A stretch of 64,000 bases of DNA, from NCBI GenBank assembly GCA_965178125.1, contig OZ237737.1:1054001-1118000 (forward strand). The letters run 5' to 3'. Of this stretch, positions 1-64,000 are shown piece after piece. A program made the position numbers and the translations under genes. This DNA comes from Bilabrum cf. latius (taxonomy: Eukaryota). The notes beneath the pieces were generated by a model. That model made no database searches. It saw nothing but the letters and a program-made list of their open reading frames with translations, and was not told where the DNA came from. Positions within the stretch are counted from its first letter, which is position 1. The number at the start of each line of letters is the position of its first letter.

Positions 1-10
1 TAATTTCCAG

Positions 11-1558
11 GATGACATGAAGAACGTGGGGCAGAGGTACCAGGCAGAGCTGGATCGAGAGAAGACCCAGCTGAGCATCGAGAAGGAGGAGCTCGAGGAC
101 CTGCAGCGGGAGTTCGGCGAGAGGCTCGCGGCCATGGAGGTGGCTCACCGGTCCGAGATGCAGAAGCGCGAGGCCGTGTACCAGGGATCGATCATGGAAG
201 AGGTGAAAAAGTACCAGGAGCTCGCAAGGGAGGTGGATAGGACGGCGGATGACCAGCGGAGCAGGAGACGAAAGCAGCTGCAGTCCCACAGAGAGGAAGT
301 TGCCGCGCTCACTGATAGGTACGAGAAACAGTTGGAAGCCGCTCGCAAGAAACGAATCGGGATGGAGGAAGCGAACGCCGGCCTGCTGCGCGACTGGTCC
401 GAAACAGAGGGGCAGATGACGGGGGATCTCGACGACGAGGTGGCGGAGATCAAGAAGCAGTACGAGGCGAAGCTGGAGCAGGAGAAGCAGATGATCCTGA
501 AGAACAAGAGCAAGTCTGGTGTGCTCAAGAAGAAGTTCGAGGTGCTCCGGCAGGAGTTGGATGACCAGGAGGAGGAGATGGCGGGCCTGCACGAGACGCA
601 GGAGAGTCTCCGTCTGCAGATCCAGACGCTCACCAAGGAGGTGCAGGTCCTCTCGGACATGATCGTGCAGAAGGACTCCAAGATCGGCGACAAGGAGAAG
701 CAGATCTACGACTTGAAAAAGAAGAACCAGGAGCTGGAGAAGTTCAAGTTTGTGCTGGACTACCGCATCAAGGAGCTCAAGCGACAGATCGAGCCGCGGG
801 AGCGTGAGATCCGGGCCCTCAGGAAGCAGATCAAGGAGGTGGATGCAGAGCTCGAGGAGTACCACGCGCTCAACGCTAGGCTTGACGAGAAGATTGGCGA
901 CCACCGGAAGGAACTGGGGGAGAAGACCAAGCAGCTGAACTAGGCGCAGCAGAGGCTAGCGGAGCGGATCGCCAGCCGGGACGCGCTGCTCGCCGACTTG
1001 GAGACGATCAGCGGGATCGTGCTGGAGCACGACCAGCTGTCCAAGCGAGTGCGTGAGATGTGCGACTTGCATGTGCCGAAGGGTCTCGTGGTTCCGAAAG
1101 AGTCGGACGAGGTCAAGGGCGAGTACGAGCGGCAGTCCAAGTATCTCGAACAGTCCGTGTCGGCCCTGCGAAAGAAGATTGGCAGAGACGAGGCGGCCAA
1201 CCGCGCGGAGAGCCTCCGAATCATGCAGCACAACATGAGGCTCATTCAGGAAATATCGGCTCTGCGAGCCGAGGTGCAGAAACTCAAGGCGAGACGATAG
1301 GAGATCCGGATGGGTCGGAGCGGCAGACCGGCAGCCAGCGATGGCGCCAAGGGGGCCGCAGGTGGTGGAGCAGGCTCTGCCACCGCATCAGGCGCGACCT
1401 CGGCCGCCGCGCAGAGCGCTAGAGCGTTGGATTTGTTGTCAAAGGTGGAGTCTGCAGAGGAGGAAGAAAGGAAGCTGAGCGAAGCGGCCGAGGTGTTGGA
1501 GCAGGCCCTGCTGCTTGCCAAGCCAGTCTCGGCTGCCGGCGCTGCTGGCACGATGTAA
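11..1558 (+). CDS. CFAP57: Cilia- and flagella-associated protein 57 (WDR65), last exon, 5'-partial; TAG read through at 941 and 1298
   Basis: Acceptor ...ttccag ends at 10. Coiled coil with the conserved IYDLKKKNQELEKFKFVLDYRIKELKRQIEPRE. ORFs 17-943, 998-1300 and 1310-1558 are one frame joined across TAGs and end at TAA. Confidence 0.88.
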
Positions 1559-1677
1559 TTGGAACTGACAAGAAAAATGCTTGCTGGTTAAAGACCGACC
1601 AGCATAAGCTGCGCGCAATCCTAGATCCCACGTGCTTCTGAGTTCAATGGTCTGACTCCACTATGGCCAGTGGCCAG

Positions 1678-3658
1678 TCACCCCACAAGCTTGCCAAACT
1701 GTGTCTGCAAATACGCCACAAACTGCTAGGCTGCCTGCGCCACGGACTGCGGTGGATGTGCTCGAATCATCCTCATGTACTCGATGCGCGCCGTTCGCAG
1801 CTGCGATGCCGTGGCTCGTCGCAGCATCCTCAAGTGGGTGACGGCACCCCGCCGGGCAGCCTTGCCTGACGGCGCCGCACCGCATGCTGCCAAGTCTATG
1901 GCAATTGTCTGCCCAGGGTCAGCCAACGCAGCTTTGGCGGCAACCTGCCTGGCTACTTCCTCCACAACCCGTTCGATAGAGGAGGCAAGGGCCCCCGAGG
2001 CTTGTCCAGCTACGGAGACAGACATGTGCGGCTTGGGCGCAGCGGAGTCCAGCAGAGCGGCAACCACAGCGTCGACGACACCTTTCGGCGGGAACTCCGC
2101 GTTTTCTTCTGTGTCTTTGTCTCTTGCTGCCGAACCATGTCCAACTCCTTCTCCAGCCCCACCGGCAACGGCCAAATCACTCGCCACTCCGCTAGTGTCC
2201 GTGGGCTTGCCCCCCTTGCCGTCGTCCTTTCCGTCCATCTGCCCGATCAGCGCCAGTCTTTCTGCAGCGTCATCGTCGTCCCCTGCCCCGATGGCTGCAT
2301 CGGAGCCAATGCTGGCCGCCCCGACACTGCCACCACCGTCATCATCCACACTGCCACCACCGTCACCGTCACCGTCACCGCCAGACGCGCTCGTCCCACG
2401 GGCCGCTGCTTCCGCCGCCAGTCTCAGCCTATCCTCTGCAGTCTCGCCCTCCGCGAGTGCTGAAGCCTCGGCTACCCTATCTGCTTTGGCCACCATGGCC
2501 TCTTGTTTCCTGCGGAGCAACGCCTTGGATGGCTTGAACAACGAGCCGCCGATCTTGCGAGCACCTGCCCCGCCACCGAGCCTGCCGGATCCGGTGCTGG
2601 CCCGACCTGTCGCCCCGGCAGCCACGCTGCCTGTAGAGGCACCCCCTGCAGCCGCAAGCCTCGGGGGTGCTGCGCTGACTGCCCCCTCTTGGGCTCGCAT
2701 TGATCCGCTGCCTGCGTCCACGGCGGACAGGGCGCTGACGAACTCGCTGGCCGACCTGGATTGCATGAACGACAGCTTCCCGCCGCCATCGCCGCCATCC
2801 TCGTCCTCGTCATCTTCGAGGCCAGTTCCGCCAGCTGCCATTCCAAGGGAGTGCCCGACTTGCCGCTCGTGGCCGGCGGGTCCATGCCCGTCATTCAGGC
2901 CACCCAGCACGCCCAGCCCCTGCCGCAGCGTGAACAGGGGCCGAGCCCATCGGTTCGATTCGTCTGGAACTTCAAAGCGCCTCCAAAGCTCTGTCATGCT
3001 GCGAAAACGAGTGTTACATACCAAAACATTCGAGTAGCACACACGGGTGCCATGCAGTCCCCAGCGGTAGAGAGCTGACGACCACGGATCTCACTCGTGC
3101 GGTTTGTATCCACCAGTACGTGCGGCATTCCACGCAATTGCAGCTCGACGCGGGGCAGTCACGTAAATCTGCGATACTTCATGAACGAATCTTTGTATGG
3201 AGACCTATTACTAGTCGGCATGATGCTCGGGTCCGTGGTGGGGCGTTCTCGCTCATTGGCTCACCACCGCTGACGTTGTCGCGTGCTCCTTGGCAGAGCA
3301 GTATAGCTAGTATCGGAACCCCTTTATGTAATTGATGGAATCAACTATAACTACAACGTCTTTCGACATGAGTCTAACCGCGGCGCTCTGCAGTCTACCT
3401 CTGGCTTCCTTTTCTCTTGTTGTTGCTGCGATACGAGAAACAGCCAAGCGCTAAATCTTGGTCCCCAATACCCATCCGTGCTATGATACACGCATGAGAC
3501 GATGTCTCACATGCATACGTTGTTGATCGATCAATTCCAAGCGTTTCCTCATTCAGGAGCTCGACTGTTGCCCCGCGAGAACGTAACGCAGCGGCGACTG
3601 TCTCAGCCACTTTCGTCTTGCCAGTGCACGGGTGACCACAAACAATAAGCAGTGGCAT
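1678..3658 (-). CDS. KTI12: KTI12 (Elongator-associated P-loop protein), 4 exons, long low-complexity insert
   Basis: MPLLIVCGHPCTGKT P-loop, then DSINYIKGFRY*LYC (TAG 3307-3309), then RRFEVPDESNRWARPLF, and C-terminal QQFVAYLQTQF after reading through TAG 1726-1728. GTGAG...GCAG introns; stop TGA 1678-1680. Confidence 0.9.
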
Positions 3659-3835
3659 GCTGTGGTTTTTTGTGCTCCTGGCGCTCGTTTTGGGACCTTT
3701 GCAGTGGACCTTGCGCATGTGACGAGCTAGTCATCTAATACCAACAATTGCAGTCCATAAAGGCAGTTTTCCTGAGTAATTATTCTACACTGGTTACTTT
3801 AAGTGTATTTCTTTGCGTTAGTTGACCGTAGCGCT

Positions 3836-4167
3836 ATGGATAAGCTGAGAAAGTGCTTTGCGGGGATCGTGACGTACGCCGATTTCAAAGACTGCAGAGT
3901 GTTCAAGCCAAAGCTGGAGTGCACCCAGGCTATGAAAGAATATGTCAGGTGAGGGATCCTGCGTGGAAGAATCTCTGCAACCGGCTTCGTGTAATCATCG
4001 TATTCTGCCGGCACATGCTAATTGTGTATCACTGCAGCTGCATGCAACGAAACCAAGGAAGAAAACCTGACCGCTACGAGCCAGAGTATTGCGAAGAAGA
4101 GAGACAGCTTTACAAGCTTTGCCGGGACGAAGTTAAGGGAGTGGTTGACGATGACAGCGATGAGTGA
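3836..4167 (+). CDS. Small twin-CX9C protein (80 aa), probable mitochondrial intermembrane-space protein; intron 3949-4037
   Basis: The spliced product contains CTQAMKEYVSC and CEEERQLYKLC (two CX9C motifs). GTGAGG donor, CTGCAG acceptor, TGA stop. Confidence 0.7.
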
Positions 4168-4881
4168 TTCATCACTGACTGGTGCCAGCCGATGGTTGTA
4201 CTATCGATGGACAAGGCAGGGAAGCTGCCTGTCACCCGCCTCACGACACAAAGTAGTAGTATATATTTGTAGTGATGTACTGCCCTGGGGTGCAAGCCGG
4301 TGCGATGGGCCGCCGTCGATGCGATGCCTGCAAGGGCCTCATGGCGGTGCCGTGGACATGCTGATTGCGTGCCTGGCTTTTCCCGTAGCAATGTACCCCC
4401 AGGTACCGGGTGCATCTCTGAGGCAACATCCTGGTGCAACGAAACGTGGCGTCTGTATGATTCACGAGGCAGTCGAAGGGGCAGTGAGCTAGCAAGTCGC
4501 GCAACGCAACGCGGGGGCTCAGCAGAGGCTCCAGCCACGCCTCCGCGGGTCTGCAGGCCACCGACCTCAGCAGTCTCTCCTGGAAGATGCGAACCTTCCC
4601 ATGGGCGCCGGGCTTCTTGCCGCTGTCCACGCTCCCGGCGGGAGAGGGTGAGGGGGCATTGCTCGCCACCGTCTTGAGGTCCAGTGCTAGCACAAAGCTT
4701 GCAATCTCAATCTCATCAGGACATCAGCTTGCGGCAGAAGGTATCAGTGCTTTTACTCAGGCATGCTGGGCTCGCGTGCGTGAGCGCCAGCAACCGAGGA
4801 ACTTCCCAGAGCTTTCTTGGAATGTTCGGCGGTGGATCATTTTTGCACATTGTTGTTGCAACACTTGGGAGTGTTTCCGAC

Positions 4882-5346
4882 ATGGTAATCCGTAGTACTA
4901 GAGAATGGGTAGCGCTACTGTATGCGTTCATGTGCGGATGCGTGATCGTTTTCCAAGTGTGCTTGATTGCCGGGGCCCCATGGGGTCGAATCACCCAAGG
5001 CGGGCAGATTTCAGGCGCTCTGCCGACATCGGGCAGAATCGCTGCAGGAGTATCAATATTAATTTTACTATTTTTTGCGTATTCAGTCCTCAGCCGAGCG
5101 AAGCTCGTGGCTGCCTGGCCAAGCTGGACTGCAGTGGCAACATTGATTGTGTAGAGCATTTCGATGTTCTTGAACTGGATCACCCCTTCAGAGCCGGAGA
5201 GGATGCTTTGGGGACCAATAACTACGATCATGTTTGCGCTGGTGTGTGCCAGTATTTTCGCGTGGCGGCAGGATGAAAGCACTGGCAGCCGACCGAGTGC
5301 TGGAACCCCGCCCAGCAGAAAAGGACAGAAGAGCACCGCATCGTGA
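4882..5346 (+). CDS. Intronless ~4-TM membrane protein (154 aa) resembling bacterial hypothetical membrane proteins
   Basis: FQVCLIAGAPWGRITQGG...LNWITPSEPERMLWGP. ORFs 4684-5154 and 5164-5346 are in frame across TAG 5152-5154; TGA stop. Confidence 0.7.
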
Positions 5347-5629
5347 TTGCGTTAAACGGCAGTTGAACTCGTCTGATACATAGGTATGTACACTACGGGT
5401 GGAGCGTTACACCAAAAGCTGTGCAACCAACCATTGTGTCGCAGGCATCAGCAGCCAAGCTCGAGTGAGACAATTTGTCGTTAGTGTCGCCCTTCCGTCG
5501 AGAACAACGCTCCTTGCACTGCCATTGGTTGAACTCAATTTGCTGCAGCATTCTTCAATCAATCCCAACCAGCGCTGTGCTAGACAACGCGATTAGCAAC
5601 ACCAATGCTCGCCGCACAACTAGCAGGGA

Positions 5630-6361
5630 TCACTGGCGCGCGCCAGCCTTTGCGATGCGCTTCGTCAAGTTGCCTCCCTGCCTACCAGACAGCTGCGTGA
5701 TATCCATGTCATCATCGTCGTCGTCATCGGGGGAGGAACTCCCTCCGCCAGAGACGGGCGCTGCCTTGCTGGCCTCACCACCCTTCTTGCCCCCCTTCTT
5801 TGCTTTCTTCTTCCCCTTCTTGCTGGCCTCTGCCAGTGCCGCCTCCCTCTTCTCAGACTTCTTCTTCTTGTTCTTTTTCTTCTGCTGCTGGGCGCGCTCT
5901 CGCTGGCGTTCCTGCGACACGTTGGACAGTCATGGCCAAAAAGTCAGACGAGTGCAGATCAGGCCTTTGGCAGGGATGGGCAGGAGCACAGGAACGGAAC
6001 GGGGATACTTTACACAGAATATGAAATCGGTCACTTGTCTCACCAGTTCTCTTTCGTGATCCAGCAGGGCCGCAACTTCCTGCAGTTGCTTCTCCCTTTC
6101 AACCTTCTCTTCTTTAGACTCCTCTACAACATCAGGCCCCTTCTCTTTCTTTGTGATGACTTTCTAGAAGTACTGATAAACCACTACGCCAGCTCCGATT
6201 ACGACGACCGTGCTAAGGTACCATGGCAGCAAATTGACAACAATGGCTAGGGAAATCACCAGTGCCAAAGGCGCGATGAAGTGAATGTTTTCCTTCGCGA
6301 TCTTCTAGACTGTAGCCCATCCCTTTGAGGGTTTGCTATCATGCGAGTCACTGGAAGCCAT
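5630..6361 (-). CDS. Hypothetical membrane-anchored, Lys-rich coiled-coil protein (199 aa); intron 6043-5912
   Basis: MASSDSHDSKPSKGWATV*KIAKENIHFIAPLALVISLAIVVNLLPWYLSTVVVIGAGVVVYQYF*KV..., spliced in phase 0 (GTGAGA/TCGCAG) to ERQRERAQQQKKK...; TGA stop. Confidence 0.7.
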
Positions 6362-6904
6362 CGCGATTTGCGTATTCTGGTTGCCGCACAAGCTGCGCGG
6401 TGTTCGGCTTGCATCCACACACACGTTACTTTGAACATTATACCGGAAAGACTGGCTTAGGAACGGCATCTTGTTTCGAGTTTCCTCGGTTTTCCCGTTG
6501 GTATCTCGAGCAACTAGCGCCAACACTTGTTGGCTTTTACCATAGTTGTGCTTCGGACCTTGCGGTGAGAATGAAATATTCGGTGATACTACATGCAGGG
6601 GGACAGTTCTGGTGCCAAGATCGCAACCGCAAGTGTGCAGCCCTACTCAGCCGTTTCTTGGATTTTGCATTGGTGCCTGGCGCTGGTTTTGCCTTTATCC
6701 TAGTGTTACTCGTTTGTTCTGCTGTCAACTGCGTGTTTGTGCCGCTAGTTGTGTCCCCAATCATGTGCCTTCACCAGTTGTGTTGTCGATCCCTCCTTTT
6801 TCTCGGTTGTTTGCCCGCAGCCCGAAGTACACACGGCTTTTAACTTGGCCAAGAAGCAGGTTAGGCGCAGCTAGGCGCAGCAACTGGCCTTGATACGTTT
6901 CGAC

Positions 6905-9900
6905 ATGTCGAAACCAGCCGAAGAGAAGGAACTGCCGAAGGGCGCCACGGAGTACCTGGGTCTGGAGCACGAGAAGCGCGATTTCACGACCGTGGCTTCC
7001 TAGTCACTCGCATCATCAGATGCTGTCGTTGATTCGCTTGTCGCACCTGGGGCGGAGCGCAACCTGCTGGAGGGCGCCGAGCACGTGTTCAGCAGCGCAA
7101 GCAAGTCTCACTTGAAGCAGCGCACCAAGGACCTCGAGCTCCTCCTCTCCGCCGGCGTGCGCGAAGGAAAAGGCAGCAGTGGATAGAACACCATGCGCCG
7201 ATTCGTGGAGAAGCTGGCGTCCTCCCTGGGAGAGGCCTCCGACTTCGACCGGTGGTTCGCCCGCCGGCTCGTCCTCAGCGAGATGGTAGCCTCGCGCGTG
7301 GACGCAGAGAGGAAGGCGGCCCGCCGGCCCCATCTGCCCGTCCGCATGGTCGGTGAGGTGGGAGGCCCGACGCACCAATCGCACGAGCTGGTGCTGCAGA
7401 CCCTCGCGTCGCTGGTTAGGGCAGCCCCCGTGGACGACCCGTCCATGGTGGGGGAGCCTCTCGAGGAGCTCCAGGAGTTCGCCGAGGAATTCAAGCCGCA
7501 GGAGCTCTTCAAGGACTGGTCCCCCGCCAGGCTTCCACCGGAGCAGCAGCTGGATACGGAGGGCGCCCGCTGCCAGGCCACGAGGGGTGCCGATACGGCG
7601 GGTGACTGCCTCGCCATGGTCGACGGGACTGTGGGGCTGCCCAGGGACTCGGAGTCGGACCGGGACAACAACGGGTGGTCCACCGGCAAGCTGACCACAA
7701 TGCCCACGGAGGGCGCCACGTGGACCGTCTGGCTGCGCGACTCGTCCACCATCGCCTCCCTGGAGCTGGATTTCTCGGACCCGCCCCAGAGCGTGGACGT
7801 GCAGGTGTACATGGCGCCGGCCCGCGTGTTCAAGTCCAGGAAGGGGATCTCATCGGAGGACGACGAGATCATCGACGACTAGGACTGGCGCAGCGTCGCC
7901 AGCAAGAAGCTGCCCACCGCCGTGCTTGAGGCGGACGGCATTCGGGTGAAGGGGTGGGCCGTGAAGCTACCCATGGGCTGCGTGACGGCATCCGGCGTGC
8001 GCGTGACCTGCCATGGGTTCCACCGCTCCAACAAGCAGGGCAAGGTCGGCCTACGGAGGGTTTTCCTGCGTGAGCCGGAGGGCAAGGCCCACTTCCGCTC
8101 CACCCCCAGGGTGATTGGCGACCTGCAGACGTGGCTGCACCGGGCGAGCCAGATCCCCGACCTCGAGGAGAGCTCCCTGCGGACCTCGCTTGGCCTGGCG
8201 GTGGCCTCTGCCTCGCAGGCTTCCATGCTGCGGTTCTGCTCGGCGCTCCTCGGGCTCGAAAGCTCACCCTCTTCCTCTTCCTCCGGCTCCGGCGGCTCAT
8301 CCGGGGCCGCGTCTGGAGCAGGAGGTGACGCTGGTGCCAGCGTCGGGGGGGCCAAGCCACAGTGGATGAGGCTGATGAGCCCCAACATGCTCACTGCCGT
8401 TGACGCGGCATCGCGTGCGGTGCGGCAGGCGCGAGCTGCGGCCAAGGACCGGCTGCAGACGCTGGCAGAGGCTGACGACAGCGGCGAGGTGCTGTCTCTG
8501 GACGGCTGGATGCGCAACGCCGCCTTCGATCCCACGCTGGGGGGCAGCCAGCCGGCTGGATGGACCCTAGAGAGCGACACGAAGATCCGGTCCGTGAGCG
8601 GGAGCACGTAGATCTGCCCCGTCCGCCTCGGCAGCGGGCAGGAGAGCATGTCGAGCGGACAGTGGCGGTGGAGCATGAAGCTGGTGGAGGATGACCATTT
8701 CAACGAGTGCACCGCCTTTGGGATCGTGCGCTTCCCCGTGCGGACCAACAGCTACTCGACGCAGGGCGAAACCTGGTCTGTGCGAAGCTACAACGGGCAG
8801 TGCTACGGTTCGGACATGGCGCAGCGAAACGCCAAGCCGATCCGCAAGGGCACCACGACGATCTTTGAGCTGGACCTGGACGCCGGCACGCTGAGCATGC
8901 AGGCGGAGGGGCAGCCGATGGAGGTGATCTACAACAATCTGCAGGGAGGGGCCTACCTTCCCTTCGCGGGATCGTACACGCCTAACAGGGTGATCGAGCT
9001 GGAAAGGGTGGAGCGCATCCTGTCCCCAGCTGAGATCAGGGCGGCCGAGGCCGCCCTCGCGGCCGCCGAGGCGGCGGCCAACGGCGTGGGCGGGGAAGAT
9101 GACGACGGACTCGACGACGATGAGGCCCCGCCTCAGCCCGGCTCGCCTCCCGAGGCACCTTAGCCTCTGGACGCGCAGGACCAGGAGGCATCTGTGGAGG
9201 CACAGTTCGGAGCTGCCCTACGCGCCCTCACTGAGGGCGACATGCGCGTTCACTGGTATCTCGCTGGTGCCGCCCTCCGTATGTCTGACGGCGACCTGGA
9301 CAAAGCCAAGGAGCTCCTCGAGTCCGGTGAGGCCGGCGGTTCCGCCGAGCTGACGGAGCACAAGGAGCGCGTGAAGGAGTCGGAGGAAGCCGAAGCAAAG
9401 TACAGCAAAGAGAGGGAGGAGTGGGAGTCAAAGCGGGAGATTTACGAGGCCTACCAGCGGCTGCTGCAAGCCAAGGCTGCCAAGGCAGCCCAGGGGAAGG
9501 GCTCCGCCACAAGCGCCCGTACCGCCCTTCGCGAGGTGCTCCGCATCGTATCCAGGCTGGATTCGATCGCGGCAGTCTTCTGCCCCTACGACCCCGACGC
9601 CCAAGAGGCCATCACTGGTCGCAAGGCCGGACAGCGAGCTGCCGGAGAGGCGTCTGCTTCCACTGCAGGAGGCAAGGAGGCATCGCCTGAAGGCGCCGAG
9701 GACGGCGAGGACGCTGCAGCAGGCGCAGCTGCCAGCGGCGCGGGCAGCAGCAGCAACTCAAAGAAGGGCAGCAGCAAGAAGGGCAAGTCCTCTGAAGAAT
9801 CGGCTGTGGTCACTGCCAAGCGGCCCAAGAATGCCATGTCTCCCGAGGAGGCCATGGACCTGGAGGAGCCCTTCGGCATCATGGCCAGGGGCGAGACCTT

Positions 9901-12900
9901 CAAGATGCTGGGTGAGCTCCTCAATGCCGTGCTCCCCGTGGTCAAGGGCCACCCCGAGGCGCGCGCCAAGATGCCAAAGTCACTCGACAGCATGGACGAG
10001 GCGAGCGCGGCGGGCAAGGAGGAAGCCTCGATGGAAGAAGTCGTCCTGTCCGCCTGCACCCAGCTGAGCCTCAGGCTGCTGCACCTGGTGCGCGCCAACA
10101 TCGAGCGGCTGCAGCAGGCGCACGTCGATCCCTCGGAGGCGGGCATTCGCACCTCCGGGCCGCGCGCATCTCTGCGTTAGCTGAACGAGTGCCTGGGACG
10201 CATCCTGTCTTCCGACAAGGAGTACCCTCCCGTGCTGCAGCGGGCCGCAGTGGAGACCACCCGCGTGGGTCTGGAGGTACTGTATGGCACCGCTGAGCAG
10301 AGGGCAGAGCTGCTGGACAGCCTCATCACGCACCGAAAGAACGGCACGCTCTCGCCAATGCAGGCAGAGCTGCTGCTCCGGTGCCTGGAGCGCTTTTCTA
10401 CGCCCGAGGGTGTTGTGTCGCTTCTCCCGCCCACTCGCGCCGAGATCCGCCTTGCAAAGCGACGGCTCGAGGCGCTTCGTGGATCTGCTGCTGGCGAGGA
10501 GGGCGAGGCCGAGCAGGCTGCTGGCCCCGGCGACGGCGAGAAGCCAGAGGATGCCACTGGCGTGTTGTCACCGCCCCGCAACCAGCGCCGCGCCTCTTCC
10601 GCGGGTGCTGCTCAGGCGAGGCGCGCCGGCGACAAGGTCGGTGCTCTCGTCCGACAGCTGCTCGAGGTGGTGCGTGACGCGACGCTTAAGTCCGTGCGCG
10701 GGTCGGTGGCCGCCCTCGGCGGCGCCAGCACGGCCGGTGCGTCCAGCGACGACTCCGAGGTGGTGCACGACGAGCTGGCCGAGGCCCTGATGGAGCACGG
10801 CTCCAGGCTGCTGGGCGCATTCCAGAGGCACCTGGTGGAGATCGCTCGGTCGGAAGTGAGGGCCTCCGTGGAGGAGGGGCGTGACGCGGCTCGCGCTGCC
10901 GCCAAGAGAGTCGGCAAGGTTGCCGGGGAGTACGGCAGCGGCGTTCGTGCTATCGACGAGGTTAAGGACGAAGCAGAGGCACTCAAGCTAGACATCGCGC
11001 TGGTTGGCGAGTCGTGGGTGTCTCGGTCCAGCCTGGCCAACGCGCCGGCATGCGTTCTCTTGCGCGAGTACGTGCTGCTCGTGGCCTCCACCGCTCAGGA
11101 GGTCGTGGATCTATCCCACGAGACCGCTGCCGACATCCTCAAGCCCGATTCTCCCGCTGGCGCGGAGAAGCTCAAGGGCGGTGCGCTCACTCGCAGGCAC
11201 GCCGTGGCCCGTACCTGTGCCCATTTGCTGCGGCAGAGTCTCCTGGGGCAGCTGCTGCCCGCCCTGTCTCTGTCCCTGTACCAGCTGCGGGCCCAGCCTT
11301 GGCTCGCTGCTAGCGCGGTGCCTGGCCTGGTGCGCGTGGTGAGCGCTCTGGATCGTCTCAACGCCCACCTGCTGCCGGCCACTGTGCAGTCAGAGCGGGT
11401 GCTCAAGGGCCTGAACGACGAGCGTGCAGTGGAGTTTGCGCCCCCCAAGGCACTCCTCGTTGACGCGGACGCGGATGACGACGACAGCGATGACGAGCAG
11501 GAGGAGGAGGTGTTCGAACTTGAGGACGAGGACGAGGAGGACGAGGAGGAGGAAGAATTCGAAGACGAGGACATCGAAGATGGCGATGACGAAGACGACG
11601 AGGAGGCTGCCGCTGCCGCCGCGAAGGAAGCTGCGGCTGACGATCCCGCGGTGCAGACGTCCTCCTGGAGGTACCCTCAGGGCGACCTGCTGTACCGCGG
11701 GTTCGTCACCACCGGTGGAGACCGCCAGGACGTGTGGGTTCGCCTCCACGTGGAGCTTGATGAACGGGCGCTCGAGAGAACTCGCAAGGCCCGACAGCAG
11801 GCCGCAGAGCTCAAGAAGCGCAAGCGGCACGCCAAGGGCGGCGACCCGTGGGCCCGCATGGACGGCAGCAGGCTGCCTCTGTACCGGGTGTCTGGATACG
11901 GTGTGGTGCGCGAGGGGCCCCGACGGGTTGTTCTCCGTGGCTCTGCCACCGCTGCTGGGCGCGTCGCAGCCAAGCTGGAGTTCCTGCCGCTCCCCACTGA
12001 CGAACAGACGGGCGAGCGCCCGCCGCCGCCCGTCCTGCTGCTGGTCAGCGAGGCTGGCGAGTACGGCGAGGGCATCCGCGGCGCGTGCCTTCGCGCCGCA
12101 GACAGCGCCAAGCACGGCGACACGGACGCGAAGAAGGCGGCAGCGGCCGCCGCGGTGCCTTTCAAGGCTCGCGTGCCCAAGGTGCGCTGCAGCCCGGTGC
12201 CCAGCAACTCGTTGTTCAAGCGCGCGGAGGCAGACGCAGCGCTCGGCTTCTCCTTCTGGTTGGCAGAGCAGGACCAGACGCCAGGTTCAATCTCTGCTAT
12301 TCGCCGCGCGCAGGGATCGCTGAGCGCGACGGACGAGTCCCTGTAGAAGAAGGCCCTCGTCGGCGCAATCAACGAGGCTGTGCGCAACCATTCCGATCAG
12401 TCGGAGGGCGGTAACGACCTGCACGGGGCACTCTCTGGCTCAACACGCCACGACGTGCGCGATCCGATCCTGATCGTGGAGAGGATGCTGGTGGTTGCAG
12501 CGGCATCGGCCGCTCAGGAACTCGTGCGCGGCCCCCGCGTATCATACGAGGAGGAGCAGCTTCAGACCCTGCTAGGTTCGGCCATCGTCGCTGGTGGACT
12601 GCACCAGCGGTTCCTCCGCGGTGCCGAGGGTGACATCGCCACCGCCATCGCGAAGCCGGACGCAGACCTCGAGTAGGCTGCCTCTGTGATCGGAAGCAAG
12701 GCGCTGACTCCTTCGAGGGGGATCGGTCTGCCCCTGGAGTGGGTGGCAGCATACGATTCCGCTGTGGCCGGCAGGCAGCCGACTGCGGACGAGGTCCTGG
12801 ACGCCGAGTCCCAGTCTATGCCAGCGAGCCGCGGCGAACTGGAAGAAGACCGCTTCGCGTGGCGCATCTGCAAGGCGAAAGGCAAGGACAAGGATGCCAC

Positions 12901-15900
12901 TGGAAACAAGATCGTTGCCTGGCTCAATGAGCTGTACCCGGAGGACGCGCTGAACAGGAAGAGGAACCAGTACTCGCGCGTGACCATCCCAACGCTGCTT
13001 GCGGGCGCAAAGCACGCCGGCGGCACGGCTATGGGCGAGCTACGAGCTGCTGCCCAGGCATTTGACTCCGATTCCGGCCTGACAGCGGAGCAGTATGCCG
13101 AGAAGAACAAGGCAGGTGCCGACCTGGAGGTCGTCTGGAAGCAGTGCCAGCGCTTGCGCACGTTCCTGAGACAAGAGGGCATGCGCCTAAAGCAGAAGAA
13201 GCTGTCGGAAGGCGACCACGGCGCCGTAGCCGCTGCTGATGACGGGAAGGAAGGTGGGTCCAGCGGAGGCTCGGGATCCGGTGCTGCCGGCGGTGGCGGC
13301 GGAAGCGACGACCCGATCGACGACGAGAACGAAGATCCGGAAGCCGCAGCAGCCGAGGCGGCTGGTTTTATCCGTGAGAGACGGTTCCAGCCAGTTGAGA
13401 TTGGGGACATGAAGGAGCTCAGCAAGCAGGCCCGTCAGCTGGCGCTGCTCATGATGCAGCTGCGGCCCGCTCGCGTGCCCGCAGCTACAGATGAGGAGGC
13501 TGGCGGGCCCGCTGGCGAGGACGACCTCTCAATGGCACCTCCCAGTATGGCTAGGCAGGCCTCTGCAGTACAGGACTCGATGGGTCTTGATCAGCTCCGT
13601 GCTAAGTGGTCCGAAGTTCTGCCCGTGCACGTGCTGCAGCCCCTGATGCGCCGGTGGCAGGCGGGGGGTGAGGGCAAGACAGATGATGACGACATGGCCG
13701 GCGAAGGACTCGAGGGCGTGCTAGCCCGTCAGGCCTCGTGGCAGCGCCGCGCCTCGGCCGGTCTAGAGGACGGCGCTGACGACGAAATGGGCATGGTGGG
13801 ACGCGGTGCAAGCCACGAGCTGGCGCTTCGGGGGTCCTCGGACGCCGGCGCCATAGGTCTGGTGACCGTGAAGTCTCCCGCAGAGGCAGCGGCAGCCGCC
13901 GTGGTCGATATGGTGGTGCAGGTCCACTGCTACCCCGCACCCATGCTTCGCCGCCTGCTCTTCTGGCGCCTGGAGCGCGCACGCTCGCGCGTGTTTGGAC
14001 TGCGCGCCCTCGGTGAGCTGCTCGACTCTCTGGCGCTTGCATCTGCGCAATGCGACGCCCTGCGATCTGTTCGCGCCGGGCTCAGCGGAGACACGGAGCG
14101 CAAGCAGGCGGAGCGCGTGGCCACTGAGGGTGGCGGCAAGGGGCAGGGAAGGGACCATGCCGCCATTCTAGAGGCGGTACGAGAGGCGATCTCCAGCCCC
14201 ACCGCCGAGGGCGACCTGCAGACTGATATCCGTCGGGCAGTGAGCACCCTTGGTTACGCAGTCGGAAACCCGGCCTACGTGCCGTCTTTCATGACAACCG
14301 TGTTCCCCGACGGCGAAGAGTTCGAGGTGTCCGAAGACGATGGCGCCAGCGAGCAGTCGGACCTGTTTGGTTCGAGCACGGCAACGACGTACAACCGCTG
14401 CCGCCGGCAGATTGTCGAGGCTTGGGACAAACACGGCGTCAAGAAGTCGGCCGGCGAAGAGGAGGATGACAGCAGCGTGGACTAGGGGCCTTGGGGCACC
14501 CGCCACCACTACCTGCAATTCCTGAGCGGGTGCAGCACCAGAGTCCTCGACTCGGTCCAGAGGGCGCACCTTCACCTCATGCAGCGCGTGGGCGACATCA
14601 TGAGCGAGGCGAGCGCGCTTGGCGACGTCGAGCGAGCGGCCCTGGCTTCATGGTCGTGGGCAACTGACATGGAAGCGAGGGACCACGAGTTCCTCGTTAG
14701 GGTGAACCTCCTGCCCGCGCTGAGGCGAGTGGAGGAGGGCGCATCCATTTCAGGCCTTGCGGCCACACTGGCAAAGAGGACTGACGAGGCCGCTGCGGCT
14801 CTAGCGGCAGAGACCCGAGATGCGTCTGAGTTGCGTGATATCGCCAGGGGCTCCTCTGGGGCGGTGCGTGGGGCTGCTGCTGTGGCTCGTGCTCTCGGCA
14901 CCGCTGCCGGGGGCGCAACCTCTGCTGCAGTCGCAGGAGTCGGCTCGTCTTCAGCCATTGCAGCGGCCGGCTCCGAGGCACAGTCGAAGGCGGACATGGT
15001 TGGTGCCGCAGGCTCCGACTGGAGGCCTTGGCGCCTCGATCTGTTGCGGAAGGGACTGATGGCAGGCACGCTCACGAAGCGTTCCGTGGTGTCGCACATG
15101 CAGCGCGCCCCCGATGCATGGGTCAAGCGGGGCACGGCCGCTTTCGCCACTCCGGAGGAAGAAGTGGCGGCGCGGGGTGCCTGCCGGAGCTGGCTCGCGT
15201 CGAGAGGCCTCGACGGCGACCCTGCCGAGGCGGCGGCACGTTTCAGTGCCCCTGATCTTATCAAGGCGTATGCTCAGTTCGGCCCATCGGGTGCTCGCAC
15301 GCTCGATCTGCTTAAGGACGAGAGCAAGGTGTCTGACTAGGGCGGCTCGGACGGTGCCGCTGAAGGTAACAAGGCCAATTTGGGCAGGGAAGAGTCCCTT
15401 GTGCCTGTGGGACCTGGGTCTGGCGGTTTCAAGAACTGCCGCGTCAATTGGAACAAGCGCACGTCCGGGTCAGCCGAGGACCCGCTCGTAGTGGACATTC
15501 AGGCAAAGGGCCCGGCTGCCAAGGCCAAGCCCACCGTGGGCGAGGCCCCCCTCAAGACAGGCACGTCGCCCGTGTGGTGCGATCAGCCGCGATCGCAGAT
15601 CAAATCCCTACCTGAATCGTGGTAGGGACGCGCCTCAGGCAGCATCTCCATGGTGCGCCCTGCGGCTGCAAACCGCGTAGCTAGGATCAACGGGTCCCTT
15701 ACCTTCTCGCTTTCTAGGCCTGCTAGGCTGTACGTCGGCTTCAAGTCGGGAAACAACACGATCTCGGGGCAGGACTGGCTGAAGTCTTATTTCGACAAGA
15801 CGGCCTTGACGCTGTCTGTGGGGCCGGAGAGCGGCAGCGATTTTGCCCTGGAGATCTGGGCCTCTCACCACGTCTACGTGCCCGTCCGCGGTGCTTCCGA

Positions 15901-18900
15901 CACGGCCGACTTCGCCCACGTTTCGCTCGGGGGTGCAAGCATGCCGGAGAGCTCCAACCCCAACGATGGGGGTTACGTGGTGTTCGTGGAAGAACTTTCC
16001 TTCGAGGCGCTGTCACTGCGAGAGGAGGCCACGGACCCCACCGGCTCTGCGGCCGGTGGCGGTGCTGATGCGGCCCGCAAGGCCGCGCTGGCCACACTCC
16101 GGAGGGTTGCACCGCCCCATCCCCCTGCTGGGTTCGTCCGACGGGTTGCGTCTTCGCTGTACCAGGTGATCTTCGCTGCCAGCGCTGCCTCTATGCAGAT
16201 GGGCGTGTCTTTCGCCGATCTTGCGGCGGCGGCCACTGGCACGGCCGAGGAGGCCGAAGTGCTCAGGTCTGCCGCGAGCAGCGAGGCAGGTGGCGGTGCG
16301 GGAGAGCTCGACATGTCGATGGACCTGACTCCGGAGCGATCCGCTAGCAAGCAGTCGTCAGCTGCCTCCGGGGCGTCTGGTGCTGCGGGATCCAAGGCTG
16401 CCATCGGGCAGCGCGACACAAGCGGGTCGGCGATGATCCGTCGTGGCCTTGCCCCTGGAGTGGGACGCGTCCCCTTGCGGGCCACCGCCCGCTTCACGCT
16501 CGAGCTGCTCAAGGTTGCCTTTGCTCTGGTCAGAGAGCAGCTGGAGATGTCGGCTGCCGCGATGACTGGCTCCAGCGGTGACGGCGCTGGGGGTGACTCT
16601 GACGACCCAGCAGACGATGGGCCGGCGGAAGAAGACGATGACGAGGGCGGATTGCCCGGTGCGCGGGAGCTCGAGACGGTCGAGGCTGAGTCATCTGCCT
16701 TCCGTCAGCTGCAGGTGCTGTCGGCTCTGGCCGCCACCGAGGCCGGCAAGACTTACATGGCCGCACCGGCGTACGTCGAGACGCTGCTGGCACTCTTCAA
16801 GGCAGGCTCTCCTCGCGTGCGCCGTCTCGTGATCGGCCTCTTCACATGCATCGCCAGTCGCGTGTCACCAGATGACGTCGAGTCTGTGATCGGCTCCGTG
16901 TTCTCCACGGAGCTCGTGGACACTTGGCGCCGCGTCCACTCCGGTGAAGGAGGGCAGGGGCTTGGCATCGGTAGCGCGTTTGCTGGCATGCTCATGCACA
17001 TCGCATCGCGACCCACGTGCCTCGCCGCTGGTCTGCCAACTTTGGACGACCCTTCGATCGCATTCTCTGATCCCGCTGCCGAGGACGGGCAGCGTGCAAG
17101 CGAAGGCTTCGCGCTTGCAGCCGGATTCGGGCATGGCGAGCTGATTCAGGGCCTCTCCGCTGATGCTGTCGGCCTGCTGCGCTCGCTCGCTCGGACTAAG
17201 TCGTGGGCTCGGGCCGTTTGCTCACCAATGGCCGAGGGACTCAGGGTGGCCTCAGATGCGGTGAGAAGAAACGTTCTACCTCTACAGAGCGGGGCGGCGG
17301 CTGCTGGAGGAGTGCTCCGCGCTGTGGCCAGCACTCCGGAGGGGATGAATGCTGAGGAAGCTGCTAGGGCCATCGGCACCATGCTGGTGCTGGGAGACGG
17401 CGACGAGTGCCTGCGCGTTGGGTCCACGGTCCGCGTGGGCCCATAGGGCATGCTTGCCAGGCTCATCGACCTGCCCGCCGGCAAGCTGGATGCTCGCGTG
17501 GTATATGGCACGGACGTCACCGCCACGCCCCAGCCCACGGACCCGCGCTAGCTCATGCCTGCCCCGCGGCACGAGGCTCCTGTAAGGGCTGTCGGTGACC
17601 CTGCCGAGCTCGTAGCTGCCGCTTATGACCTGGCCATCGTGGCCACTGAGGCCGACGAGGGCATCCGCGTTGTCCTGTCGAGGTCCAAAGGGGCCAAGCT
17701 TGAGCTTCCGCTTTGGCGCCGTCGCTTCCAGTCTTCTGGCCTGGCTGTGCTGCTGGCCGCTCTGCAGACGGTGCGAGGAGCTCGGGCTGCCCTCAGCCAG
17801 GAGGGCCTCGTTGATGCGCTGTACCGTCTGGCGCTGTCACCGCTAGCAGCAGACAGGGGCCGCTCCGGAGTGGCTAGTGCCGCGTTCAGCGGCTTCCAGC
17901 ACTCGCACGCGCTCGCAGACAGGTACATGGTGGTAGAGGCCCGCCTGGCGGAGATGCGGCAAGGCCTTATTGCCGACAGCGCCGCTGTCAGACGCACCGA
18001 GGCAGCGGCCCAGCAGCTCGCTGGCGCTGCGGCTGGTGACACGACCGGCCCGATCGACGCAGCCGACTCGAATGACGGCCGGTCCACCCCAACGGGGGCT
18101 GCTGACGAGGACAGCGGGAGCCAGTCACCCGCAAGCGGCACCTTGCAAATGGTGTCTCGCAAGAGGGTGGAGCTTTAGGCGGCAATCGGCGTGGCAGACG
18201 AGGCCGGAACCCAGGCGACAATCGCGGCTCACGCGATTTGGATGCAGATGCAGGGCGCCAGTGCGATGACGTTGCCACCCAAGTCTATGTCGGTCCGTAT
18301 TGCCAAGCGCCTTGCTGCCCTCTATCCGGTGAAGACTCCCATCGGCAACCTTCGCGGCCAGTGGGCGCTGGAGGCCGAGCAGGCCGCGGAGGAGCTTGGG
18401 CTTGCGATTGACGAGCCGGCGGAGGCTATCAGCGGCGCTGCTGGTGCTGGAGGCGCGGCAGTCGCCTAGGCTACTGATGGCTACAAGCAGGTGGGCTGTG
18501 CCGCCCAGTTTGAAATCGAGTTCGACACGGTGAATGACCTGTCCAACTCGAGGTTTTCTGACGAAGAAGCCCGCAAGGACCTGGAGGAGCTCCTGGAGGA
18601 CCGCGGGGTGCAGCTTCCCAAGGACATGCAGATGGACGAGGGTGCCTCAAAGTCTGAGGCCATTCTGCCCGTGCAGGGACACCTCACGTACCACCCGAGG
18701 CGCTTGGTGGACGAAGATGCTGCGGGCGACGGAGAATCGTAGTGGATCCTGCATCTGCTCGGCGCGCACCGGCGCATGAAGGACGGCAGGCACCGGGTGT
18801 TTATGTTTGTCGAAGACATCAAGTGCTACGGCAGGCTGTCCTTCCCCACCGTGTGGAAGGGGGAGCGACCCAAGGGCACCAAGAGCGACCGCGCCGAGAC

Positions 18901-21900
18901 GTGGCGAGGCCAAAAGCCTGGAGAAGGATTTAGCGAGTCGTCGCAGCCAGAGCCGGGTGTCAACGAGATCGTGTACATCGAGCTCGACAAGAGCGGCGGG
19001 ATTGGCACGTTCGTGCACACTCGCTGGAACGGCGTGAAGCTGTCCAGCAAGTCCTCAAAGAAGGGCAAGAAGGGGAAGAGAGGCAAGAAGGGGAAGGACA
19101 GGTCGGGCAGCGATGAGGCAGAGGACGTGGACCGGAGCATGGACGCAAGCGCAGCAGAGGACGTTGTGCCTGCAGCTCTCGGAGGTGCTGTCGCCGCAGC
19201 TGGTGGAGCAGCCGCCGACACATCTGAAGGAGGGGATAGTGGAGACATTTCTGAGCTCGGTGCTACGACTGCTGCTGGCTCACCTGGTCCCGAGGAGGAA
19301 GGTGGCGCAGCCGGGACAGCTGCATCTGGTGCATCTGCAGCCGACGACGAAGTGCCGGCGATAGTGCGCGACATTCCGTCCCTGCCAATCGAGCTGGAGC
19401 TTCGACCATCGCCCTTCGTCAACTCCTCGTCTGACGCCGCACCTCTCGAGGCAGTCACTGCCGCCGCGGCGAAATCTTCATTGCTCTCGACGTCCAGCAG
19501 CCGCGGCGGGTTGAGCGCGGCGGAGCGCCGTGTCGCACAGGAGTACGGCCTGAGCAGTGGCAATGCAGCGGATGATGAAGAAGATGGTTCCAGCGGGCAG
19601 GCAGACGGCATCGCCTATCAGTGGAACACGGGTGCGCGGGGCTACACCCTCGGGCAGCTCTCCCAGGTCGGCCAGGAAGGCAGTGCCGACCAGGGGGCGT
19701 GGCAGGGAGTCAGGCGAGCCACGTTCAAATTCGTGCAGCGAGATCGGTACTCGAACCAGATCAACGTCGGCCTGAGTCGGAAGTCCAGGCCCAACAACCA
19801 GCGATATCTGGGTCAGGATAGCGACAGCTGGGCGCTGTAGACCGATGGGCAGTTCATACACAAGAGCTAGTACCGCATGCTGTTCTCGTCCATGGCTGGG
19901 TACGGTCGTGGATTCAAGACTGGCGATGAGGTCACCTTCACCCACGGTCCATCTGGCTAGATCACGGTGCAGGTGAACGACGACCCGCCGGTTACCGCGC
20001 CGTTTACGGTTGCAGAGCCGCTCTTCCCAGCCGTCTCACTTGGCGACAACATGCAGCAGGTGGAGATTGACTGCGACCCGCCGTTCAGCTTCGACCAGAC
20101 GGTATTGGCAGACAGGAGCAGGGATTCAAAGGCACCGATCCACCGGTCGATCCAACTCGTCGGTGACAATGACAAGCTGATCAAGTGCAGGGACTACTCC
20201 ACTGGAGCCACAGCCATCGCAACCGTCAAGGGGGTGTCCGTGGACGCGCCGCCGGAGCTCGCCCCTTTCGTTCGCCTGTACTTCGCGGGCAGGCCTCCAT
20301 CGACAGTGCGCAAGGCGATGGAGAAGCTTGGCTTCAGCTCGAAGGAGGTGGTGCAGCTGTTGGAAAGGTGCGAAGGGCAGATGCTCAAGGACTTCCACAA
20401 GTCGCTTGGGCATGGTAGCAACGAAGATGACGAGGAGGAGGAAGAGGCGGTCGCTGCGGCAGAGGGCGGTGCTGCTTCTGGTGCCGGGGCAGACTCTGCT
20501 GGCGCGGCCCCTGGCCTCGGCTCCGACGCCATCAAGGTGGCCACGCTCCTGGACTAGCAGGAGAAGGCGCAGGGTAAGGCTGTCATCGGCTTGTCGGCGG
20601 CTGATCGCACTGTGAGTAGCGTACAGTACGTCGGAGAGGATGTCGTGCTCCTCCATGCCATCGAGTTGCCCAAGGTCGAGCGTCAGAGGCGAACCAAGCG
20701 ACGCGACAAGTCCGGCAAGAGGCAGATCAAGACGGTCGTTGTAGATGATCCTGCCAAAGGAGCCCGCGCCTCTAGAACGCTCCGTCTGGACGCCCGCTTC
20801 TCTTAGTTCTGTGCGAGGGTGGCACTCTCAGACGCAACCATGGGTTCAAGCCGATTGGCCCGCGGTGTGGTCTTCGAGGCGATTGGAGATGGAACGCTGC
20901 TGTGGAAGAGCAAGGTCATCCACGAGGCCAGGGAGATCGACCAGGTGCGTCTGTCTGTCTTCTCGGTGGAGCAGCTGTAGCTGTGTGTGCGCGCTGCCTC
21001 GAAGTCTGAGTGCGATCAGGAGATGAGCAACGCGCTGGAGCAGTCGGAGGGAGCTCTTCCCGACAAGGATGCAGAAGGACTCAAGGACGGAGACGGTATC
21101 GACTAGCTGCCCATCCCATCGGCTGGATGCCTGTGGTTCTCGGCGCAGGTCAGCGGAAAGGGTGCATCCAGGCTGCCGGTAGGAACGCCTCTCGCAATCC
21201 TGAGCCCTAGGCTGCTTGAGGGCGAGACCGCTCCACTGCCGCCAAGCATGCGCGGTGGAGAGGAGGACGAATCTGACGATAAGTCCAAGAAGGACAAGAA
21301 GAAGAAGAAAGATGAAGAAGAAGGCACCAAGACCCGCGGTGGAATCCTCACCGCTGCCCCAGGACGGCACCACCCCTGGTGCAACTACGCAGCCGGGCTG
21401 AGGGCCCTACCAATCGTAACCTATGCCCCGCAGGAGGACCAATCCGGCTCTTCAGGCCCGTCCTCGGGCGCCGGTGGCGAGAGCAAGGTGGATGAGGGGG
21501 ATGAGGCCGCCGTTGTCGGAGACGCTGGTGCCACGCACTCCGGCGAGGAGGGCGGCTCTGATGACGGGGAGCAGTCAGGTGCAAGCGGTGGCACACTGAG
21601 GGTCAATTATCTCGACCCCGCGACCGGCCTCGTGGTTCCCCGGGACGTCCCGGTCCGCGTGCTTTCCAGCATTTCGACGCTGTTCGGCAGGAAGCTTGAG
21701 GATGACGAGTCGCAGAGGGAAGCCGCTGCTGGCAGTTGCGGCCAGCTGGCCGTCCTCTCTGCTCGGCACTGCCTGCAGGCCGTGGTGGATTCTGTTTCAA
21801 AGGCAGCCGAGCAGGCGAGAGCAGTTGCTGCTGCCGCTGCGCAGGCAAGTTCCGACGGGCCGCCCTCGATGCTGCCGCCTCCTTCGCTGCTGCGTCAGGC

Positions 21901-24900
21901 GACCGCTTCCGATGCCAGGGTGGAGGTGAGTGAGGAGGCAGCCGTTGGGATGGCAGGAGGGCCGGAGCGCCTCCTCAGCCTGCTGAAGCTGGCGGCTGCC
22001 AATGACCAGTCCTTCCGCGAGCAGGCCGCTCACGAGGATGAAGAGGAGGGAACAGGGCAGTCAGGGGGACAGGGCGCGGCTGTCAGCAAGCCCGGACGGT
22101 CGGGCTCTGGCGCCCTCCAGTCACTGCGGCTCTCCTTAAGCCGCTTGCTCGGTGCAGAGCAGCGGGCCAGGCGCAGTCCCTCATCTGGAGCCGGTGGGGA
22201 TGACGATTTGGCGCTTCAGAGTGGCATGGACAAGGATGCCACGCCGCTACTCCACGCACTCGTCATGGAGACTACGAACACCTTCGCGGCGTGCGCGAGG
22301 CCTCCGCCTCCTATCACCGAGGAGTCCCTGCACCCTCACCCGACCGGAGTTGAGTACGGTGGCGTCGTCGAGATCGGTTCTGCGGGCGCTCTCAAGCTGA
22401 CGATCAACCCGAGCACCGAGTTGCAGCAGGGCGCTTCGCTGACGTTCTATGCCAGGGCCTCGAGAAGTGCGGCGTCTGCCATCGCTGTGATCCGCGCGGA
22501 GCCCGTCGACCTCAAGGCTCGGAAGAAGGCCAACAAGAAGAAGGGTGGCAAGAAGAAGATCGACCTCTTTGCCAAGGGCGATGATGACGACGAGGACGCC
22601 GACGTCAAGGTACGGGAGGCGAAGCTGTACCCCACGGCGCAGTACCTGGACCACGCGAGCTGGCTGCATGGCACCAAGGTCGTCACCGAGCGCGAGGTCA
22701 AGTCGGGCATGGAATTGTACAAGGCTGCCTTGAAGATCCCCGGCAACCGCGTCTGGTGGTCATTCCGCGCCCCTGCTGCAGACTCGGACGAGACTGCCTC
22801 CTACCTGTTGTCCAAGAGCAAGGGCAAGAAGGGGAAGAAGATGAAGGGCAAGGCGGAAGCATTGGCCAGGAAACAGAAGAAGGAGCAGGTTGCTGGTGCG
22901 AGCAAGACGGCGCCCATCGCGCTCGTGCCCGAGGCCGTGGGCGTGGGTGCCATCGATGACGCTGTCCTGCTCAGCGCTGGCCTCGAGGAGGACGACGGGC
23001 CAGCACCCGTCACGGATCCCGCCGCGGCTAGCAAGAGCGAGCTGTCTGACATGCCGTGGGGATTCAAATTCCTCGCCGAGCCAGAGACGGGGGAGTGGCG
23101 CAGGGAGGAGCAGGTCAGCTCCGCGCCGTCGCTTGCCTGGGCCTGCTGGCTACTTGACTTTTTGCTCAAGGATGCGACGTCCTTGCCGCGCGGGGCAGTG
23201 CACGATGGCCGCACGCTGGAAGCGCTTGTCCGCTGCTTGCGTCGCATTGGGTCGCCTGCAGGCACCCAGCAGCGCGTAATCACCCTGCTGTCCCTGCTGC
23301 TGAACGCGCCCCAGATGTTCAGCACCACTCCTGATCTTGACGCTCTTGCCGGCGTGGAGAAGCGCGTCATGTCCGCGGCGCAATCGCGCATCGGAAATGG
23401 CAAGTCGAGCAGCGGCGTTTCGCCGTTCCAGTCGGCTGTCCTGCCGCAGCACTTGCTGCGCCTCGTCGAGATGATCGTGACGCGGCGATCCGCGATTCAG
23501 GCCTTCGAGTCGGCCCGTAGGGCACGCAAGGTCACCGATGCCTGCGCCGGTCGCGGCCTCGGCGTGTTCGTTGAAGTCCCCTCACTTCGCCAGAGGCTTG
23601 AGGGCGAAGATAGCGCTGGCATCGGCGGCAGCTCCTTCAGTCCTGGATTGGTCGGGGCTGGAAAGACGGCAGAGGAGCAGTATCCAGGCAGCATCATGTC
23701 CAAGGCGAAGGAGTGCGGCGGGCTGGGCCTAGGGGTGAAGCCATCCGAGGATGCGTTCGCTGCTGGCGGTGGTGCCGACGCCGTGCGCGGGGACCTGGTG
23801 CTTGCCGCCACCAAATCTGCCATTGACAGCCTTGGGATCCTGGGGACGGAGCCTGAGGGTTCCGATGCAGAACTGGAGGGCCCGGCTGCCGCGTGGGGTC
23901 ACATTGGCGAGAACGAAGCGTCAGAGTGGGCTGTTGCATGGGGCCGTGCAACGTAGGGTCCTATGATCAACGAGGAGAGCTTGCCGGCACCGGCCGACAC
24001 GCCCACTGCCGTGGACATCGAGCACGCAGTGTCAGCGTCTTTCGATGAAGAAGACCCTACGGACGTGGTTGAGCAGCTGCAGGCACTGATAAGCGTTGCG
24101 ATTGTTGCTAGAGGATACGCGTTCAAGGCCGGCATCCCTCTCAGCGCGTTCCCGTCGTTTTCTGACCCGAGCTTGGTGGTCGATCTCTACGATTTCATGG
24201 TCGGATTCAGCGTCCTTCGAGGCAGCGACGGCTCTGATGCTATCGTGGACAACTGCTACAGCGAGATGGAGGCACTGTCCATGTGGCACGCTATCAAGAG
24301 CACCGATATGGCCGATGAGGTCCGCGAAGAGATCATCAACGACCTGGTCGAGAACCAAGGGATTGAAGGTGGGGCCGAGGGCCTGGCTGACTGGGACGTG
24401 GAGGCACTGTGCGACCGGATGAACACTGTCATTGAGACGTACGCGGAGAAGCTGCCTGACATAAACATCTAGAAGCCATGGTTCTCGCACGCGGCCAAGA
24501 TTGCCAAGGCCAAGGCAAAGGGAGCCAGTGCCACGCAGGACGGTTCGGCAGCCGGGAAGGAAGGTCTCGACGGCTACGGGGATACCGCCACTGTCGAGGT
24601 CACGAGGCCCATTGCGGCTGCTGGCACGTATGAGGCAATGGCTCTGCACCTCGCTTCCAAGTCAGCGCAAGAGGCTGCGACGAAGCGCAAAGAGGTCAAG
24701 AAGGCGCAGGCGAAGCGCCTGCCGAGCGCTGGCGACGAGTCGGTGTCTGGCGGTCTCTCAGAGATCTTGTCGGTGGAGGACGGCGAGCTCGCGGCGCGGC
24801 TCATCGTGCGTACGGTGGAGGAAATCAATGCTCTGAACGATGCGGTTTCGCAAGACGACGCACCTGGATACGGGGCTGGTCCTCTGAACGGCGCAGCAGT

Positions 24901-27900
24901 GCTCATCGTGGGTCACAAGGATAAGCCAAACGACGTGCTGCAGGCCGCAGTCAAGGCTGCCGGGTTCGGCGCGGGAGCAGTCGTGGTGCCGGCATCTGCG
25001 AACATGCCCATGCCGGTGGCAGGCAGTGGGGACGAGGAGGAGACGGACAAGAAGGGAAAGAAGAGTAAGAAGGGCAAGAAGAAGAAGAAGGCCGGCTCCA
25101 GCTCGAGCAACGCGAGGCGCGCGGCGGCTGCGCTTGCTGAGCTCTCGGGTGGTCGCATGGGCTCTGCGAAGGAAGAGAAGGAAGACGACCAGGAAAAGGA
25201 TGGGGGTGACTCGTCCGATGCCGACAGCGATGGCTGGGGCAACACCGCGCCAGTGGCTCGCGCCGCAGCGATCTCGAGGGCGGCGTTTGAGGAGTTGGAG
25301 AGTGACTTGTCTGACGAGGATGACTTCGGAGCAGACCTGTTCGGCGATGCACCAGCACGAAGGTTCGTTTCGCATGCTGGCGGTGCTCCAGCTATGGCAG
25401 TGTCAATCTCCGCCGGTCGGTCGGCGCTCATGTCGGTGACGCGGGAGGCCAGGGCAATGTCTGCCGGATCAGGCTCCGAGAGCTCTGGGTCCTCGTCGAG
25501 CGACAGCGAAAGCGACGAAGGCGAGGCAGCTGCGGCGCCGCGGTCCCGTTCCGCGAAGAAGGGCCGGGCCGGCGGTCGATCGTCCAAGGGTGCCGCCGCT
25601 TCAGGCAAGGAGTCATCCGGCAAGGGCGAGGCAAGCAAGGCAAGCTCCTTTGCCTCCGGCAGCGATGATGCAGACGAGCGATCTGCTAAGGAGAAGACCG
25701 AGGCGCTGCTGCAGGCCAATGGAATCCACTCTTTGCCAGTGCCAGCCTTCATCGTGTCTGCCGAAGACGCGATGCGGCTGGCGGATTCTATCTGCAAGGC
25801 GGCGCAGGCCTTTGCTCGCCACCGAGGCACAGAAGCCCCTGCGGTGCCGAACTTTGAGGAGCTGATCGGTGGAACTGCCGGGGCCGCTGGCCCCGCAGAC
25901 TCTGGTGCAGTGGCGGTCGGTCTCATGGCCGAGCAGCATGAAGCCGCGGAGGCTGCCGCAGGAGATGACGAGGGCGCTAAGAAGGCGGTGGACCCTTGGC
26001 TGGACGATGGGGCCAAGGGCGGCGTGATTGCAACCAAGCCCAAGGCCGGCACGTCTGTGAGGCCCACCCTGCCGAAGCCCATGAAGACGCTCCTCGACCG
26101 CATGCTCACAGTGCACTCGCTGGCCGAGACCCTTGGCACCGGGGCAAAGCTGGACGACGGGCTGTTCTGCTTCACGTGGCTGGAATCCGTGGGTATGCGC
26201 AGGGTGGTTGAGACTAGGCACCCCATGAGGCGCGGCGAGGCCCTTGGGGGCGAGGTGGTGATCCCAGGTGCCAGCGACCTCAACATTACGCTGCACCCTC
26301 GCTGCTCCCTACCGCCCGGATGCCGCGTGATCATCACGGATGGCAAGGGGGAGGAGAAGGAGTACCAGGGTCTGGGCAGGGAGGATACCTCCAGGATTGG
26401 AGGCTCCGACGCCGACGCCGAGATGCGCTGGCCCCAGGCGCCCATCAAGGTGGCTGGCCCGACCGTGTCCTACCGCCTGGTGGGGGCTCCAGGGGCAGAG
26501 GGCGGCGATAAGGAGGCCGCCAGCGGCAGCGGCGCGGCCTCGGGTGCCGGTCGCAGCGACGTGGATCTGGACACGTGGGGCCTCGCCTTTACCGTGTCGT
26601 GCCCTGACCTGCCTGTGGCTCGCATGGAACAGCTGCTGGAGAGCCACCAGGCCGAGCTGCCTCACGCGCAGCGCGGGCTGCTGTCCGGGTGGACCCCTGG
26701 CATGGACGCCTCGTTGTGCAGGCTGGCGCGGCAGACGGTGGACAGGGTCAACGGCCGTGCATCGTCCGACGAGGAAGGGGGCGGGCGCAGGCGCCGCAAG
26801 AAGAAGGGCAAGAAGGGAGACAAGGACAAGGAGGAGGCGACCATCATGACGCTGGACCCCGCCGAGCTGTGCTTGCCTACCTCTGGTGAGGCGCTGGCGT
26901 ATCAGCACCTGGGCGACGTGCCTCTGCCCCAGCTCCGGCAGCGCTTCTCGCTTCTGCGTCTCTTCAGCCGCATGCTGCGCGGCGTGCTGCCAGCCTTCGC
27001 TCTCAACACGACCAGGCCGTGGACGACAGGGTACAGGCTGCGCTCTCTGGGCCACTCGGTGTTCCTGGACGTCAAGCAGGACGTGCTGAAGGCCGCCCTT
27101 GCCGCGACCGCGCCTTCCAGTGGCCCCAAGGTCCCCGACATCAAGCTGAGCAACTTCCGCGACAGCGCGGCCCAGAACGCCGGCGACACGAGCCTGGAGA
27201 GCGGGATCATCTTCGTGCAGGCCTTCGAGATCTTCCGGAAGATCAGCCCAGTTGCTCTCCGCAGCGTGGTTGACACTGCCCAGCAGAAGGTGTTCAACGT
27301 GCGGTTCGAGGGAGAGAGCGGTATCGACGCCGGTGGCGTGTATCGTGAGGGTATCCAGCGCGTGGTGGAGTCGGTGTGCTCGGAGCAGCTCTCCCTGCTG
27401 CTGCCCAGCCCGAACAACGTGAGGCACGCCGCGCTTGGGTCCTCCAGCTTCGTGCCAAACCTCGCGCACAAGAGCCCCCGCGCGTTCGAGATGCTCGAGT
27501 TCATGGGCCGATTCATGGGCATGTCCCTCCGCTGGGAGTCGTGCCTGCCCTTCGAGCTGCCGTCTCTCGTCTGGAAGAGGCTGCTCAACGAGGAGCCCGA
27601 CGCGAGCGACCTGCACTCGTTCGATGCCGTGGCGGCCGAGACCGTGTGGTCCGTGCGGCACTGCGACCGCGAGACCACCATGGACAACAAGAGCAAGGCC
27701 GCCGTCAAGTCGCAGGAGGAGTTCGACCGTGCCTTCCCTTCCCTCTACTTCGTCACCGAATCGTTCAGCGGAGACCAGGTGGAGCTCATCCCCGATGGCA
27801 AGAGCACCAAGGTCACCTTCGCGAACAGGCACAGGTGGTGCGAACTCATGGAGCAGCTGCGGCTGCGTGAGTTCGACGAGCACATCGCGCACATCCGCAG

Positions 27901-28321
27901 GGGCATGGGCCAGGTGGTGCCTCTCCGGGCTCTCGCCCTCTTCACGTGGAACGAGCTCGAGGTGCTCGTGTGCGGCTCTGCGAGGATCGACCTCGCGTAC
28001 CTCAAGAAAAACACCACGTACAGCGGATGGAGCGAGACGGACCCCACGGTCAAGTCGTTCTGGAAGGTGCTGCAGGAGCTCTCCGACGACGAGAGGTCCA
28101 AGTACATCCGGTTCGCGTGGGGGCGGTCCAGGCTGCCTTCCCCCGGGCAGACGTGGACGCACAAGCACACGCTCACGAAGCAGTCCCATGGCGGTACCTT
28201 GCCCGTGGCGCATACTTGCTTCTTCCAGGTGGAGCTGCCCGAGTACTCGACAGTGGAGGCTGCCAGGAAGTCGCTGCTGATCGCCATCAACTTCGGGCTG
28301 GCCGGCATCCTGCAGGCGTGA
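6905..28321 (+). CDS. Giant HECT-type E3 ubiquitin ligase (>=7,138 aa) with SPRY-like, UBA-like and NPCBM-like segments; may have an upstream exon (acceptor ending at 6820)
   Basis: Nineteen listed ORFs from 7193 to 28321 share one frame and are separated only by TAG (about 25 in-frame TAGs; no TAA/TGA in the gaps I translated). C-terminal HECT: FEGESGIDAGGVYRE...LPVAHTCFFQVELPEY; TGA stop. Confidence 0.9.
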
Positions 28322-29388
28322 GGTGGGCGCTGCTGAAGGGTTGGTCTGGTCATTTGAATAGCTTATACAGTATCTGAGTTTACTCATTGTTTACAACAGG
28401 TGAGCTCTTAATGCTCACGCAACATCATTGATCCAGCTGAGGCGGCCTCCAGCGCGCTCACGTCCACCCCACTCAATCTGCAGCGAGCAAGTGCTCCACG
28501 CACCAGATTTCCAAGCTGCAGCCGCTTCACAAGCTCCAGCGGCCTACCCCCCCTTGCTGCCTTGAAGACCATCTGTGCACACCTCGCGCGCCTCCATCGC
28601 ACGAGCTGGTCACCTTGCCTGGGATCCAGGTGAGCCACAGGTGCAAGCTCTTCTTCAGGCGCGAGCTCAAACATAGCACCAAGTACCTGTCGGGGCCGTA
28701 TATCTCATCTGCACTGCAGAAATGACCGTTCCGATGCACTGAGGCAATGCTAGCCATACTTATCGTAGGCTGGAACGTGGTGGGCCTCGCGGCTCGGCGC
28801 TAAATCGAGCCATGATCCGCCAGTTCTGCTGTCAAGACCTTCCTGCCAGTGGTACACACGGCCGCCGTAGCGGAGGAGAATCGCTGGAGGTAAAGGACTT
28901 TTTATCTTGCAACTGTAGATCATCGCGCTAATGAGCAGAGCGCGAGTCTTCTTCCTGATTTCAACACCGTTGACGAGGAAACTTCTAATCTACTAGTACG
29001 TTGCTATCAAAAAGTTCAATTGCCATCTCGTCATCGTGGCGTCGCATTACATCCACAAACGCTATTTTGAGCTGCTCCCACTCCAAAGAAAATCTGGTAA
29101 TACTTTGCAATCACGAATCGATCTTCTGGTTAAGGTTCTAGTGTTGTGTACCAGATCGGTCCAGCTGCCAAATCTCAGGCATAAAGTTCATTCAAACACT
29201 CCCCTAGCCATGCAGAATTCCTCCACTATGCCCTATGCCTAAAGAAAGAATATCGGATGCATGCGTCTACATTGCAGTGCGTTGCATCCTCCGGCGCCGC
29301 CGGGCACGAAATCACTGGTTCCGCTGAAGCACCCAAGATGGATCGTTCGATCATGTCCACTATTAAGTGATAACTAGGAGCAAGTATC

Positions 29389-30991
<1,603 letters not shown>

Positions 30992-31341
30992 AGCCAGAAC
31001 GATCGCAACCCGCGGTGGCGCGCCAGGCTTTGAAGCTGTGACATCAACAGGGACATTGGCTGCTTCCGATAGCGCCGGCACGGCGTGGCACCCCTCTGTT
31101 GCGGGTGCGCTTGAGTGATGGTTGCAGTTGCTTTTGCTAGTGTTGCTTCTGTTACCTGCGTGTGCGCAGCCAGTACACATTGGCATCACGCGACAATTGC
31201 ATTGCACCACGCAAAAACTACAGTAGTTGCCAGTGTCTTCATTTTGTTGCTTCTTTCGGTGTGAGCGCTCACCTGGAACGAATCGTCTTCACGCAAGCAG
31301 CGCAAAAGAAGAAGGACATGCAATTCAATTCGGGGCAAACT

Positions 31342-32985
31342 TCACAAGGGATTCTCAACATCATCATAAAGCGGGGCCCTGGTGCCATCGTCAAGATCTG
31401 CAGAGTATCCGCCCATGTCTGCTGCCGTGCTCGACGACGGGCGGCCCCCGATGGAATACTGCGGGCAGAGCCTATCCGCGAGCATGATGTATACCACCAC
31501 CAGAAGAAGTAAGACGCAGATGGTCGCCGCAGCAGCCGCTCCTTGCACTGCCCTGCGATCCTTCTGGTTCCAGCCCTCCACCGCGGGGGGATTGATGGTT
31601 CCGGGGTTCCGGGAATCCCAGGCCGGCTGGAACTCGTACAGGTCGTTTGGCTTGCCCGTGTCGCCGTACATGAGCATGGAAGACCCCATGGCAATCGCCA
31701 CGGGCTTGGCGTGCTTGCCGGGCGACACCCCGGTGGTCTGCACCACACCGAGCCAGGTGCGGGTGGAGATGTGGTACATCCACAGCTCGTCGGAGGCACC
31801 CTGCGCCGTCTTGCCACCGAACATGAAAATGTTGTCGCCAACCACCGCGGCCGCGTGGCCGAACCGCCCGGATGGCGGCGTGCCTGCGGTGATGACCCGT
31901 CTCCAGTCCGCCCTGTCCGTGGCATCCCCCGATCCCACTCCAAGCCCGGGGGGCGTCAGTTCCCAGATGTCGTTGTAGAAGACGCACTTTGCCCGCGAAT
32001 CGCTGCGATGGAATTCGAAGCAATCATGCAAGCTGCCAAGATACAGCACATCGCGAGAGTATCAATCCCCCGCAAACCTCCGAAGCCTGCTGCTTGCTGC
32101 AACGAGCTGCGATGGAATTCGCATCAAACATGCAGACATCACGCCCAGGCTTTTGCGTGATACAAAAGGTATAAGTAAAACAACAAGAATCGGTTTCCTC
32201 ACTCGCAGTTGGTGTACTGCTTGTACGACACGTCGTGCGAGAAGCCCCCCACCATCAGTAGGCTGCCCCCGTACGACACCACGGCATGCCCGTTCCGAGG
32301 CTCGGCGGCGGAGTTCTGCTTGACCTTGCTCCAGACAATGACGCCGGGGCTCTTGTTCAGCAGCTGGTAGGTCGGGAATGCCCAGAGGTCGTTGAAGTAC
32401 TGCTGCTCGTTCCACCCACCAAATAGCCAGACGTAGCCGCCCAGCGTGGTGGTCGAGTGGCCTGCGAGCAGCACACATCAAAGAATTGGATAGGTTGCAG
32501 TCATGCGATTATGCAGTGAAATACCGCGTTTGATGCATTGGCTCCAATCGCTTACCATTGCGAGCTGGCGGGGCAGCGGACGGGTTAGGGTCTGCCTGCA
32601 AGATTTTCCACTGCGACGATGCCTGCGTGGCGTCCGCGAGATCCGTCAGCAATAAGAGTTCCTATGAAACGGATTGTCCCGAGGCCTTGCCGCCGAAGAC
32701 AAGAAGGGAATCTGCGGTGGCTGCCAGGCCAGGAGCCGACAGCTGCTGCGGCAGCCCGGCAAGCTGCTGCCAGGTCGATGTCGTGGAGTCGAACGCAAAT
32801 GTTGAGTTACCACCCTATTGGTTCCCCCCAACTAGCACCATGGACCCTCCGACACGGACCGCAGAGTGCCAGGCGGAGGATTGCGGTGGCGGACCTTGCG
32901 TCGAGCGAAGGAGCCAGGACCCAGTCTCCGCTGCATGGCAAAGAACTATAGCAGCCGAGGCCAACAACAACAGCTTTGGCTACAT
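31342..32985 (-). CDS. Kelch-repeat type I membrane protein with signal peptide, 3 exons
   Basis: Starts ATG TAG CCA AAG (M*PKLLLLASAAIVLCHA). Kelch repeats GHSTTTLGGYVWLFGG, RNGHAVVSYGGSLLMVGG, RFGHAAAVVGDNIFMFGG; C-terminal TM ICVLLLLVVVYIML; TGA stop. Confidence 0.85.
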
Positions 32986-33328
32986 AGACTGACGTGATCG
33001 ATGCGCGGTGCCACGTGACAGTTCAAACAACCAAATCTGCGGTGAGAGTCGATCCAAATCCTGTACCAGCCTGAAGCATTATCCGCATACCATAATTGGT
33101 GTCTGATTCGAATAGCACACAAATCAATGACAACTTCCTCACAAGAATGCTTGATCCCGCTGTTCCACAGGCTACTTGAACTCGGGATACTCGAGCAAAC
33201 ACACATGGGCCAAACGTTACGGCGCCGCGCTTCGAGTTGCGGAACCTCAGGTTGATGAACAAGTTGCGACCACAGAAACCCGAACGGTGGAATTGTTTCA
33301 ATAATCAAGAGTGCCGCTAGACGGCACC

Positions 33329-35236
33329 ATGAGCGAAAAGCGCTCAACTTTGACGAATGTCCTTTTGACAGTGTACTCTTTGCTTTCATTATGCTGTATT
33401 GTGAAGGCAAACGATCGCTGTCCGACCAGTGTGAGGAGTTGAAGAGGTTCACGCGCAATAGTCTCGACCCAGCTAGTTTTTCTGGCTCGGGTTCGTGTAC
33501 AGGTGCACTGGTTCCTTCCTTTATATCTAGATAATATTACTTTCCTGCAGTGGACGTTTTCGGAAGTGTCTCCTCACGGTAAGCCTAGATAATGAAGTAG
33601 CTTTCTTTTTGGCATTCGCATATTTGTTTTCTGTCATCACATACAGATATAAGACGGATCTCTGTCTCCCTTTTGGTCTATTATACTCCTCAGGTGATTT
33701 TTGTTACAGGTACACGAGCGGAAGTAGGAGTGAGTCCTGTTGATGGCACAGCGGCTGTGCAGTTTCACTAGAGGAGCCGACGTATCATGTCTGCTTGATC
33801 CCGTCATTCACACAATTTTTGGTATTCGCAGCTGGATACTAGCAGGAATTGTACTGCAGAGTGAGGACAATAACTTGAATGTACTTCAACAAGCTGAATG
33901 TGCTTCGTTCTGGACTGGTTGCCTCGTTCGCCACGAGAACGCGTTCACTTTTGTTGCTGCCTTGCTAGCAGAGCTGGACATCTGGTGGACACTTGACTGG
34001 TATCCACAACACTGCGGAGAATAACCTCGTCTACGGCCTTTGCCTCAGCAAGAACTGCTGGTGAGTTTAGAGACCTTGCTGGCCCACCAACCACAAAAGC
34101 CCTTCCAACCTTGCTGAGCAAACGTCTCCAAATAGTTGCGGTTTGACCGTGCACGCGATTGTCTATAGGCGTTCCAAGTTCTCTCCTGGCAGGATCGGCT
34201 TGACTGACTGGGCTCGCGAGGGACGGTGGGACTGGCGGGACGGTCTGCCGTACGGCTACTCCAGGTAAGATTCCTGCAACTTTCCAGGACTTCACGCGGC
34301 CTTGCCTAAATAAACCAAAGTCACGATCACTAGTCTGCCATTGTTGCAGGTGGCACTCTGGGGAACCCAACAACTGCTGCGGTAAGTTTTATTGGCTTCT
34401 GCTGTTTCATCCATCCATGAACGCTCTGTCATTCCTTTACATTTCATGTGATATTTGGTTTCATGCCGCGCAGGTGGAGAGGATTACGTAAGGATTGGGC
34501 AGGACCTACCGCATCTGCGGCAGGATGGAGCAGTCACCGAGCTGCTGAGTTAAAATTACGACCGCCTAACCCAATAAACAAAATTGCAATTGTTCGTGGC
34601 TCTCTATATTCCACAGGTTCATATGTGGTCTGCGGGTGGCGCGCAACCAACTTGGAACGACGTGGGATCTACTTATTCTACCCAGGGCGTGTGCTACGTC
34701 AAAGCAGGGTGCAAGAAGGGACAGTACAAAAGTGGAAGCAGCTGTACGGCATGCCCTGCCGGGAGGTACAGGCCAAACGGAGGTGGAAATGGCGTCAATG
34801 ATTGCTTGTATTGCGTGAGAGTGCCTCGTGCCGCGTTCCAAACCCGATTTGCACGCAAATCCGATCGGATTTGCCGACCAAATCGGGTTTGGAACGCGCT
34901 GTCAGCATCCGCGCCACACACCGCAGTGGTTCCGCTGCCTTCATGACTGTACCTTCCCCATCATGCTTTGCTGCCGATTAAATCATTCCATCGCAGCCCG
35001 CCGGCAAGTATGGGAGGTACACTGGACGGACCACTTCCAACTGCGACGGCGACGCCAGCCGCGGCTACTACACCACGTCTGGCTCCACCCGGAGTACGCG
35101 ATACTCGTGCCCTGCCGGCGTGTACTCCAGCGGCAACGGAAACTCGAACAACCAGTGCTCGGGTTCGTGCGCCGCCGGATGCTATTGCGGCATTCGCTCG
35201 ACCTCCTCGTGCCCCAACAAGTGCCCCGCCGGCCGG
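33329..35236 (+). CDS. Multi-exon secreted/surface C-type lectin with Cys-rich (GCC2/GCC3-like) repeats, interrupted by the viral insertion
   Basis: Signal peptide MSEKRSTLTNVLLTVYSLLSLCCIVKA. Exons encode GGHLTGIHNTAENNLV, WIGLTDWAREGRWDW, WHSGEPNN and WNDV, then CPAG repeats. The frame stops making sense at ...CPNKCPAGR where the palindrome begins. Some small 5' exon boundaries are uncertain. Confidence 0.8.
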
Positions 35237-35292
35237 TCTCGCAGTCCATATGAAACCCGTAGTATACTACGGGTTTCATATGGACTGCGAGA
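35237..35292. repeat. 56-bp perfect palindrome at the left end of element A
   Basis: TCTCGCAGTCCATATGAAACCCGTAGTA|TACTACGGGTTTCATATGGACTGCGAGA, followed by GTAGAGTA. Confidence 0.97.
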
Positions 35293-35862
35293 GTAGAGTA
35301 TAGGGGATTTTACTTTTGTTAAAAGTAATTACTTTCCATGAATTGTACAAGAGTCGAAATTTCTGAATGGGTTATTCTGTACGTGCAGAGATGGATCGGG
35401 AGAGAGTGTTGCTGGGCGCGAACAGATTCTCCTGCGAGTTGCTGTGGATTCCGCAATTCCTTAATGGATATAATTTACTTCTCTAGGGGTTTCAAACGGG
35501 CGAGGGGCGGTCGCGGAGCGCACGTGCGGAGCGCGTGGTGTAAGATATTGTTCAGTATATTTAAAAGAGTTCCACATTTTGTGTCTCAGTTTTTACTTGG
35601 TTTAGTACGGATTTAATACAGATGTTCCATGTTCCACATTTTTTTCACACTCTCTCTCAATATTTCATTTTTGACATTTCTCTGAAAATTTCGTTTCGAA
35701 ATTATCTGTGGTTACAAAAAAAACATGGAAACATGGAACATTTCTTTTAATCTCTTTTAAATTATGGAACAAAACATAGAACAAACTTAGAACAATCAAA
35801 TAAAAAATCTTAGAACAAACACACAAATTATAACTCTATAAAATATATAAGGTAATGGTTAT

Positions 35863-36384
35863 ATGGATCAAACCCTAAACCCCACACAACTAACTCATCT
35901 TGCCAATCGTTTCAGCATACCCAATTTCAATTGGATACAATACAAAGATATCTTACATCATGGTTTACCCCAAGGCGATTTCGTACTTTTTTACCCTCAA
36001 GAACAATATGGTAACACCATCAGCGGTCACTACACCTGTGTTATTCAAACTCCCAATGTTATCTATTTCTACGATCCTTATGGCGAACTTCCTGATACAC
36101 ACAAAGTAAACCTTTCTGGTGCACAAAAACAAATCCTCTACGATCGCAAACTCAACCACCAAAACCTCACCAAGTTACTCTGGCAAACTGGTAAGTTAGT
36201 TGATTATTCCCACTACCCACACCAACAATACTCCGATGATATCGCAACATGTGGTCGACACTGCGTCTTACGCCTTGCCAATCGCTAGATGAGCAATGAT
36301 CAATACCACAAGTACCTAAAATACCTTAGCAAACTAAACAATCAACCCAATCTAGATAAACTAGTGTTTCAAATAACTCAGTAA
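35863..36384 (+). CDS. Virophage maturation cysteine protease (adenain-like), element A
   Basis: SGHYTCV, YFYDPYG, HQQYSDDIATCGRHC (His-Asp-Gln-Cys); reads through TAG 36286-36288 to TAA. Confidence 0.9.
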
Positions 36385-36407
36385 TTATTATCACTGGTAG
36401 TAATTAT

Positions 36408-37319
36408 ATGGCAAAAAGTCACGTAATTGATTACCAATACGTAAACCTATAGTAGTTCAACCAAGGCAAAACCGATCTTGAAACCAATCTTGAACAAACA
36501 CGACAATCAACCTTCCTCAAACCCAACAAAGGATACCTGTTTGGCATTGTTAGATGGTTTATTAGCAACGGTGTTGCCTTACCCGTTTTCCAAGCACCAC
36601 TCAATCCACTTTCAATCAGTGTTGAACCCAATTCTGGCACTGCCGAAATAATTGATCTTACCTTTTCCGAGGATCTGTACTACAACATGCAGGATCTCGT
36701 CGCCGAACTCAATGCCTCAATCAAAGTTGCATGTGATAATCTATCCATTGGTACAGGTGATCAACCATCAGTTAGTTTCGACGGTAAACTATTTTCCATC
36801 AACTCCAATACCGCCTTTCGTTCCGCCAATCGTCTTGGATTCAACCCCAGATTAACCCGAATGTTACACACTTTTCGTTTTGAATCAGGCAGCGGCAATC
36901 CATCCGATAGTTGGAACTGGCTACTACTAGAAAATGATCTCGAAACACAATTCACCGATTCACTCGAAAATATCGATCCTGTTGCTCGTATCCTTATCAA
37001 AGCACGGGGTTTACCCATTAATCAAGAATTAACACCTCTACCACTCAACTCACAAGGCAAAATCTCCGATAAAAGCGAAAGTATTGTTACCGATTTTAAA
37101 GTGGTTATGACCAACGGATCTCCTTATAGATCTTTCTTGTATAATGCTAGTAGCACTCCACGATGGACTCAAATGCTGGATGTATCTGGTAGTACTAAAA
37201 ACTTAACCTTTGAATTATACTGGTTAGATTATAGAGGTGTTGAAACAAGAATAAGTTTACCCAGCGAATCAGCCGCCGATATCAAGGGTTTGTTTAAGGA
37301 AATTAGCGAATTCACTTGA
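36408..37319 (+). CDS. Minor capsid (penton) protein, mavirus-like, 303 aa, element A
   Basis: Lies between protease and MCP. ETQFTDSLENIDPVARILIKARGLPINQELTP resembles mavirus penton as I recall it. Tandem TAG TAG at 36450-36455; TGA stop. Confidence 0.82.
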
Positions 37320-37344
37320 TTTTTTTTTCTACAACCTAGTTATA

Positions 37345-38117
37345 ATGAGTGAAATTAACTCTAATCTCCCTTTAGAAATTGGAATCAGCAAAAGCTACCA
37401 ATTTACTGCCCCCTCTCAACTTAAGTACCAAAGTCAAGCCGATGCACGTAATGCGGTTTATGAGGATCACCCATCAACCAAACCACTTTCAAACACTGGT
37501 TGGAGCTACCGTTGGCAGTTTGATCCTGCTGATGGATTGCTTGGTATCCCCGATATGGAATTCTAGAACCTTAGTTTCTTACTAACTCTCAATGGTGGTG
37601 GCAATCTTGTCCCCGATGACCTTAAAAACAACCTTGGTATCGCCACCTTCGGCGAATCATCAGTTGTTGAGAGAATCGATTTCAATCAAGCAGGACAAAA
37701 TATCCAAACCGAGCCATCCAAAATGCGATACATCTGGGCTGGTATGAACTCCATTGAAGTCAACTCCCTTATCACCAATGGTCCTGAACCTGATACCAGT
37801 TCAAAATATGTACCTCTGGCACAAAGCAATGTGCTTCGGGATGGTTTTAACTCCACCTCAAACACCAACACTCGCGGTTTAGGCTTACGTTACAATGCCA
37901 CTCTGGAGGCTGTAGATGCCGCCACCGTTAGATTTACTATTCCCAGTTTAATTTGCCGTCTACCCTCCGATGCTTTTGATTTCAAATCAGAGTACCCAAA
38001 ACCATGCAATAGCATGGATCAATGGAATCTTGAACTAAAACTTAATAACGTTGCCGCCAGCCTTGTTCGTTCTGGTCTTGACGACTTAAGAGTTGCATTA
38101 GAAGGAGGAACTGTAAA
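37345..38117 (+). pseudogene. Major capsid protein of element A, N-terminal ~257 aa, cut by insertion of element B
   Basis: Follows penton and is alignable by eye with the N-terminus of the MCP at 55753. One TAG at 37564-37566; the frame runs into the second palindrome at 38118. Confidence 0.75.
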
Positions 38118-38182
38118 TCTCACACACCACATACCAGGGGGACCTCCAATTTGGAGGTCCCCCTGGTATGTGGTGTGTGAGA
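38118..38182. repeat. 65-bp palindrome (32-bp perfect arms, 1-nt centre) at the left end of element B
   Basis: TCTCACACACCACATACCAGGGGGACCTCCAA-T-TTGGAGGTCCCCCTGGTATGTGGTGTGTGAGA, followed by GTAGGGTA. Confidence 0.97.
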
Positions 38183-38790
38183 GTAGGGTATTTTTTATGT
38201 ACATTTTTCTTTTGTTATAAGTAATTCTTTCCATAAAACGGGTAGAGGGTGGAAATTTAAGTTGCTGAAAAATCATTTTTTTGCAGGTGAAATTTTCAAC
38301 TGCCAAAAATTACGCACTGAGTTACACTGCTACGTTTCACATCTCGGGTTCTATTCCTCTTGCAGAGGAGAGAAATTTGGGGGTCTCCATAGTATTCTGC
38401 GGGGTCCCCCAGGCGGGGGATGTTCAAAAATTCATTTAATATTGCATTGAGAAATCACAGGGATTCTCATTTTCATTTTTTTTTTATTTGGTTGTTGTTC
38501 AGAAAAATCTCATGTTGTTCAAAATACTCGGTTTCATGAAATTTTCAGAACTCAGCCAACTAAAAAAAAAATGGATTTTGAATTTTTTTCTAAGAATGAA
38601 AAAATCTCATTTCCTTTATTTTGAACAACATCCCTACCTTTTCCGACAACAAAACCTTTATTTTGAACAACATTTTGAACAACATAATTATTCGTAACCA
38701 ATTATTTTGAACAACATTTTGAACAACAACGAATAAAATTATAGATAACTAATAATAACCATTTTTTCCCCCTAAATCTGAATAAATAAC

Positions 38791-39070
38791 CACACGCAAC
38801 ATTCCCCAATGGGTGCATCGTGTTGCAGAGCTCATGGGCTTTCAAATGATATAAGGTTGTACCAGGGTTAATTTCACCTGTCGCATGGGATTTTCACCTG
38901 TCGCATGGGATTTTCACCTGTCGCATGCGAATTTCACCTGTCGCATGCGACACACACCTGTCCCATGCGAAACTGTATGATCTTGTGCGACAACCACCAA
39001 CAAACCTTATATCATTTAAAAGCTCTCAGTGCCAGCAATGCAATGCACCCATGTAGAGGGGTTGCGTGTG
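38791..39070. repeat. Five 20-bp tandem repeats (38871-38970) enclosed by imperfect ~70-80 bp inverted repeats
   Basis: Unit (A/T)TTTCACCTGTCGCATG(G/C)GA. Flanks CACACGCAAC..ATGGGTGCAT..AAATGATATAAGGTT versus AACCTTATATCATTT..ATGCACCCAT..GTTGCGTGTG. Confidence 0.9.
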
Positions 39071-39184
39071 CTTTAGTTTTAAGTTATTTATGGTTTTATT
39101 TTTCAATCAATTGTTTCTCAAAAACTAAAGTACACGTAACTATTTGAGCCCTCCCATAACATTACCTGCATTCTTAGCTTTCCA

Positions 39185-39565
39185 ATGATACCTTATTTGT
39201 TACAATGGAGTAGCTACAACCTGCTCAACAAAAGGTTACCACCTTTTCACAAAAAGGTTCGAACCTTTTGGATTCGGAGCATCTCTGTTTACCCTGATAT
39301 CTCTGCACCTAGAATAGTTACGGATACCAAACTTTACAGATTGGAGCGCAGAGATACAAAGCACATCTCTATAAAATTACAAAGTAAATCAATGGGCTGG
39401 TGCCAAGTTACGTGCCAGCAAAAATTGTACAAAATGCAAAAGTAGTTCAGCACTTTGCATTTCAACATTTCAACATTTCAAACCCAACAAATATTATATC
39501 ATTCGAACCGTATGATCCAGCACTATTCGGTGGTTGGGTTCAAATTTGTTACGTGTGGTTTTTAA
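39185..39565 (+). CDS. Possible hypothetical protein (126 aa)
   Basis: ORF 39185-39445 extends through TAG to TAA; no recognisable motif. Confidence 0.3.
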
Positions 39566-39584
39566 TTCAGATTTCCGATCAAAA

Positions 39585-40952
39585 TCAAATGTTAAGCAAA
39601 TTTAGAACGGCACGAATCTAACTATTGGTTAACCCTTTGTAATCGATATTTAAGTTACACAAACCATCTTGCTTTTGAATCACAACCTAAGGTTTGGGTT
39701 TTAGGCGAATTATTGGCTTCAATTTTACTTTGGTTTTCTGTTTGATCCTTACTCGAATCTTAGGCTTCAATTTGATCTTAGGTTTCAATTTGATCTTAGG
39801 TTTCAATTTGATCTCAGGTTCAGGTTCAGGTTCACCCAATAAATTACACGGAATCACATCATCAGCATTGATTGAATATGATTTGTACGTGAGCGAGGTG
39901 CCTACCGAATGCCCCATTGCGGACGCTATTTTCTCCAACTGCTCGCTAGTTAGAGGTTTTGGCTAATTATAGTGATTGGTACAAGCAATCTCACGCCAAA
40001 CACTAGCACTTACCTCTACACCAACTAAGGCTAAACTAATTGCCTTCATCGTTGCTCCGAAATTTTTAACTCGTTTCTTATGACTAACTGTAAGTGGAAT
40101 TAAGTGATCCCCTGGCTCGTAGTACCGTTCCAGCAATTCCGCCATCCGGTTTGATATCACAAACTAACGCTACTGCGTATTACCTGTGCTTTTGCCTTTA
40201 TCTGTTCCTGCATCTATTTTCCACATTCGATCTCTAGTTGAAATGTTACTCAAACCATCTCCATTAATCGTAGTTGCCTACAGCACCTTGGCTCGGAACG
40301 GGGCTACATACAAGATAGCATATATCAGGCAAAATTTCCACGGCTAATCAACGCTATCAACAGATTTAGTGGCAAACCGTTCAACTGCTAATTTTAATGA
40401 GATAGGCGGAGCGGGTTTAATTGCTGTGCTGGTAGCCACGTTCTCTTGTTTGGCACTATCGTAACTCTATTTACTTACCAATCCCAAGAGCTTAATATCC
40501 TCATCTAATCCCTTATGGGTGGCAAGATACTGTTTCATGATACTACTCATGCTCTATATCTCTCTCTCGATTATTACCTATCGAGAGTGGCTAGTGCTCT
40601 TAGTAGGGCAGGTGCATTTCCTTGGGCGCGTTTCAGCGAAAAACCTAAGCATCTCATAATACTGTTTATCGTTCATACCTTTGGGTATTGGATGCTCCAG
40701 TGTTAATCCAAACTGTTCCAAGAACGGCATGATCGAGTTACGGGCAGTGCCCAACTTATTATTAATGGTTTTTATGCTCATCTCCGAGTAGTTCACCTTA
40801 ATCCATTCTTGCAACCTGCAAGTTGATTGCTTTGATTGGGGTTTAACCCATAAACCATGGCGTTCGGCATACCTTTCAATCGATTTGCCTTCCTTCAATA
40901 TTTTAAGCACTTCTGCTTTTGCTTTTTCCTCTAATTGCTTTGATTTATCCAT
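39585..40952 (-). CDS. Tyrosine recombinase family protein (455 aa) with C-terminal (IKLKPK)n tail
   Basis: Three listed ORFs joined over TAGs. Catalytic-type motifs LYVAPFR, DKGK, SASVWRE, IASAMGHSVGTSLTY; TGA stop. Confidence 0.8.
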
Positions 40953-41224
40953 TTAACTTATATTATTTAGTTGGCTTTAAATCATTTTTTGGAGGAAAGA
41001 TATTACGAGGTCCTCCTCATATACAAAGAAAATCATTTTTATTTGCAGATCCTCGAGCCCGATCAATTTTCCCCCCAAACCACGATCAAACGATTTCATG
41101 ATTTCTAAGATTTATTCCGTATTAAGTGCATTTAAATTAATACAGAGATACTCGCTAAAATCACGCTCTCTGTGTACTCATACAGGGAAATATTTGGGTT
41201 TTAAAATGCGTGAAAATTTAATGG

Positions 41225-42319
41225 TTAATGATTTAATCCTTTCTGTTTGAATCCCATCTGCTTTATGCATAGGTAAAGATCCTCTGATATTACTTTACCC
41301 GCTTTTCTCGCCCGAAACAGTGCAGATTTGTATGGGGATTCCTTGATTGCAAGTGCAAACTCCTTCTAGGATTCAATATGCTTTACCTTGGCGTATTCTT
41401 GATTGATTGCATCCTTGAATTTTATATATATCTTTTCTTTTTCATCTAAAAATGGTTTGAGGTGAGGCAATACTGCCAGAACCTCATTAATCTCTCGATT
41501 AATTACAATTCGCCATAAAGCCTCATGATCCATTTGTTTCCCTGATCGCAAGTACGAGGATTTTACCCATGATTGGGTTTTAAACTTCTTGCGTTTGTAC
41601 TTTTTGCGGTTAGCATCCCACTGTGCAACCACAAACCCCTCTTGATCTGGTTTCAAGGTTTGCAAGAGTACCATCACATCGTATCGCGATTTACACATGT
41701 ATCTTTCCCCCTAAAACGCACCTTTTACCTCTGTTCCATCATTATTGCATATTCCTAGCACGGTGGCAAACTACTTAGGATAATACTCCACTATCCGGTT
41801 GAACGGAGTACATAATTCGTAGATGTATGTTTGCCCTGCACTGGGTTTGAAGATTGCTGGATCGATTTTCTTTTCGGAAGCATCAAACAATTGCCTCCAG
41901 CTGTTATCGTAAATCTAACTTACATTACCCTCGGCAAAACTTCCTCTAGTATTGATCATCAGTTGATCTTTGTGGGTATACGCTAAAATCAAACTCCCAT
42001 CGTACTTAAGCTGCACCTCAAACTCCTCATCCCAATCAATATCATCGATCCCATCCAAATAATCTGGTTTCTCGAAATCATTGAAAAAACGATCAAACGA
42101 TTTTGCTAATACACTATACTATTTGGGTGTACCTGATATCACTAATCCTCTGCAATAATGGCTGATCCAATTTCTTGGAGTGCCCAATTCTTTCTCGTTG
42201 TAGTTGAGAATATACACCTATTCTTCCTGATTTTCCTTTAGTTTTAATTGGTGTTGCTCCGCAAATTCCTAGATATCCTTGCAACTGTTTAATAAACTTA
42301 TCATTTCATCCAATCTCAT
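41225..42319 (-). CDS. T4 Rnl1-type RNA ligase (364 aa)
   Basis: With TAG read-through: CRGLVI, KSFDRFFN, motif I KYDGSLI, INTRGSF, YELCTPFNRIV, EGFVV, KFK; TAA stop. Confidence 0.88.
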
Positions 42320-42486
42320 TTATATATATATATATTATGGCATCATTTTTATATCTATGGAAAATGAAAAATATTATTCGATTTTAAAATGAAATCAATT
42401 AAAGAAATATCTCAATATACTTTGTGCGATGAATCTTAAAAGCGTTTCCTCCTTGTCATTCGAAATTTGAATTAGTTTTTATCGTA

Positions 42487-42560
42487 CACTGTACTTAATG
42501 GTTAAACATTCCCTTCAGATTGAGCGAATGTTTCGGGTTCGATTCCTGGCAAGTACAGTG
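42487..42560 (+). ncRNA. Atypical tRNA-like element
   Basis: 10-bp closing stem CACTGTACTT/AAGTACAGTG, AATGGTT D-loop-like sequence without a D stem, 8-bp central stem, T-arm CGGG-TTCGATT-CCTG. Confidence 0.5.
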
Positions 42561-42677
42561 AAATTCTCAAATGAACAATTGCACGATACCAAGGTAGTTG
42601 TGTAGTTTGGGATACCTCGGGTAGACTGTTAATTATATGTTATGTATCGTAGCATGTGTTGATGGAGCTATTGGGGT

Positions 42678-42748
42678 GGGATTATGTTGTAATGGTAACA
42701 TTTATGCCTTGGGCGCATAAGATTTGGGTTCGATTCCCAATAATCCCC
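42678..42748 (+). tRNA. tRNA-Pro(TGG)
   Basis: Acceptor GGGATTA/TAATCCC; anticodon arm TATGC-CTTGGGC-GCATA; T arm TTGGG-TTCGATT-CCCAA. Confidence 0.88.
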
Positions 42749-42750
42749 TC

Positions 42751-42832
42751 GAATCTGTAGTTTAAACGCTCTTTTGTGGAAGAGAGATGCAGGTTTAAAT
42801 CCCGCCAGATCCCGCCAGATCCTGTCAGATTC
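42751..42832 (+). pseudogene. Degenerate tRNA-His(GTG)-like sequence with tandemly repeated 3' end
   Basis: GAATCTG...CAGAT(C/T)C stem; TTGTGGA loop in a CTCT/AGAG stem; D loop missing; ATCCCGCCAG-like unit three times. Confidence 0.5.
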
Positions 42833-42900
42833 TATGTTTATTATATTCACTACTGTTAAAGAAAGTAACCACAATGCTTTTGATAGCAGTAAAAGCTTAA

Positions 42901-42970
42901 CACGATATGGTGTAGTGATAGCATTCTCGCATCTAGTGGAGAGGCGTTGGTTTGATTCCAGCTATCGTGT
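42901..42970 (+). tRNA. tRNA-like gene with CTA at the anticodon position (imperfect)
   Basis: Acceptor CACGATA/TATCGTG; D arm GTGT-AGTGATA-GCAT; loop AT-CTA-GT (42931-42937) in a TCTC(G)C/GGAGA stem with one bulge; T arm GTTGG-TTTGATT-CCAGC. Confidence 0.6.
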
Positions 42971-42993
42971 TAAATGTGGGTAAAGTGAACATA

Positions 42994-43064
42994 TGGATTA
43001 TGTTGTAACGGTAGCATACTAGCCTCATAAGCTAGAGATTCAGGTTCGATTCCTGATAATCCAC
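42994..43064 (+). tRNA. tRNA-Met(CAT)
   Basis: Acceptor TGGATTA/TAATCCA; anticodon arm CTAGC-CTCATAA-GCTAG; T arm TCAGG-TTCGATT-CCTGA. Confidence 0.9.
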
Positions 43065-43178
43065 ATCCAAAGAAAACTAACAGCAACCACATTCCACGAC
43101 TTTTAATCTCGGTTCAATGTTTTCTGCAAAAACATCATTTGTTTCTGGGTTTCTTATTGTAAGAAACTCAAACTCAAA

Positions 43179-43775
43179 TTAACTAGCATTTTGTGTATTT
43201 CTTCTCACGAACACTGGTTTAATTTTACCTTTAACACCATTTTTGTACCATATTTGTGTTCCATAAGAATTAATAACTGCTGGACCATTTTCTCTGTGAA
43301 GTTTGCCATTTATGAACCATTTTTTAGATACATTACCTTGATGATTTATAGTTTCTGCTGGTAGATCACCGTCTCTGTGACGTTTACCATTTTTGTACCA
43401 TGTTTTAGTTGTACGATGCAGTAGTATCCATTTTTCAATAACTGCTGGACCATTTTCTCTGTGAAGTTTGCCATACTTATGCCACATCGTTGTGTCACGC
43501 CATATCGTGTTATTCCACCTAATTGATGGCAAATCATCAATTGAATGTAACTTCCCCCTTAATATAAATATATAATTTGAACCCCAATGCAATCTTACAG
43601 ATTGGCTATCAGTTCTTAGAATTGGTTGAGTTGCTGAATTAACTTGTCTACAAACTGGACACTTGGTTGTATCCAAAGAATTATGGCACTCATTACAAAA
43701 CGTGCCATCTTTACAACATCCATTATGAACATATTTCCAATCATTTATATCCTATAAACAAATACAACATTGCAT
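43179..43775 (-). CDS. RING-like zinc finger fused to MORN-like (WYKNGKLHRENGPA) repeats, 198 aa
   Basis: MQCCICL*DI...HNGCC...FCNECH...KCPVCR upstream of the listed ORF; repeated KLHRENGPAVI; TAA stop. Confidence 0.78.
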
Positions 43776-43802
43776 TTTAATTAATGTTTGTATTTTTTTT
43801 AA

Positions 43803-44657
43803 TCAAATCCATTCATCTCTTTCATCTCTGGTAAAACACCAATCTACCACTCTATCAGGATGCCATGCTCGTGCCACTAATTCCTATTTAAGCTTTTTAA
43901 TGTGTTGTTGAGTTACATGCATACGTGAAAAATAATACCACATTAATGATCCATAATATATACAAGATGGTGGATACTTTTCACTCCATGAATGAAAATA
44001 TTGGAGCGAATCGCACCCTTCAAACATCCTTGATGGTCTATAAATTATCAACTTATGACAATCACACTCATCATTAGTCAAATAAGCTTCAACCACAAAT
44101 TCTTCACAAATATCTTCATCAGCAACAGGATTATGATCAACAACAACCTACACAGTATCATATTCCCCATTCTAATTATACTCATTATCCCTTTTCTCCA
44201 AGCACCTTGAGTACTTAATATCATTAATTTCTATATTATCCAGTTTCCATTTAGATAGATCCCGATTGAACTTTTTGCAACCACTGAACATTCCATTAAC
44301 ACATTTTACCTTGGATACATCCCAATAAGAAATATCATCGTTGAATTTCTTACAACCAATAAACATCTCATACATATTTGTTACGTTCGATGTATCCCAA
44401 GTTGGAAGGCATAATTCCTTTCTGGGATATCTTACTGAATCTCGATAGAAACCAAACAAGTTCCCCATATCCTTGATAAACGTAGTTACTGGAATCTCAT
44501 CGAAATGCCATTCTATTCGCTCTTTGAGTTCTTTCTTACTCAAAACAACCCAGTACTCTTTTCCATCTAATTCATGCCATTGATTATCAACGTAGTATTC
44601 CTTGGGTTGGGTTGCTTTTACTGTTACTCCATTTTCTAATAGTTTTAACGCTTCCAT
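43803..44657 (-). CDS. DUF285/BspA-like repeat protein (284 aa)
   Basis: WDTSNVTNMYEMF...FNDDISYWDVSKV...FNRDLSKW; reads through TAGs to ELVARAWHPDRVVDWC; TGA stop. Confidence 0.78.
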
Positions 44658-44682
44658 TTAATATAGTATAACATTTTATTCT

Positions 44683-45066
44683 TAAATCATTTTTTTAAAA
44701 AAATGATTATAATCAATTTGCTTGGTTTTAGATCAGAAGCCTGATCATTATTTCTATTTCGTAAAAACGCTCATTTTAATGTTCTTCGGATTTCGTACGG
44801 AAATTCCCTACGATGATCAAGTAAAAAAAATGAGCGTTTTTGAGGGTGGGTTTGATTTGTAGAAAACGTTATTTTCACCATTTTTGAAAATCAAAAATGT
44901 GTGGAAATCGTTTTTTTTTATATATATAGTTAAAAAATGTTCTTAATGTTCTACCCTATATAAAACAAATAAAATCCGTATCAAAGTAAGGAACATTAAA
45001 ATGTTCTCAAATGTTCAAAAATGTTCGATCCCTCTGAACTAAATCAAATATTATTTGATTTTTTAA
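44683..45066. repeat. ~380-bp non-coding direct repeat, copy 1
   Basis: Colinear with 47680-48064; shared blocks include GAAATTCCCTACGATGATCAAGTAAAAAAAATGAGCGTTTTTGAGGGTGGGTTTGATTTGTA and AATGTTCGATCCCTCTGAACTAAA. Confidence 0.92.
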
Positions 45067-47654
45067 ATCAAACAGATATCCTTTGGAAGCTTAGAATATA
45101 CTCTTTGAACTTTTACTTGAATCTTAGGTTTAACCATAACAGTAACAGGCTCTGATTGCTTGGATTCCTCCCTATCATCATATTTAGGTTCGGGTACTTC
45201 ATATTCATTTTCAGGGGCATCAGGAAAATACCAAACAGGATCTTTCAGCACCTACCTGATCAATTCAAGGTTGCCCTCGGGTGTAATTAAGAACCCCCTA
45301 GTTCGTGTTTTTCCAATCTAGCAAACCTTAAAGAAATCATTGCTCCATTTCTTGAATTGTTTACTAAACGATCTGGTAGATTTTATGCTATCCCGTTCAT
45401 TTACATGATTGTATAACAGCATTAATTCTTGAGCCGTAAATCGATCTTCTCCATCAGCTCTTTGATTTTCTAATTCAATCAGCGTTTTAATGAATGGATC
45501 ATAGCTCAAGGATGCCATATCACGCTTTAAATCAGTCATTGGAATATTTCTTAGGTTTACTGTTGAAAGATCACGGGATAACAGGTAATACCAAAAATGT
45601 TTGCCTGATTCAGGAGTTAAAAACTTAAACAGATTAGTGAAATAATCAACATCGTTACATCGTTTGTTATCTGCATCTAAACAAAAGTACCTGCGATCAC
45701 TACTGGAAATCTTGGCGACCCATTTCCAATACTGTGATGTGAGCATAAAATTATTAAAACAGCTCATTTGAATTGGATCTACTCCTTTGGTTTCAATCCG
45801 CTGCGTTTTGCGAGTAATCATATCCTTTAAGGAATCTGCATTTCGGTAAGCACCACCCTGTGATCCAATCTCATTGCAAACTGTAAAGATGGTTTTCATT
45901 CCGTCCATGTTAAACTATCTGGTTAAATCATTAATGTTACTCACATCACGAATGTACTAATTGCCAAACACATGTTCTTTCAAAAACTCCATGATTGAAT
46001 TCTTACCTGCACCCTCTCTGATTGAAACCAAAACAACAGCCACCAAGGATTTTTTCCATGGTGTTTGAGCAATCGATGCCATCCAATCAAGAATATACTT
46101 GTAACACATCTAATCACCACCACACCAAATATCGTGCAAGTGATCTAGAATCGGCTGGATTTTGGTTTGATCCATCTTGAAGTTATCAGGTGGTGTTACT
46201 GAATGCATGAATCCCTTAAACATGTTGAATTTGTTTTCTACCATGTGGTTAGGTGGCGGATTGATAGTGTATGGTACAAACGTAGTTTTCGTGTAGGTTT
46301 TGATAGAGGCTGATTTTAACCAGCATTCGGTAATCCAAGGTTGGTTTTTATTGCCATGCCGTAAGTTCTCAAAACTAACTAACAGATTTTGGCGATTGAT
46401 AGTTACAGCATCTCCTGATTCTGGAAAAACACGTACAAACATCGCAGGATTTTCTATCTTTACACAAAAGTTCTCGAAATACTACTATCGTAACTTGTTT
46501 AATTTACTGTAATCCATGATGCTATGTAGTTTTATCGGAACACGTTCTGTATCCATCGAATTATGAAAGAACGGATCAAAAGGATTGTTACTTTCAATAT
46601 GCTTAATTACCTGCTGTTCTTTTTCATCCAAGTAATCCTAAACCTCTTTGGGTACAGGTGCTTCTTGATCGGATTCTAAAATAGCATCCACTTGATAGTT
46701 TTCCATTCGTTTTGTTTCCAGTTTTACTCGGAAACCTGTCTTTTCATAGATGAACTGTTCGATAGCTGGAATCCATGTGTTTACCGTTTTGCTCTAAACA
46801 TCACGCAAAAACACGCCATCGTACTAATAATCAGCCACCTTGCACTTAAACTTACCATTCAGAATGAAAGCAATATGCTCGGTTATCTACCGTTCAATGT
46901 GCTGAAAGAAACTTGAAAGTTTGCCTACATCGGCTCTATCAGTATTTTCTTTACCGGGATTACAAGGTAACAACTCCCAATCAGAACCCATTATTTGTTT
47001 TACATGCTGCATGATTTCAGCAAACTCCCGTTTGGCTTTAACAAATAAATCGTAGTTTTGTTTGCATCTGTGAGTGAGCTCTTGAAGATCCTCGATTCCA
47101 ATTTGTTTTGCAGTACCCTAAATGCTACCATCGTATAAACAAGCAAATCCTAGTTTCTTGATGCTATCCTTGGGTAATTTGTGATCCTCTAAGAATTCGG
47201 CAAATATGCGCTTGCGTTCATTGTTTAGCCTCTTAATGGCAACTGAAGGTTTGTTAGTTAAAACCGGGTACAACTGTTCAGCAATAACAGGGTGGCAGTT
47301 ACAAACATCAAGATCAATGTAATTATCTCGGCATAAGAAATGCCTAATCGGTCGTGTAATATTTACAAACCCATCATCACTGTAAAACCGCCCGAATCCT
47401 CTAGTGCATGTAAAATCCACCTTTCGATTGATGGTTGCTTTTTTTGATCGCCCGATATGCCGTTTCAAGATATTCTGGGTTTTGGTAATTTCGGCTCGAA
47501 TATCTACCAGATCTGATCCTGCCATTAAAGAAAACAAAATACGGTTGAGATGCTTTTCCACCATTTTGGAGCGCTTTACATCCACTACAATTTTTGTTTG
47601 TACTGTTGATCCCACAGGTAGAGGTTTTACTAAATCGGTTATCGAAATTTGCAT
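45063..47654 (-). CDS. TVpol (PolA-related primase-polymerase) fused to superfamily 3 helicase, 863 aa
   Basis: Four listed ORFs in one frame. GFGRFYS, YIDLDVCNCHP, FQHIER, YDG; Walker A EGAGKNS, VCNEI, DRRYF; TAA stop. Confidence 0.85.
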
Positions 47655-47679
47655 TATATTATATTCCACTAAATTTTTT

Positions 47680-48064
47680 TAAATCAGTTTTTTAAAAAGT
47701 TGATTATAATCAAATTAACTTGTGTTTAGATCGGAAGCCTGATCATTGCAATTAACTCTAAAAACGCTCATTTTAACGTTCCTCGGATTTCGTACAGAAA
47801 TTCCCTACGATGATCAAGTAAAAAAAATGAGCGTTTTTGAGGGTGGGTTTGATTTGTAAAAAACCTTATTTTCACCATTTTTTAATTTCAAAAATGTGTG
47901 AAAAACGTTTTTTTTTATATTTATATTTTTTTAATGTTCAAAACGTTCTACCCCTATAAAAACAAATAAAATCCGAATTAAAGTAAGGAACATTTTAATG
48001 TTCATAAATGTTCATAAATGTTCGATCCCTCTGAACTAAACCAAATATTATTTGGTTTACTTAA
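47680..48064. repeat. ~380-bp non-coding direct repeat, copy 2
   Basis: Diverged copy of 44683-45066. Confidence 0.92.
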
Positions 48065-48344
48065 TGAACTAAGAATGTAGAGCGAAAAGATATTTTTGCT
48101 GTTTAGGAGAGAGGCGTTTGGATTGGGATATGCCCTAGATAAATTTACAATAGTGATCAGGTAGAGAATCCAGGAGTAGTAAATCTTGGATGCATTGTTT
48201 TTGCCTTGAGAGTAGGATAGCAGTTTTAGGATTGGGTAGCCATTTTAGCCATTTGCCACAATGGGAACATACTTGTTTTCCATAATGAACACTGTTTTCA
48301 AGAACGATTGAGGTTTGAGAGGTGTGAGTGCATTTATTTACCAT
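48057..48344 (-). CDS. Small zinc-ribbon-like protein (95 aa)
   Basis: CTH...HYGKQVCSHCGKWLKWLP; extends over two TAGs to TAA. Confidence 0.7.
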
Positions 48345-48419
48345 ATAGTATAGAGTTAGGAAAGTTCTTAAACTATTTTTTAAAAAAATGAATTAAAAAA
48401 TATAGGATATATTATAGAA

Positions 48420-48707
48420 ATGAGTAAACATAATGTAAAGTTAAAGGTGATAGAACTAGATAAAAGTTAGCATGTGTATTAGGTTAGAAACTGCAATACG
48501 GTACTAAAGCTGTTGGCAGAAATGCATTCGGATTTGTTTAAATTGCATCCAATCAGTAGGTTAACAGTTAACCTAATCAAGAAAGGAACTTATAAGGTTA
48601 AGAATGCTGAAGAAGGTGTATCAAAGCACTACAAGGTGGAGGAGGTACCAGTAGATTGGCTACCCATGAGGAAACCATGGGAATGGCTGAAAGTTGATTC
48701 AAATTGA
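48420..48707 (+). CDS. Hypothetical protein (95 aa)
   Basis: ATG 48420 after an AAAAATGA motif; two in-frame TAGs; TGA stop. Confidence 0.6.
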
Positions 48708-48708
48708 G

Positions 48709-48785
48709 TTTTCTCTGGGTGAGTATCTAGCCAGAGATTATTTTGCATTTAATCCGTATCAATTTAGTACGGGATTAAAGGTAAA
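48709..48785. repeat. 77-bp hairpin-containing repeat (other copy 49217-49293; inverted core at ~62601-62646), candidate transcript 3'-end signal
   Basis: Core TTTAATCCGTATCAATTTAGTACGGGATTAAA; each copy lies just downstream of a stop codon. Confidence 0.8.
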
Positions 48786-48843
48786 TGGGAATGGAAATGG
48801 GAATGGAATAATATGATTTGAAATTATCTATGGTAAAATATAA

Positions 48844-49191
48844 ATGAACAATAGCGATAGTAGTAAAGGAATTGAAAGCATTCGAATGGAACAAATCTAG
48901 GATTTGTTTGTTGAAATAGCACGAAATGGGAAAAAGGTGCAGCACGAGGCTGGAAATACTGTTTATGAAACAGTGTACTCATCTCCGTTGAACCAACAGC
49001 ATATTGATAATGATATCTGGATTGCAAAGCGACAAACTCACAAATCGGGTGCTTTTAGCATTCGCATTCGATTGGTGGAAAATCTAATTGTGTTGGGAGT
49101 TAGGGGTCATTTGCAGAAACCGCATTTAGATCACGTAGATGTTTACAAACTGATCGGGGGCGGTATAAAACCAAACATTGGTTTAATTTAA
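48844..49191 (+). CDS. Hypothetical protein (115 aa)
   Basis: ATG 48844 is in frame with listed ORF 48904 across one TAG; TAA stop. Confidence 0.6.
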
Positions 49192-49301
49192 TATTCATGT
49201 ATTTTAAAAACAGGATTTTTCTCTGTGTGAGTATCTAGACAGAGAATATTTTGCATTTAATCCGTATCAATTTAGTACGGGATTAAAGGTAAAAATAGAA
49301 A

Positions 49302-49721
49302 TTAATTTAGAAAATCGGCAACATTTTGATCGTATTGGAGTTGCTTTTGTAACTTTTTGGATTCTTCTCGAATCTTATCCAGCCTTTGGTATTCCTCGGG
49401 TGCACTCGATCGAAGCAAATCAGATTGCGCTTTGATTTCCTGTTGTAGTTGTTCTAGGTTGTGTTTTTGCTATTTGAGGTTAGTTCGAAGTTCCCTAATC
49501 TGCTCATGAATTTCAGGGCACTATTTGCGTACCTTGCGTAGCAACCGACGGGCTTCTAGTTTGAGGTTCTTGATTTCCTGCTGGTTCTGCTCGAACGATT
49601 CGGTGTACTACTGGTGCAGTTCCTGAACGGTATTCGAGGTTTCGGGGTGAATCAAGGCGATTGGGTTGTGGCTAGGAGCGGGTTCTCTTTTCTTTATTAC
49701 TACTTTGAGTGGTTTTGGCAT
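49302..49721 (-). CDS. Coiled-coil hypothetical protein (139 aa), missed by the ORF track
   Basis: MPKPLKVVIKKREPAP...; three in-frame TAGs in a Q/E/L/K-rich frame; TAA stop. Confidence 0.7.
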
Positions 49722-49772
49722 ATTTGCTATAATCCTGGTGGAGAAAATAATTATTCTTAAAGGCTTAAAGGC

Positions 49773-50393
49773 TTAAGGTCTGTAGTTCAAGCCATAGTGA
49801 GCAATGATGATATTTGCTAGATCTTGCAGTGAATCGTAGACCGAACATGGATCATCAGTGCGATAAAATAAATCTCTAAACTGGGCATGTGATCGGTTGG
49901 CAACAGTTTGCTCCTCAGGGCTTAATTTTTGGATAAGTTGCTGGTGAAATTGTTCGCTCGGCATAGCAACACCAATCGAGGTGGGTTTGAAGATGGAGGC
50001 AACTACAGAAGCATCACTGGTAACAAAAATAGCACGGTGATTGCGATCCTTTAACCAAGTTGCTTTAATTTCATCAATGGCACTCTAAACGTATTTATAC
50101 CTGAGTAACTCGGAAGCGTTGTTATCGCAGTGCTCAGCTAACTTAAGTTTAACTACATCTTCGGCAGATGCTCGGGCTAATACAACTTCATCTAAATCAT
50201 ATAAACGAACATTGGGGTTGCTACTGGTTAAGCGTTTGCATATAGTGCTTTTAAGTGCTTTCTAAGGAAGAAGAAGCACTAACTTTCGGCGTTGTGAGCG
50301 GGGCTTCTAGAGCCAATCTAAGATCATGCAACCTGCTTTGTAAATCCATGGGGCAACAGATGCCCCTATAATTACGGTGTTGGGTTCTACCAT
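49773..50393 (-). CDS. Hypothetical protein (206 aa), possibly a degenerate P-loop kinase fold
   Basis: MVEPNTVII...LVLLLP*KALKSTICKRL...LYDLDE; joins listed ORF 49773-49964; TAA stop. Confidence 0.6.
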
Positions 50394-50440
50394 ATAGGAT
50401 TAAGAATTAAATTATTTTTTTGTAGTTTAAGTTATAAGCT

Positions 50441-51091
50441 ATGTCAGCTAGTACTTTTAACGAACCAAACGATGAACAAATCTACGTAAACAAACTACTT
50501 TGCACTGAAACATCAGGCTCTACTTCAGGGGCTTCGTTTTCAGCTAAAGGAGGGAGTTTTATAGTTAACTCAGAGAATGTGGCATCCGATGTAACCACTC
50601 AACTTCTTGCAGTAAGTTCAACAGGTAATATGGAATTAGGTGGAAATGTGGTTGCAAGAGGCATCGAGGGCGATTCAAGTTTCAGTGAGGGTAACTTCGG
50701 TATCACAGGATGGGGCGATCAAGGCACAGGATAGATGTACTTTAGCCCGGGCGAGGTAAGATTTGGAGCCAATTCAGCCGGTGCAGGTGTTCGCATTACA
50801 GGTGGATCTGGATCTGGTAACATCATAGTTTAGGGCGATGTAACTGCAAACAACGTACCTGCACTAAGAGGATAGGAAACCTGGAGCGGAGGTGGTCAAA
50901 CACTAGTTGTGGCTGCAGCAGGCTGCACATCTGATCATCACGTGCATCTAACACCCACAAGTGTACCCACAGGCGGAGTTGATTTTACCCACGTAACTGC
51001 GGGTGATGGTGAATTTACAGTGCATCTTACAGGCGCACATGGAGGCAACGATTTCCAGTTTAACTGGATGATGTACCAAGGAACAGATTAA
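50441..51091 (+). CDS. Gly/Ser/Thr-rich probable virion fibre/spike protein (216 aa)
   Basis: Two listed ORFs in one frame over three TAGs; beta-rich composition; TAA stop. Function is inferred. Confidence 0.6.
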
Positions 51092-51127
51092 CTTAATTAA
51101 ATTTATTGTTTTTTAATTTCACTAAAT

Positions 51128-51502
51128 TTAATCATCGCCGTGTTTCCAATATCCTTTTGGGTATTCGAGCAGTAATTCTTCACCAGCTTGGATATCACGA
51201 GTAGGAACTAGCCATCTGTTTTTGAGAATAACATTTGCTTTCATTCCTTTGGATTTACCAAAGCCCACAGAGTTAACAAAATTGATTAGATTGGGTGTTT
51301 CTCTGCTGCAAATCCATGTGCTTTGAAATGGGCGCCGATAGGTAAAACGGTAGTTGCCGTATTTGAGCATGATATCTTTGGGTTTCATGGGTATGCCGTA
51401 AAAATAGGCTAATTTAGTGCCTTTGGGAATTTTGCCTCGAGCAAACACGCCATGTCCATGGATTTGAGATGGTTTAATTTCAATATATTCATAATTGTGC
51501 AT
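51128..51502 (-). CDS. Stand-alone SET-domain protein lysine methyltransferase (124 aa)
   Basis: SQIHGHGVFA...IPKG, NFVNS, TRDIQAGEELLLEY. Confidence 0.88.
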   Translation of the reverse strand: MHNYEYIEIKPSQIHGHGVFARGKIPKGTKLAYFYGIPMKPKDIMLKYGNYRFTYRRPFQSTWICSRETPNLINFVNSVGFGKSKGMKANVILKNRWLVPTRDIQAGEELLLEYPKGYWKHGDD

Positions 51503-51534
51503 ACTTTGTTATAACTTAAGTATGGATAATTATT

Positions 51535-52182
51535 TTATTGATTGAGATAGTGTTGGTGCTCCCATTTGCCTCTTGGTGTTGCCTAGTTGAACTAGGCTAA
51601 ATATCGATTAACCCTAGAAACCGCTTTGCGTTGGCTACAAACCTTGCCATCAATTGCTTCTTTTAGGGTTAGAATGGTGGGAGTGCCGAAATACACTTTT
51701 TCAGATCCATCTCGAACCATGAATCTGAAATCCTCACGATCACTCTTTTGAACCACTGGTTCGGGTTCGGGTTCAGGATCAGGATCACCAAAACCGGGCA
51801 CAATAACAACCCTTTTTTGGCGTTCCAGTTTAGGTGGGCTGAGATCAACAGCAGGATCAACTTTCACAGGTTCGGGATCAATCTCAGGTTCGGGTTCGGG
51901 TTCGGGTTTAGATTTTGGCTCAGGTTTAGGTTTGGGTTGTGGTGAAGCGGGTACTGCAGGAGGAGTAGCAGGTTTTGATTCGATAATTAAATTGGAATCA
52001 CTCTCGCTATCACTATCACTATCAGTATCACTATCAGATTCCGAATCAGGTTCAGGATCACCAGCAGGAAACAACACTGAGCGTATATATTGTAGATAGA
52101 TTTGCTGTTGGTGGGGAGCACTAAACTTTTGCTGCCCAATTTTCTTAAACTATTCATACAATTCTTGTTTATCGCAAGACAT
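51535..52182 (-). CDS. Pro/Glu/Asp-rich hypothetical protein (215 aa)
   Basis: ATG 52182 (MSCDKQELYE*FKK); (SD)n and (PE)n tracts; TAA stop. Confidence 0.65.
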
Positions 52183-52201
52183 ATATCTTATCGGTAATAA
52201 A

Positions 52202-52209
52202 AAAATTGA
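52202..52209 (+). promoter_or_regulatory. AAAATTGA, Mimiviridae-type early promoter motif
   Basis: Exact motif ~20 nt upstream of the GIY-YIG ATG; AAAA(A/C)TGA variants precede five other genes. Confidence 0.55.
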
Positions 52210-52228
52210 AAATCAACAATAACAGTAA

Positions 52229-52852
52229 ATGCCTAATTACAGAAAAGGAAAGATTTATATGCTCTACTCTACGGAGAGCCCAGTACTGTTGCCATATTAT
52301 GGAAGCACCACCACGAGCTTAGAACAACGATTACGTAGCCATAGAGCCCACTTCAAACACTATCTATAGAGAAAACGTAACAAGTGTTCCTCATTTAATC
52401 TGTTTGAACGTGATCAAAGTAAGGTAAAAATTCAAATTGTTGAGCATTTTCCATGTGAATCGAAACATGAACTTCAATCAAAGGAACGCTTTTACATTCA
52501 AAACTACCCCTGTTTGAATATTTATATTCCAACAGGAATTCCAACGGATGATTGCGGTGAGTACCAACAGGCTTATCGCGAATAGAACAGAACAAAAAGG
52601 TTGAAATATAGTCAACAATACTACTTTAAAAACCGAGATGAGAGATAGGAATACGGTAAGAAATACCGTGAAATGAATAAATCCAAGATTATGAATAAAA
52701 GAAAGGAAAAAGTTACGTGTGAATGCGGATCAGTTATTTCTCGTTATTGTTTATCAAGGCACAGGAAAAGCCAAAAACACAAACAATGGCTTGGGAAGAA
52801 TTGTAATGAATCAGAATAGATCATTAAGAGTGCTAGCACCGCCTTCAACTAA
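52229..52852 (+). CDS. GIY-YIG endonuclease with C-terminal zinc finger, missed by the ORF track
   Basis: MPNYRKGKIYML...YYGSTTTSLEQRLRSH...EHFPCESKHEL..KERFYI...KVTCECGS...RHRKSQKH; several in-frame TAGs. Confidence 0.85.
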
Positions 52853-53089
52853 GCCCATACCCATCTAATCTTCAACTAACCCCATGCCCATCTAATCCTA
52901 AACCATTTGCCCACCCTTGCGTTTGCGTTTGTAAGTGCGTTTCTTGGGGGCACGTGATAATCCATGCTTAGATAGCCAAGCATCATACAATCCTTGTTCT
53001 TTAGCCATTCTTACGGCATCGATATACTTCATCTAGCCCTTAACTTTGGACCACAGTTGTTTCATAAATTTGCTCCAGTTACTTAGCAT
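52811..53089 (-). CDS. Small basic probable core protein (92 aa)
   Basis: MLSNWSKFMKQLW...RAPKKRTYKRKRKGG followed by repeated D*MGMGLVE; TGA stop. Confidence 0.6.
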
Positions 53090-53108
53090 TATAGTATTTC
53101 GCATGATT

Positions 53109-54002
53109 TTATTTTTGCTAAATCATGGATCTGCTTAGTTGATTCAAATATCGCTTAAGCTAAGTAATGGCTAGTTTAATTGATTTGTTGGTGTTATTCT
53201 TGAAATGCTTGGCAAGTGTCCGCAGTGATCTGGGTTTCATCACCTTACCCACTCTTTGCTTAAGGTATTCGAGTGCAGTGCTGTGGCGAAATCCGGTAGG
53301 TACTCGCAAGTAAGCCTCCAACTAGCTCTTAGCAAGGTTGAGAGTGGAAAGAATAGGATTGGTAATAATCTGTTCCAGAGATTTGAGACCGGGTGAGTTG
53401 GGTTGTTTGCCTTGCAAACGGGAGATGTTGTGCAATCGTTTGGTGGCTTTGTATAAATTGCCTGAACTAATATACTTGTTGGCATCCTTAACAAGGCTTT
53501 GTAGAATGGTTGCTACATCGGCAAGTTCCTCAAATTGGTACACGATGGTGATTTCCTCGTAAGTTTTGCCATCATAAAAAATCAAATCTACCTTGTTGAA
53601 CGGATCATGATGGATGTTGTGCTCGATTTCCTGCTTTAGTTTCTGGTTAGTTGAGAGGTTTGCCATTTCTTTTCTGGTGTAATGCCTTCCACCTGATTTA
53701 AATTCAACAAAGGTGGCATGGTTGGCTTGTTTGGATGGTGCCATTTTTTTTGCCAAGTTGGAAATGTGTGTGGCAAAGTGCGGGATATCCTTTTTGTTAA
53801 GCAGTTGAAATAAATCAATATCAGAGGCAAACAACGAAAGAACCTTGAACCGAGCAGTTCCTGCTAATCTCAAGGTTCGATCGGGAAATTTGATATCGTT
53901 AAACAGTTTAAGTACGGGTCGTGCAAAATTGTAACCAGTGATATTAATTGGTTGCCCCAGGTACTTAAGTGCACTTAAGTTCTAATAAGATTTGTTGTTC
54001 AT
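53109..54002 (-). CDS. Nucleotidyltransferase-like (Pol beta fold) virophage protein (297 aa)
   Basis: LAGTA...SDIDLF, EFKSG, KVDLI, NLYKATKRL; extended at both ends across TAG; TAA stop. Confidence 0.65.
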
Positions 54003-54025
54003 ATACTATTAGATCTTAGATTTAT

Positions 54026-55753
54026 TTACATTCCAAGTTTGCTTAAAAGTGCTTGAGTAGAAACGCTCTTACCAGCCACCCGATTTACGCCTTTACCCCT
54101 TTTTCCAGCACCCACTGCTTTGGCAACTTTACCCACAGCGGTATTATCACCAACATAATTCTTTACAATAGGTAGGTTACGGGCAACTTTAGAAACCTCT
54201 TTAAGCACTGGGGCTGCTTTCTTGATTCCGTTCCACAGTCGACCGAAGAAACCACGCCTTCCACCCACGATTGAGGCAGATACTCCATCATCTTTGTAAG
54301 TAACATTAGTAGCGGTTAGGCTCTTAACTGGATCGGCAAGTAACACACGGCTCTCCATCAAACCGTCTTTGAGGTAATTGGCTTCGGAGTTGGCTAGAAT
54401 CATCCATAAGCGGTAACTACCAGCTGCCACTGCAGCACCAGTGGGGTTCTGGATAGTAACAGTAGCCTAGATAGAGAATCTAGCATTCACACCACCTTGG
54501 GTTTCCTGAGGCAGAGGCAATTGGGATGGTTTTATTGCCAACATGCAACCGTTGCCGTAAATTCGGTTGGCACCAACTGAGAAATCCTAGATTAAACCAG
54601 CGAAATGCCCGAATCTGCCGTTATATCCGTTTTTGGTGCTCATTTGCCAGAGTTCATACTGGGAAATCAACCTGCCAATATCTTGTTCACCATTGATGGT
54701 TAGGTTGATGGCAGAAATGGGTAAAAACTAATCAGGCTAGTTGCTTCCAGCCACAGGATCGCGTTCCACGTAACACAGCAACATTTCTGGTGTGTATGCG
54801 AAATCATAAGACTACATCTGGTGCTCAATGCTGCCTGGCACACCGTTTGCAGCGGCTGGAATAGCCTGGTTAGGGCGTTCCTAACGCTTTTGGCGATGTA
54901 CTGAGTTTAGCACAATTCTGTTTGGTTGAGGAACTTCAAGCGCAGGTGTATCGATAGTGAAATCCAGAAACAGGGATGGGTTACCAACTTGGGTAAATGC
55001 TAAATCCTGTCCGCCGACAGTTGAGGCAGACCATATGCGCTATAATCCATTAGAACCAATCTCAAGTTTGAGATCGAACGGTTGCAGGTTCTTGTAAGGA
55101 TTAGGATAGGCATCCTTGAAAGGGAAAAACTTGTTCCATAGGCGCTCCTCCAGAATAATGAGGAATTCGTGTGAGTTGCCAGCAGCTGGACCAACATAGT
55201 ATACAGAGTAACGGTTGCCGAAACCACGGGATTCGTTCTAATCAATTGTATCTAATGAAACGCGGAGTGGATCACTGAGATAATCACGGCTATATGCAGT
55301 GTTTTTATCAGGAACAGGAGCAGGGCTCATTCGGTAACCAATCTCTGGATCGTGGTTATGAGCAAACTCTTTGCTTTCCTAGTAACTCTCACTCACCCAA
55401 GTAGAACCATTGTGATCCACAATGGTACGATCAAACATTCTAGCCAAGGGGAAAGGTTTAACACCAACTCTGCTCTTTAAATCTGCTAGAGCAAGGGCAG
55501 CAGCATTTGCCTTAGCCACTCGAACTCGTTGAATGTATCTTAAAGTAGGTTGATTGAAATCACCTTTTACTGGATTTATAGTCATATTCAAGGTTGCACC
55601 ATTTGCAACAGGATCAGTAAAGGTTAAGCGGTTGTAACCAATCTTGGTGTTACCTGCTTCTACCTGTTGTTTTACTTTGGAAGGATCGAGGAAGTTGTAC
55701 TTTGGATCAACTGCCACACTTACTGGTAAACTTTGTCTTAAGGTTTGAGACAT
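54026..55753 (-). CDS. Major capsid protein, element B (575 aa)
   Basis: Continuous frame over TAGs directly after penton; virophage MCP size; C-terminal IVGG followed by a basic amphipathic tail; TAA stop. Confidence 0.85.
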
Positions 55754-55784
55754 TTATGATTTAAACTGATAAAATAATTATTTC

Positions 55785-56696
55785 TTAATTTAGCTCACTC
55801 ACCTCCACAAATGCTAATTTTGCCGAAACAGAGGTTCGGGCACGAGGCTTCACATCGTACTTAACACCTTTACTATCCAACCAGTAAAACCTGAGTTGAA
55901 TGTTGTTGAACTGGTTTCCAGTTACTGTTGCCCATCGGTGGTTGCCACCAGCACTATAAGTAATTGATTGAAGGTGGCTGCCGTTACTTGGAAAGAAATT
56001 GAAATCGGTAATAATGTTTTCGACCCGAGTAGAAAACTAGCCTTCGGCTGATTCAACTGAATTTGGCAACAACTCGCTGATCATGGGTAACGTACCCTAT
56101 ATTTCAATTCGTTTCACGGGAACTATTGCTTCAAGAGTGGATTCAGGCTGTTGCACTACATCAACATCCAAGAAAAAATAGGGATTCTCCAATGTATCCT
56201 AAGGAATTCTGGGAAAGGTATGGAACATGGCAAACAAGTGCTCATTGAATCCTAAATCGTATCCTGTGGTTAAATCCCGAAAGTTGCTGGTGCTTTCGAT
56301 AAAAAATAGAATGCCATCATAAGTTAACTCAGGAAAATCCACGGGTGAAACTGGAGATGGGTGAGCAGCACAGGCGGTCGCTATTGCAAGATTTATGGCA
56401 GCTACCACTTCTGCCATATTGTAAACAAACTTGTTGCTACCAAAGTTAACATTGGCTGAACTTACAGTGCTTGAAGCCTGATCACGAATGTTAACAGTAT
56501 AAGTTAGCTTAGGATTAGGTTCAAATACTGGAAATACAGCTTGTTCGATATTCCATCGATCCACACTGAGTTTAAAGAGTTTCTCATCAGTCAAAATGTT
56601 GCCAGAGCGCTGTTCCTCTAACAAAGTACGATCTGCAGTGGTAGTTTCTTGGTTGAAGTATCTTAGATTTACATACTGGTAGGTTTTATTGCTCAT
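55785..56696 (-). CDS. Minor capsid (penton) protein, element B (303 aa)
   Basis: Clear homologue of 36408-37319 (YQYVNL..FNQ, YNM, GFN..L..M.HTF); TAA stop. Confidence 0.85.
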
Positions 56697-56724
56697 TTGA
56701 GATATAGTTTAAATGAGAAATAAA

Positions 56725-57267
56725 TCACATGGGTCTGAATTGTTCAAACAAGGTAACAAACACATCGGGCTTAACTTTGTGTTGCTTACACTTTTGTAAT
56801 AACCGTTTATTGTACTGTTCATGATTTAAATGCCGATTACTAAGCCGTAGCAAGCAGTGCCTACCACAGGTTGAGATTTGTGGATCATCGATTTGGTGAG
56901 GGAATGGTGAATAATCTATGGTTCGATGATCATTTATTAGTTTGCCTAAGATGCCTTTCTATCGATCTAGGTAGCCAAGGGCTTCTCGCTGTGGGCTGGT
57001 TTTAGTGATTGCATGGGGTAAAAATCCGTATGGATCATAATAGTGGATACGATTGGGATCGAGGCTTTGAATTACGGCACAGTAATGCCCAGATTCGTTT
57101 TTGCCTTGCCGTATCAAAGGGAAAAACAAAACGAAATCCTGATCCTTGCCAGTGGGTAATCCGTGCTATTCAATTTGATCGTTGGTAAAAACAGGCACAT
57201 TGGCTTTCAAGTGTTGCAACTGTTGTGGGCTGAGCCCCGATTTAATTTTATCAAGTAACTGATCCAT
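56725..57267 (-). CDS. Maturation cysteine protease, element B (180 aa), missed by the ORF track
   Basis: DFVLFFP, SGHYCAVIQ, YYDPYG, HQIDDPQISTCGRHCLLRL; two TAGs; TGA stop. Confidence 0.9.
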
Positions 57268-57297
57268 TATGATTATAGTAGTATCCTAGAAATTTGT

Positions 57298-57771
57298 TCA
57301 TGATCCTAGGAATATTTGTAAGTATTTGTCCCCCCGTCGAAATATTTTTTCCAAGTGAGTATGATCACCAAACCAACTAAGCAATGGCATTTTCCCCTCT
57401 TCGTACATAGTAACGTACTTTAAGCGGAGCGATGGTTTATAGTTTTTCAGCGAATCGTAGATAACTTCAACTAAATCTTCATTTTTTACATCAATTGGGT
57501 ATTGCATTTCTCTGTGAAGGGTTCTAAGTAATTCTCTGAGAGTTGGTTTGGCGCTAGGAACTGGGATTGAATAGCGCACTTTGCCTTTATTATCGTGTAA
57601 CAGAGCGATTCTATCACCTTTCTTGATATCAACAACAATAGTTTCAAGCGAATCAAGGGGTTTTGAATTTTTTAGGTTTTCCTCTGAGTTAACAATTGAC
57701 TCATAATCCTGAACTGAGATGTTTAAATCATAACAAACTACAAGATCTGATAGGTTTTTGCAAACAGACAT
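57298..57771 (-). CDS. Hypothetical protein (157 aa)
   Basis: Intact ATG-TGA ORF between the ATPase and the protease. Confidence 0.7.
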   Translation of the reverse strand: MSVCKNLSDLVVCYDLNISVQDYESIVNSEENLKNSKPLDSLETIVVDIKKGDRIALLHDNKGKVRYSIPVPSAKPTLRELLRTLHREMQYPIDVKNEDLVEVIYDSLKNYKPSLRLKYVTMYEEGKMPLLSWFGDHTHLEKIFRRGDKYLQIFLGS

Positions 57772-57804
57772 TTTGCTATATATATATAATGGTAAAAAAA
57801 TAGA

Positions 57805-58827
57805 TCATATCAAACAAACCTGATGGGGCGATATCAAGCAATTGCGTTGCTGGTTTATGGCTACCCAATCGTTTCGGCTTAACAGGCTTTTCACCTTTTT
57901 TATCTCCTTAGCTTTAAATTTCAGATAGTTTTCCATTAGAAACTAATTCTAACGAGGTTTGTTGCGCTAGAAAATTACATAGATGTTAATTTCATTGTGT
58001 AGAGTGCGGGTATTCTAACCCCAAGATGGTAAGTGTGTAATTACAAAGATATCGGTTTCGGTACTTCTACCCTTGGTAAGAATATAATTGATCAAGAACA
58101 GGGCTTTGTTTTGCAGTTCACCGCCTTCCACATCATCAAATATCCATACAGAATTCTTGATCAGCTTCAAAAATCCTTCGGTTACCGAATAGTTGATCTT
58201 TTTCTTTGGCTTCAAGGATTCAACCGCAAGTTTCATTTCAATAACCTCCTCAGGATCTAGTTCGCTCTTATCCAGCATTTTGTAGCGCAGTTTAGCCTCT
58301 TGATATTTTCGTTCGGAACTATCGCCAATGATAAGATCATCGATATCGAGGGTATGAAACTTGGCTTCTTTGAATCGCTTTTCATCATCCTTGCCGTTGA
58401 TCACATACACCTTTTTATTAAATAGTTTCCTAATAATTTTGGCTTGTTCTAGCACCCAGGTAGTTTTACCTGAACCTGCTTTACCCATTATATGGTACGC
58501 AGTTCGGCAATCGCGTGCATCTCGATCGGGATACGGAATAATCGTTCCTTTTTTACTTTTATATTTTCCATGTAGGATCTTTCCTTCCCGCATTTCCTAT
58601 TTAAACTTTTTCTTTAGTTCTGGTAGTTGTCGCTGGTATCTGGTGGCACGAACACCGTATCTCAACCTTAGATCAGATTCACTGATATCGGATTCATCAC
58701 CAGAATCATCATCAGAATCAGAATCATTTTCAGGTGGTTTGCGGTTGTAGTATATAACATCTGGATCATTGCGATTCATATCAAGTGCAACAGGAACACC
58801 ATCTTTTGTATGTCGAGTGGAAATCAT
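57805..58827 (-). CDS. FtsK/HerA (A32-like) genome packaging ATPase (340 aa)
   Basis: Walker A GKAGSGKT, Walker B IFDD, ILTKGRS...ITH, LHNE; joined over TAGs; TGA stop. Confidence 0.9.
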
Positions 58828-58865
58828 TACTATAGGTATATAAAATATTTTCAATGTTATTATAT

Positions 58866-60152
58866 ATGGCAAAAAGCGATGAAAAGTTGCGAAAGATTCT
58901 TAAAGAGCTAACAATTGAGAGATACTCCGGTTTAGCAGAACAAAGAAGAGAAAACATGGAGGAAAACAACCGCCGTGTGAGGCAGGAAAACCGAGCACGT
59001 AAAGAGCAACAAGATCAAGAGAGATTGAGAAAGGCAGGTGTGGTGAGTGAACTTGAACGTACCAGAAATGATTAGGCAACTGGGCGGGTTAAAGCATTAT
59101 TGGGCTAGTTATAGAGGGCAAGAACGGCAACTAGTAGGCAGAGAGTAATAGATGCCTTAGAAGTGAGTTTGTATAGTGGTGATATTATTTTGCCCAAGAG
59201 CCTTAAAGAGATAGAAGCCTAGTTTAAGCGTTTAAATGTTAATAGAGGAAGCAATTAGGCAATACGAAGGTTACTAATTGAAAATGGAGTTCGAGATGCA
59301 TTGTAGTATGCAATCAAGCGTAATCCCAATCGTGTGGATCGTGATCCAATGAGAGAAATACCAGAAGAGGGTTCAAATCCTGTGGGAGAGCGTCCACGAA
59401 GAGTAGATATCGAACCTTGGATTATTGATTCAGTACCTGAACCGGCACCTGCACCTGCACGGGCACGGGCACGAAGACGAGGAGCACGAATACCAGTGCC
59501 ATAGTTGGTACCAGCAGCTGATCTCGCAGAATAGATGGAACAAGGTTTTGCAGGATCTCCTGCTCGTGCTCCTCGTGCTCGGGCTGCTGATGTTGCTCCT
59601 GGCGGACCAGGACCTGGCGGTGATTCCGATAATGATCCTACACCAGCACCAGCACCAGCACCAGCACCAGCACCAGCACCAGCACCAGCACCAGCACGAC
59701 GCAGATCAAGTAGGCAAACCACAGAACCAGATAGGTTAACCGCAAACACAATGGGTAACTTAGGTTCAGCGGAGGGTACATAGGGTATGGGTGCACCTAA
59801 ATCGGGTAAATGGAATCGTACATTACAATCCTAGGCACTGCGTTTAGCTGGATAGATGAGGCGCTAGAATCCTAAATTGAGCCGTGGAGAAGCAATGAAA
59901 CAGGCATTTAAGGCTGTGAAACAATCGAAAATGAAAGGCAAAGGAATCATTGAGGATGCTGGGCGATTTTTGTTTGATGGATTGGTTGGAGCTCCATTGC
60001 GCAAGGTAATCGGTGATAAAGGATTGAAAGCAATTGCACCCAAATCACATCGGAGAATCAATAAATCTGAACGCCGTGCCGGGTTACAAGGCAAAGAAGC
60101 CCAAGAAAAATAGTTTCAATAGGATCGTATTAGGCGTTTGCGTGGATACTAA
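58866..60152 (+). CDS. Arg-rich protein with (PA)n tracts and basic C-terminus, possible core protein (428 aa)
   Basis: Listed ORFs 58854, 59535 and 59877 are one frame across many TAGs; TAA stop. Confidence 0.7.
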
Positions 60153-60218
60153 TTAACTTTATTTGGTAGTAATAACGAAACAAAGTTAACTTAAAAAAAA
60201 TCCTCCAGATAGTTATAG

Positions 60219-60476
60219 ATGTCTGAAAAATCTAGCCCAACTAAACCAACTCCAACAACACCTCAACCAAAAATAGAGATTATTCGTAATTCTCAACCTG
60301 AACCTGAACCTGAATCTGATCCCACATCAAACTATCGTACTGATGTTAAGATTGAGCAAGTGCCGCTTTCAGGTGCAGGTGGTGATGAACCCGCTTACAA
60401 GGTAGTGGTTACTATGACTTGGGATTCACTGAACAAGCAGAGTATATGTGAATTGTTGGCAGCAAGCATGCCTTAA
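60219..60476 (+). CDS. Hypothetical protein (85 aa)
   Basis: Intact ATG-TAA ORF with a PEPEPE tract like other element B proteins. Confidence 0.6.
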   Translation: MSEKSSPTKPTPTTPQPKIEIIRNSQPEPEPESDPTSNYRTDVKIEQVPLSGAGGDEPAYKVVVTMTWDSLNKQSICELLAASMP

Positions 60477-61333
60477 TGCTATTTCTTTTTCTTCTTACCT
60501 CTACCAACTACTCGATTAGCGAATGCACCAACATCGGTTGCAACATTAGCCACCCTTTTGAACAACTGCGGTATGGTAGATGCTGCCTGTTCAACATTCT
60601 AATTGATGAATTGATCCAATTGGCTGGTTAATAAACCATTGGATCGAAGTACATCAGTAACAAATCGCTAACAATTACCTGCATCTGAGCGATCATTGAA
60701 AGCACGATACAAGAAAAATCGATTATTGCCCACGGATTTGAGTGTTTGTTGTACCAGTTGATTCAAAGTGATTTGTTTGCCATTTAGATCAACGTTTAGG
60801 AATTGAGTAAGATTATTTACGGGGAATGTTTTATCAACGTTAACAGCCTCGTTTTTCTCAACCACAAGGGGGGTAGCAACGCCTTGTAATTTTACTGCTA
60901 TTGCAAGATGGTAGAATGAATGGTACTATAAGCTTTGTTTGGCTCGTTTAGTTGCCCCTAGTGAAAGAACGTTTAGCAATCGATTTAAACTTGAACTTAA
61001 GGGTGTTCGTGCTACTTTCATCTGGGTAATAACTCGGTTACCGTATTCTTTTAGGGTTCGCTAACTAGTTTTATTAAAGTTCTTTGTATCAACTCCAAAG
61101 AAGTTCTTAGCCTTATCAACAACTTGGTTAAAACCTTGGCGTAACTTGCCAAACAGTGAGCCACCCATTCTGGTAACTTCGGGTTCTAATGTTTCTAATA
61201 CCATAGGCGCCTCAAGAACGGCTTGTAATTGCGATTTGGTAAACTTTCCGTACCCCTTAACACATTTTTTGATCCTTGGGTTGCGTTTCTTGGCTATCTT
61301 CAGTAATTGTAAAATTTGCTTTCGCTTAAGCAT
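60473..61333 (-). CDS. Permuted papain-like (NlpC/P60, PPPDE/LRAT-type) protein (286 aa)
   Basis: FYHLAIAV...VVEKNE...YRAF...GNC*RFV (His before Asn-Cys); TAA stop. Confidence 0.65.
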
Positions 61334-61382
61334 ATATACTAGATTAGATAAGAATATTTTATGTGGTTTATTATATCTATAA

Positions 61383-62594
61383 ATGGATACAAAGCATCAG
61401 CAACGTGAATTATAGAAGTTGAAAGAGTTATATTATGGTTCAAAAGCCTTTGTAGGTGAGGAAAAATTATACAAGTTTGCGATTCAGAACGGCATTGATT
61501 TGCCACGGCGTGTGGTTAGAGATTGGTTGCAAAAGCAAGAAACATGGCAAATGATGAAACCAACCAAGAAAGTTCGTTCAATTAAACGCTAGGTAATTAG
61601 TGCTCCTTTTAAAAAGTTGCAAATAGATTTGGTGGATTTGAGTTCATCGGAAACCCCACGAGGCATGAAATGGTTGCTAACAGCCATCGATGGTTTTAGT
61701 AAGAAAGCTTACGCAATTGCCATGCCCGATAAGCGAGAGCAAACCGTATTGAATGCTTTGAAACAAATCTTAGAGTAGATGCCCCAACCACCCAGTGTGT
61801 TGTAGAGTGATAATGGCAGTGAGTTCGTAAATCGAGCATTTAAAGCATTTTTAAAAAGCAAGAAAATTAAATAGATCTTGAGTACAGCGGGTAAACCGCA
61901 AACCAATGGATTGGTTGAGAGATTTAATGGAACAATTAAGAGAATGATTAAGGCGGATCGCTTGGATTCGGGTGTGAATAACTGGGATAATAGTTTGGCA
62001 GCCTATTTGAGGGTATACAATCAAACGCCACAAAATACAACCAAGCAATCGCCAGATAATTTAGAGAGGGAGTATCTGGAGAACAAACAGAGTTCTGGAG
62101 TGGATGCAGTTAGAAAAAGAATAAAGAAAAATGCAGGTGAACGTGCCAATGAGTAGCGGTTCAAAGTGGGCGATCAAGTAAGGGTTCGATTGCGATGGGG
62201 ATCTAATGAGAAAAGGGGTGAAAACTGGTCTAAGGATGTGTATACTATAAGATAGGTGTTAAAACCGCGTATGCCGTGGAGTCCGTGGTCCTATTAGGTA
62301 GAAGGATTGCCAACCAGATATTTTACAGAGGAATTGCAGAAGGTGGATGAGGTTGAAAATCCAATTACTTTGCCAGATTAGTATATTATTTCGAGTATTG
62401 TGCGCCCTAGTGTGGTTAATGGGGAGCGTGGATTTGTGGTTCGATGGGTTGGATACAAGGTTCCAGAGTGGAACAGCTATGAAAACATGATCGAAGATGT
62501 GCCCAAACTGGTTTAGGCATTTGAAAAGAAGCACAAAGTAGAATGGAAAAAGAATCCACGTACAAACAAATGGACGTTTACGTGGAAAAAGTAA
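61383..62594 (+). CDS. Retroviral-type (rve, DDE) integrase with C-terminal chromodomain-like region (403 aa)
   Basis: LQIDLVD, TAIDGFSK, L*SDNGSEF, PQTNGLVERFNGTIK, FKVGDQVRV, FVVRWVGY; TAA stop. Confidence 0.93.
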
Positions 62595-62704
62595 TGTAAT
62601 TTTCCTTTTAATCCCGTACTAAATTGATACGGATTAAAAGCAAAATGTGTATTTCTCTGAGTAGATGCCTAGGCATTTCACTAATATTTTAATTTTCATG
62701 GGAT

Positions 62705-64000
62705 TTAATTCTGGCAGTATACCATACAGGCTGCTGGAAAGTAATCATAGGTAGCCTGATCTGGCTTTACTTTGGTGTAAAACACGGTTTTGAAGGCTTG
62801 TTTTAAGGTTTCGATGATGCGTAGGAAACGGGGGATGCTCCTATCTACATCAAAACTATATTCTAACACCAGTTTTTGGATGCCATGGTGTTGGTAAGTT
62901 GCTGGTTTAAGTGTTTCGAGGATCTCGATTTCAGCACCCTCGATATCCATTTTAATGCAGTTGCAATCAGCCCGTTCCAAAGCCTCAAAAATATTTTCTA
63001 CAGGGATATCAACAGTTGTACGCCCTCTTACGGGATGCAAGGTATGCCTGTATTTGTTGTAATCTCCTTTGCACAGGTAGAGTTTTTGAGTTCCAGTGGG
63101 TTTTGTAGAAACCCCTGATTCAACAATTTTCCATCCACCCCTAGGTTTAGGAAAGTTGAGTTCCAGGTTTTTTTGTAGTATTTCAAGGTTATCCCGTTCT
63201 GGTTCATAGCAGGTTACAGAGCACCCCCGCGATAAGGCAAGTAAGGCGAATGTGCCGATATTGGCACCAAGATCTAGCCATCGTTCCTTTGGATCAGATC
63301 CCACTTCGAACTAAACTTTTGGTTTATCGTAAGAGTTCCTGGTAAGCACCTCACCAATTACAGTTTGATCTGTGGTTTTGGGGCGAACCCAGAGTTTAAG
63401 ATCGAGTTTTCGTTTGGGTAAAACTACATCAATTAATTCTTGTGAGGCGGCTTTACTAGAAGGTTTGGATTGGGTACATTTTTGCATGTTTTCTCGGTAG
63501 TAGTAAACCATTGATAATCTGCACCAATCTGATCCATCTGGCACTATTTCTGTATTACAGTGCAACTGGTGAGGATCTATTAAGATAAAATCGCCGTGGC
63601 GAACATCAACACAAACGCCGAACTTAGGAAAACCCAGGTATCCGCCCTTGTAAGAATTCTTGCCATCCTCGGCAACTACTACAGCACTGTATCCATTGTG
63701 ATAATCACCTGAATCCTTGTGGCAAGCGGTTCGCCAGTTGTAATTTACGGTGATGGTAGAAAATGCAGTATCGTTGATTTGGTAATCGGGAGTTTTTTTA
63801 GCCATGCCGTGCTGTTCGTGATGGCGTTCTGGTTCGAACTCGCTGTATGCCTTATCAACCTAATTAATTAATGGTTTTAAGTTGTTCCATTTGGCTTGGT
63901 ATTTGCTGGTATAGCTGGTAGTTCTGCAGGGTACGAGTTTCTTGGCTAAGATTTCTCGTTTATCTCTGATTCGGGGTTTATCGTAGTAGCCAACAATCAT
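62705..64000 (-). CDS. TET/JBP-family 2OG-Fe(II) dioxygenase fused to FkbM-family methyltransferase (probably 5'-partial)
   Basis: GYYDKP..CRTTSY..FSTITVNYNWRTACHKDSGD..HQLHCNTEI..RLSMVYY, in frame across TAG 63311-63313 with LDLGANIG..YEP..IKMDIEGAE; TAA stop. Confidence 0.82.

Follow-up and report, generated by a model that had tools for sequence, protein, structure and literature searches.

The 64-kb window, by which the whole stretch of DNA analyzed here is meant, raises the question of what a stop codon stands for when it recurs inside genes that the other two stop codons leave uninterrupted. An earlier note on this DNA had read TAG as glutamine with TAA and TGA kept as stops, and had named three observations that would speak against that reading: TAG columns aligned mostly with another residue, TAGs spliced or edited out, and CAG at the TAG sites in sequencing data. 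The answer given here is that nuclear UAG has very probably been reassigned to glutamine, leaving UAA and UGA as the sole terminators (as in NCBI table 15), and the core of the earlier claim is supported by orthologue, transcript-contig, and terminator evidence. The lengths of the open reading frames (ORFs) already point that way. The longest ORF of the GC-rich half grows from 1,283 to 7,245 codons, and does so only if TAG counts as a sense codon; the AT-rich half holds no ORF of at least 300 aa under the standard code, 13 with TAG as sense, and one each with TAA or TGA as sense, a pattern that is beyond chance.

The frame that opens up in the GC-rich half encodes a giant HECT E3 ligase, with the HECT domain at the protein C-terminus (Pfam, E 1.8e-57). 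This frame (6587-28321, + strand; 7,245 codons) contains 28 TAG, no TAA, and a single TGA, which is the terminator, and its 7,244 other codons form an open frame only if TAG is given a sense meaning. When this DNA is read in its two off-frames, these contain 19 and 24 TAG, 7 and 16 TAA, and 99 and 146 TGA, respectively, which shows that the HECT frame is depleted of TAA and TGA but not of TAG. An intron at 6564-6819 in the 5′ leader takes out two of the 28 TAGs and one further TAG precedes the first ATG (6905), so that 25 remain in the coding sequence (6905..28321, + strand; 7,138 sense codons, no TAA, TGA terminator), in agreement with the figure of about 25 given previously for one HECT frame. 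The SPRY/NPCBM part of the protein, which carries 7 TAGs, had no homologue among 8,000 candidates, a negative that counts as weak evidence; against the PDB, the NPCBM part gave 0 matches, and the matches of the SPRY part were no more than marginal (E 0.05 and 0.6) and fell on variable positions. A protein-atlas look-up of the HECT end returned a diatom-dominated best cluster with a score of 0.79, which is to be taken as a lead only.

The same usage recurs in the neighboring host genes. The KTI12 gene (1674..3662, − strand; exons 3662-3511, 3425-3265, 3168-3095, and 2998-1674, with the splice joints present in the contigs of runs X5 and X8 discussed below) yields a spliced ORF of 567 aa that begins MPLLIVCGHPCTGKT, matches its Pfam family KTI12 (E 6.3e-9), and has TGA as its stop, with in-frame TAGs at 3307-3309 and 1726-1728. 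The first of these TAGs stands in the context NYIKGFRY-TAG-LYC (− strand), just as the earlier note had it, and falls opposite Q in the motif NYIKGWRYQLYC of the solved KTI12 structure PDB 6qp0 (E 1.6e-10); KTI12 homologues presumably have E as well as Q at this column. A kelch-repeat membrane protein gene with predicted exons (31342..32985, − strand; 3 in-frame TAGs, TGA end) had been described as having TAG for its second codon, ahead of the leader. Its ORF at 32509-33078 (− strand) reads ...SM-TAG-PKLLLLASAAIVLCHA with no in-frame ATG upstream, and the probable start codon at 32985-32983 is followed by the TAG at 32980-32982 and then by a hydrophobic leader, which bears that description out. 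Two further TAGs lie at 32815-32817 and 32662-32664, and kelch families are matched downstream of the leader TAG (Pfam).

The remaining host genes are a coiled-coil protein gene of which the 3′ part is present (2..1558, + strand; TAG at 941-943 and 1298-1300, TAA end), a small multi-pass membrane protein ORF (4822..5346, + strand; TAG at 5152-5154, TGA end), a small membrane protein gene (5630..6361, − strand; intron 5911-6042, TAG at 6305-6307 and 6164-6166, TGA end), and the last exon(s) of GAPDH (29921..30991, + strand; no TAG, TAA end), for which a protein-atlas look-up returned bacterial GAPDH clusters. All seven host genes are closed by TAA (2) or TGA (5), with none ending in TAG, and all but GAPDH fit the earlier description of genes interrupted by TAG alone. 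The DNA of this part is 60-68% GC, TGA being the commoner stop (5/7), and spliceosomal introns of 85-256 nt lie in a GC-rich chromosomal stretch of >64 kb.

The identity of the inserted residue is addressed by L017, a 7,994-nt metagenome contig that carries the HECT orthologue of a diverged relative. Its frame of 2,419 codons contains 8 TAG, no TAA, and no TGA before it is closed by TGA TGA. The alignment of the two genes comprises 2,347 codon pairs at a nucleotide identity of 67%; 1,676 residues are identical, and the codons of 903 of these differ synonymously. CAG is the partner at 6 of the 11 aligned TAG sites (binomial P = 1.5e-7, CAG share 2.7%): window codons 4854, 5076, 5561, 6695, and 7199 are CAG against TAG in L017, and the window TAG at codon 5962 stands against CAG. 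Conversely, the 63 aligned window CAGs are matched in L017 by 34 CAG, 5 TAG, and 4 CAA, and TAG in L017 is found opposite 0/146 GAG, 0/126 AAG, 0/31 TGG, and 0/19 TAC. TAG columns that mostly hold another residue are therefore not what is seen. The other five partners are GTG, ATG, TCT, CGC, and GAA, of which GTG (codon 4840) and ATG (5790) sit in fairly conserved contexts; five such pairs do not exceed what 71% identity leads one to expect, 43 of the 63 CAG sites staying Gln-type. A code common to the window and a diverged relative implies that the reassignment is old and fixed.

Whether the TAGs persist in transcripts was followed in Logan contigs of four runs from four studies. The contigs of runs X5 and X8, whose RNA origin is judged from the splice joints alone, are without six canonical introns (ends GT..AG or CT..AC), and the contig of run X1 is colinear with the genome. 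Over 6820-11456 and 11564-20000, the X5 contigs show 0 other letters and 0 gaps, a repeat at 11457-11563 being skipped in this coverage of the HECT gene. All differences listed across the four runs fall at 2342, 2344, 4567, 4574, 4576, and 4592, none of them at a TAG, and neither CAG nor any other letter occurs at the TAG sites within positions 1-20000, as seen in contigs assembled from the reads, a form of data in which rare variants are dropped. Given an RNA origin for the intron-less contigs, their unchanged TAGs exclude editing, splicing-out, and sequencing error, and so neither the spliced or edited TAGs nor the CAGs that the earlier note had thought of are encountered.

The AT-rich remainder of the window (35300..64000) is mavirus-like virophage DNA in several units, the ORFs of which are likewise open only with TAG as sense. 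MCP (54026-55753, −), two penton-like genes (55785-56696, −, and 36408-37319, +), ATPase (57805-58827, −), integrase (61383-62594, +), primase-helicase (45063-47654, −), and RNA ligase (41225-42319, −) were assigned. The set expected of a virophage, i.e. MCP, penton, cysteine protease, packaging ATPase, and integrase, is complete, with a putative host junction at ~35.3 kb. Pfam matches include MCP_V20_C (E 4e-15) and rve (E 1.7e-19), PDB matches include 6g45 (E 4e-32) and 3j26 (E 9e-9), the best being 6g45 and 6g43, which are presumably mavirus capsid proteins, and homologues of penton, protease, and ATPase are found in virophage-like loci of IMG/VR. TAG accounts for 88 of the 305 Gln-type codons here (29%) vs ~10% in the host gene; the same code with higher TAG use suggests that the virophage is expressed by, and adapted to, the host translation system.

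The virophage proteins provide a second, coarser view of the residue. HMM emission scores summed over 22 TAG columns place Q first (14.7 bits), followed by R (10.9) and E (4.9), with L, Y, W, and F strongly negative; for the integrase alone the signal is weak, with Q at 5.0 vs 3.9 bits for R. Q is among the top three residues at 6/19 TAG columns, as compared to 14/38 CAA/CAG and 81/868 other columns. In P0156, an integrase of 80% identity, 7 of the 10 TAG sites are occupied by Q and the others by E, E, and H, but these Qs may be TAGs rendered as Q by the gene caller of the collection, in which the window's own primase-helicase is stored with Q at 12/12 TAGs; the fragments P0002 and P0016 were uninformative as to the code used by that caller. 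In tblastn of the virophage proteins against 16 standard-code IMG/VR loci (47 TAG columns, 25-37% identity), the outcome was ambiguous: S scored highest, while R reached -1.6 bits and Q -2.7 bits. For the primase-helicase, only 4 foreign homologues were available and 3 of its 12 TAG columns were aligned; single-protein scans of IMG/VR with MCP or primase-helicase returned no relative, the MCP alignment proved too diverse for use in a scan, and the phage collection held no tblastn match to MCP. The window's own paralogues of protease, penton, and MCP are 23-44% alike, which is too distant for codon comparison, and have H, N, H, I, K, N, R, Y, S, K, and K opposite TAG.

Several other accounts of the TAGs have to be weighed against reassignment to glutamine. 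UAG might be dual and context-dependent, sense within genes and stop at some of their ends, as in Condylostoma-type codes or as UAA in Blastocrithidia. Such a code usually involves every in-frame stop codon, whereas here TAG alone occurs in frame and TAA and TGA never do; furthermore, no gene seen ends in TAG, and the last TAGs of the integrase and MCP lie well short of the ends of their full-length homologues. It has to be noted that the terminators seen are few (7 from host genes and 1 from L017), so that 0/8 for TAG is weak counter-evidence and a sample of this size leaves room for occasional UAG stop use. Taken together, a dual UAG appears unlikely.

UAG as a sense codon for another residue (Glu, Lys, Arg, Ser, Leu, or Tyr) is a still slimmer prospect. 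It could draw on the tblastn comparison with distant virophage relatives, which left S, R, Q, T, K, and E undistinguished, on the second place of R in the HMM test, and on the E that KTI12 homologues presumably have beside Q at the TAG column. It is opposed by the exchange of TAG and CAG at 6/11 orthologous sites, where GAG, AAG, TGG, and TAC partners number 0 and the CGC, TCT, and GAA partners occur once each in poorly aligned stretches, and by the HMM scores, which strongly disfavor L, Y, W, and F. That the TAGs are not translated as sense at all, being due to pseudogenes, assembly or sequencing errors, RNA editing to CAG, splicing bypass, or low-level readthrough, is barely credible and found no evidence in its favor: the letters agree in four runs of four studies, the TAGs are retained in spliced transcript contigs, just one of three stop codons is affected, 25 readthroughs per mRNA would give no protein, and purifying selection acts on the orthologue, as shown by synonymous differences at 903 of the 1,676 conserved residues, and this orthologue has its own TAGs at other Gln sites.

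In sum, in-frame TAG is a common codon of real, expressed host genes under purifying selection, is retained in their spliced transcripts, and changes places with CAG when the orthologues of two diverged species are compared; TAA and TGA are absent from the reading frames and terminate all genes seen. By analogy with other UAG-only codes, UAG would be decoded by a tRNA-Gln with the anticodon CUA, which pairs with UAG and not with UAA, probably assisted by an eRF1 with weakened UAG recognition; the adjoining virophage DNA, written in the same code, would be expressed by and adapted to this translation system. Within the 64-kb window there is no tRNA with the anticodon CUA, the tRNAs there being Pro(TGG) and Met(CAT) only, and no eRF1 gene.

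The same code variant is rare among eukaryotes but already known from Iotanema, Protocruzia, and some phyllopharyngean ciliates. The passages on the code of Iotanema spirale (Fornicata; Panek et al. 2017, PMC5304391) describe an anaerobic gut flagellate with UAG = Gln and UAA and UGA as stops, in which in-frame UAG coincides with Gln at a frequency close to that of canonical Gln codons, tRNA-Gln(CUA) is predicted, eRF1 carries a T32G change, and UAA ends 104 of 119 genes. The reassignment is identical here and UAA and UGA likewise stay stops, but the locus differs in its 60-68% GC, its commoner TGA stop (5/7), and its virophage DNA. The precedents listed earlier, Iotanema and ciliates, were correct but slightly outdated, since Protocruzia tuzeti and two phyllopharyngean lineages with UAG = Gln and a UAA stop are now reported in the relevant sections of McGowan et al. 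2024 (PMC11687900), which put UAA at 87-98% of their stops. With these ciliates the present code shares the uncoupling of UAG from UAA and the identical residue; it differs in that the chromosomal stretch is GC-rich, extends over >64 kb, and has genes with spliceosomal introns (85-256 nt). A long, intron-bearing, GC-rich chromosome is unlike ciliate macronuclear DNA.

The same sections list UAR = Gln codes (table 6) for Tetrahymena, hexamitids, oxymonads, ulvophytes, and Amoeboaphelidium (PMC11687900). There, too, a stop is reassigned to glutamine, probably via a mutated tRNA-Gln anticodon; here, however, TAA is not reassigned, there being no in-frame TAA in the HECT frame, and TAA as sense does not open ORFs. 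For the viral part, the closest parallel considered is that of Streblomastix strix, whose endogenous viral elements are described in the corresponding part of Bellas et al. 2023 (PMC10120064) as using the host TAA/TAG = Gln code. In both cases, integrated DNA of polinton or virophage type follows the variant code of its host, with the difference that the present code is UAG only and the element mavirus-like (best PDB matches as above). Full-text searches of the main text of openly accessible papers did not turn up UAG = Gln for any stramenopile, apusomonad, ancyromonad, or labyrinthulomycete, nor a virophage with a UAG-only code.

These comparisons lead to a broader proposal, put forward tentatively and with slightly less than even confidence: a eukaryote lineage for which no variant code has so far been described, neither ciliate nor Iotanema, possibly stramenopile, as the earlier note had guessed, and comprising at least two species with orthologues 67% identical in DNA, may have fixed UAG = Gln, with endogenous mavirus-like virophages rewritten in that code. 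The meanings of UAA and UAG nearly always change together, and each independent lineage that separates them tests whether a CUA-anticodon tRNA and a retuned eRF1 are sufficient; a GC-rich genome with heavy TGA stop use contrasts in this with the UAA-dominated lineages known so far. The organism appears to be culturable, since it is present in several sequencing studies. Standard-code gene calling would fragment most of its long genes and would make its endogenous virophages resemble decayed pseudogenes, which are intact under the right code. If the proposal is true, the virophages would be confined to hosts with UAG = Gln, as by implication would be the giant virus on which they depend; this would amount to a natural example, among eukaryotes, of a three-way virus-virus-host system shaped by a barrier in the genetic code.

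The proposal of the earlier note, that the nuclear code of Bilabrum cf. latius reads TAG as glutamine with TAA and TGA kept as stops (the pattern of NCBI table 15), is borne out by the pairing of TAG with CAG, by a glutamine opposite TAG in KTI12, by the retention of TAG in independent contigs and by gene ends in TAA or TGA, and is regarded here as highly probable. The GC-rich first 35 kb of the window (GC 0.52-0.68 per 2 kb in a composition scan, and 0.33-0.44 over the remainder) hold ordinary eukaryotic nuclear genes, namely the 3' part of a coiled-coil protein gene, KTI12, two small membrane-protein genes, a giant HECT ubiquitin ligase (Pfam HECT, E 1.8e-57; NPCBM, E 4.5e-8), GAPDH and a kelch-repeat protein. 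In line with the earlier note, all seven are closed by TAA (coiled-coil protein, GAPDH) or TGA (KTI12, both membrane proteins, HECT, kelch), and TAG ends none of the eight genes obtained by adding the HECT orthologue discussed below, a sample too small to argue firmly against an occasional UAG stop.

The HECT gene (6587-28321, forward strand) is open over 7,244 codons in one frame once TAG is taken as sense, which is not the case when TAA or TGA is. This frame holds 28 TAG, no TAA and one TGA, its terminator, versus 19 and 24 TAG, 7 and 16 TAA, and 99 and 146 TGA in the off-frames, which indicates that two stop codons are avoided and the third is tolerated, a pattern that chance or decay would not give. 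Two of the 28 TAGs are removed by an intron (6564-6819) and one more lies upstream of the first ATG (6905), so that the coding sequence has 25 TAG in 7,138 sense codons, next to 220 CAG and 15 CAA, in agreement with the roughly 25 in-frame TAGs originally counted. The two smaller examples of the earlier note are likewise found in place, with the kelch ORF beginning ATG-TAG followed by a hydrophobic leader, and KTI12 carrying the context NYIKGFRY-TAG-LYC.

Parts of the HECT gene are present in 15 public sequencing runs, in seven of them with at least half of the sampled words, and four runs from four studies, all kept as Logan contigs, were aligned to window 1-20000. A 47,952-nt contig of one run (X1) is colinear with the window and represents genomic DNA. 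The contigs of two others (X5 and X8) are without six segments of 85-256 nt that have the ends GT..AG or, on the other strand, CT..AC, three of them in KTI12 (2999-3094, 3169-3264 and 3426-3510) and three elsewhere (3946-4034, 5911-6042 and the 6564-6819 intron); judging by these joints, the contigs of both runs appear to be derived from spliced transcripts. Over 6820-11456 and 11564-20000 the X5 contigs show no changed letter and no gap, and the one starting at 11564 (16,861 nt) by its length extends about 8.4 kb beyond 20000 and would reach the end of the HECT gene. Six base differences were listed across the four runs (2342, 2344, 4567, 4574, 4576 and 4592), none at a TAG. Since the TAGs stand unchanged, also in the intron-less contigs of presumed RNA origin, and CAG replaces none of them in the contigs of the four runs over window 1-20000, editing, splicing-out and sequencing error are ruled out as far as contigs can show. 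Joined as in the contigs, the KTI12 exons yield a 567-residue ORF with two TAG, a TGA stop and the P-loop sequence MPLLIVCGHPCTGKT at its N-terminus. In a low-complexity insert of this gene (2323-2389), three of the four runs have a 24-nt insertion after 2323 along with the changes at 2342 and 2344, which may reflect polymorphism in repeat length or a difference between assemblies.

The best evidence for the residue read at TAG comes from codon comparison with L017, a 7,994-nt metagenome contig from a diverged relative, which was the one locus matched when metagenome contigs were scanned with the C-terminal 699 residues of HECT as query. The two genes align over 2,347 codon pairs at 67% nucleotide identity, and 903 of the 1,676 identical residues are encoded by different codons, so that HECT is under purifying selection in both organisms. 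The L017 frame runs for 2,419 codons with eight TAG and neither TAA nor TGA before it ends in TGA TGA. CAG is the partner at six of the 11 aligned TAG sites (three in the window, eight in L017), in contexts that include THKHTLTK-Q/TAG-SHGGTLPV inside the HECT domain and RIGSPAGT-Q/TAG-QRVITLLS, against a CAG share of 2.7% among aligned codons (binomial P = 1.5e-7); the remaining partners are GTG, ATG, TCT, CGC and GAA, three of the five being beside gaps or poorly conserved. The 63 CAG codons of the window face CAG (34), TAG (5) and CAA (4) in L017, and in the same alignment TAG is opposite none of 146 GAG, 126 AAG, 31 TGG and 19 TAC codons. A KTI12 exon aligned with the solved KTI12 entry 6qp0 (E 1.6e-10) places TAG opposite Q in NYIKGWRYQLYC, a column that in other KTI12 proteins is presumably occupied by E. 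TAG columns thus do not align mostly with another residue.

The AT-rich part carries virophage genes, encoding a major capsid protein (Pfam MCP_V20_C), penton-like proteins, cysteine proteases, an A32-like ATPase, an rve integrase, a DUF5906 primase-helicase and an RNA ligase; the closest solved relatives of the capsid protein are 6g45 (E 4e-32), 6g43 (E 2e-22) and also 3j26, which we take to be mavirus and Sputnik capsid proteins. TAG is certainly a sense codon here: no ORF of at least 300 aa exists in the standard code, 13 appear with TAG as sense and one each with TAA or TGA as sense, and 15 ORFs contain 88 TAG, 160 CAA and 57 CAG and end in TAA (11) or TGA (4). Sequence comparison makes it very probable that this codon, too, means glutamine. 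When 22 aligned TAG columns were scored against the own composition of each family with profile HMMs built without the query (130 capsid proteins, 22 integrases with the two closest left out, and four primase-helicases), Q came first with 14.7 bits, followed by R (10.9), E (4.9), K (4.3) and H (4.0), with L, I, F, W and Y below -19; the capsid homologues had been fetched with a TAG=Q query, which introduces little bias, the query being absent from the HMM. Q ranks in the top three residues in 6/19 TAG columns, 14/38 CAA/CAG columns and 81/868 other columns, so that TAG columns behave as glutamine columns. The low Q signal at loosely conserved positions resembles that of Iotanema, for which the relevant passage of Panek et al. 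(PMC5304391) gives Q-dominated positions at 23% of UAG and 20% of canonical Gln codons.

It has to be noted that arginine is barely set apart by the integrase by itself (Q 5.0 vs R 3.9 bits), and that pairwise tblastn against 16 IMG/VR loci, judged by ORF length to use the standard code, is ambiguous, with S first and R, Q, T, K and E within 3.7 bits; bootstrap controls give too favourable a picture of the power of this test, since alignments are anchored by real residues but not by X. At the ten TAG sites, an integrase with 80% identity to that of the window (P0156) has Q seven times, E twice and H once, and these Qs may be TAG called as Q by the gene caller of the collection. The primase-helicase of the window is itself in a public protein collection (P0151, from a 12,257-nt contig) with Q at 12/12 TAG, so some automatic gene caller had settled on TAG = Gln here, a call of which no mention was found in the literature.

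The AT-rich part comprises two or more distinct virophage-like elements next to each other. A 13.4-kb unit with MCP, penton, protease, ATPase and integrase genes is bounded by 50-nt inverted repeats, 92% complementary (49248-49297 and 62597-62646), and has the appearance of an entire virophage-like element with TIRs at its ends, the left arm being duplicated at 48740-48785. Another set of protease, penton-like and MCP-like ORFs (35863-38220) has diverged from the one at 54026-57267 (23-44% identity), contains very few TAGs (1, 2 and 1) and may be truncated, the MCP-like ORF stopping at 38220; a 20-nt tandem unit, TTTCACCTGTCGCATGGGAT, is present in four to five copies (38872-38971) in the interval separating the first capsid-gene block from the ORFs that follow. 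Direct repeats of 300 nt, 89% identical and spaced by 2,997 nt (44762-45061 and 47759-48058), exactly flank the primase-helicase gene, which suggests that it belongs to a cassette that was duplicated or inserted. Directly beyond the inverted repeat on the integrase side, an ORF reaching the window end (62705-64000, reverse strand) encodes a Tet/JBP-type 2OG-Fe dioxygenase domain (E 3.5e-25) in fusion with an FkbM-type methyltransferase domain (E 8e-8) and may be a DNA-base-modification gene travelling with the virophage DNA.

The only tRNA genes in the window, Pro(TGG) and Met(CAT) at 42678-42748 and 42994-43064, lie inside the virophage DNA, and none in the window reads UAG; the two are 74% alike, with acceptor and T arms in common, and seem to have arisen by duplication, although their anticodon arms differ. 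Met(CAT) and Pro(TGG) tRNAs are described for metagenomic virophages in a passage of Paez-Espino et al. 2019 (PMC6905037). Of the three stop codons, only UAG is translated as sense, with a meaning equal to that of CAG. It is presumably read by a tRNA-Gln carrying a CUA anticodon, which would pair with UAG and not UAA, a specificity given as shown in Tetrahymena and predicted for Iotanema in PMC5304391 and PMC11687900, and an eRF1 with weakened UAG recognition would probably contribute too.

The code is already known, since the survey text of PMC11687900 lists UAG-only reassignment to Gln in Iotanema spirale, Protocruzia tuzeti and two phyllopharyngean ciliate lineages, as well as to Leu in one rhizarian and one ciliate and to Ser in Scotinosphaera. 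The present DNA differs from these lineages in being GC-rich with TGA as the commoner stop, in its many short spliceosomal introns on a contig of more than 64 kb, and in virophage DNA written in the same code. On composition and stop usage, the host is unlikely to be Iotanema-like or of another already known lineage. No report of a matching code in a stramenopile or other heterotrophic flagellate group was found in the main texts of the openly accessible literature. As a weak lead on the host, the best Atlas cluster for the HECT end is diatom-dominated (score 0.79); the only named primase-helicase homologue is from an oomycete and concerns a viral gene. The stramenopile flagellate suggested in the earlier note gains neither support nor contradiction from these leads. 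For endogenous viral elements in the variant code of their host, the part of PMC10120064 on Streblomastix strix (TAA/TAG = Gln) supplies one precedent. What makes the present case of further interest is that a diverged relative has the same code and that virophage DNA has taken it over.

What the first reader, a model, noticed from the sequence alone, without database searches (positions are those of the whole stretch)
35237..38190. Two nested virophage elements that each begin with a long perfect palindrome plus a shared end motif
Seen: both junctions (35237 in a host gene, 38118 in element A's MCP) have the form TCTC-[28 or 32-bp arm, mirrored]-GAGA-GTAG(A/G)GTA. The inner sequences are unrelated while the structure and flanks are conserved. 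Inference: these are opened hairpin (covalently closed or fold-back) termini of a linear genome. That would differ from the protein-primed TIR ends of mavirus/Polintons and from circular Sputnik, pointing to a different end structure and integration route for a virophage.
Basis: partly seen in the sequence, partly recalled or inferred. Interest (0 to 1): 0.88.

Follow-up and report, generated by a model that had tools for sequence, protein, structure and literature searches.

The report
Palindrome-capped ends of nested virophages
Two virophage genomes sit one inside the other in a protist chromosome, and each starts with a long perfect DNA palindrome followed by the same 12-base motif, as expected for hairpin-type genome ends, which one 2026 preprint has also described for virophages.

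Summary
The window holds two perfect palindromes with arms of 13 nt or more: 35237-35292 (28+28) and 38118-38182 (32+1+32). Both begin TCTC, end GAGA and are followed by GTAGRGTA, then by a second conserved 36-nt block. Shuffles give arms of at most 11 nt.

Both palindromes lie exactly at insertion borders. Contigs of two other studies carry the host site empty at 35237. Other copies of element A in the same organism have the capsid gene uninterrupted at 38118.

- Element A has protease, penton and the first 257 codons of a capsid gene.
- Element B is a mavirus-like virophage of at least 25.9 kb, with MCP, penton, ATPase, D5-type primase-helicase and rve-chromo integrase.

A's palindrome arm recurs next to about 4-5% diverged A-like copies elsewhere, so the palindrome belongs to the element.

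My reading: these are the unfolded duplex form of terminal hairpins. The conserved motif GAGA|GTAGRGTA straddles the palindrome's inner edge as a candidate nick or resolution site. This is inferred. Both right ends lie outside the window, and free viral DNA was not examined.

A July 2026 preprint describes terminal palindromes and a hairpin-priming model for Halocafeteria virophages. This is therefore a new member of a known kind.

Also noticed: host and virophages read TAG as a sense codon.

The parts
34982..35236 (+). Host flank: an open frame rich in Cys and CPAG that is cut by element A
   Evidence: ORF 34982-35296 has no Pfam match. X1 and X2 contigs match up to 35237 and then continue with other GC-rich DNA, which is the empty site (tables 7, 8).
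35237..35292 (.). Element A terminal palindrome, 28+28 nt, perfect, TCTC...GAGA
   Evidence: (I7). The arm is carried by X1 and X2 contigs that start at 35263 and 35265.
35289..35300 (+). Conserved 12-mer GAGA|GTAGAGTA straddling the inner palindrome edge of A; candidate nick or resolution site (inferred)
   Evidence: an exact match, one of only two in the window.
35307..35342 (+). Second conserved subterminal block of A (TTTT.CTTTTGTTAWAAGTAATT..TTTCCAT)
   Evidence: 89% identical over 36 nt to 38203-38237, E 1.5e-6; alignment.
35863..36384 (+). Element A cysteine-protease-like gene (1 in-frame TAG)
   Evidence: 49-58% identical in pieces to B's ORF 56725-57267. Sits in the same place in the protease-penton-MCP order. 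No Pfam match.
36408..37319 (+). Element A penton (minor capsid) gene (2 in-frame TAG)
   Evidence: Homologous to B's penton (E 3e-14 and 3e-10). B's penton matches the mavirus minor capsid protein 6G41.
37345..38117 (+). Element A major capsid gene, first 257 codons, cut by element B
   Evidence: BLASTP to residues 5-232 of B's MCP, E 1e-13. Other A copies continue past 38118 with different sequence (loose end at 38118 in X3 and X6).
38118..38182 (.). Element B terminal palindrome, 32+1+32 nt, perfect, TCTC...GAGA
   Evidence: (I5).
38179..38190 (+). Conserved 12-mer GAGA|GTAGGGTA at the inner palindrome edge of B
38183..39584 (.). Non-coding left terminal region of B, with iterons and short inverted repeats. 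The outer ~0.8 kb may be a TIR (weak hint from depth).
   Evidence: Repeats D3, D12, I16, I17, I25. Word depth falls from 536 to 233 to about 100 between 38284 and 38998; the tool warns that depth is not a copy number.
39585..40952 (-). B ORF of 455 aa (10 TAG), function unknown
   Evidence: No Pfam, PDB or word-index match. A likeness to tyrosine recombinases was seen by eye only and was not verified.
41225..42319 (-). B T4 Rnl1-type RNA ligase
   Evidence: PF09511, E 6e-15.
42678..43064 (+). B tRNA cluster: Pro(TGG), a weaker tRNA-like gene at 42901-42970, and Met(CAT)
45063..47654 (-). B D5-type primase-helicase, 863 aa (12 in-frame TAG)
   Evidence: PF19263 DUF5906, E 5.6e-12. One frame interrupted only by TAG.
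54026..55753 (-). B major capsid protein, 575 aa (9 in-frame TAG, TAA stop)
   Evidence: Mavirus MCP 6G45 E 3.6e-32; Sputnik V20 3J26 E 9.4e-9. 243 homologs at E<=1e-3, the best 30% identical.
55785..56696 (-). B penton protein
   Evidence: Mavirus minor capsid protein 6G41, E 8e-14.
56725..57267 (-). B protease-like gene
   Evidence: Homology to A's ORF. No Pfam match.
57805..58827 (-). B packaging-ATPase-like gene
   Evidence: P-loop present. Pfam ATPase_2 9.6e-5 and Pox_A32 0.0047, both below the curated cut-offs.
61383..62594 (+). B retroviral-type integrase with C-terminal chromodomain, 403 aa (10 TAG)
   Evidence: rve E 1.7e-19; Chromo E 0.028, below cut-off. 141 homologs, many of them rve plus chromo.
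62705..64000 (-). B fused Tet/JBP dioxygenase and FkbM methyltransferase gene, running off the window
   Evidence: PF12851 E 3.7e-25; PF05050 E 8.2e-8.

Best explanation
The two palindromes are the inherited outermost left ends of two integrated mavirus-like virophages: A, inserted in host DNA, and B, inserted in A's capsid gene. I read each palindrome as the unfolded, fully duplex form of a terminal hairpin.

In the replicating linear genome the end would fold back on itself. A nick at the base of the stem, within the conserved word TACYCTAC^TCTC (the complement of GAGA^GTAGRGTA), would let the hairpin be unfolded and copied. This yields a blunt end that carries the whole palindrome, as in parvoviral terminal resolution. 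That extended form would be the one inserted, most simply by the element's own rve integrase.

This accounts for three features. The stem sequence is free to differ between A and B. The four base pairs at the stem base and the eight bases just inside are conserved. The outer TCTC is merely the copied complement of the inner GAGA.

Shown: the palindromes exist, they lie exactly at the insertion borders, and they belong to the elements, which are virophages. Inferred: hairpin folding in free DNA, the nick site, self-primed replication, and integration by the rve integrase.
For: 1. Anatomy: perfect arms of 28 and 32 nt, far beyond chance.
2. Exact borders. X1 and X2 each have 2 contigs that match the host up to 35237 and then continue with other GC-rich DNA. 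X3 and X6 contigs of other A copies (5 differences over 35859-38118) run on past 38118 into sequence that is not B and stays in frame for the 30 nt shown.
3. Heritability. An X1 contig (35263-35538; 10 differences, 3 gaps) and an X2 contig (35265-35500; 12 differences) start at the palindrome centre. None of the listed differences lies before 35302. X1 also has a junction from the arm into a different GC-rich flank.
4. The 12-mer straddling the inner edge is shared by two elements whose capsid proteins are only 23% identical. A second 36-nt block is also shared.
5. B's visible 25.9 kb holds a D5-type primase-helicase, an RNA ligase and a GIY-YIG nuclease, but no protein-primed polymerase.
6. 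Haro et al. (preprint 10.64898/2026.07.28.741278; section 7 read) found palindromes at TIR extremities next to TSDs in four virophage subtypes and one PLV subtype. [quoted passage not shown]
7. Weak: of 56 contig ends of IMG/VR contigs with related MCP or integrase, one (L031, a virophage contig; integrase 36% identical) ends exactly in a perfect 9+9 palindrome after about 1 kb of non-coding DNA.
Against: - No right end is in the window, so palindromes at both ends, TIRs and TSDs are unseen.
- Nothing was learned about free viral DNA.
- No HUH nickase, protelomerase or resolvase was recognised among the ORFs scanned against Pfam.
- In the one X1 junction listed, the match stops at 35288 and the flank reads CAGC, not GAGA. 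The outer TCTC/GAGA is therefore not always kept (one contig).
- The other 55 contig ends showed no terminal palindrome, and none of the loci carries the motif.
- The composite terminal pattern has 0 matches in viral, metagenome and prokaryote genome collections.
- Word depth of A's left 250 nt is 1.06 times (X3) and 1.44 times (X6) that of A's interior, not 2 times. This hints that A has no long identical TIR, though the tool warns that depth is a poor copy measure.
- X3-X6 may be the sample the window was assembled from, so only X1 and X2 are independent.
Confidence: 0.5

Rival explanations
1. The palindromes are true, inherited element ends, but they serve integration only. The integrase (or a second recombinase) would recognise the TCTC tip and a palindromic end structure. 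Replication would not use hairpins.
For: B has an ordinary rve plus chromodomain integrase. The outer tetranucleotide TCTC is identical in A and B. The preprint links palindromes to 'particular RVE integrases'.
Against: rve integrases read subterminal sequence, yet A and B share only 4 bp at the tip, while 12 plus 36 nt are conserved inside the palindrome. One X1 junction lacks the outer 4 nt while keeping the inner motif. A perfect 56-65 bp palindrome is not a feature of integrase ends in mavirus or Polintons (recalled). The EMALE paper's main text has 0 occurrences of 'palindrom' or 'hairpin'.
Confidence: 0.2
2. The palindromes are scars. They would arise from fold-back synthesis or annealing at a broken or single-stranded end during some past integration, then be carried along passively, without function.
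For: [quoted passage not shown] The arm sequences of A and B are unrelated.
Against: Two distantly related elements have the same architecture, with the edge at the same base of the same 12-mer. The arm matches neither target's continuation, judged by eye from the letters. A's arm is kept in about 4-5% diverged copies of other studies at another locus. The preprint finds palindromes in all complete members of four virophage subtypes.
Confidence: 0.15
3. Assembly or amplification fold-back artefact.
For: Palindromes do break short-read graphs: contigs start at the centre.
Against: A fold-back chimera mirrors everything beyond the turn, whereas here the two sides are different DNA (host against element; MCP against element). 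A's arm plus inner motif is in contigs of two other studies (X1, X2), and the borders coincide with an empty site and an uninterrupted gene.
Confidence: 0.02
4. Each palindrome is a separate miniature fold-back element that inserted next to a GTAGRGTA target at the element border.
For: None beyond the shared flank.
Against: No other copy of either palindrome and no solo copy is in the window. The palindromes lie exactly between target and element at both nested borders.
Confidence: 0.03

Closest known systems
Endogenous virophages and PLVs of Halocafeteria seosinensis with terminal palindromes (Haro, Gallot-Lavallee, Blais, Archibald; bioRxiv 10.64898/2026.07.28.741278; passages and section 7 read)
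   Same: Integrated virophages of low GC in a protist genome, often nested. A palindrome of about 52 nt sits at the very extremity next to host DNA. The palindromes are associated with non-pPolB replication genes (D5 primase-helicase) and rve integrases. A hairpin-priming model is proposed.
   Different: The host differs: host DNA here is about 60-68% GC against 47% reported, and TAG is a sense codon here, while that text has 0 occurrences of 'genetic code', 'stop codon' or 'TAG'. Added here: unrelated stems with a conserved 12-mer across the inner edge, evidence that the arm is inherited, and one junction without the outer 4 nt. Their sequences and tables (supplements) could not be seen, so I cannot say whether the motif is shared.
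Mavirus and the endogenous mavirus-like elements (EMALEs) of Cafeteria burkhardae (Hackl et al. 2021, PMC8547959; passages read)
   Same: MCP and penton are homologous to mavirus (6G45, 6G41). An rve integrase is present. The elements have low GC in a high-GC host and insert into host genes. Some EMALEs have primase-helicase in place of pPolB.
   Different: EMALEs are described with TIRs of 0.2-2.3 kb and TSDs of mostly 3-5 bp. The words 'palindrom' and 'hairpin' occur 0 times in the main text. Mavirus itself encodes pPolB (recalled).
Parvovirus terminal hairpins and terminal resolution (established knowledge, recalled; cited by the preprint as refs 39, 40)
   Same: A terminal palindrome is present in extended duplex form. 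A sequence-specific site at the inner edge of the palindrome would be where a nick lets the hairpin be unfolded and copied.
   Different: Parvoviruses are ssDNA viruses with an HUH Rep nickase and imperfect, branched hairpins. No HUH gene was recognised here, and the palindromes are perfect.
Covalently closed hairpin telomeres of poxviruses, asfarviruses and chloroviruses, with palindromic concatemer junctions (recalled)
   Same: Linear dsDNA genomes in which unfolding a hairpin gives a perfect or near-perfect palindrome, with conserved resolution sequences beside a variable hairpin. A virophage replicates inside a giant-virus factory, so such enzymes could act on it.
   Different: In those viruses the full palindrome joins two genome copies, not a genome and host DNA. 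No resolvase was seen in A or B, and the helper virus is unknown.
Protelomerase (telomere resolvase) sites such as phage N15 telRL (recalled)
   Same: A perfect palindrome of similar size would be converted into hairpin ends.
   Different: No protelomerase match in any ORF scanned. A tel site lies at the fused ends of a circle or dimer, not at a junction with host DNA.

Membership tests
Virophages of the mavirus kind (Maveriviricetes) | Double jelly-roll major capsid protein homologous to mavirus or Sputnik MCP | tested here: met
   B MCP against 6G45, E 3.6e-32, and 3J26, E 9.4e-9. The A fragment against B MCP, E 1e-13.
Virophages of the mavirus kind (Maveriviricetes) | Penton (minor capsid) protein | tested here: met
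   B against 6G41, E 8e-14. A against B, E 3e-14.
Virophages of the mavirus kind (Maveriviricetes) | Cysteine protease and FtsK/HerA-type packaging ATPase | tested here: inconclusive
   The protease-like ORFs of A and B match each other but no Pfam family. The ATPase has a P-loop and only sub-threshold Pfam hits (Pox_A32 E 0.0047). A's ATPase is not in the window.
Virophages of the mavirus kind (Maveriviricetes) | Retroviral-type (rve) integrase | tested here: met
   B: PF00665, E 1.7e-19. A's integrase is not in the window.
Terminal-palindrome virophages/PLVs (Haro et al. 2026 preprint) | Long palindrome at the extremity of the element, directly against flanking DNA | tested here: met
   Left ends of A and B.
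Terminal-palindrome virophages/PLVs (Haro et al. 2026 preprint) | Palindromes at both ends, flanking TIRs, adjacent to target site duplications | not testable with these tools
   Both right ends lie beyond 64000. No whole genome is held.
Terminal-palindrome virophages/PLVs (Haro et al. 2026 preprint) | Replication gene other than pPolB | tested here: met
   B has a D5-type primase-helicase, and no PolB was found among the ORFs of 38118-64000. B's remainder and A's replication gene are unseen.
Linear genomes with hairpin telomeres (parvo-, pox-like) | Fold-back or covalently closed ends in free genomic DNA | not testable with these tools
   Only integrated copies are available.
Linear genomes with hairpin telomeres (parvo-, pox-like) | A site-specific nickase or resolvase (HUH Rep, RuvC-like resolvase) | tested here: inconclusive
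   None was recognised by Pfam. A GIY-YIG nuclease (E 6.7e-9) and several ORFs without any match remain. The enzyme could also come from the helper giant virus.
Protelomerase systems | Telomere resolvase gene | tested here: not met
   No such Pfam hit in any scanned ORF. ORF 39585-40952 has no match at all.

The most novel reading that the evidence does not exclude
These virophages are linear dsDNA genomes with fold-back (hairpin) telomeres. They would replicate by self-priming and terminal resolution at a conserved GAGA^GTAGRGTA site, using a D5-type primase-helicase instead of protein priming. That replication mode is unknown among capsid-bearing polinton-like viruses. The extended palindromic form would be the substrate of the rve integrase. 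They would do this in a host lineage whose nuclear code reads TAG as an amino acid, a code the virophages share.
Probability: 0.3. Interest if true: 0.85.

Novelty: new member of a known kind. Interest (0 to 1): 0.55.

Why it matters
How virophages and polinton-like viruses without a protein-primed polymerase copy their linear ends is an open question. A second, unrelated host with palindrome-capped virophage ends shows that the feature reported for Halocafeteria is not a peculiarity of one genome.

The 12-base word conserved across the inner palindrome edge, beside stems that are free to vary, gives a concrete site to test by nick mapping or mutagenesis. The shared TAG sense codon shows that these virophages are adapted to their host's unusual genetic code. 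That constrains which giant virus and which hosts they can use.

Tried and rejected
- Right ends. The sequences that follow the insertion points in uninterrupted copies are absent from the window (0 matches with up to 3 mismatches). No inverted copy of either terminal region is present, and there is no minus-strand match of the 12-mer.
- A third 12-mer match with 1 mismatch at 48208 has no palindrome (fold z -0.21) and only weak similarity downstream. I treat it as chance or a remnant.
- Whole genome: none is held.
- Earlier notes of this scan: nothing on this genome or sequence.
- Public collections. The 18-mer CTTTTGTTAWAAGTAATT gave 22 IMG/VR hits, none near a contig end in the expected orientation, so I judged them chance. 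The composite terminal pattern gave 0 hits in viral contigs, metagenome contigs and genome contigs. A's penton and homolog P0002 found no locus. The MCP alignment A3 found 4 IMG/VR loci, and A4 found none in metagenomes. The integrase alignment A6 found 35 loci.
- Palindrome scan. The 38 loci (36 contigs) held 5 perfect palindromes with arms of 13 nt or more, in 4 loci, and none was terminal. The largest (L047, 33+3+33) lies between the convergent integrase and pPolB genes of a polinton-like contig, so it is not an end. Of 56 contig ends (one counted twice), only L031's ends in a palindrome, and no other contig extends it.
- The INPHARED phage collection holds no relative of the MCP.
- ORF 39585-40952. 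It looked like a tyrosine recombinase by eye, but Pfam, PDB and the word-index search found nothing. A single-sequence AlphaFold model had mean pLDDT 36 and was not used.
- The primase-helicase had no useful PDB match.
- MCP word-index search: nothing.
- Target-derived arms were rejected. The arms do not match the continuation of either target, compared by eye with the letters.
- Joint 35559/39630 on opposite strands: the sequences gave no reading.
- Parts of the laid stretch without cover in X1 and X2 are not interpreted.
Full report
**What is there**

The window changes from 60-68% GC to 32-47% GC at about 35.2 kb and stays low to its end. Exactly at the change lies a perfect 56-bp palindrome (35237-35292, arms 28 nt). 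A second perfect palindrome lies 2.9 kb further on (38118-38182, arms 32 nt around one central T). Both begin TCTC, end GAGA and are followed by GTAGAGTA or GTAGGGTA.

- A script found no other perfect palindrome in the window with arms of 13 nt or more.
- In 100 block shuffles the longest arm was 7-11 nt.
- As single strands they fold at -31.8 and -41.1 kcal/mol, and 0 of 200 shuffles fold as well.
- The 12-mer GAGAGTAGRGTA occurs exactly twice, both at the inner palindrome edges. With one mismatch there are 3 matches against 0.31 expected.
- Between TCTC and GAGA the arms of the two palindromes do not align.
- A further 36-nt block 14-24 nt inside is 89% identical between the two (E 1.5e-6).

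**The genes, and a side finding that was needed to read them**

Under the standard code the low-GC part holds only short ORFs. Translating the conserved genes showed that each runs in a single frame interrupted only by TAG:

| Gene | In-frame TAG |
|---|---|
| Primase-helicase | 11-12 |
| One capsid gene | 9, then a TAA stop |
| Pentons | 2-3 each |

The host part behaves the same way. With only TAA and TGA as stops, 6587-28321 is one frame of 7,244 codons with 28 TAG. It ends in a HECT domain (E 2.6e-59). TAG is therefore a sense codon in both host and inserted elements.

In capsid alignments the TAG columns hold polar residues, with Gln about twice its background frequency. The closest homolog has Gln at two of the nine columns. 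Gln is likely but not proven.

**Element A and element B**

Read with table 15, the region resolves into two elements.

- Element A (from 35237) has about 570 nt of non-coding DNA, then a protease-like gene, a penton gene and the first 257 codons of a major capsid gene.
- Element B (from 38118 to beyond 64000) has 1.4 kb of non-coding DNA with iterons, then:
 - an unknown 455-aa ORF, a T4 Rnl1-type RNA ligase, and tRNA-Pro and tRNA-Met genes;
 - RING/MORN and DUF285 proteins, an 863-aa D5-type primase-helicase, a SET-domain protein and a GIY-YIG nuclease;
 - MCP, penton, protease-like gene and ATPase-like gene;
 - an rve integrase with chromodomain, and a fused Tet/JBP-methyltransferase gene that runs off the window.

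B's MCP matches the mavirus MCP (6G45, E 3.6e-32) and Sputnik V20 (E 9.4e-9). Its penton matches the mavirus minor capsid protein (E 8e-14). A's truncated ORF aligns with residues 5-232 of B's MCP (E 1e-13, 23% identity). Both elements are virophages of the mavirus kind, only distantly related to each other and to anything in the libraries. The best MCP homolog among 243 is 30% identical.

**Are the palindromes the true borders?**

I laid contigs of four public runs on 34000-44700. X3 and X6 (one study) hold 0.88-0.91 of the sampled words and may be the source sample. X1 and X2 are other studies with 4-10% diverged sequence.

1. In both X1 and X2, two contigs match the host flank up to 35237 and then continue with other GC-rich DNA. 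This is the empty site.
2. In X3 and X6, a contig with five differences from the window covers 35859-38118 and then continues with sequence that is not B and stays in frame. The organism therefore has other A copies with an uninterrupted capsid gene. Its word depth, 522 against 72-110 for the host flank, suggests several copies, though the tool warns that depth is no copy number.
3. X1 and X2 contigs of an A-like left end start at 35263 and 35265, the centre of the palindrome, as de Bruijn contigs do at a perfect palindrome. They run 236-276 nt inward with 10-12 differences. None of the listed differences lies before 35302.
4. One X1 contig leaves the arm at 35288 into a GC-rich flank unlike the window's. 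The same palindrome arm thus accompanies an A-like element at another locus, and there the outer four bases are not present.

In both insertions the first T of TCTC also fits the uninterrupted sequence, so each border is ambiguous by one base.

These results exclude an assembly fold-back, because the two sides of each palindrome are unrelated DNA and independent studies carry the arm. They also show that the palindrome is part of the element and is not made from the target.

**What could not be seen**

The sequences that follow the two insertion points in uninterrupted copies are not in the window. There is no inverted copy of either terminal region and no minus-strand copy of the 12-mer. Both right ends therefore lie beyond 64000. 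No whole genome is held. Mirrored palindromes, TIRs and target duplications remain untested.

Depth gives only hints. B's outer 0.5 kb is multi-copy, the next 0.35 kb has about twice the depth of the interior, and from about 38.9 kb depth is like the host's. This would fit a TIR of about 0.8 kb. A's left 250 nt has 1.06 times (X3) or 1.44 times (X6) the depth of A's interior, so a long identical TIR is doubtful for A.

**Relatives elsewhere**

- The composite terminal pattern has no match in IMG/VR, JGI metagenomes or prokaryote genomes.
- Using MCP and integrase alignments I fetched 38 IMG/VR loci from 36 contigs. None has a terminal palindrome with arms of 13 nt or more.
- The one large palindrome (L047) lies between the convergent integrase and pPolB genes of a polinton-like contig, so it is not an end.
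- Of 56 contig ends, one ends exactly in a perfect 9+9 palindrome after about 1 kb of non-coding DNA. It belongs to L031, a virophage contig with MCP and an integrase 36% identical to B's. This is what an assembler leaves when it meets a long terminal palindrome, but nothing extends the contig.

This is a lead, not support.

**How it most likely works**

The feature that any explanation must account for is this. The stems are unrelated, yet the last four base pairs of the stem and the eight bases just inside it form one conserved word, and the palindrome edge cuts that word at the same base in both elements.

- If the free genome end is a hairpin, a nick on the returning strand at TACYCTAC^TCTC, followed by unfolding and copying, produces exactly TCTC-stem-stem'-GAGA-GTAGRGTA as a blunt duplex end.
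- The outer TCTC is then only the copy of the inner GAGA. It can be trimmed at insertion, as at the X1 junction.
- The stem is kept perfect because each replication round copies one arm from the other.
- Insertion itself needs nothing unusual, since B has a standard rve-chromo integrase.
- B's primase-helicase, and the absence of a pPolB in the 25.9 kb seen, fit replication that is not protein-primed.

The nickase is unknown. No HUH, protelomerase or resolvase was recognised. A GIY-YIG nuclease, several unmatched ORFs and the helper virus's enzymes are the candidates.

I give this reading 0.5. The rivals are ends for the integrase only (0.2), an inherited repair scar (0.15), a separate fold-back insertion (0.03) and an artefact (0.02).

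**Comparison and novelty**

The preprint of Haro et al. (30 July 2026; passages and section 7 read) describes 52-nt palindromes flanking the TIRs and adjoining the TSDs. It finds them in all complete virophages of four subtypes and in one PLV subtype of Halocafeteria seosinensis. [quoted passage not shown]

In my two full-text searches it was the only paper describing palindromic virophage or polinton ends. The EMALE paper's main text does not use the words.

The present case is thus a new member of that kind, in a different host: host GC of 60-68% against 47%, and TAG as a sense codon, which that text does not mention. It adds three things:

- the conserved word across the palindrome edge;
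- the unrelated stems in two elements of one genome;
- evidence from other studies' contigs that the stem is inherited.

Their supplements could not be read, so I cannot say whether the motif is shared. UAG-only nuclear reassignments are known from a few protists (PMC5304391, listing and abstract seen). My two searches on virophages and variant codes found only a remark on an ochre-suppressor tRNA in metagenomic virophages (PMC6905037, passage read).

**Verdict**

The kind was published four months earlier as a hypothesis. Interest is 0.55.

Noticed in passing
window 6587-28321 (+) and all genes of 35863-64000: TAG is a sense codon in both host and virophages. One host frame of 7,244 codons has 28 TAG and no TAA or TGA, and ends in a HECT domain. 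Virophage genes have 1-12 in-frame TAG each and stop at TAA or TGA. Capsid alignments suggest a polar residue, probably Gln.
   Followed up: partly
window 42490-43064 (+): Element B carries a tRNA cluster: Pro(TGG) at 42678-42748 and Met(CAT) at 42994-43064. There is a weaker tRNA-like gene at 42901-42970 (Rfam 37 bits) whose loop CATCTAG could be read as TCT or, shifted, as CTA. Another degenerate tRNA-like stretch lies near 42490-42558. The cluster sits next to a T4 Rnl1-type RNA ligase gene (41225-42319).
   Followed up: partly
window 48740-48785, 49248-49297 (+) and 62597-62646 (-): A ~46-nt repeat with a small hairpin (AATCCGTA...TACGGGATT) lies just after the 3' ends of genes, twice between convergent genes. 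It looks like a transcript-end hairpin of the giant-virus/virophage kind rather than an element end.
   Followed up: no
window 44679-45061 and 47676-48058: A ~380-nt direct repeat (86-89% identical) brackets the primase-helicase gene of element B. The gene may have arrived or been exchanged as a cassette.
   Followed up: no
window 62705-64000 (-): One open frame fuses a Tet/JBP-type dioxygenase domain with an FkbM-type methyltransferase domain, which suggests DNA-base modification by the virophage. The gene runs off the window.
   Followed up: no
window 38183-39584: B's non-coding terminal region holds five tandem copies of a 20-nt unit (38872-38971), a twice-repeated 27-mer and several short inverted repeats. 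This resembles an origin or protein-binding array.
   Followed up: no
window 39585-40952 (-): This 455-aa ORF next to B's left end has a C-terminal pattern (..VWREIA..., ...MGHSVGTSLTYKSY) that looks by eye like a tyrosine recombinase. No search supported it, and the C-terminus is a Lys/Pro-rich repeat.
   Followed up: partly
window 48208-48219 (+): A third match to the 12-mer, with one mismatch (GAGAGTAGGATA), has no palindrome in front and only faint similarity behind. It is chance or a decayed end.
   Followed up: yes
L031 4330-4347 (IMG/VR contig of 4,347 nt): A metagenomic virophage contig (MCP C-terminus, and an rve-chromo integrase 36% identical to B's) ends exactly in a perfect 9+9 palindrome after about 1 kb of non-coding DNA. 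An assembly broken at a long terminal palindrome would look like this.
   Followed up: partly
L047 5895-5963: A polinton-like IMG/VR contig (A32-type ATPase, rve-chromo integrase, pPolB with an endonuclease VII domain, PLA2-like domain) has a perfect 33+3+33 palindrome between the convergent integrase and polymerase genes, at a step in GC content.
   Followed up: partly
window 33000-35236: The last 2 kb of host DNA before element A has lower GC (47-53%) than the rest. It holds Cys-rich CPAG-repeat frames without a Pfam match and a 20-nt inverted repeat (34832-34851 / 34879-34898). Contigs of the other runs skip parts of it, so it is repetitive or variable.
   Followed up: no

Follow-up and report, generated by a model that had tools for sequence, protein, structure and literature searches.

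The final 28.5 kb of the window (the whole stretch of 64,000 nucleotides analyzed) are best explained as endogenous virophage DNA of the mavirus type that forms a low-GC island and whose elements share the TAG-sense code of their host, with TAG most likely read as Gln. The host would be a GC-rich, intron-bearing protist with UAG as a sense codon and UAA and UGA as stops. In the island, a single well-preserved element probably stands beside a truncated capsid module and accessory genes in mosaic arrangement; as assembled, it lies within a transcribed host gene. We assign this explanation as a whole a probability of about 0.8.

TAG is a sense codon in virophage and host genes

In the virus and host genes of the window TAG is sense, and TAA and TGA terminate. 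When TAG is treated as sense, the interval 35863-64000 yields 25 ORFs with a minimum length of 115 aa. Their 7,576 codons include 109 in-frame TAG, 0 TAA and 0 TGA; 19 ORFs end with TAA, six with TGA and none with TAG. The same DNA read off-frame contains 488 TAA, 228 TAG and 444 TGA in 15,152 triplets. In-frame TAG was found in 23 of the 25 ORFs, being absent only from the SET ORF and the 157-aa ORF u157, and in 17 of the 18 ORFs with family or homologue support, in agreement with the initial annotation, which had described viral genes with in-frame TAG and TAA or TGA ends. TAG amounts to approximately one-fourth of the presumed Gln codons of the virophage. Stop-to-stop ORFs of 150 aa or more covered 0.29 of 35863-64000 with the standard code, 0.80 with TAG freed from the stops, 0.58 with TAA freed and 0.38 with TGA freed. 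For the best-preserved element (element 2, taken as 49214-62646 for this test; ORFs of at least 100 aa), the respective values were 0.44, 0.96, 0.82 and 0.62, and the coding-density comparison proposed earlier came out for the TAG-free reading.

The GC-rich host genes beside the island also read TAG as sense, indicating that the code belongs to the host. A giant HECT ubiquitin ligase gene (6593..28321, + strand) is a single open ORF of 7,242 codons that ends with TGA and matches HECT (1.6e-57) and NPCBM (3.5e-8). It contains 28 in-frame TAG, 0 TAA and 0 TGA, and its DNA read off-frame 23 TAA, 43 TAG and 245 TGA. The three exons of a Kelch-repeat gene (31301..33040, − strand; 31301-32002, 32203-32460 and 32555-33040) are spliced together in contigs from the X6 and X7 runs at joints with CT..AC ends; Kelch families were matched in all three, and two of the three in-frame TAG codons lie within the Kelch match. 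One further in-frame TAG is present in a cysteine-rich gene (33170..35237, + strand) composed of many small exons with GT..AG introns. That the elements use the TAG-sense code of their host, as had been proposed, is borne out by this readthrough in the neighboring genes.

One capsid gene is cut short and the island is rearranged, as might be expected if the TAGs were nonsense mutations in dead, decaying insertions. Equally common TAA and TGA interruptions had been named beforehand as evidence against recoding, but all 109 interruptions were TAG, although TAA and TGA together make up 0.70 of the one-step mutation paths to a stop. With a TAG share of 0.30, this outcome has a log10 P of about −57. 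In addition, the ORFs are full length against relatives, copies of the first protease and penton genes in runs X4/X5 differ from the window synonymously in five of five cases, and the host genes show the same TAG pattern. Decay was therefore excluded, its remaining probability being practically negligible.

TAG=Gln (code 15) phages have a code unlike that of their bacterial host and supply their own suppressor tRNA. The island could have been suspected of recoding in the same manner, alone and in a host with the standard code, because it carries five tRNA-like units in tandem (42488..43065, + strand) that adjoin a tRNA-repair-type RNA ligase. This T4 Rnl1-type enzyme (41225..42319, − strand; PF09511, 6e-15) has seven TAG and ends with TAA. 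Two of the units are intact, tRNA-Pro(UGG) at 42678-42748 and tRNA-Met(CAU) at 42994-43064, and three are degenerate. The degenerate unit at 42901-42970 carries CUA and scores 37.2 bits against the Rfam tRNA model (gathering score 29). However, its CUA lies in a 6-nt loop, two stem pairs are mismatched, and ARAGORN missed it with default parameters and reported Arg(UCU) with relaxed ones; no credible viral tRNA(CUA) was found in the island. Self-recoding is contradicted by the host HECT and Kelch ORFs, which themselves require TAG readthrough, and we regard it as very improbable.

Gene content of the island

The low-GC island extends from about 35.5 kb to the end of the window and encodes capsid, penton, protease, ATPase, rve integrase and accessory proteins. 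The matches of the predicted capsid, penton and integrase and the gene order support a virophage-type identity of its elements. The island is a rearranged mosaic in which the ends of the elements are not settled.

The first capsid module (35863-38182) is encoded on the + strand. It starts with a cysteine protease gene (copy 1, 35863..36384; one TAG, TAA end; 44% identical to copy 2), which in tblastn matched ORFs between ATPase and penton in the relative loci L008, L012 and L004. It is followed by penton (minor capsid) protein copy 1 (36408..37319; two TAG, TGA end; 34% identical to copy 2) and by an N-terminal fragment of the major capsid protein (copy 1, 37345..38149; one TAG). The latter is broken after approximately 268 codons at a perfect 32 + 32 nt palindrome (38118-38182), and a contig of run X4 spans 35859-38118, beyond which its sequence differs from the window. 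The earlier statement that there are no frameshifts holds in that none were seen, but this capsid copy is not intact.

In the middle of the island, a 455-aa ORF without assigned family (39585..40952, − strand; 10 TAG, TGA end) has a GHS..T..Y motif hinting at a tyrosine recombinase, which no search backed. Beyond the ligase gene and the tRNA array follow, all on the − strand, a putative RING finger and repeat protein (43179..43775; one TAG; a weak match below the Pfam cut-off), a DUF285 protein (43803..44657; 1e-21; three TAG) and a D5-type primase-helicase (45063..47669; DUF5906; 12 TAG, TAA end) with 13,421 relatives at E ≤ 0.001. Direct repeats of approximately 380 nt lie on both sides of the last gene (44679-45061 and 47676-48058). 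An 80-nt repeat with a hairpin (copy A, 48706..48785) recurs as copy B (49214..49297), between the 3′ ends of convergent ORFs, and as copy C (62597..62675), which is inverted with respect to A and B and also lies between two convergent ORFs.

Element 2 has seven accessory ORFs, which together contain 20 TAG and all end with TAA: 49302-49721 (−), 49773-50393 (−), 50441-51091 (+), the TAG-free SET ORF 51128-51502 (−), 51535-52182 (−), the GIY-YIG ORF 52229-52852 (+) and 53109-54002 (−). The second and the last of these have homologues in L012/L009. The full-length major capsid protein (copy 2, 54026..55753, − strand; 575 aa, nine TAG, TAA end) matched Pfam MCP_V20_C (4e-15), PDB chain 6g45_A over nearly its full length (3.6e-32, approximately 25% identity) and Sputnik V20 (3j26_A, 9.4e-9), and penton copy 2 (55785..56696, − strand; three TAG) matched 6g41_A, annotated as "Minor capsid protein" (8e-14); we take 6g45 and 6g41 to be the mavirus capsid and penton. 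Next to them on the − strand are cysteine protease copy 2 (56725..57267; two TAG, TGA end), for which Pfam and PDB searches gave no match, u157 (57298..57771; family unassigned, no TAG) and the packaging ATPase (57805..58872; five TAG, TGA end). The ATPase has homologues in L012, L009 and L004, a PHROG terminase match (6.8e-8) and matches below the cut-off to ATPase_2 (1e-4) and Pox_A32 (0.006). A putative 455-aa ORF rich in Pro/Ala and Lys/Arg (58785..60152, + strand; 15 TAG) gave no homologue in searches, and the case for a gene is its open frame. The 286-aa ORF u286 (60473..61333, − strand; five TAG, family unassigned) contains the GNC-TAG-RF site and has one homologue, in L001; its designation as papain-like was not backed by searches of Pfam, PDB and PHROGs, which yielded no match. 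The rve (DDE) integrase (61383..62594, + strand; rve 1.7e-19; 10 TAG, TAA end), whose C-terminal part resembles a chromodomain, is followed by a fusion of a TET/JBP dioxygenase (Tet_JBP, 3.5e-25) and an FkbM-type methyltransferase (Methyltransf_21, 8.2e-8) that reaches the window edge (62705..64000, − strand; two TAG, TAA end).

The catalytic motifs are intact, as had been noted: integrase D82/D85, D143 and E179 are invariant across 24 aligned sequences, the ATPase has the Walker A motif GKAGSGKT, and both protease copies show their His and Cys motifs. Protein lengths are similar to those of relatives (integrase, 403 versus 389-406 aa; capsid, 575 versus 569-610; penton, 303 versus 299-311). 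The gene order ATPase-ORF-protease-penton-capsid is the same as in locus L012 and is the mavirus order (PMC8547959). The sampled virophage relatives themselves use the standard code. The standard-code ORF coverage of 23 locus records, several of which represent the same contig twice, was 0.76-0.98, and the eight loci examined use TAG as stop in one to five genes each.

The residue encoded by TAG

Comparison of the predicted proteins with relatives, an indirect and in places weak line of evidence, suggests Gln as the best-fitting residue for UAG. In the closest relative of the integrase (P0001, 82% identical), the 10 TAG sites correspond to Q in seven cases, E in two, H in one and K or R in none, compared with a Q retention of 0.88 at true-Q sites. 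The sequence of P0001, like those of other library entries, could have been produced with TAG translated as Q, which would make this comparison partly circular. Across the three next-closest relatives (42-55% identity), 9 of 29 TAG cells contain Q, a frequency of 0.31 versus 0.33 at true-Q sites. In the same cells, K reached 0.10 versus 0.52 at true-K sites, E 0.17 versus 0.41 and R 0.21 versus 0.33, so that, calibrated on the query's own codons, K, E and R fit worse than Q. Three of the nine TAGs of capsid copy 2 stand opposite Q in 6g45_A, none opposite K. A self-calibrated likelihood over IMG/VR relatives was best for Q (relative to Q: R −4, K −10, E −41), and in an emission-profile test, true-Q sites were the closest to the TAG sites in 755 of 1000 bootstraps. 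At position 48940, the window has CAG and other copies have TAG, the one CAG/TAG polymorphism between copies.

Both TAG codons singled out in the initial annotation as family-typical Gln positions were located where indicated. At u286 residue 222 (60668-60670), the sole homologue found has Q. At integrase residue 141 (61803-61805), 10 of 23 relatives have Q and 12 have R, and solved retroelement integrases have T, H or N. A better example is the TAG of integrase site 164, where Q was found in 16 of 23 relatives.

We consider it quite unlikely that TAG is sense in host and virophage but encodes Lys, Arg or Glu, given the calibrated frequencies and likelihoods, the lack of K and R at the TAG sites in P0001 and the CAG/TAG polymorphism. 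Such a reading would agree with the 235 of 1000 bootstrap resamples that fell to K, with R at integrase site 141, and with raw profile scores over 22 TAG sites, which rank K first, followed by E (−7.1) and Q (−8.6). For the primase-helicase, raw scores against 45 distant relatives likewise put K and E above Q, with K in 26 of 45 at site 585. UAG as Glu and UAG as Leu are described for other eukaryotes in the available literature. The three TAGs of penton copy 2 stand opposite D, E and T in the mavirus-type penton, and the window's own paralogues have H, N, H, R, Y, S, K, K, I, K and N opposite TAG.

Integration, known systems and implications

The X6/X7 contigs leave the window sequence at 35237 within the cysteine-rich host gene, which indicates that the island interrupts the gene there. 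A perfect 28 + 28 nt palindrome (35237..35292) marks this break, at which short-read contigs end or diverge, and X4/X5 contigs link 35559 with 39630 across opposite strands; the window may therefore show just one of several arrangements, or one created in part by assembly. Together with the palindrome at the capsid break, these observations would also fit an island that is absent from this host locus, the join being an assembly artefact or the DNA free, episomal or elsewhere in the genome. Among the pieces listed, none bridges 35292 to 35859, and mean word depth in X4 is 240.7 for the contig with the capsid module versus 33 for the host flank, depth not being equal to copy number. We nevertheless regard this as unlikely: the rare code common to host and island ties both to one cell, host flank and island sequence occur together in X4 (organism A) and X5 (organism B), and endogenous mavirus-like elements are described as mosaic, multi-copy, truncated insertions (PMC8547959). 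The code finding would remain unchanged in either case.

The island resembles the endogenous mavirus-like elements (EMALEs) of Cafeteria burkhardae and mavirus itself in several respects (PMC8547959). The virophage DNA is low in GC and the surrounding flagellate-type genome high; the genes for capsid, penton, protease, ATPase and rve integrase keep the mavirus order, and a primase-helicase gene lies close by; the genes lack introns, and copies are multiple, mosaic and in part truncated. It differs in that no protein-primed polymerase was seen in the island and no terminal inverted repeats flanked by host DNA could be delineated. For EMALEs and the nuclear genes of their host, the available text describes no nuclear code change, only mitochondrial UGA=Trp, whereas here TAG is sense in host and element.

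The view that no stop-recoded virophage has been described agrees with a full-text literature search, which found none for virophages proper, but there is a precedent in Streblomastix strix, whose polinton-like endogenous viral elements use the host's TAA/TAG=Gln code, which the authors interpret as evidence of a long-standing association (Bellas et al. 2023, PMC10120064). Both cases represent integrated small DNA viruses of a protist in the host's reassigned stop-codon code. The Streblomastix elements belong to the Metamonada capsid cluster of polinton-like viruses and have no virophage-type capsids, and TAA and TAG are both reassigned (PMC10120064); here TAG alone is, and TAA is the commonest stop (19/25). 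Like the crAss-like and Lak phages of code 15 (PMC9523058), the elements have genes that abound in in-frame TAG, with Gln as the assigned residue, and that standard gene callers overlook, but here the code is that of the host. That standard-code calling would miss the lineage agrees with the low standard coverage of element 2, but the window's primase-helicase is present in a public protein library (P0121) with Q at every TAG.

As virophage proteins are made on host ribosomes, the virophage lineage would have drifted into the code of its host. The elements may be active now or have been so recently, and expression of their genes would require cells, and a helper giant virus, able to tolerate the TAG-sense code. 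The helper would then have to share the code, and the virus would be "locked" to such a host. In GVMAGs V2, some giant-virus metagenome genomes are best annotated with non-standard codes; these eukaryotic DNA viruses likewise show single stop-codon reassignments, with code 15 among those tested (PMC13524828). The codes were picked there by annotation score, and the main text, which deals with giant viruses, contains no occurrence of "virophage". Such recoded giant viruses are candidate helpers for a recoded virophage.

TAG as a sense codon in island and host

The G+C content was 52–68% in bases 1 to ~35,200 and 33–44% in the remainder of the window, which appeared nearly non-coding under the standard code. 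With TAG read through, this low-GC part contained 25 closely spaced ORFs of 115–868 aa, with lengths in agreement with those of relatives. In 35863–64000, ORFs of at least 150 aa gave a cover of 0.80 when TAG was freed, exceeding the values for the standard code (0.29), freed TAA (0.58), and freed TGA (0.38). In element 2, the best-preserved virophage element, cover was likewise lower with TAA or TGA freed than with TAG freed.

The 25 island ORFs comprised 7,576 codons with 109 in-frame TAG (~1.4 per 100 codons) and no TAA or TGA, and they ended in TAA (19 ORFs) or TGA (6 ORFs), never in TAG; off-frame, the same DNA held 488 TAA, 228 TAG, and 444 TGA triplets. At least one TAG was present in 23 of the 25. 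The initial annotation was thus right that most viral genes carry in-frame TAG and end in TAA or TGA, and interruptions by the latter two were absent rather than equally common. The TAGs it had reported at 61803–61805 in the integrase and at 60668–60670 were both found there. An origin of the TAGs as nonsense mutations was rejected: the share of TAG among one-step paths is ~0.30, and 109 TAG out of 109 correspond to a log10 P of ~−57.

The host genes beside the island showed the same pattern. The HECT ORF (6593–28321, + strand) has 7,242 codons with 28 TAG and no in-frame TAA or TGA, and ends in TGA; its HECT domain (1.6e-57) is C-terminal, and two of the TAGs fall within an NPCBM domain. Short-read contigs from the sequencing runs X6 and X7 skip, between 31.3 and 35.2 kb, segments of 85–285 nt that have GT..AG (or CT..AC) ends, and are therefore spliced products. 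The joined exons encode a Kelch-repeat protein (31301–33040, − strand) with three in-frame TAG, two of them inside the Kelch match. Because both host genes carry in-frame TAG, the TAG-sense code belongs to the host cell and is no private code of the virus. Both complete host ORFs likewise end in TAA or TGA, and these two codons still terminate. The 7,242-codon gene is intronless and its neighbours have many short introns, with exons down to 27–37 nt (33551–33577, 33693–33729, and 33832–33860).

Residue at TAG

Residue typing by alignment was confined to the viral genes because the host regions tried gave no relatives: residues 4380–4860 of the HECT protein had no match in a protein search, and the SPRY/NPCBM stretch had only a low-complexity match in the PDB. 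TAG sites were calibrated on the query's own codons since distant relatives are uninformative; raw substitution and profile scores from distant primase-helicase relatives mirrored the K/E/Q background.

At the ten integrase TAG sites, the closest integrase relative (P0001, 82% identical) shows seven Q, two E, one H, and no K or R; in the 24-row alignment it retains true-Q sites at a rate of 0.88. P0001 may in turn owe its Q residues to TAG=Q translation: the primase-helicase encoded in the window at 45063–47654 (− strand) stands in the public representative protein library as P0121, with each of its 12 TAGs rendered as Q. TAG=Gln has therefore been applied to the DNA of the window by at least one gene-calling pipeline. 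The earlier expectation that standard-code gene calling would miss this lineage thus holds for ORF cover of the element, which was only 0.44 under that code, but not for this library entry.

In the next three integrase relatives (42–55% identical), Q was found in 9 of 29 TAG cells, a frequency of 0.31 versus 0.33 at true-Q sites; the corresponding values were 0.10 versus 0.52 for K, 0.17 versus 0.41 for E, and 0.21 versus 0.33 for R. At integrase site 164, 16 of 23 relatives have Q. Capsid TAGs aligned to Q at three and to K at none of nine positions of 6g45_A, and in tblastn against IMG/VR relatives with X at TAG, Q was the best class (R −4, K −10, E −41). In an emission-profile test, 755 of 1000 bootstraps put TAG closest to true-Q sites and 235 put it closest to K. 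At position 48940 the window has CAG and other copies have TAG. Penton TAGs aligned to D, E, and T; the window's own paralogues (23–44% identical), which are too divergent to type TAG, had no Q opposite it.

The calibrated alignments thus lend moderate support to Gln at the TAG sites, as the initial annotation had proposed, with Lys second. Taken together, UAG most probably stands for Gln (probability approximately 0.85–0.9), and Lys is the runner-up. Of the presumed Gln codons, 109 of 416 are TAG in the island and 28 of 270 in the HECT gene.

Gene content and structure of the island

The 575-aa ORF at 54026–55753 (− strand) matched Pfam MCP_V20_C (4e-15) and, with X at TAG, the PDB entries 6g45_A (3.6e-32, residues 57–558) and Sputnik V20 3j26_A (9.4e-9); capsid matches to profile A3 were at 1.2e-103 and 2.4e-36. 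These similarities identify a virophage-type major capsid protein with a predicted double jelly-roll, a fold that an AlphaFold model from a five-row alignment did not confirm (pLDDT 43, pTM 0.31). The capsid protein alone retrieved no relatives among viral contigs or in a word-indexed protein search, and tblastn of capsid and ATPase against a phage record collection was also negative. A penton gene immediately precedes the capsid gene in both copies, and the product of the one before the 575-aa ORF matched 6g41_A ("Minor capsid protein", 8e-14); we take 6g45 and 6g41 to be mavirus proteins. A second, divergent protease-penton-capsid module is located at 35863–38149.

The integrase matched rve (1.7e-19), and its catalytic D, D, and E are invariant across the alignment, in line with the earlier statement that catalytic motifs are intact. 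The candidate packaging ATPase of the FtsK/HerA-A32 type has a Walker A motif and homologues at the matching position in three related viral-contig loci (L012, L009, and L004); its matches to ATPase_2 (1e-4) and Pox_A32 (0.006) are both below the curated Pfam cut-offs, and it matched a PHROG terminase at 6.8e-8. The candidate adenain-like cysteine protease had no match in Pfam, PDB, or PHROGs; it has His and Cys motifs and syntenic homologues in four related loci. PHROGs gave no match for seven of eight island proteins. PDB searches with the ORFs 60473–61333 and 39585–40952 and with protease 2 returned nothing significant, leaving the "papain-like" label of the former ORF and a tyrosine-recombinase label of the latter unsupported. 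The gene order ATPase-ORF-protease-penton-capsid recurs in locus L012 and, according to the published description, in mavirus (PMC8547959). By its capsid, penton, and rve integrase, the element is classified from sequence as an endogenous virophage of the mavirus type. No giant-virus sequence was found within the 64-kb window. At 62705–64000 (− strand), just outside a hairpin repeat, a low-GC gene with two in-frame TAG encodes a TET/JBP-type dioxygenase fused to an FkbM-type methyltransferase and runs off the window; it is a possible DNA-modification gene, either from the virophage or from a third element.

Contigs from 4 of 12 runs were compared with the window, covering 40 of 125 single-letter differences. 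An X4 contig spans 35859–38118 and then diverges from the window, and other contigs join 41419 to 44726, 42487 to 42994, and, on opposite strands, 35559 to 39630. Several arrangements therefore exist, and the island is a mosaic. X4 contig depth, which is not copy number, was 33 in the host flank, 240.7 in the capsid module, 134.6 in the primase-helicase, and 124.5 at the start of element 2. Differences between copies were synonymous in 5 of 5 cases in protease 1/penton 1 and in 8 of 13 in the primase-helicase, which fits recent activity. The spliced, RNA-like X6 and X7 contigs did not cover the island except for X7 traces (depth 1.38) at 38005–38671 and 40006–40672, and are uninformative on expression.

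Perfect palindromes lie exactly at the host/island break where the spliced contigs depart from the window (35237–35292, 28 + 28 nt, no spacer) and at the truncation of capsid gene 1 (38118–38182, 32 + 32 nt, 1-nt spacer); either fold-back repair or faulty assembly could have produced them. A 277-nt stretch between the first palindrome and the first viral gene (35263–35539) recurs in a spliced-type X6 contig that differs on the far side, and may be a fragment of some other host transcript that was moved here. Direct repeats of ~380 nt (44679–45061 and 47676–48058, 86–89% identical) flank the primase-helicase gene and resemble a cassette boundary or an intergenic region that was duplicated.

A 50-nt inverted pair (49248–49297 and 62597–62646) was not accepted as proven termini: it encloses no replication gene, further TAG-bearing low-GC genes lie outside, and it belongs to an 80-nt element with two hairpins that is present three times (48706–48785, 49214–49297, and 62597–62675), twice exactly between convergent 3' ends. 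More than genome termini, this element resembles a shared signal for transcript ends, which recalls the hairpin rule of mimivirus transcripts. Start codons of the 23 island ORFs considered were nearly all in TATA(A)ATG, TAAATG, or TATATG contexts with AT-rich leaders (e.g., 54003–54025 and 61334–61382), a pattern that brings to mind late promoters in large DNA viruses. A TCTA promoter-like motif, seen by eye in ~10 of 23 upstream stretches, was dismissed as near a rough chance estimate.

Five tandem tRNA-like units (42488–43065) lie beside an Rnl1-type RNA ligase, of the tRNA-repair kind. The Pro(UGG) and Met(CAU) units are intact and mutually 74% identical, and three are degenerate. An X4 contig skips 42488–42993, so copies differ in how many units they carry. 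The island might bring its own translation hardware, with a CUA-loop unit, here or in better-preserved copies, as a virus-borne UAG decoder. The only CUA-bearing unit in the window is malformed, with CUA in a 6-nt loop, and we consider this very improbable. If true, the reassigned codon would not merely be inherited from the host: a virophage-like element of eukaryotes would be helping to enforce it or exploit it, as recoded phages do.

Relatives, decoding, and implications

Integrase and capsid alignment scans gave 83 loci, of which 23 locus records were looked at, several being one contig twice over: the top integrase matches (L001–L012, five with capsid-module genes) and capsid matches (L073–L083). 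In these, standard-code ORF cover was 0.76–0.98 and freeing TAG added little; in the eight records viewed in detail, TAG was the stop of one to five genes each. The closest identities among the 23 were ~38% (integrase) and ~27% (capsid). One of the capsid scans, run on metagenomes with a three-row alignment, gave seven loci, all ~25% identical and in standard code, with no close or recoded relative. Within this limited sample, the lineage in the window was the sole recoded one found.

The host would decode UAG by a cognate tRNA and stop at UAA and UGA. Translated by the same ribosomes, virophage mRNAs could use TAG as a free synonym, and TAG stops would be lost from virophage genes. A standard-code cell would be expected to truncate the products of such genomes.

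It has been suggested that viruses meet a barrier in cells with a reassigned stop codon. Here, a whole small-virus lineage has passed this barrier and settled, every sampled relative using the standard code. In kind, the element comes closest to the endogenous mavirus-like elements of Cafeteria, for which no nuclear code change is reported (PMC8547959). A full-text literature search, to which supplementary tables are inaccessible, found no virophage with a changed code; the initial annotation's claim that none has been described stands to that extent, but polinton-like elements of Streblomastix strix, written in a TAA/TAG=Gln code, offer a precedent for the phenomenon (PMC10120064). A catalogue of giant-virus genomes with non-standard codes also exists (PMC13524828).

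The host is a GC-rich, intron-bearing protist with UAG-only reassignment, of which few cases were among the matches listed. With a standard-code cover of only 0.44, surveys of endogenous virophages and polinton-like viruses would undercount such elements in recoded hosts unless codes are tested. Virophages need a giant virus alongside in order to multiply; one that is active in the same UAG-sense cell is therefore predicted, and there is now a concrete host in which to search for it.

Follow-up and report, generated by a model that had tools for sequence, protein, structure and literature searches.

Viruses of hosts with an altered genetic code must cope with that code, and in eukaryotes hardly any work has addressed how tRNAs for the new codon are supplied. 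Eukaryotes that read UAG as glutamine have a cellular tRNA-Gln(CUA). The tRNA for pyrrolysine, tRNA-Pyl, has a single base between its acceptor and D stems, a small D loop, a 6-bp anticodon stem and a 3-nt variable loop. Virus-borne tRNA genes have been described in virophages: in the parts of the survey by Paez-Espino et al. (2019, PMC6905037) drawn on here, they occur in 18 high-quality and 12 further sequences and comprise Met(CAT), Gln(TTG, CTG), Leu(TAA), Pro(TGG), Cys, Phe and one ochre (TTA) tRNA. Gln tRNAs are frequent among the surveyed virophages, and the authors took the ochre tRNA as a hint that the host had reassigned that stop codon (PMC6905037). Phages recoded at TAG (code 15) are described as carrying a suppressor tRNA(CUA) together with many in-frame TAG codons that are read as Gln (PMC9523058, PMC10879173). 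A further report describes tRNAs with 4-bp anticodon stems, which can function and promote the reading of stop codons; in the Blastocrithidia-type tRNA-Trp presented there, the stem is unpaired at its top or bottom, all nucleotides are kept, and the CCA anticodon reads a near-cognate codon (PMC13092985). The literature searched yielded no virophage tRNA with the anticodon CUA, nor any virophage from a host that has reassigned TAG.

The window analysed here, a stretch of 64,000 nucleotides, unites host DNA with an integrated virophage that carries a CUA tRNA-like gene, and the question of tRNA supply is therefore directly testable in it. Base composition divides the window: from position 1 to ~33 kb it is 55-68% G+C, and from ~36 kb onward 33-44% G+C. 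The GC-rich part is eukaryotic host DNA. It holds a GAPDH gene and a very long open frame with a HECT ubiquitin-ligase domain at its C-terminus (1.4e-57). The AT-rich element, which bears an array of tRNA-like units, is an integrated, virophage-like element adjoining this host DNA (Table 1).

Table 1. Features of the window discussed in the text (positions counted from its first base; E-values are those of the domain or model match named)
Feature	Position	Strand	Description
Host HECT frame	6587-28321	+	7244 codons; 28 in-frame TAG; 0 TAA or TGA before the final TGA
GAPDH gene	29921-30988		Host part; 6.7e-66
AT-rich virophage-like element	39585-64000		Extends beyond the window end; Pfam matches; G+C 33-44% vs host 55-68%
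T4 Rnl1-type RNA ligase	41228-42319	-	PF09511 4.3e-14; 102 homologues; 7 in-frame TAG; directly left of the array
Copy-specific segment	42488-42993	.	506 bp; carries U0, U1, Pro, the degenerate unit and the candidate
U0	42487-42560	+	Acceptor-type stem of 10 bp; T arm containing GGTTCGATTCC; long hairpin in the centre; D arm absent
U1	42583-42652	+	Decayed, weak; outer stem repeats the 5' half of the candidate's acceptor stem; no T arm
tRNA-Pro(UGG)	42678-42748	+	Canonical; ARAGORN; Rfam 59.6 bits
Degenerate unit	42751-42813	+	No D loop; loop containing GUG; Rfam 29.5 bits, E 6.7e-4
Candidate tRNA-like gene	42901-42970	+	70 nt; Rfam RF00005 37.2 bits, E 5.3e-6
CTA of the candidate	42933-42935	+	Positions 34-36 in the register homologous to Pro and Met; loop AUCUAGU with U33
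tRNA-Met(CAU)	42994-43064	+	Canonical; ARAGORN; Rfam 60.8 bits
D5-type helicase	45066-47654	-	DUF5906 2.6e-11
Capsid protein	54029-55753	-	Sputnik V20-type major capsid protein C-terminal domain, MCP_V20_C 1.3e-12
Penton-like	55788-56696	-	
Protease-like	56728-57267	-	
ATPase-like	57808-58827	-	
rve integrase	61383-62591	+	Pfam 1.9e-18

We translated 22 ORFs of the AT-rich part with TAG as X and scanned them against Pfam; 9 gave matches and 13 did not. Besides the genes of Table 1, the element contains matches to GIY-YIG (8.8e-9), to DUF285 (1.3e-21) and to a Tet/JBP oxygenase fused to an FkbM methyltransferase (2.6e-25 and 8.3e-8), and the RING finger and ATPase_2 matches lie under the curated Pfam cut-offs. 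The tRNA-like array lies inside this element together with the capsid and other core genes, so that its tRNAs are virophage-encoded, and TAG-containing, AT-rich viral ORFs stand on both sides of it. The preliminary description, which was made from the window's letters, had called the candidate virus-borne, and it does sit within an element that has a capsid gene, an rve integrase and a D5-type helicase. A further set of ORFs, protease-like, penton-like and capsid N-terminal, occupies 35863-38220 in truncated form. Because these are only 43%, 35% and 23% identical, respectively, to their counterparts in the main set, two different elements lie side by side. Searches for related loci confirmed none of the 6 candidate stretches found with the capsid protein and none of the 253 stretches found by two-sequence helicase alignment; a search with the RNA ligase yielded no locus, and a word search with the capsid protein gave 8000 candidates, not one of which scored.

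The frames of the AT-rich part do not exceed 287 codons in the standard code and attain up to 871 codons once TAG is read through. Across 19 viral ORFs we counted 100 TAG in 6412 codons (15.6 per 1000), which bears out the earlier statement that the viral genes are TAG-rich; the 19 ORFs all end in TAA (14) or TGA (5), and none in TAG. In the host HECT frame, TAG occurs at 3.5 per 1000 codons (28/7244). TAG is thus a sense codon in host and virus alike. This bears on the role that had been proposed for the candidate, that of a suppressor tRNA as in recoded phages. A code-switching suppressor of the phage type goes with a host that terminates at TAG, and the host genes here carry in-frame TAG codons themselves; we therefore set that reading aside. 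Because the host reads TAG as sense, the candidate would be a cognate supply tRNA rather than a suppressor.

We determined which amino acid TAG specifies from homologue profiles, by summing log-odds at those TAG sites that fall in match states. For the helicase, the profile comprised 149 of the 150 hits listed, with the window's own copy left out, and 9 of the 12 TAG sites fell in match states; they scored highest for Q (3.64), followed by R (2.67), K (2.48) and E (2.04). The integrase profile was built from 13 of 15 aligned homologues, the two closest having been dropped because they might themselves carry TAG read as Q, and its 10 sites gave Q 3.38, R 2.98 and K 2.75. With a profile of the best 22 of 102 RNA ligase hits, the 7 sites of that gene gave Q 3.26, N 2.52 and E 1.95. 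Glutamine was therefore the top residue in each of the three genes separately. Over the combined 26 sites the scores were Q 10.27, R 6.67, K 6.43 and E 4.6, with F, W, I, Y and L each below -20. In control runs, ordinary codons were assigned the correct residue each time. Thus, TAG most probably encodes Gln in this host-virus pair. Arg and Lys are less likely, and the 26-site log-odds rule out Leu, Tyr and Trp. In a helicase copy from the databases (P0005, 99% identical), Q stands at 12 of 12 TAG sites, indicating that whoever predicted that protein also used a code with TAG as Gln. In such a TAG-reading setting, the host must already possess a UAG reader of its own, a point against the supply reading set out below.

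The array occupies an 860-bp gap between the RNA ligase gene and a RING-finger ORF. It consists of six tRNA-like units, all on the plus strand, and the genes flanking it are on the minus strand. Two of the six, Pro(UGG) and Met(CAU), are canonical. These two genes are 74% identical over 68 nt and have compensated anticodon stems; because they are so similar, and because only 2/6 units are canonical, we conclude that the array grows by duplication and anticodon change and also decays. U0 begins exactly at the left edge of a segment specific to this copy of the element and is missing from the Rfam listing at E <= 10 (42400-43400, permissive filters); its fold has a z of -3.44, with 0 of 200 shuffles as good. 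U1 folds at z = -0.88 and is called by ARAGORN at the 80% threshold only. The degenerate unit that follows Pro is also drawn by ARAGORN with -ps90 and with -mt, and the 3' end of its acceptor is repeated in tandem, as three 10-nt copies, over 42799-42828.

In three of the units, outer stems of 10-11 bp extend past the tRNA ends. In the candidate this extension forms an 11-nt inverted repeat of 100% complementarity (42897-42907 and 42963-42973). Such stems could belong to a tRNA-shaped element, of RNA or DNA, whose function is not decoding: for example a processing or termination hairpin for viral transcripts, a decoy or substrate for the RNA ligase, or a recombination target. U0, which folds far better than its shuffles and is not a canonical tRNA, would suit such a role, and an Rnl1-type ligase gene adjoins the array. 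However, position alone connects that ligase with the array RNAs, and the 4 bp that lengthen the candidate's stem are the palindrome TTAA, easily come by in AT-rich DNA. We consider a non-decoding role for the candidate very unlikely. The same TTAA flanks might be taken for the target-site duplication (TSD) of an insertion; we rejected this, as a 70-nt unit is too small and TTAA is common in AT-rich DNA.

The candidate is tRNA-derived. Its match to RF00005 exceeds the curated gathering cut-off of 29 bits and covers the model full-length (1-71), at a score lower than those of Pro and Met (Table 1). This match was obtained with permissive filters in a 1-kb search over 42400-43400. Over the whole window, the default-filter Rfam run and default ARAGORN both returned Pro and Met only and did not call the candidate. 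Its free-energy fold has a z of -0.96, and 35 of 200 shuffles fold equally well; the test is a weak one here, since the canonical Pro tRNA itself scores just z = -0.91.

Outside the anticodon arm, the candidate is well preserved. Its acceptor stem pairs 7/7, its D stem 4/4 (2 G-U) and its T stem 5/5 (1 G-U), and the core nucleotides U8, A14, G18, A21, U33, G53, U54, U55, A58 and C61 are all present. Five of the seven acceptor pairs are changed on both sides relative to the paralogues with pairing retained. In a folded tRNA, 15-48 and 19-56 are tertiary pairs, the latter usually G19-C56. The candidate has G-C at 15-48, where Pro and Met have A-U, and A-U at 19-56, which is still able to pair: the two departures from the consensus offset each other. 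Because A19 of the D loop and U56 of the T loop are partners, the elbow pair has been retained by a double change. The combination of a GA D loop with a UUUGA T loop is also found in a phage tRNA-Trp called by ARAGORN, which is not a relative. A32, G37 and U38 of the candidate are, we presume, atypical for Gln tRNAs.

The anticodon arm is defective. In alignment it measures 16 nt, against 17 in both Pro and Met. The 5' strand CUCGC and the loop AUCUAGU align with their counterparts in these paralogues, and the 3' strand has 4 bases instead of the 5 expected, which leaves the G at position 30 unpaired. The resulting stem has three pairs in a row, then the bulged G and a single closing pair, in place of the canonical arm with a 5-bp stem and a 7-nt loop. 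The minimum-free-energy (MFE) fold of the candidate retains this bulged-G hairpin, and Infernal pairs the first 3 bp of the stem and leaves 10 nt unaligned. We infer that CUA occupies the anticodon, as it falls there when the register is set by the canonical paralogues. The structural particulars of the preliminary description agree with these results: an acceptor stem that is perfect (7/7 Watson-Crick) and that the TTAA flanks lengthen to 11 bp; a CTA anticodon, central in a 7-nt loop provided that the stem is read with G 42929 bulged; and, as caveats, the GA of the D loop, the UUUGA of the T loop, A32 and the bulge in the anticodon stem, all of which are seen in the sequence.

With its threshold lowered, ARAGORN draws two other registers for the candidate. 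One would make it Arg(UCU), on a stem of 1 Watson-Crick pair, 3 G-U pairs and 1 mismatch. The other reads a quadruplet, 'ctag', from an 8-nt loop and requires a G-A mismatch and a 2-nt variable loop; ARAGORN -mt labels this reading 'Pyl|Leu'. Ranked by homology and by the MFE fold, both registers are worse than the homology register.

We compared contigs of four public runs over 41200-45000: X1 and X2, which derive from a single sample of organism A, possibly that of the window itself, and X5 and X6, which are from organism B in another study. One 574-nt contig, present in X1 and X2, spans 42450-43023 with 0 differences and 0 gaps. An assembly indel can be dismissed as the source of the stem defect, as the X1 and X2 contigs are base-for-base identical; because they match without a gap, the missing anticodon-stem base is real. 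The depth of the contig is 44.4 in X1 and 27.5 in X2, its flanks have depths of ~170-290, and its depth class is that of the RNA ligase and DUF285 genes. We take the 506-bp segment, in which the candidate lies, to be single copy. Another X1 contig, at a depth of 186.6, joins 42487 straight to 42994 without the segment, and in X5 and X6 the joint runs from 42487 to 42995 with 77 other letters in place of the segment. A further form omits 41419-44726 entirely (depth 82.6 in X1). The tRNA-Met gene is the sole array member that is also found in the sister copies and in the organism B relative. As the more numerous sister copies and the organism B relative do without the segment, it is dispensable and not conserved. 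The preliminary description had proposed to look in other copies for an intact CUA version; among the copies examined there is none, the whole segment being missing.

Homologues of the candidate were also sought more widely. An 18-nt word from its D arm found 2 loci in the viral contig collection, both chance matches and neither a homologue: one is the tRNA-Trp(CCA) of an unrelated 170-kb phage and the other is not a tRNA. The 5' half shared by Pro and Met had 0 matches in viral contigs and 0 in metagenome contigs, as had the two halves of the candidate's acceptor stem, the sequence between them left free, in metagenome contigs. The 70-nt candidate, compared by blastn with 50,697 phage records, matched none of them at E <= 1.

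The CUA of the candidate probably reflects a tRNA that reads UAG now or did so recently. The candidate belongs to the tRNA gene array of the virophage itself, and its anticodon would be cognate to UAG as a sense codon; it would have been made, or captured, to raise the supply of UAG readers for the TAG-rich viral genes and would presumably carry Gln. Such an accessory codon-supply role would be shared by Pro(UGG), which matches the CCA-rich usage of the virus. Per 1000 codons, the frequency of TAG in the virus is ~4.5-fold that in the host, and that of CCA is 19.0 vs 6.4 (~3-fold). The supply role, the usual one for viral tRNAs, fits, since the virus overuses both codons and bears tRNA genes for both. 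The fit is not a tight one, because TTA, AAA, ATA and CAA show a larger virus-to-host excess than either TAG or CCA, and tRNAs for these four are absent.

The same anticodon could have arisen without a function. The array contains at least three degenerate units, and the candidate could be a further casualty of birth and death in it: a dead paralogue of another isotype, in which CUA appeared by drift once function had been lost. It has a one-base deletion in its anticodon stem, a low model score that leaves it unseen by default finders, and a single copy that is missing from the sister copies, as a dead gene might; moreover, many anticodons are one step away from CUA. However, the chance that an unconstrained triplet happens to be CUA, the one anticodon cognate to the reassigned stop, is ~1 in 64 for each unit and rises to ~1 in 11 for all six. 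Compensating changes have kept the remaining arms and the tertiary pairs intact, which points to recent constraint and not to long decay, and U33 and a purine at 37 have been retained. We consider a dead paralogue unlikely. Because of the 1-in-64 odds and the intact, covarying core, we take the CUA to be probably meaningful and prefer the supply tRNA, past or present.

Whether that tRNA is still at work is a separate matter. As a sub-case of the codon-supply reading, the candidate may be a fully active, Gln-charged reader of UAG that is used while the virophage replicates and in which a bulged, four-pair stem is tolerated or even useful; we regard this as possible and doubtful. Its intact core with covarying tertiary pairs would favour activity, as would canonical neighbours, which indicate an array in use now or recently, and an anticodon that matches a sense codon enriched in the virus. 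Anticodon stems of 4 bp are, moreover, functional and linked to stop-codon reading in the report cited above, but the stems described in the part of it used here keep all their nucleotides, and none is internally bulged with a base missing (PMC13092985). The unit is also dispensable in the sister copies. Because the stem has lost a base, the sister copies do without the unit and its neighbours in the array are decaying, present activity is in doubt, and that this copy is still charged and used can be suggested only tentatively. The full proposition, of an active, four-pair, internally bulged tRNA that would read UAG and feed the TAG-rich genes of a virus in a host with UAG as Gln, is on present sequence evidence rather unlikely.

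If the candidate is active, this would be the first eukaryotic virus, with its host attached, shown to supply a tRNA for a reassigned stop codon. It would firm up the earlier hint given by a metagenomic ochre tRNA and would bring a new form of stem to the short-stem tRNAs that have been associated with the reading of stop codons. If it is inactive, the locus documents rapid birth and decay of tRNA genes within a virophage family.

Among known systems, the candidate shares its probable anticodon, and the amino acid inferred for it, with cellular tRNA-Gln(CUA). Like tRNA-Pyl it would have a CUA anticodon and is without the D-loop GG and the usual T-loop motif. It is nevertheless not a tRNA-Pyl: two bases (UG) separate its acceptor and D stems, its D loop has 7 nt and its anticodon stem has 4 pairs and a bulge. 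In addition, the TAG sites behave as Gln, and we saw no Pyl genes in the window.

With the Blastocrithidia-type tRNA-Trp, the candidate has in common four anticodon-stem pairs and a setting of stop reassignment (PMC13092985). Unlike the stems described there, that of the candidate misses a base of its 3' strand and has its bulged G in the interior, and the candidate's anticodon would be a full match to the codon (PMC13092985). It does not belong to this short-stem type, as its defect is an internal bulge with one 3'-strand base missing (PMC13092985). Code-15 phages, as described, resemble this locus in having a virus-borne CUA tRNA gene, here tRNA-like, and many in-frame TAG codons read as Gln, in this locus most probably (PMC9523058, PMC10879173). 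In contrast to those phages, whose hosts stop at TAG and whose code switch comes late, this is a eukaryotic virus in a host for which TAG is already sense (PMC9523058, PMC10879173).

The nearest relatives in kind are the surveyed virophages. As among these, we find here an integrase-bearing virophage with Met(CAT) and Pro(TGG) anticodons (PMC6905037). In contrast to the ochre case of that survey, the anticodon here is probably amber (CTA), the host DNA is attached, and the anticodon stem is defective (PMC6905037). Because the host DNA is attached, the reassignment is visible in both host and virus. Virophage tRNAs, one of them ochre-reading, are thus already published; what is new here is a probable amber counterpart with its host attached.

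The host frame that precedes the virophage-like sequence runs without interruption for 7244 codons and carries 28 TAG codons in frame; no intron-like break was found across its 21.7 kb. An uninterrupted frame of this length with so many internal TAGs implies that TAG is a sense codon for the host nucleus, and we take it as a clear sign of such reading.

Features of the window, with one tRNA from a phage contig
Feature	Position	Strand	Remark
Host frame, 7244 codons	6587-28321	+	uninterrupted; HECT domain at end
Second, truncated gene set	35863-38220	+	protease-like, penton-like and capsid N-terminal genes
T4 Rnl1-type RNA ligase gene	41228-42319	-	adjoins tRNA array
tRNA-like RNA	42487-42560	+	10-bp outer stem, good T arm, long central hairpin, without D arm
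Three tandem 10-nt copies	42799-42828	+	3' acceptor end of degenerate tRNA-like unit
'Met' (CAU) tRNA	42994-43064	+	
Hairpin	43137-43179		20-nt arms, 80% complementary, 3-nt loop; begins just past stop codon of RING-finger ORF (-)
ORF with top TAG density	58854-60149	+	14 TAG/432 codons
Tet/JBP-type 2OG-Fe oxygenase and FkbM-type methyltransferase domains, fused in one ORF	62708-64000	-	extends past window end
tRNA-Trp(CCA), 170-kb phage contig L001	1495-1568	+	

The RNA ligase gene has single-copy depth, as does the tRNA array, and the block 41419-44726 is missing entirely from some sister copies, the other forms of the locus in public-run contigs. In phage T4, the Rnl1 family repairs broken tRNA anticodon loops. 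The ligase and the array may together form an accessory module for tRNA supply and tRNA repair. Within the array, the tRNA-like RNA at 42487-42560 folds much better than its shuffles (z -3.44), and its start is the exact edge of the copy-specific segment; the tandem 10-nt copies may reflect slippage, or be a recombination trace at a tRNA end. The 'Met' (CAU) tRNA is the array member present in all copies. ATG usage is alike in virus and host (20.1 and 18.6 per 1000), whereas ATA usage is 15-fold greater in the virus (11.7 versus 0.8 per 1000), and the true decoding role of this retained tRNA may be worth attention.

The second gene set shares only 23-43% identity with the main set (54029-57267, minus strand) and lies in the opposite orientation. 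Two different virophage-like elements adjoin in the window, one possibly inserted into the other. The Tet/JBP-FkbM fusion is a candidate virophage enzyme for DNA-base modification. The most TAG-dense ORF, with a Pro/Ala/Arg-rich and locally GC-rich middle, is only putatively coding because shorter opposite-strand frames overlap it.

Hairpin-type transcript ends are known both from giant viruses and from the virophages associated with them, and the hairpin beyond the RING-finger ORF resembles these. The phage tRNA-Trp(CCA) has an exact 18-nt D-arm word in common with the CUA tRNA-like gene (42901-42970), and in both a GA D loop is combined with a UUUGA T loop; the phage tRNA is a natural instance of the 19-56 double change.
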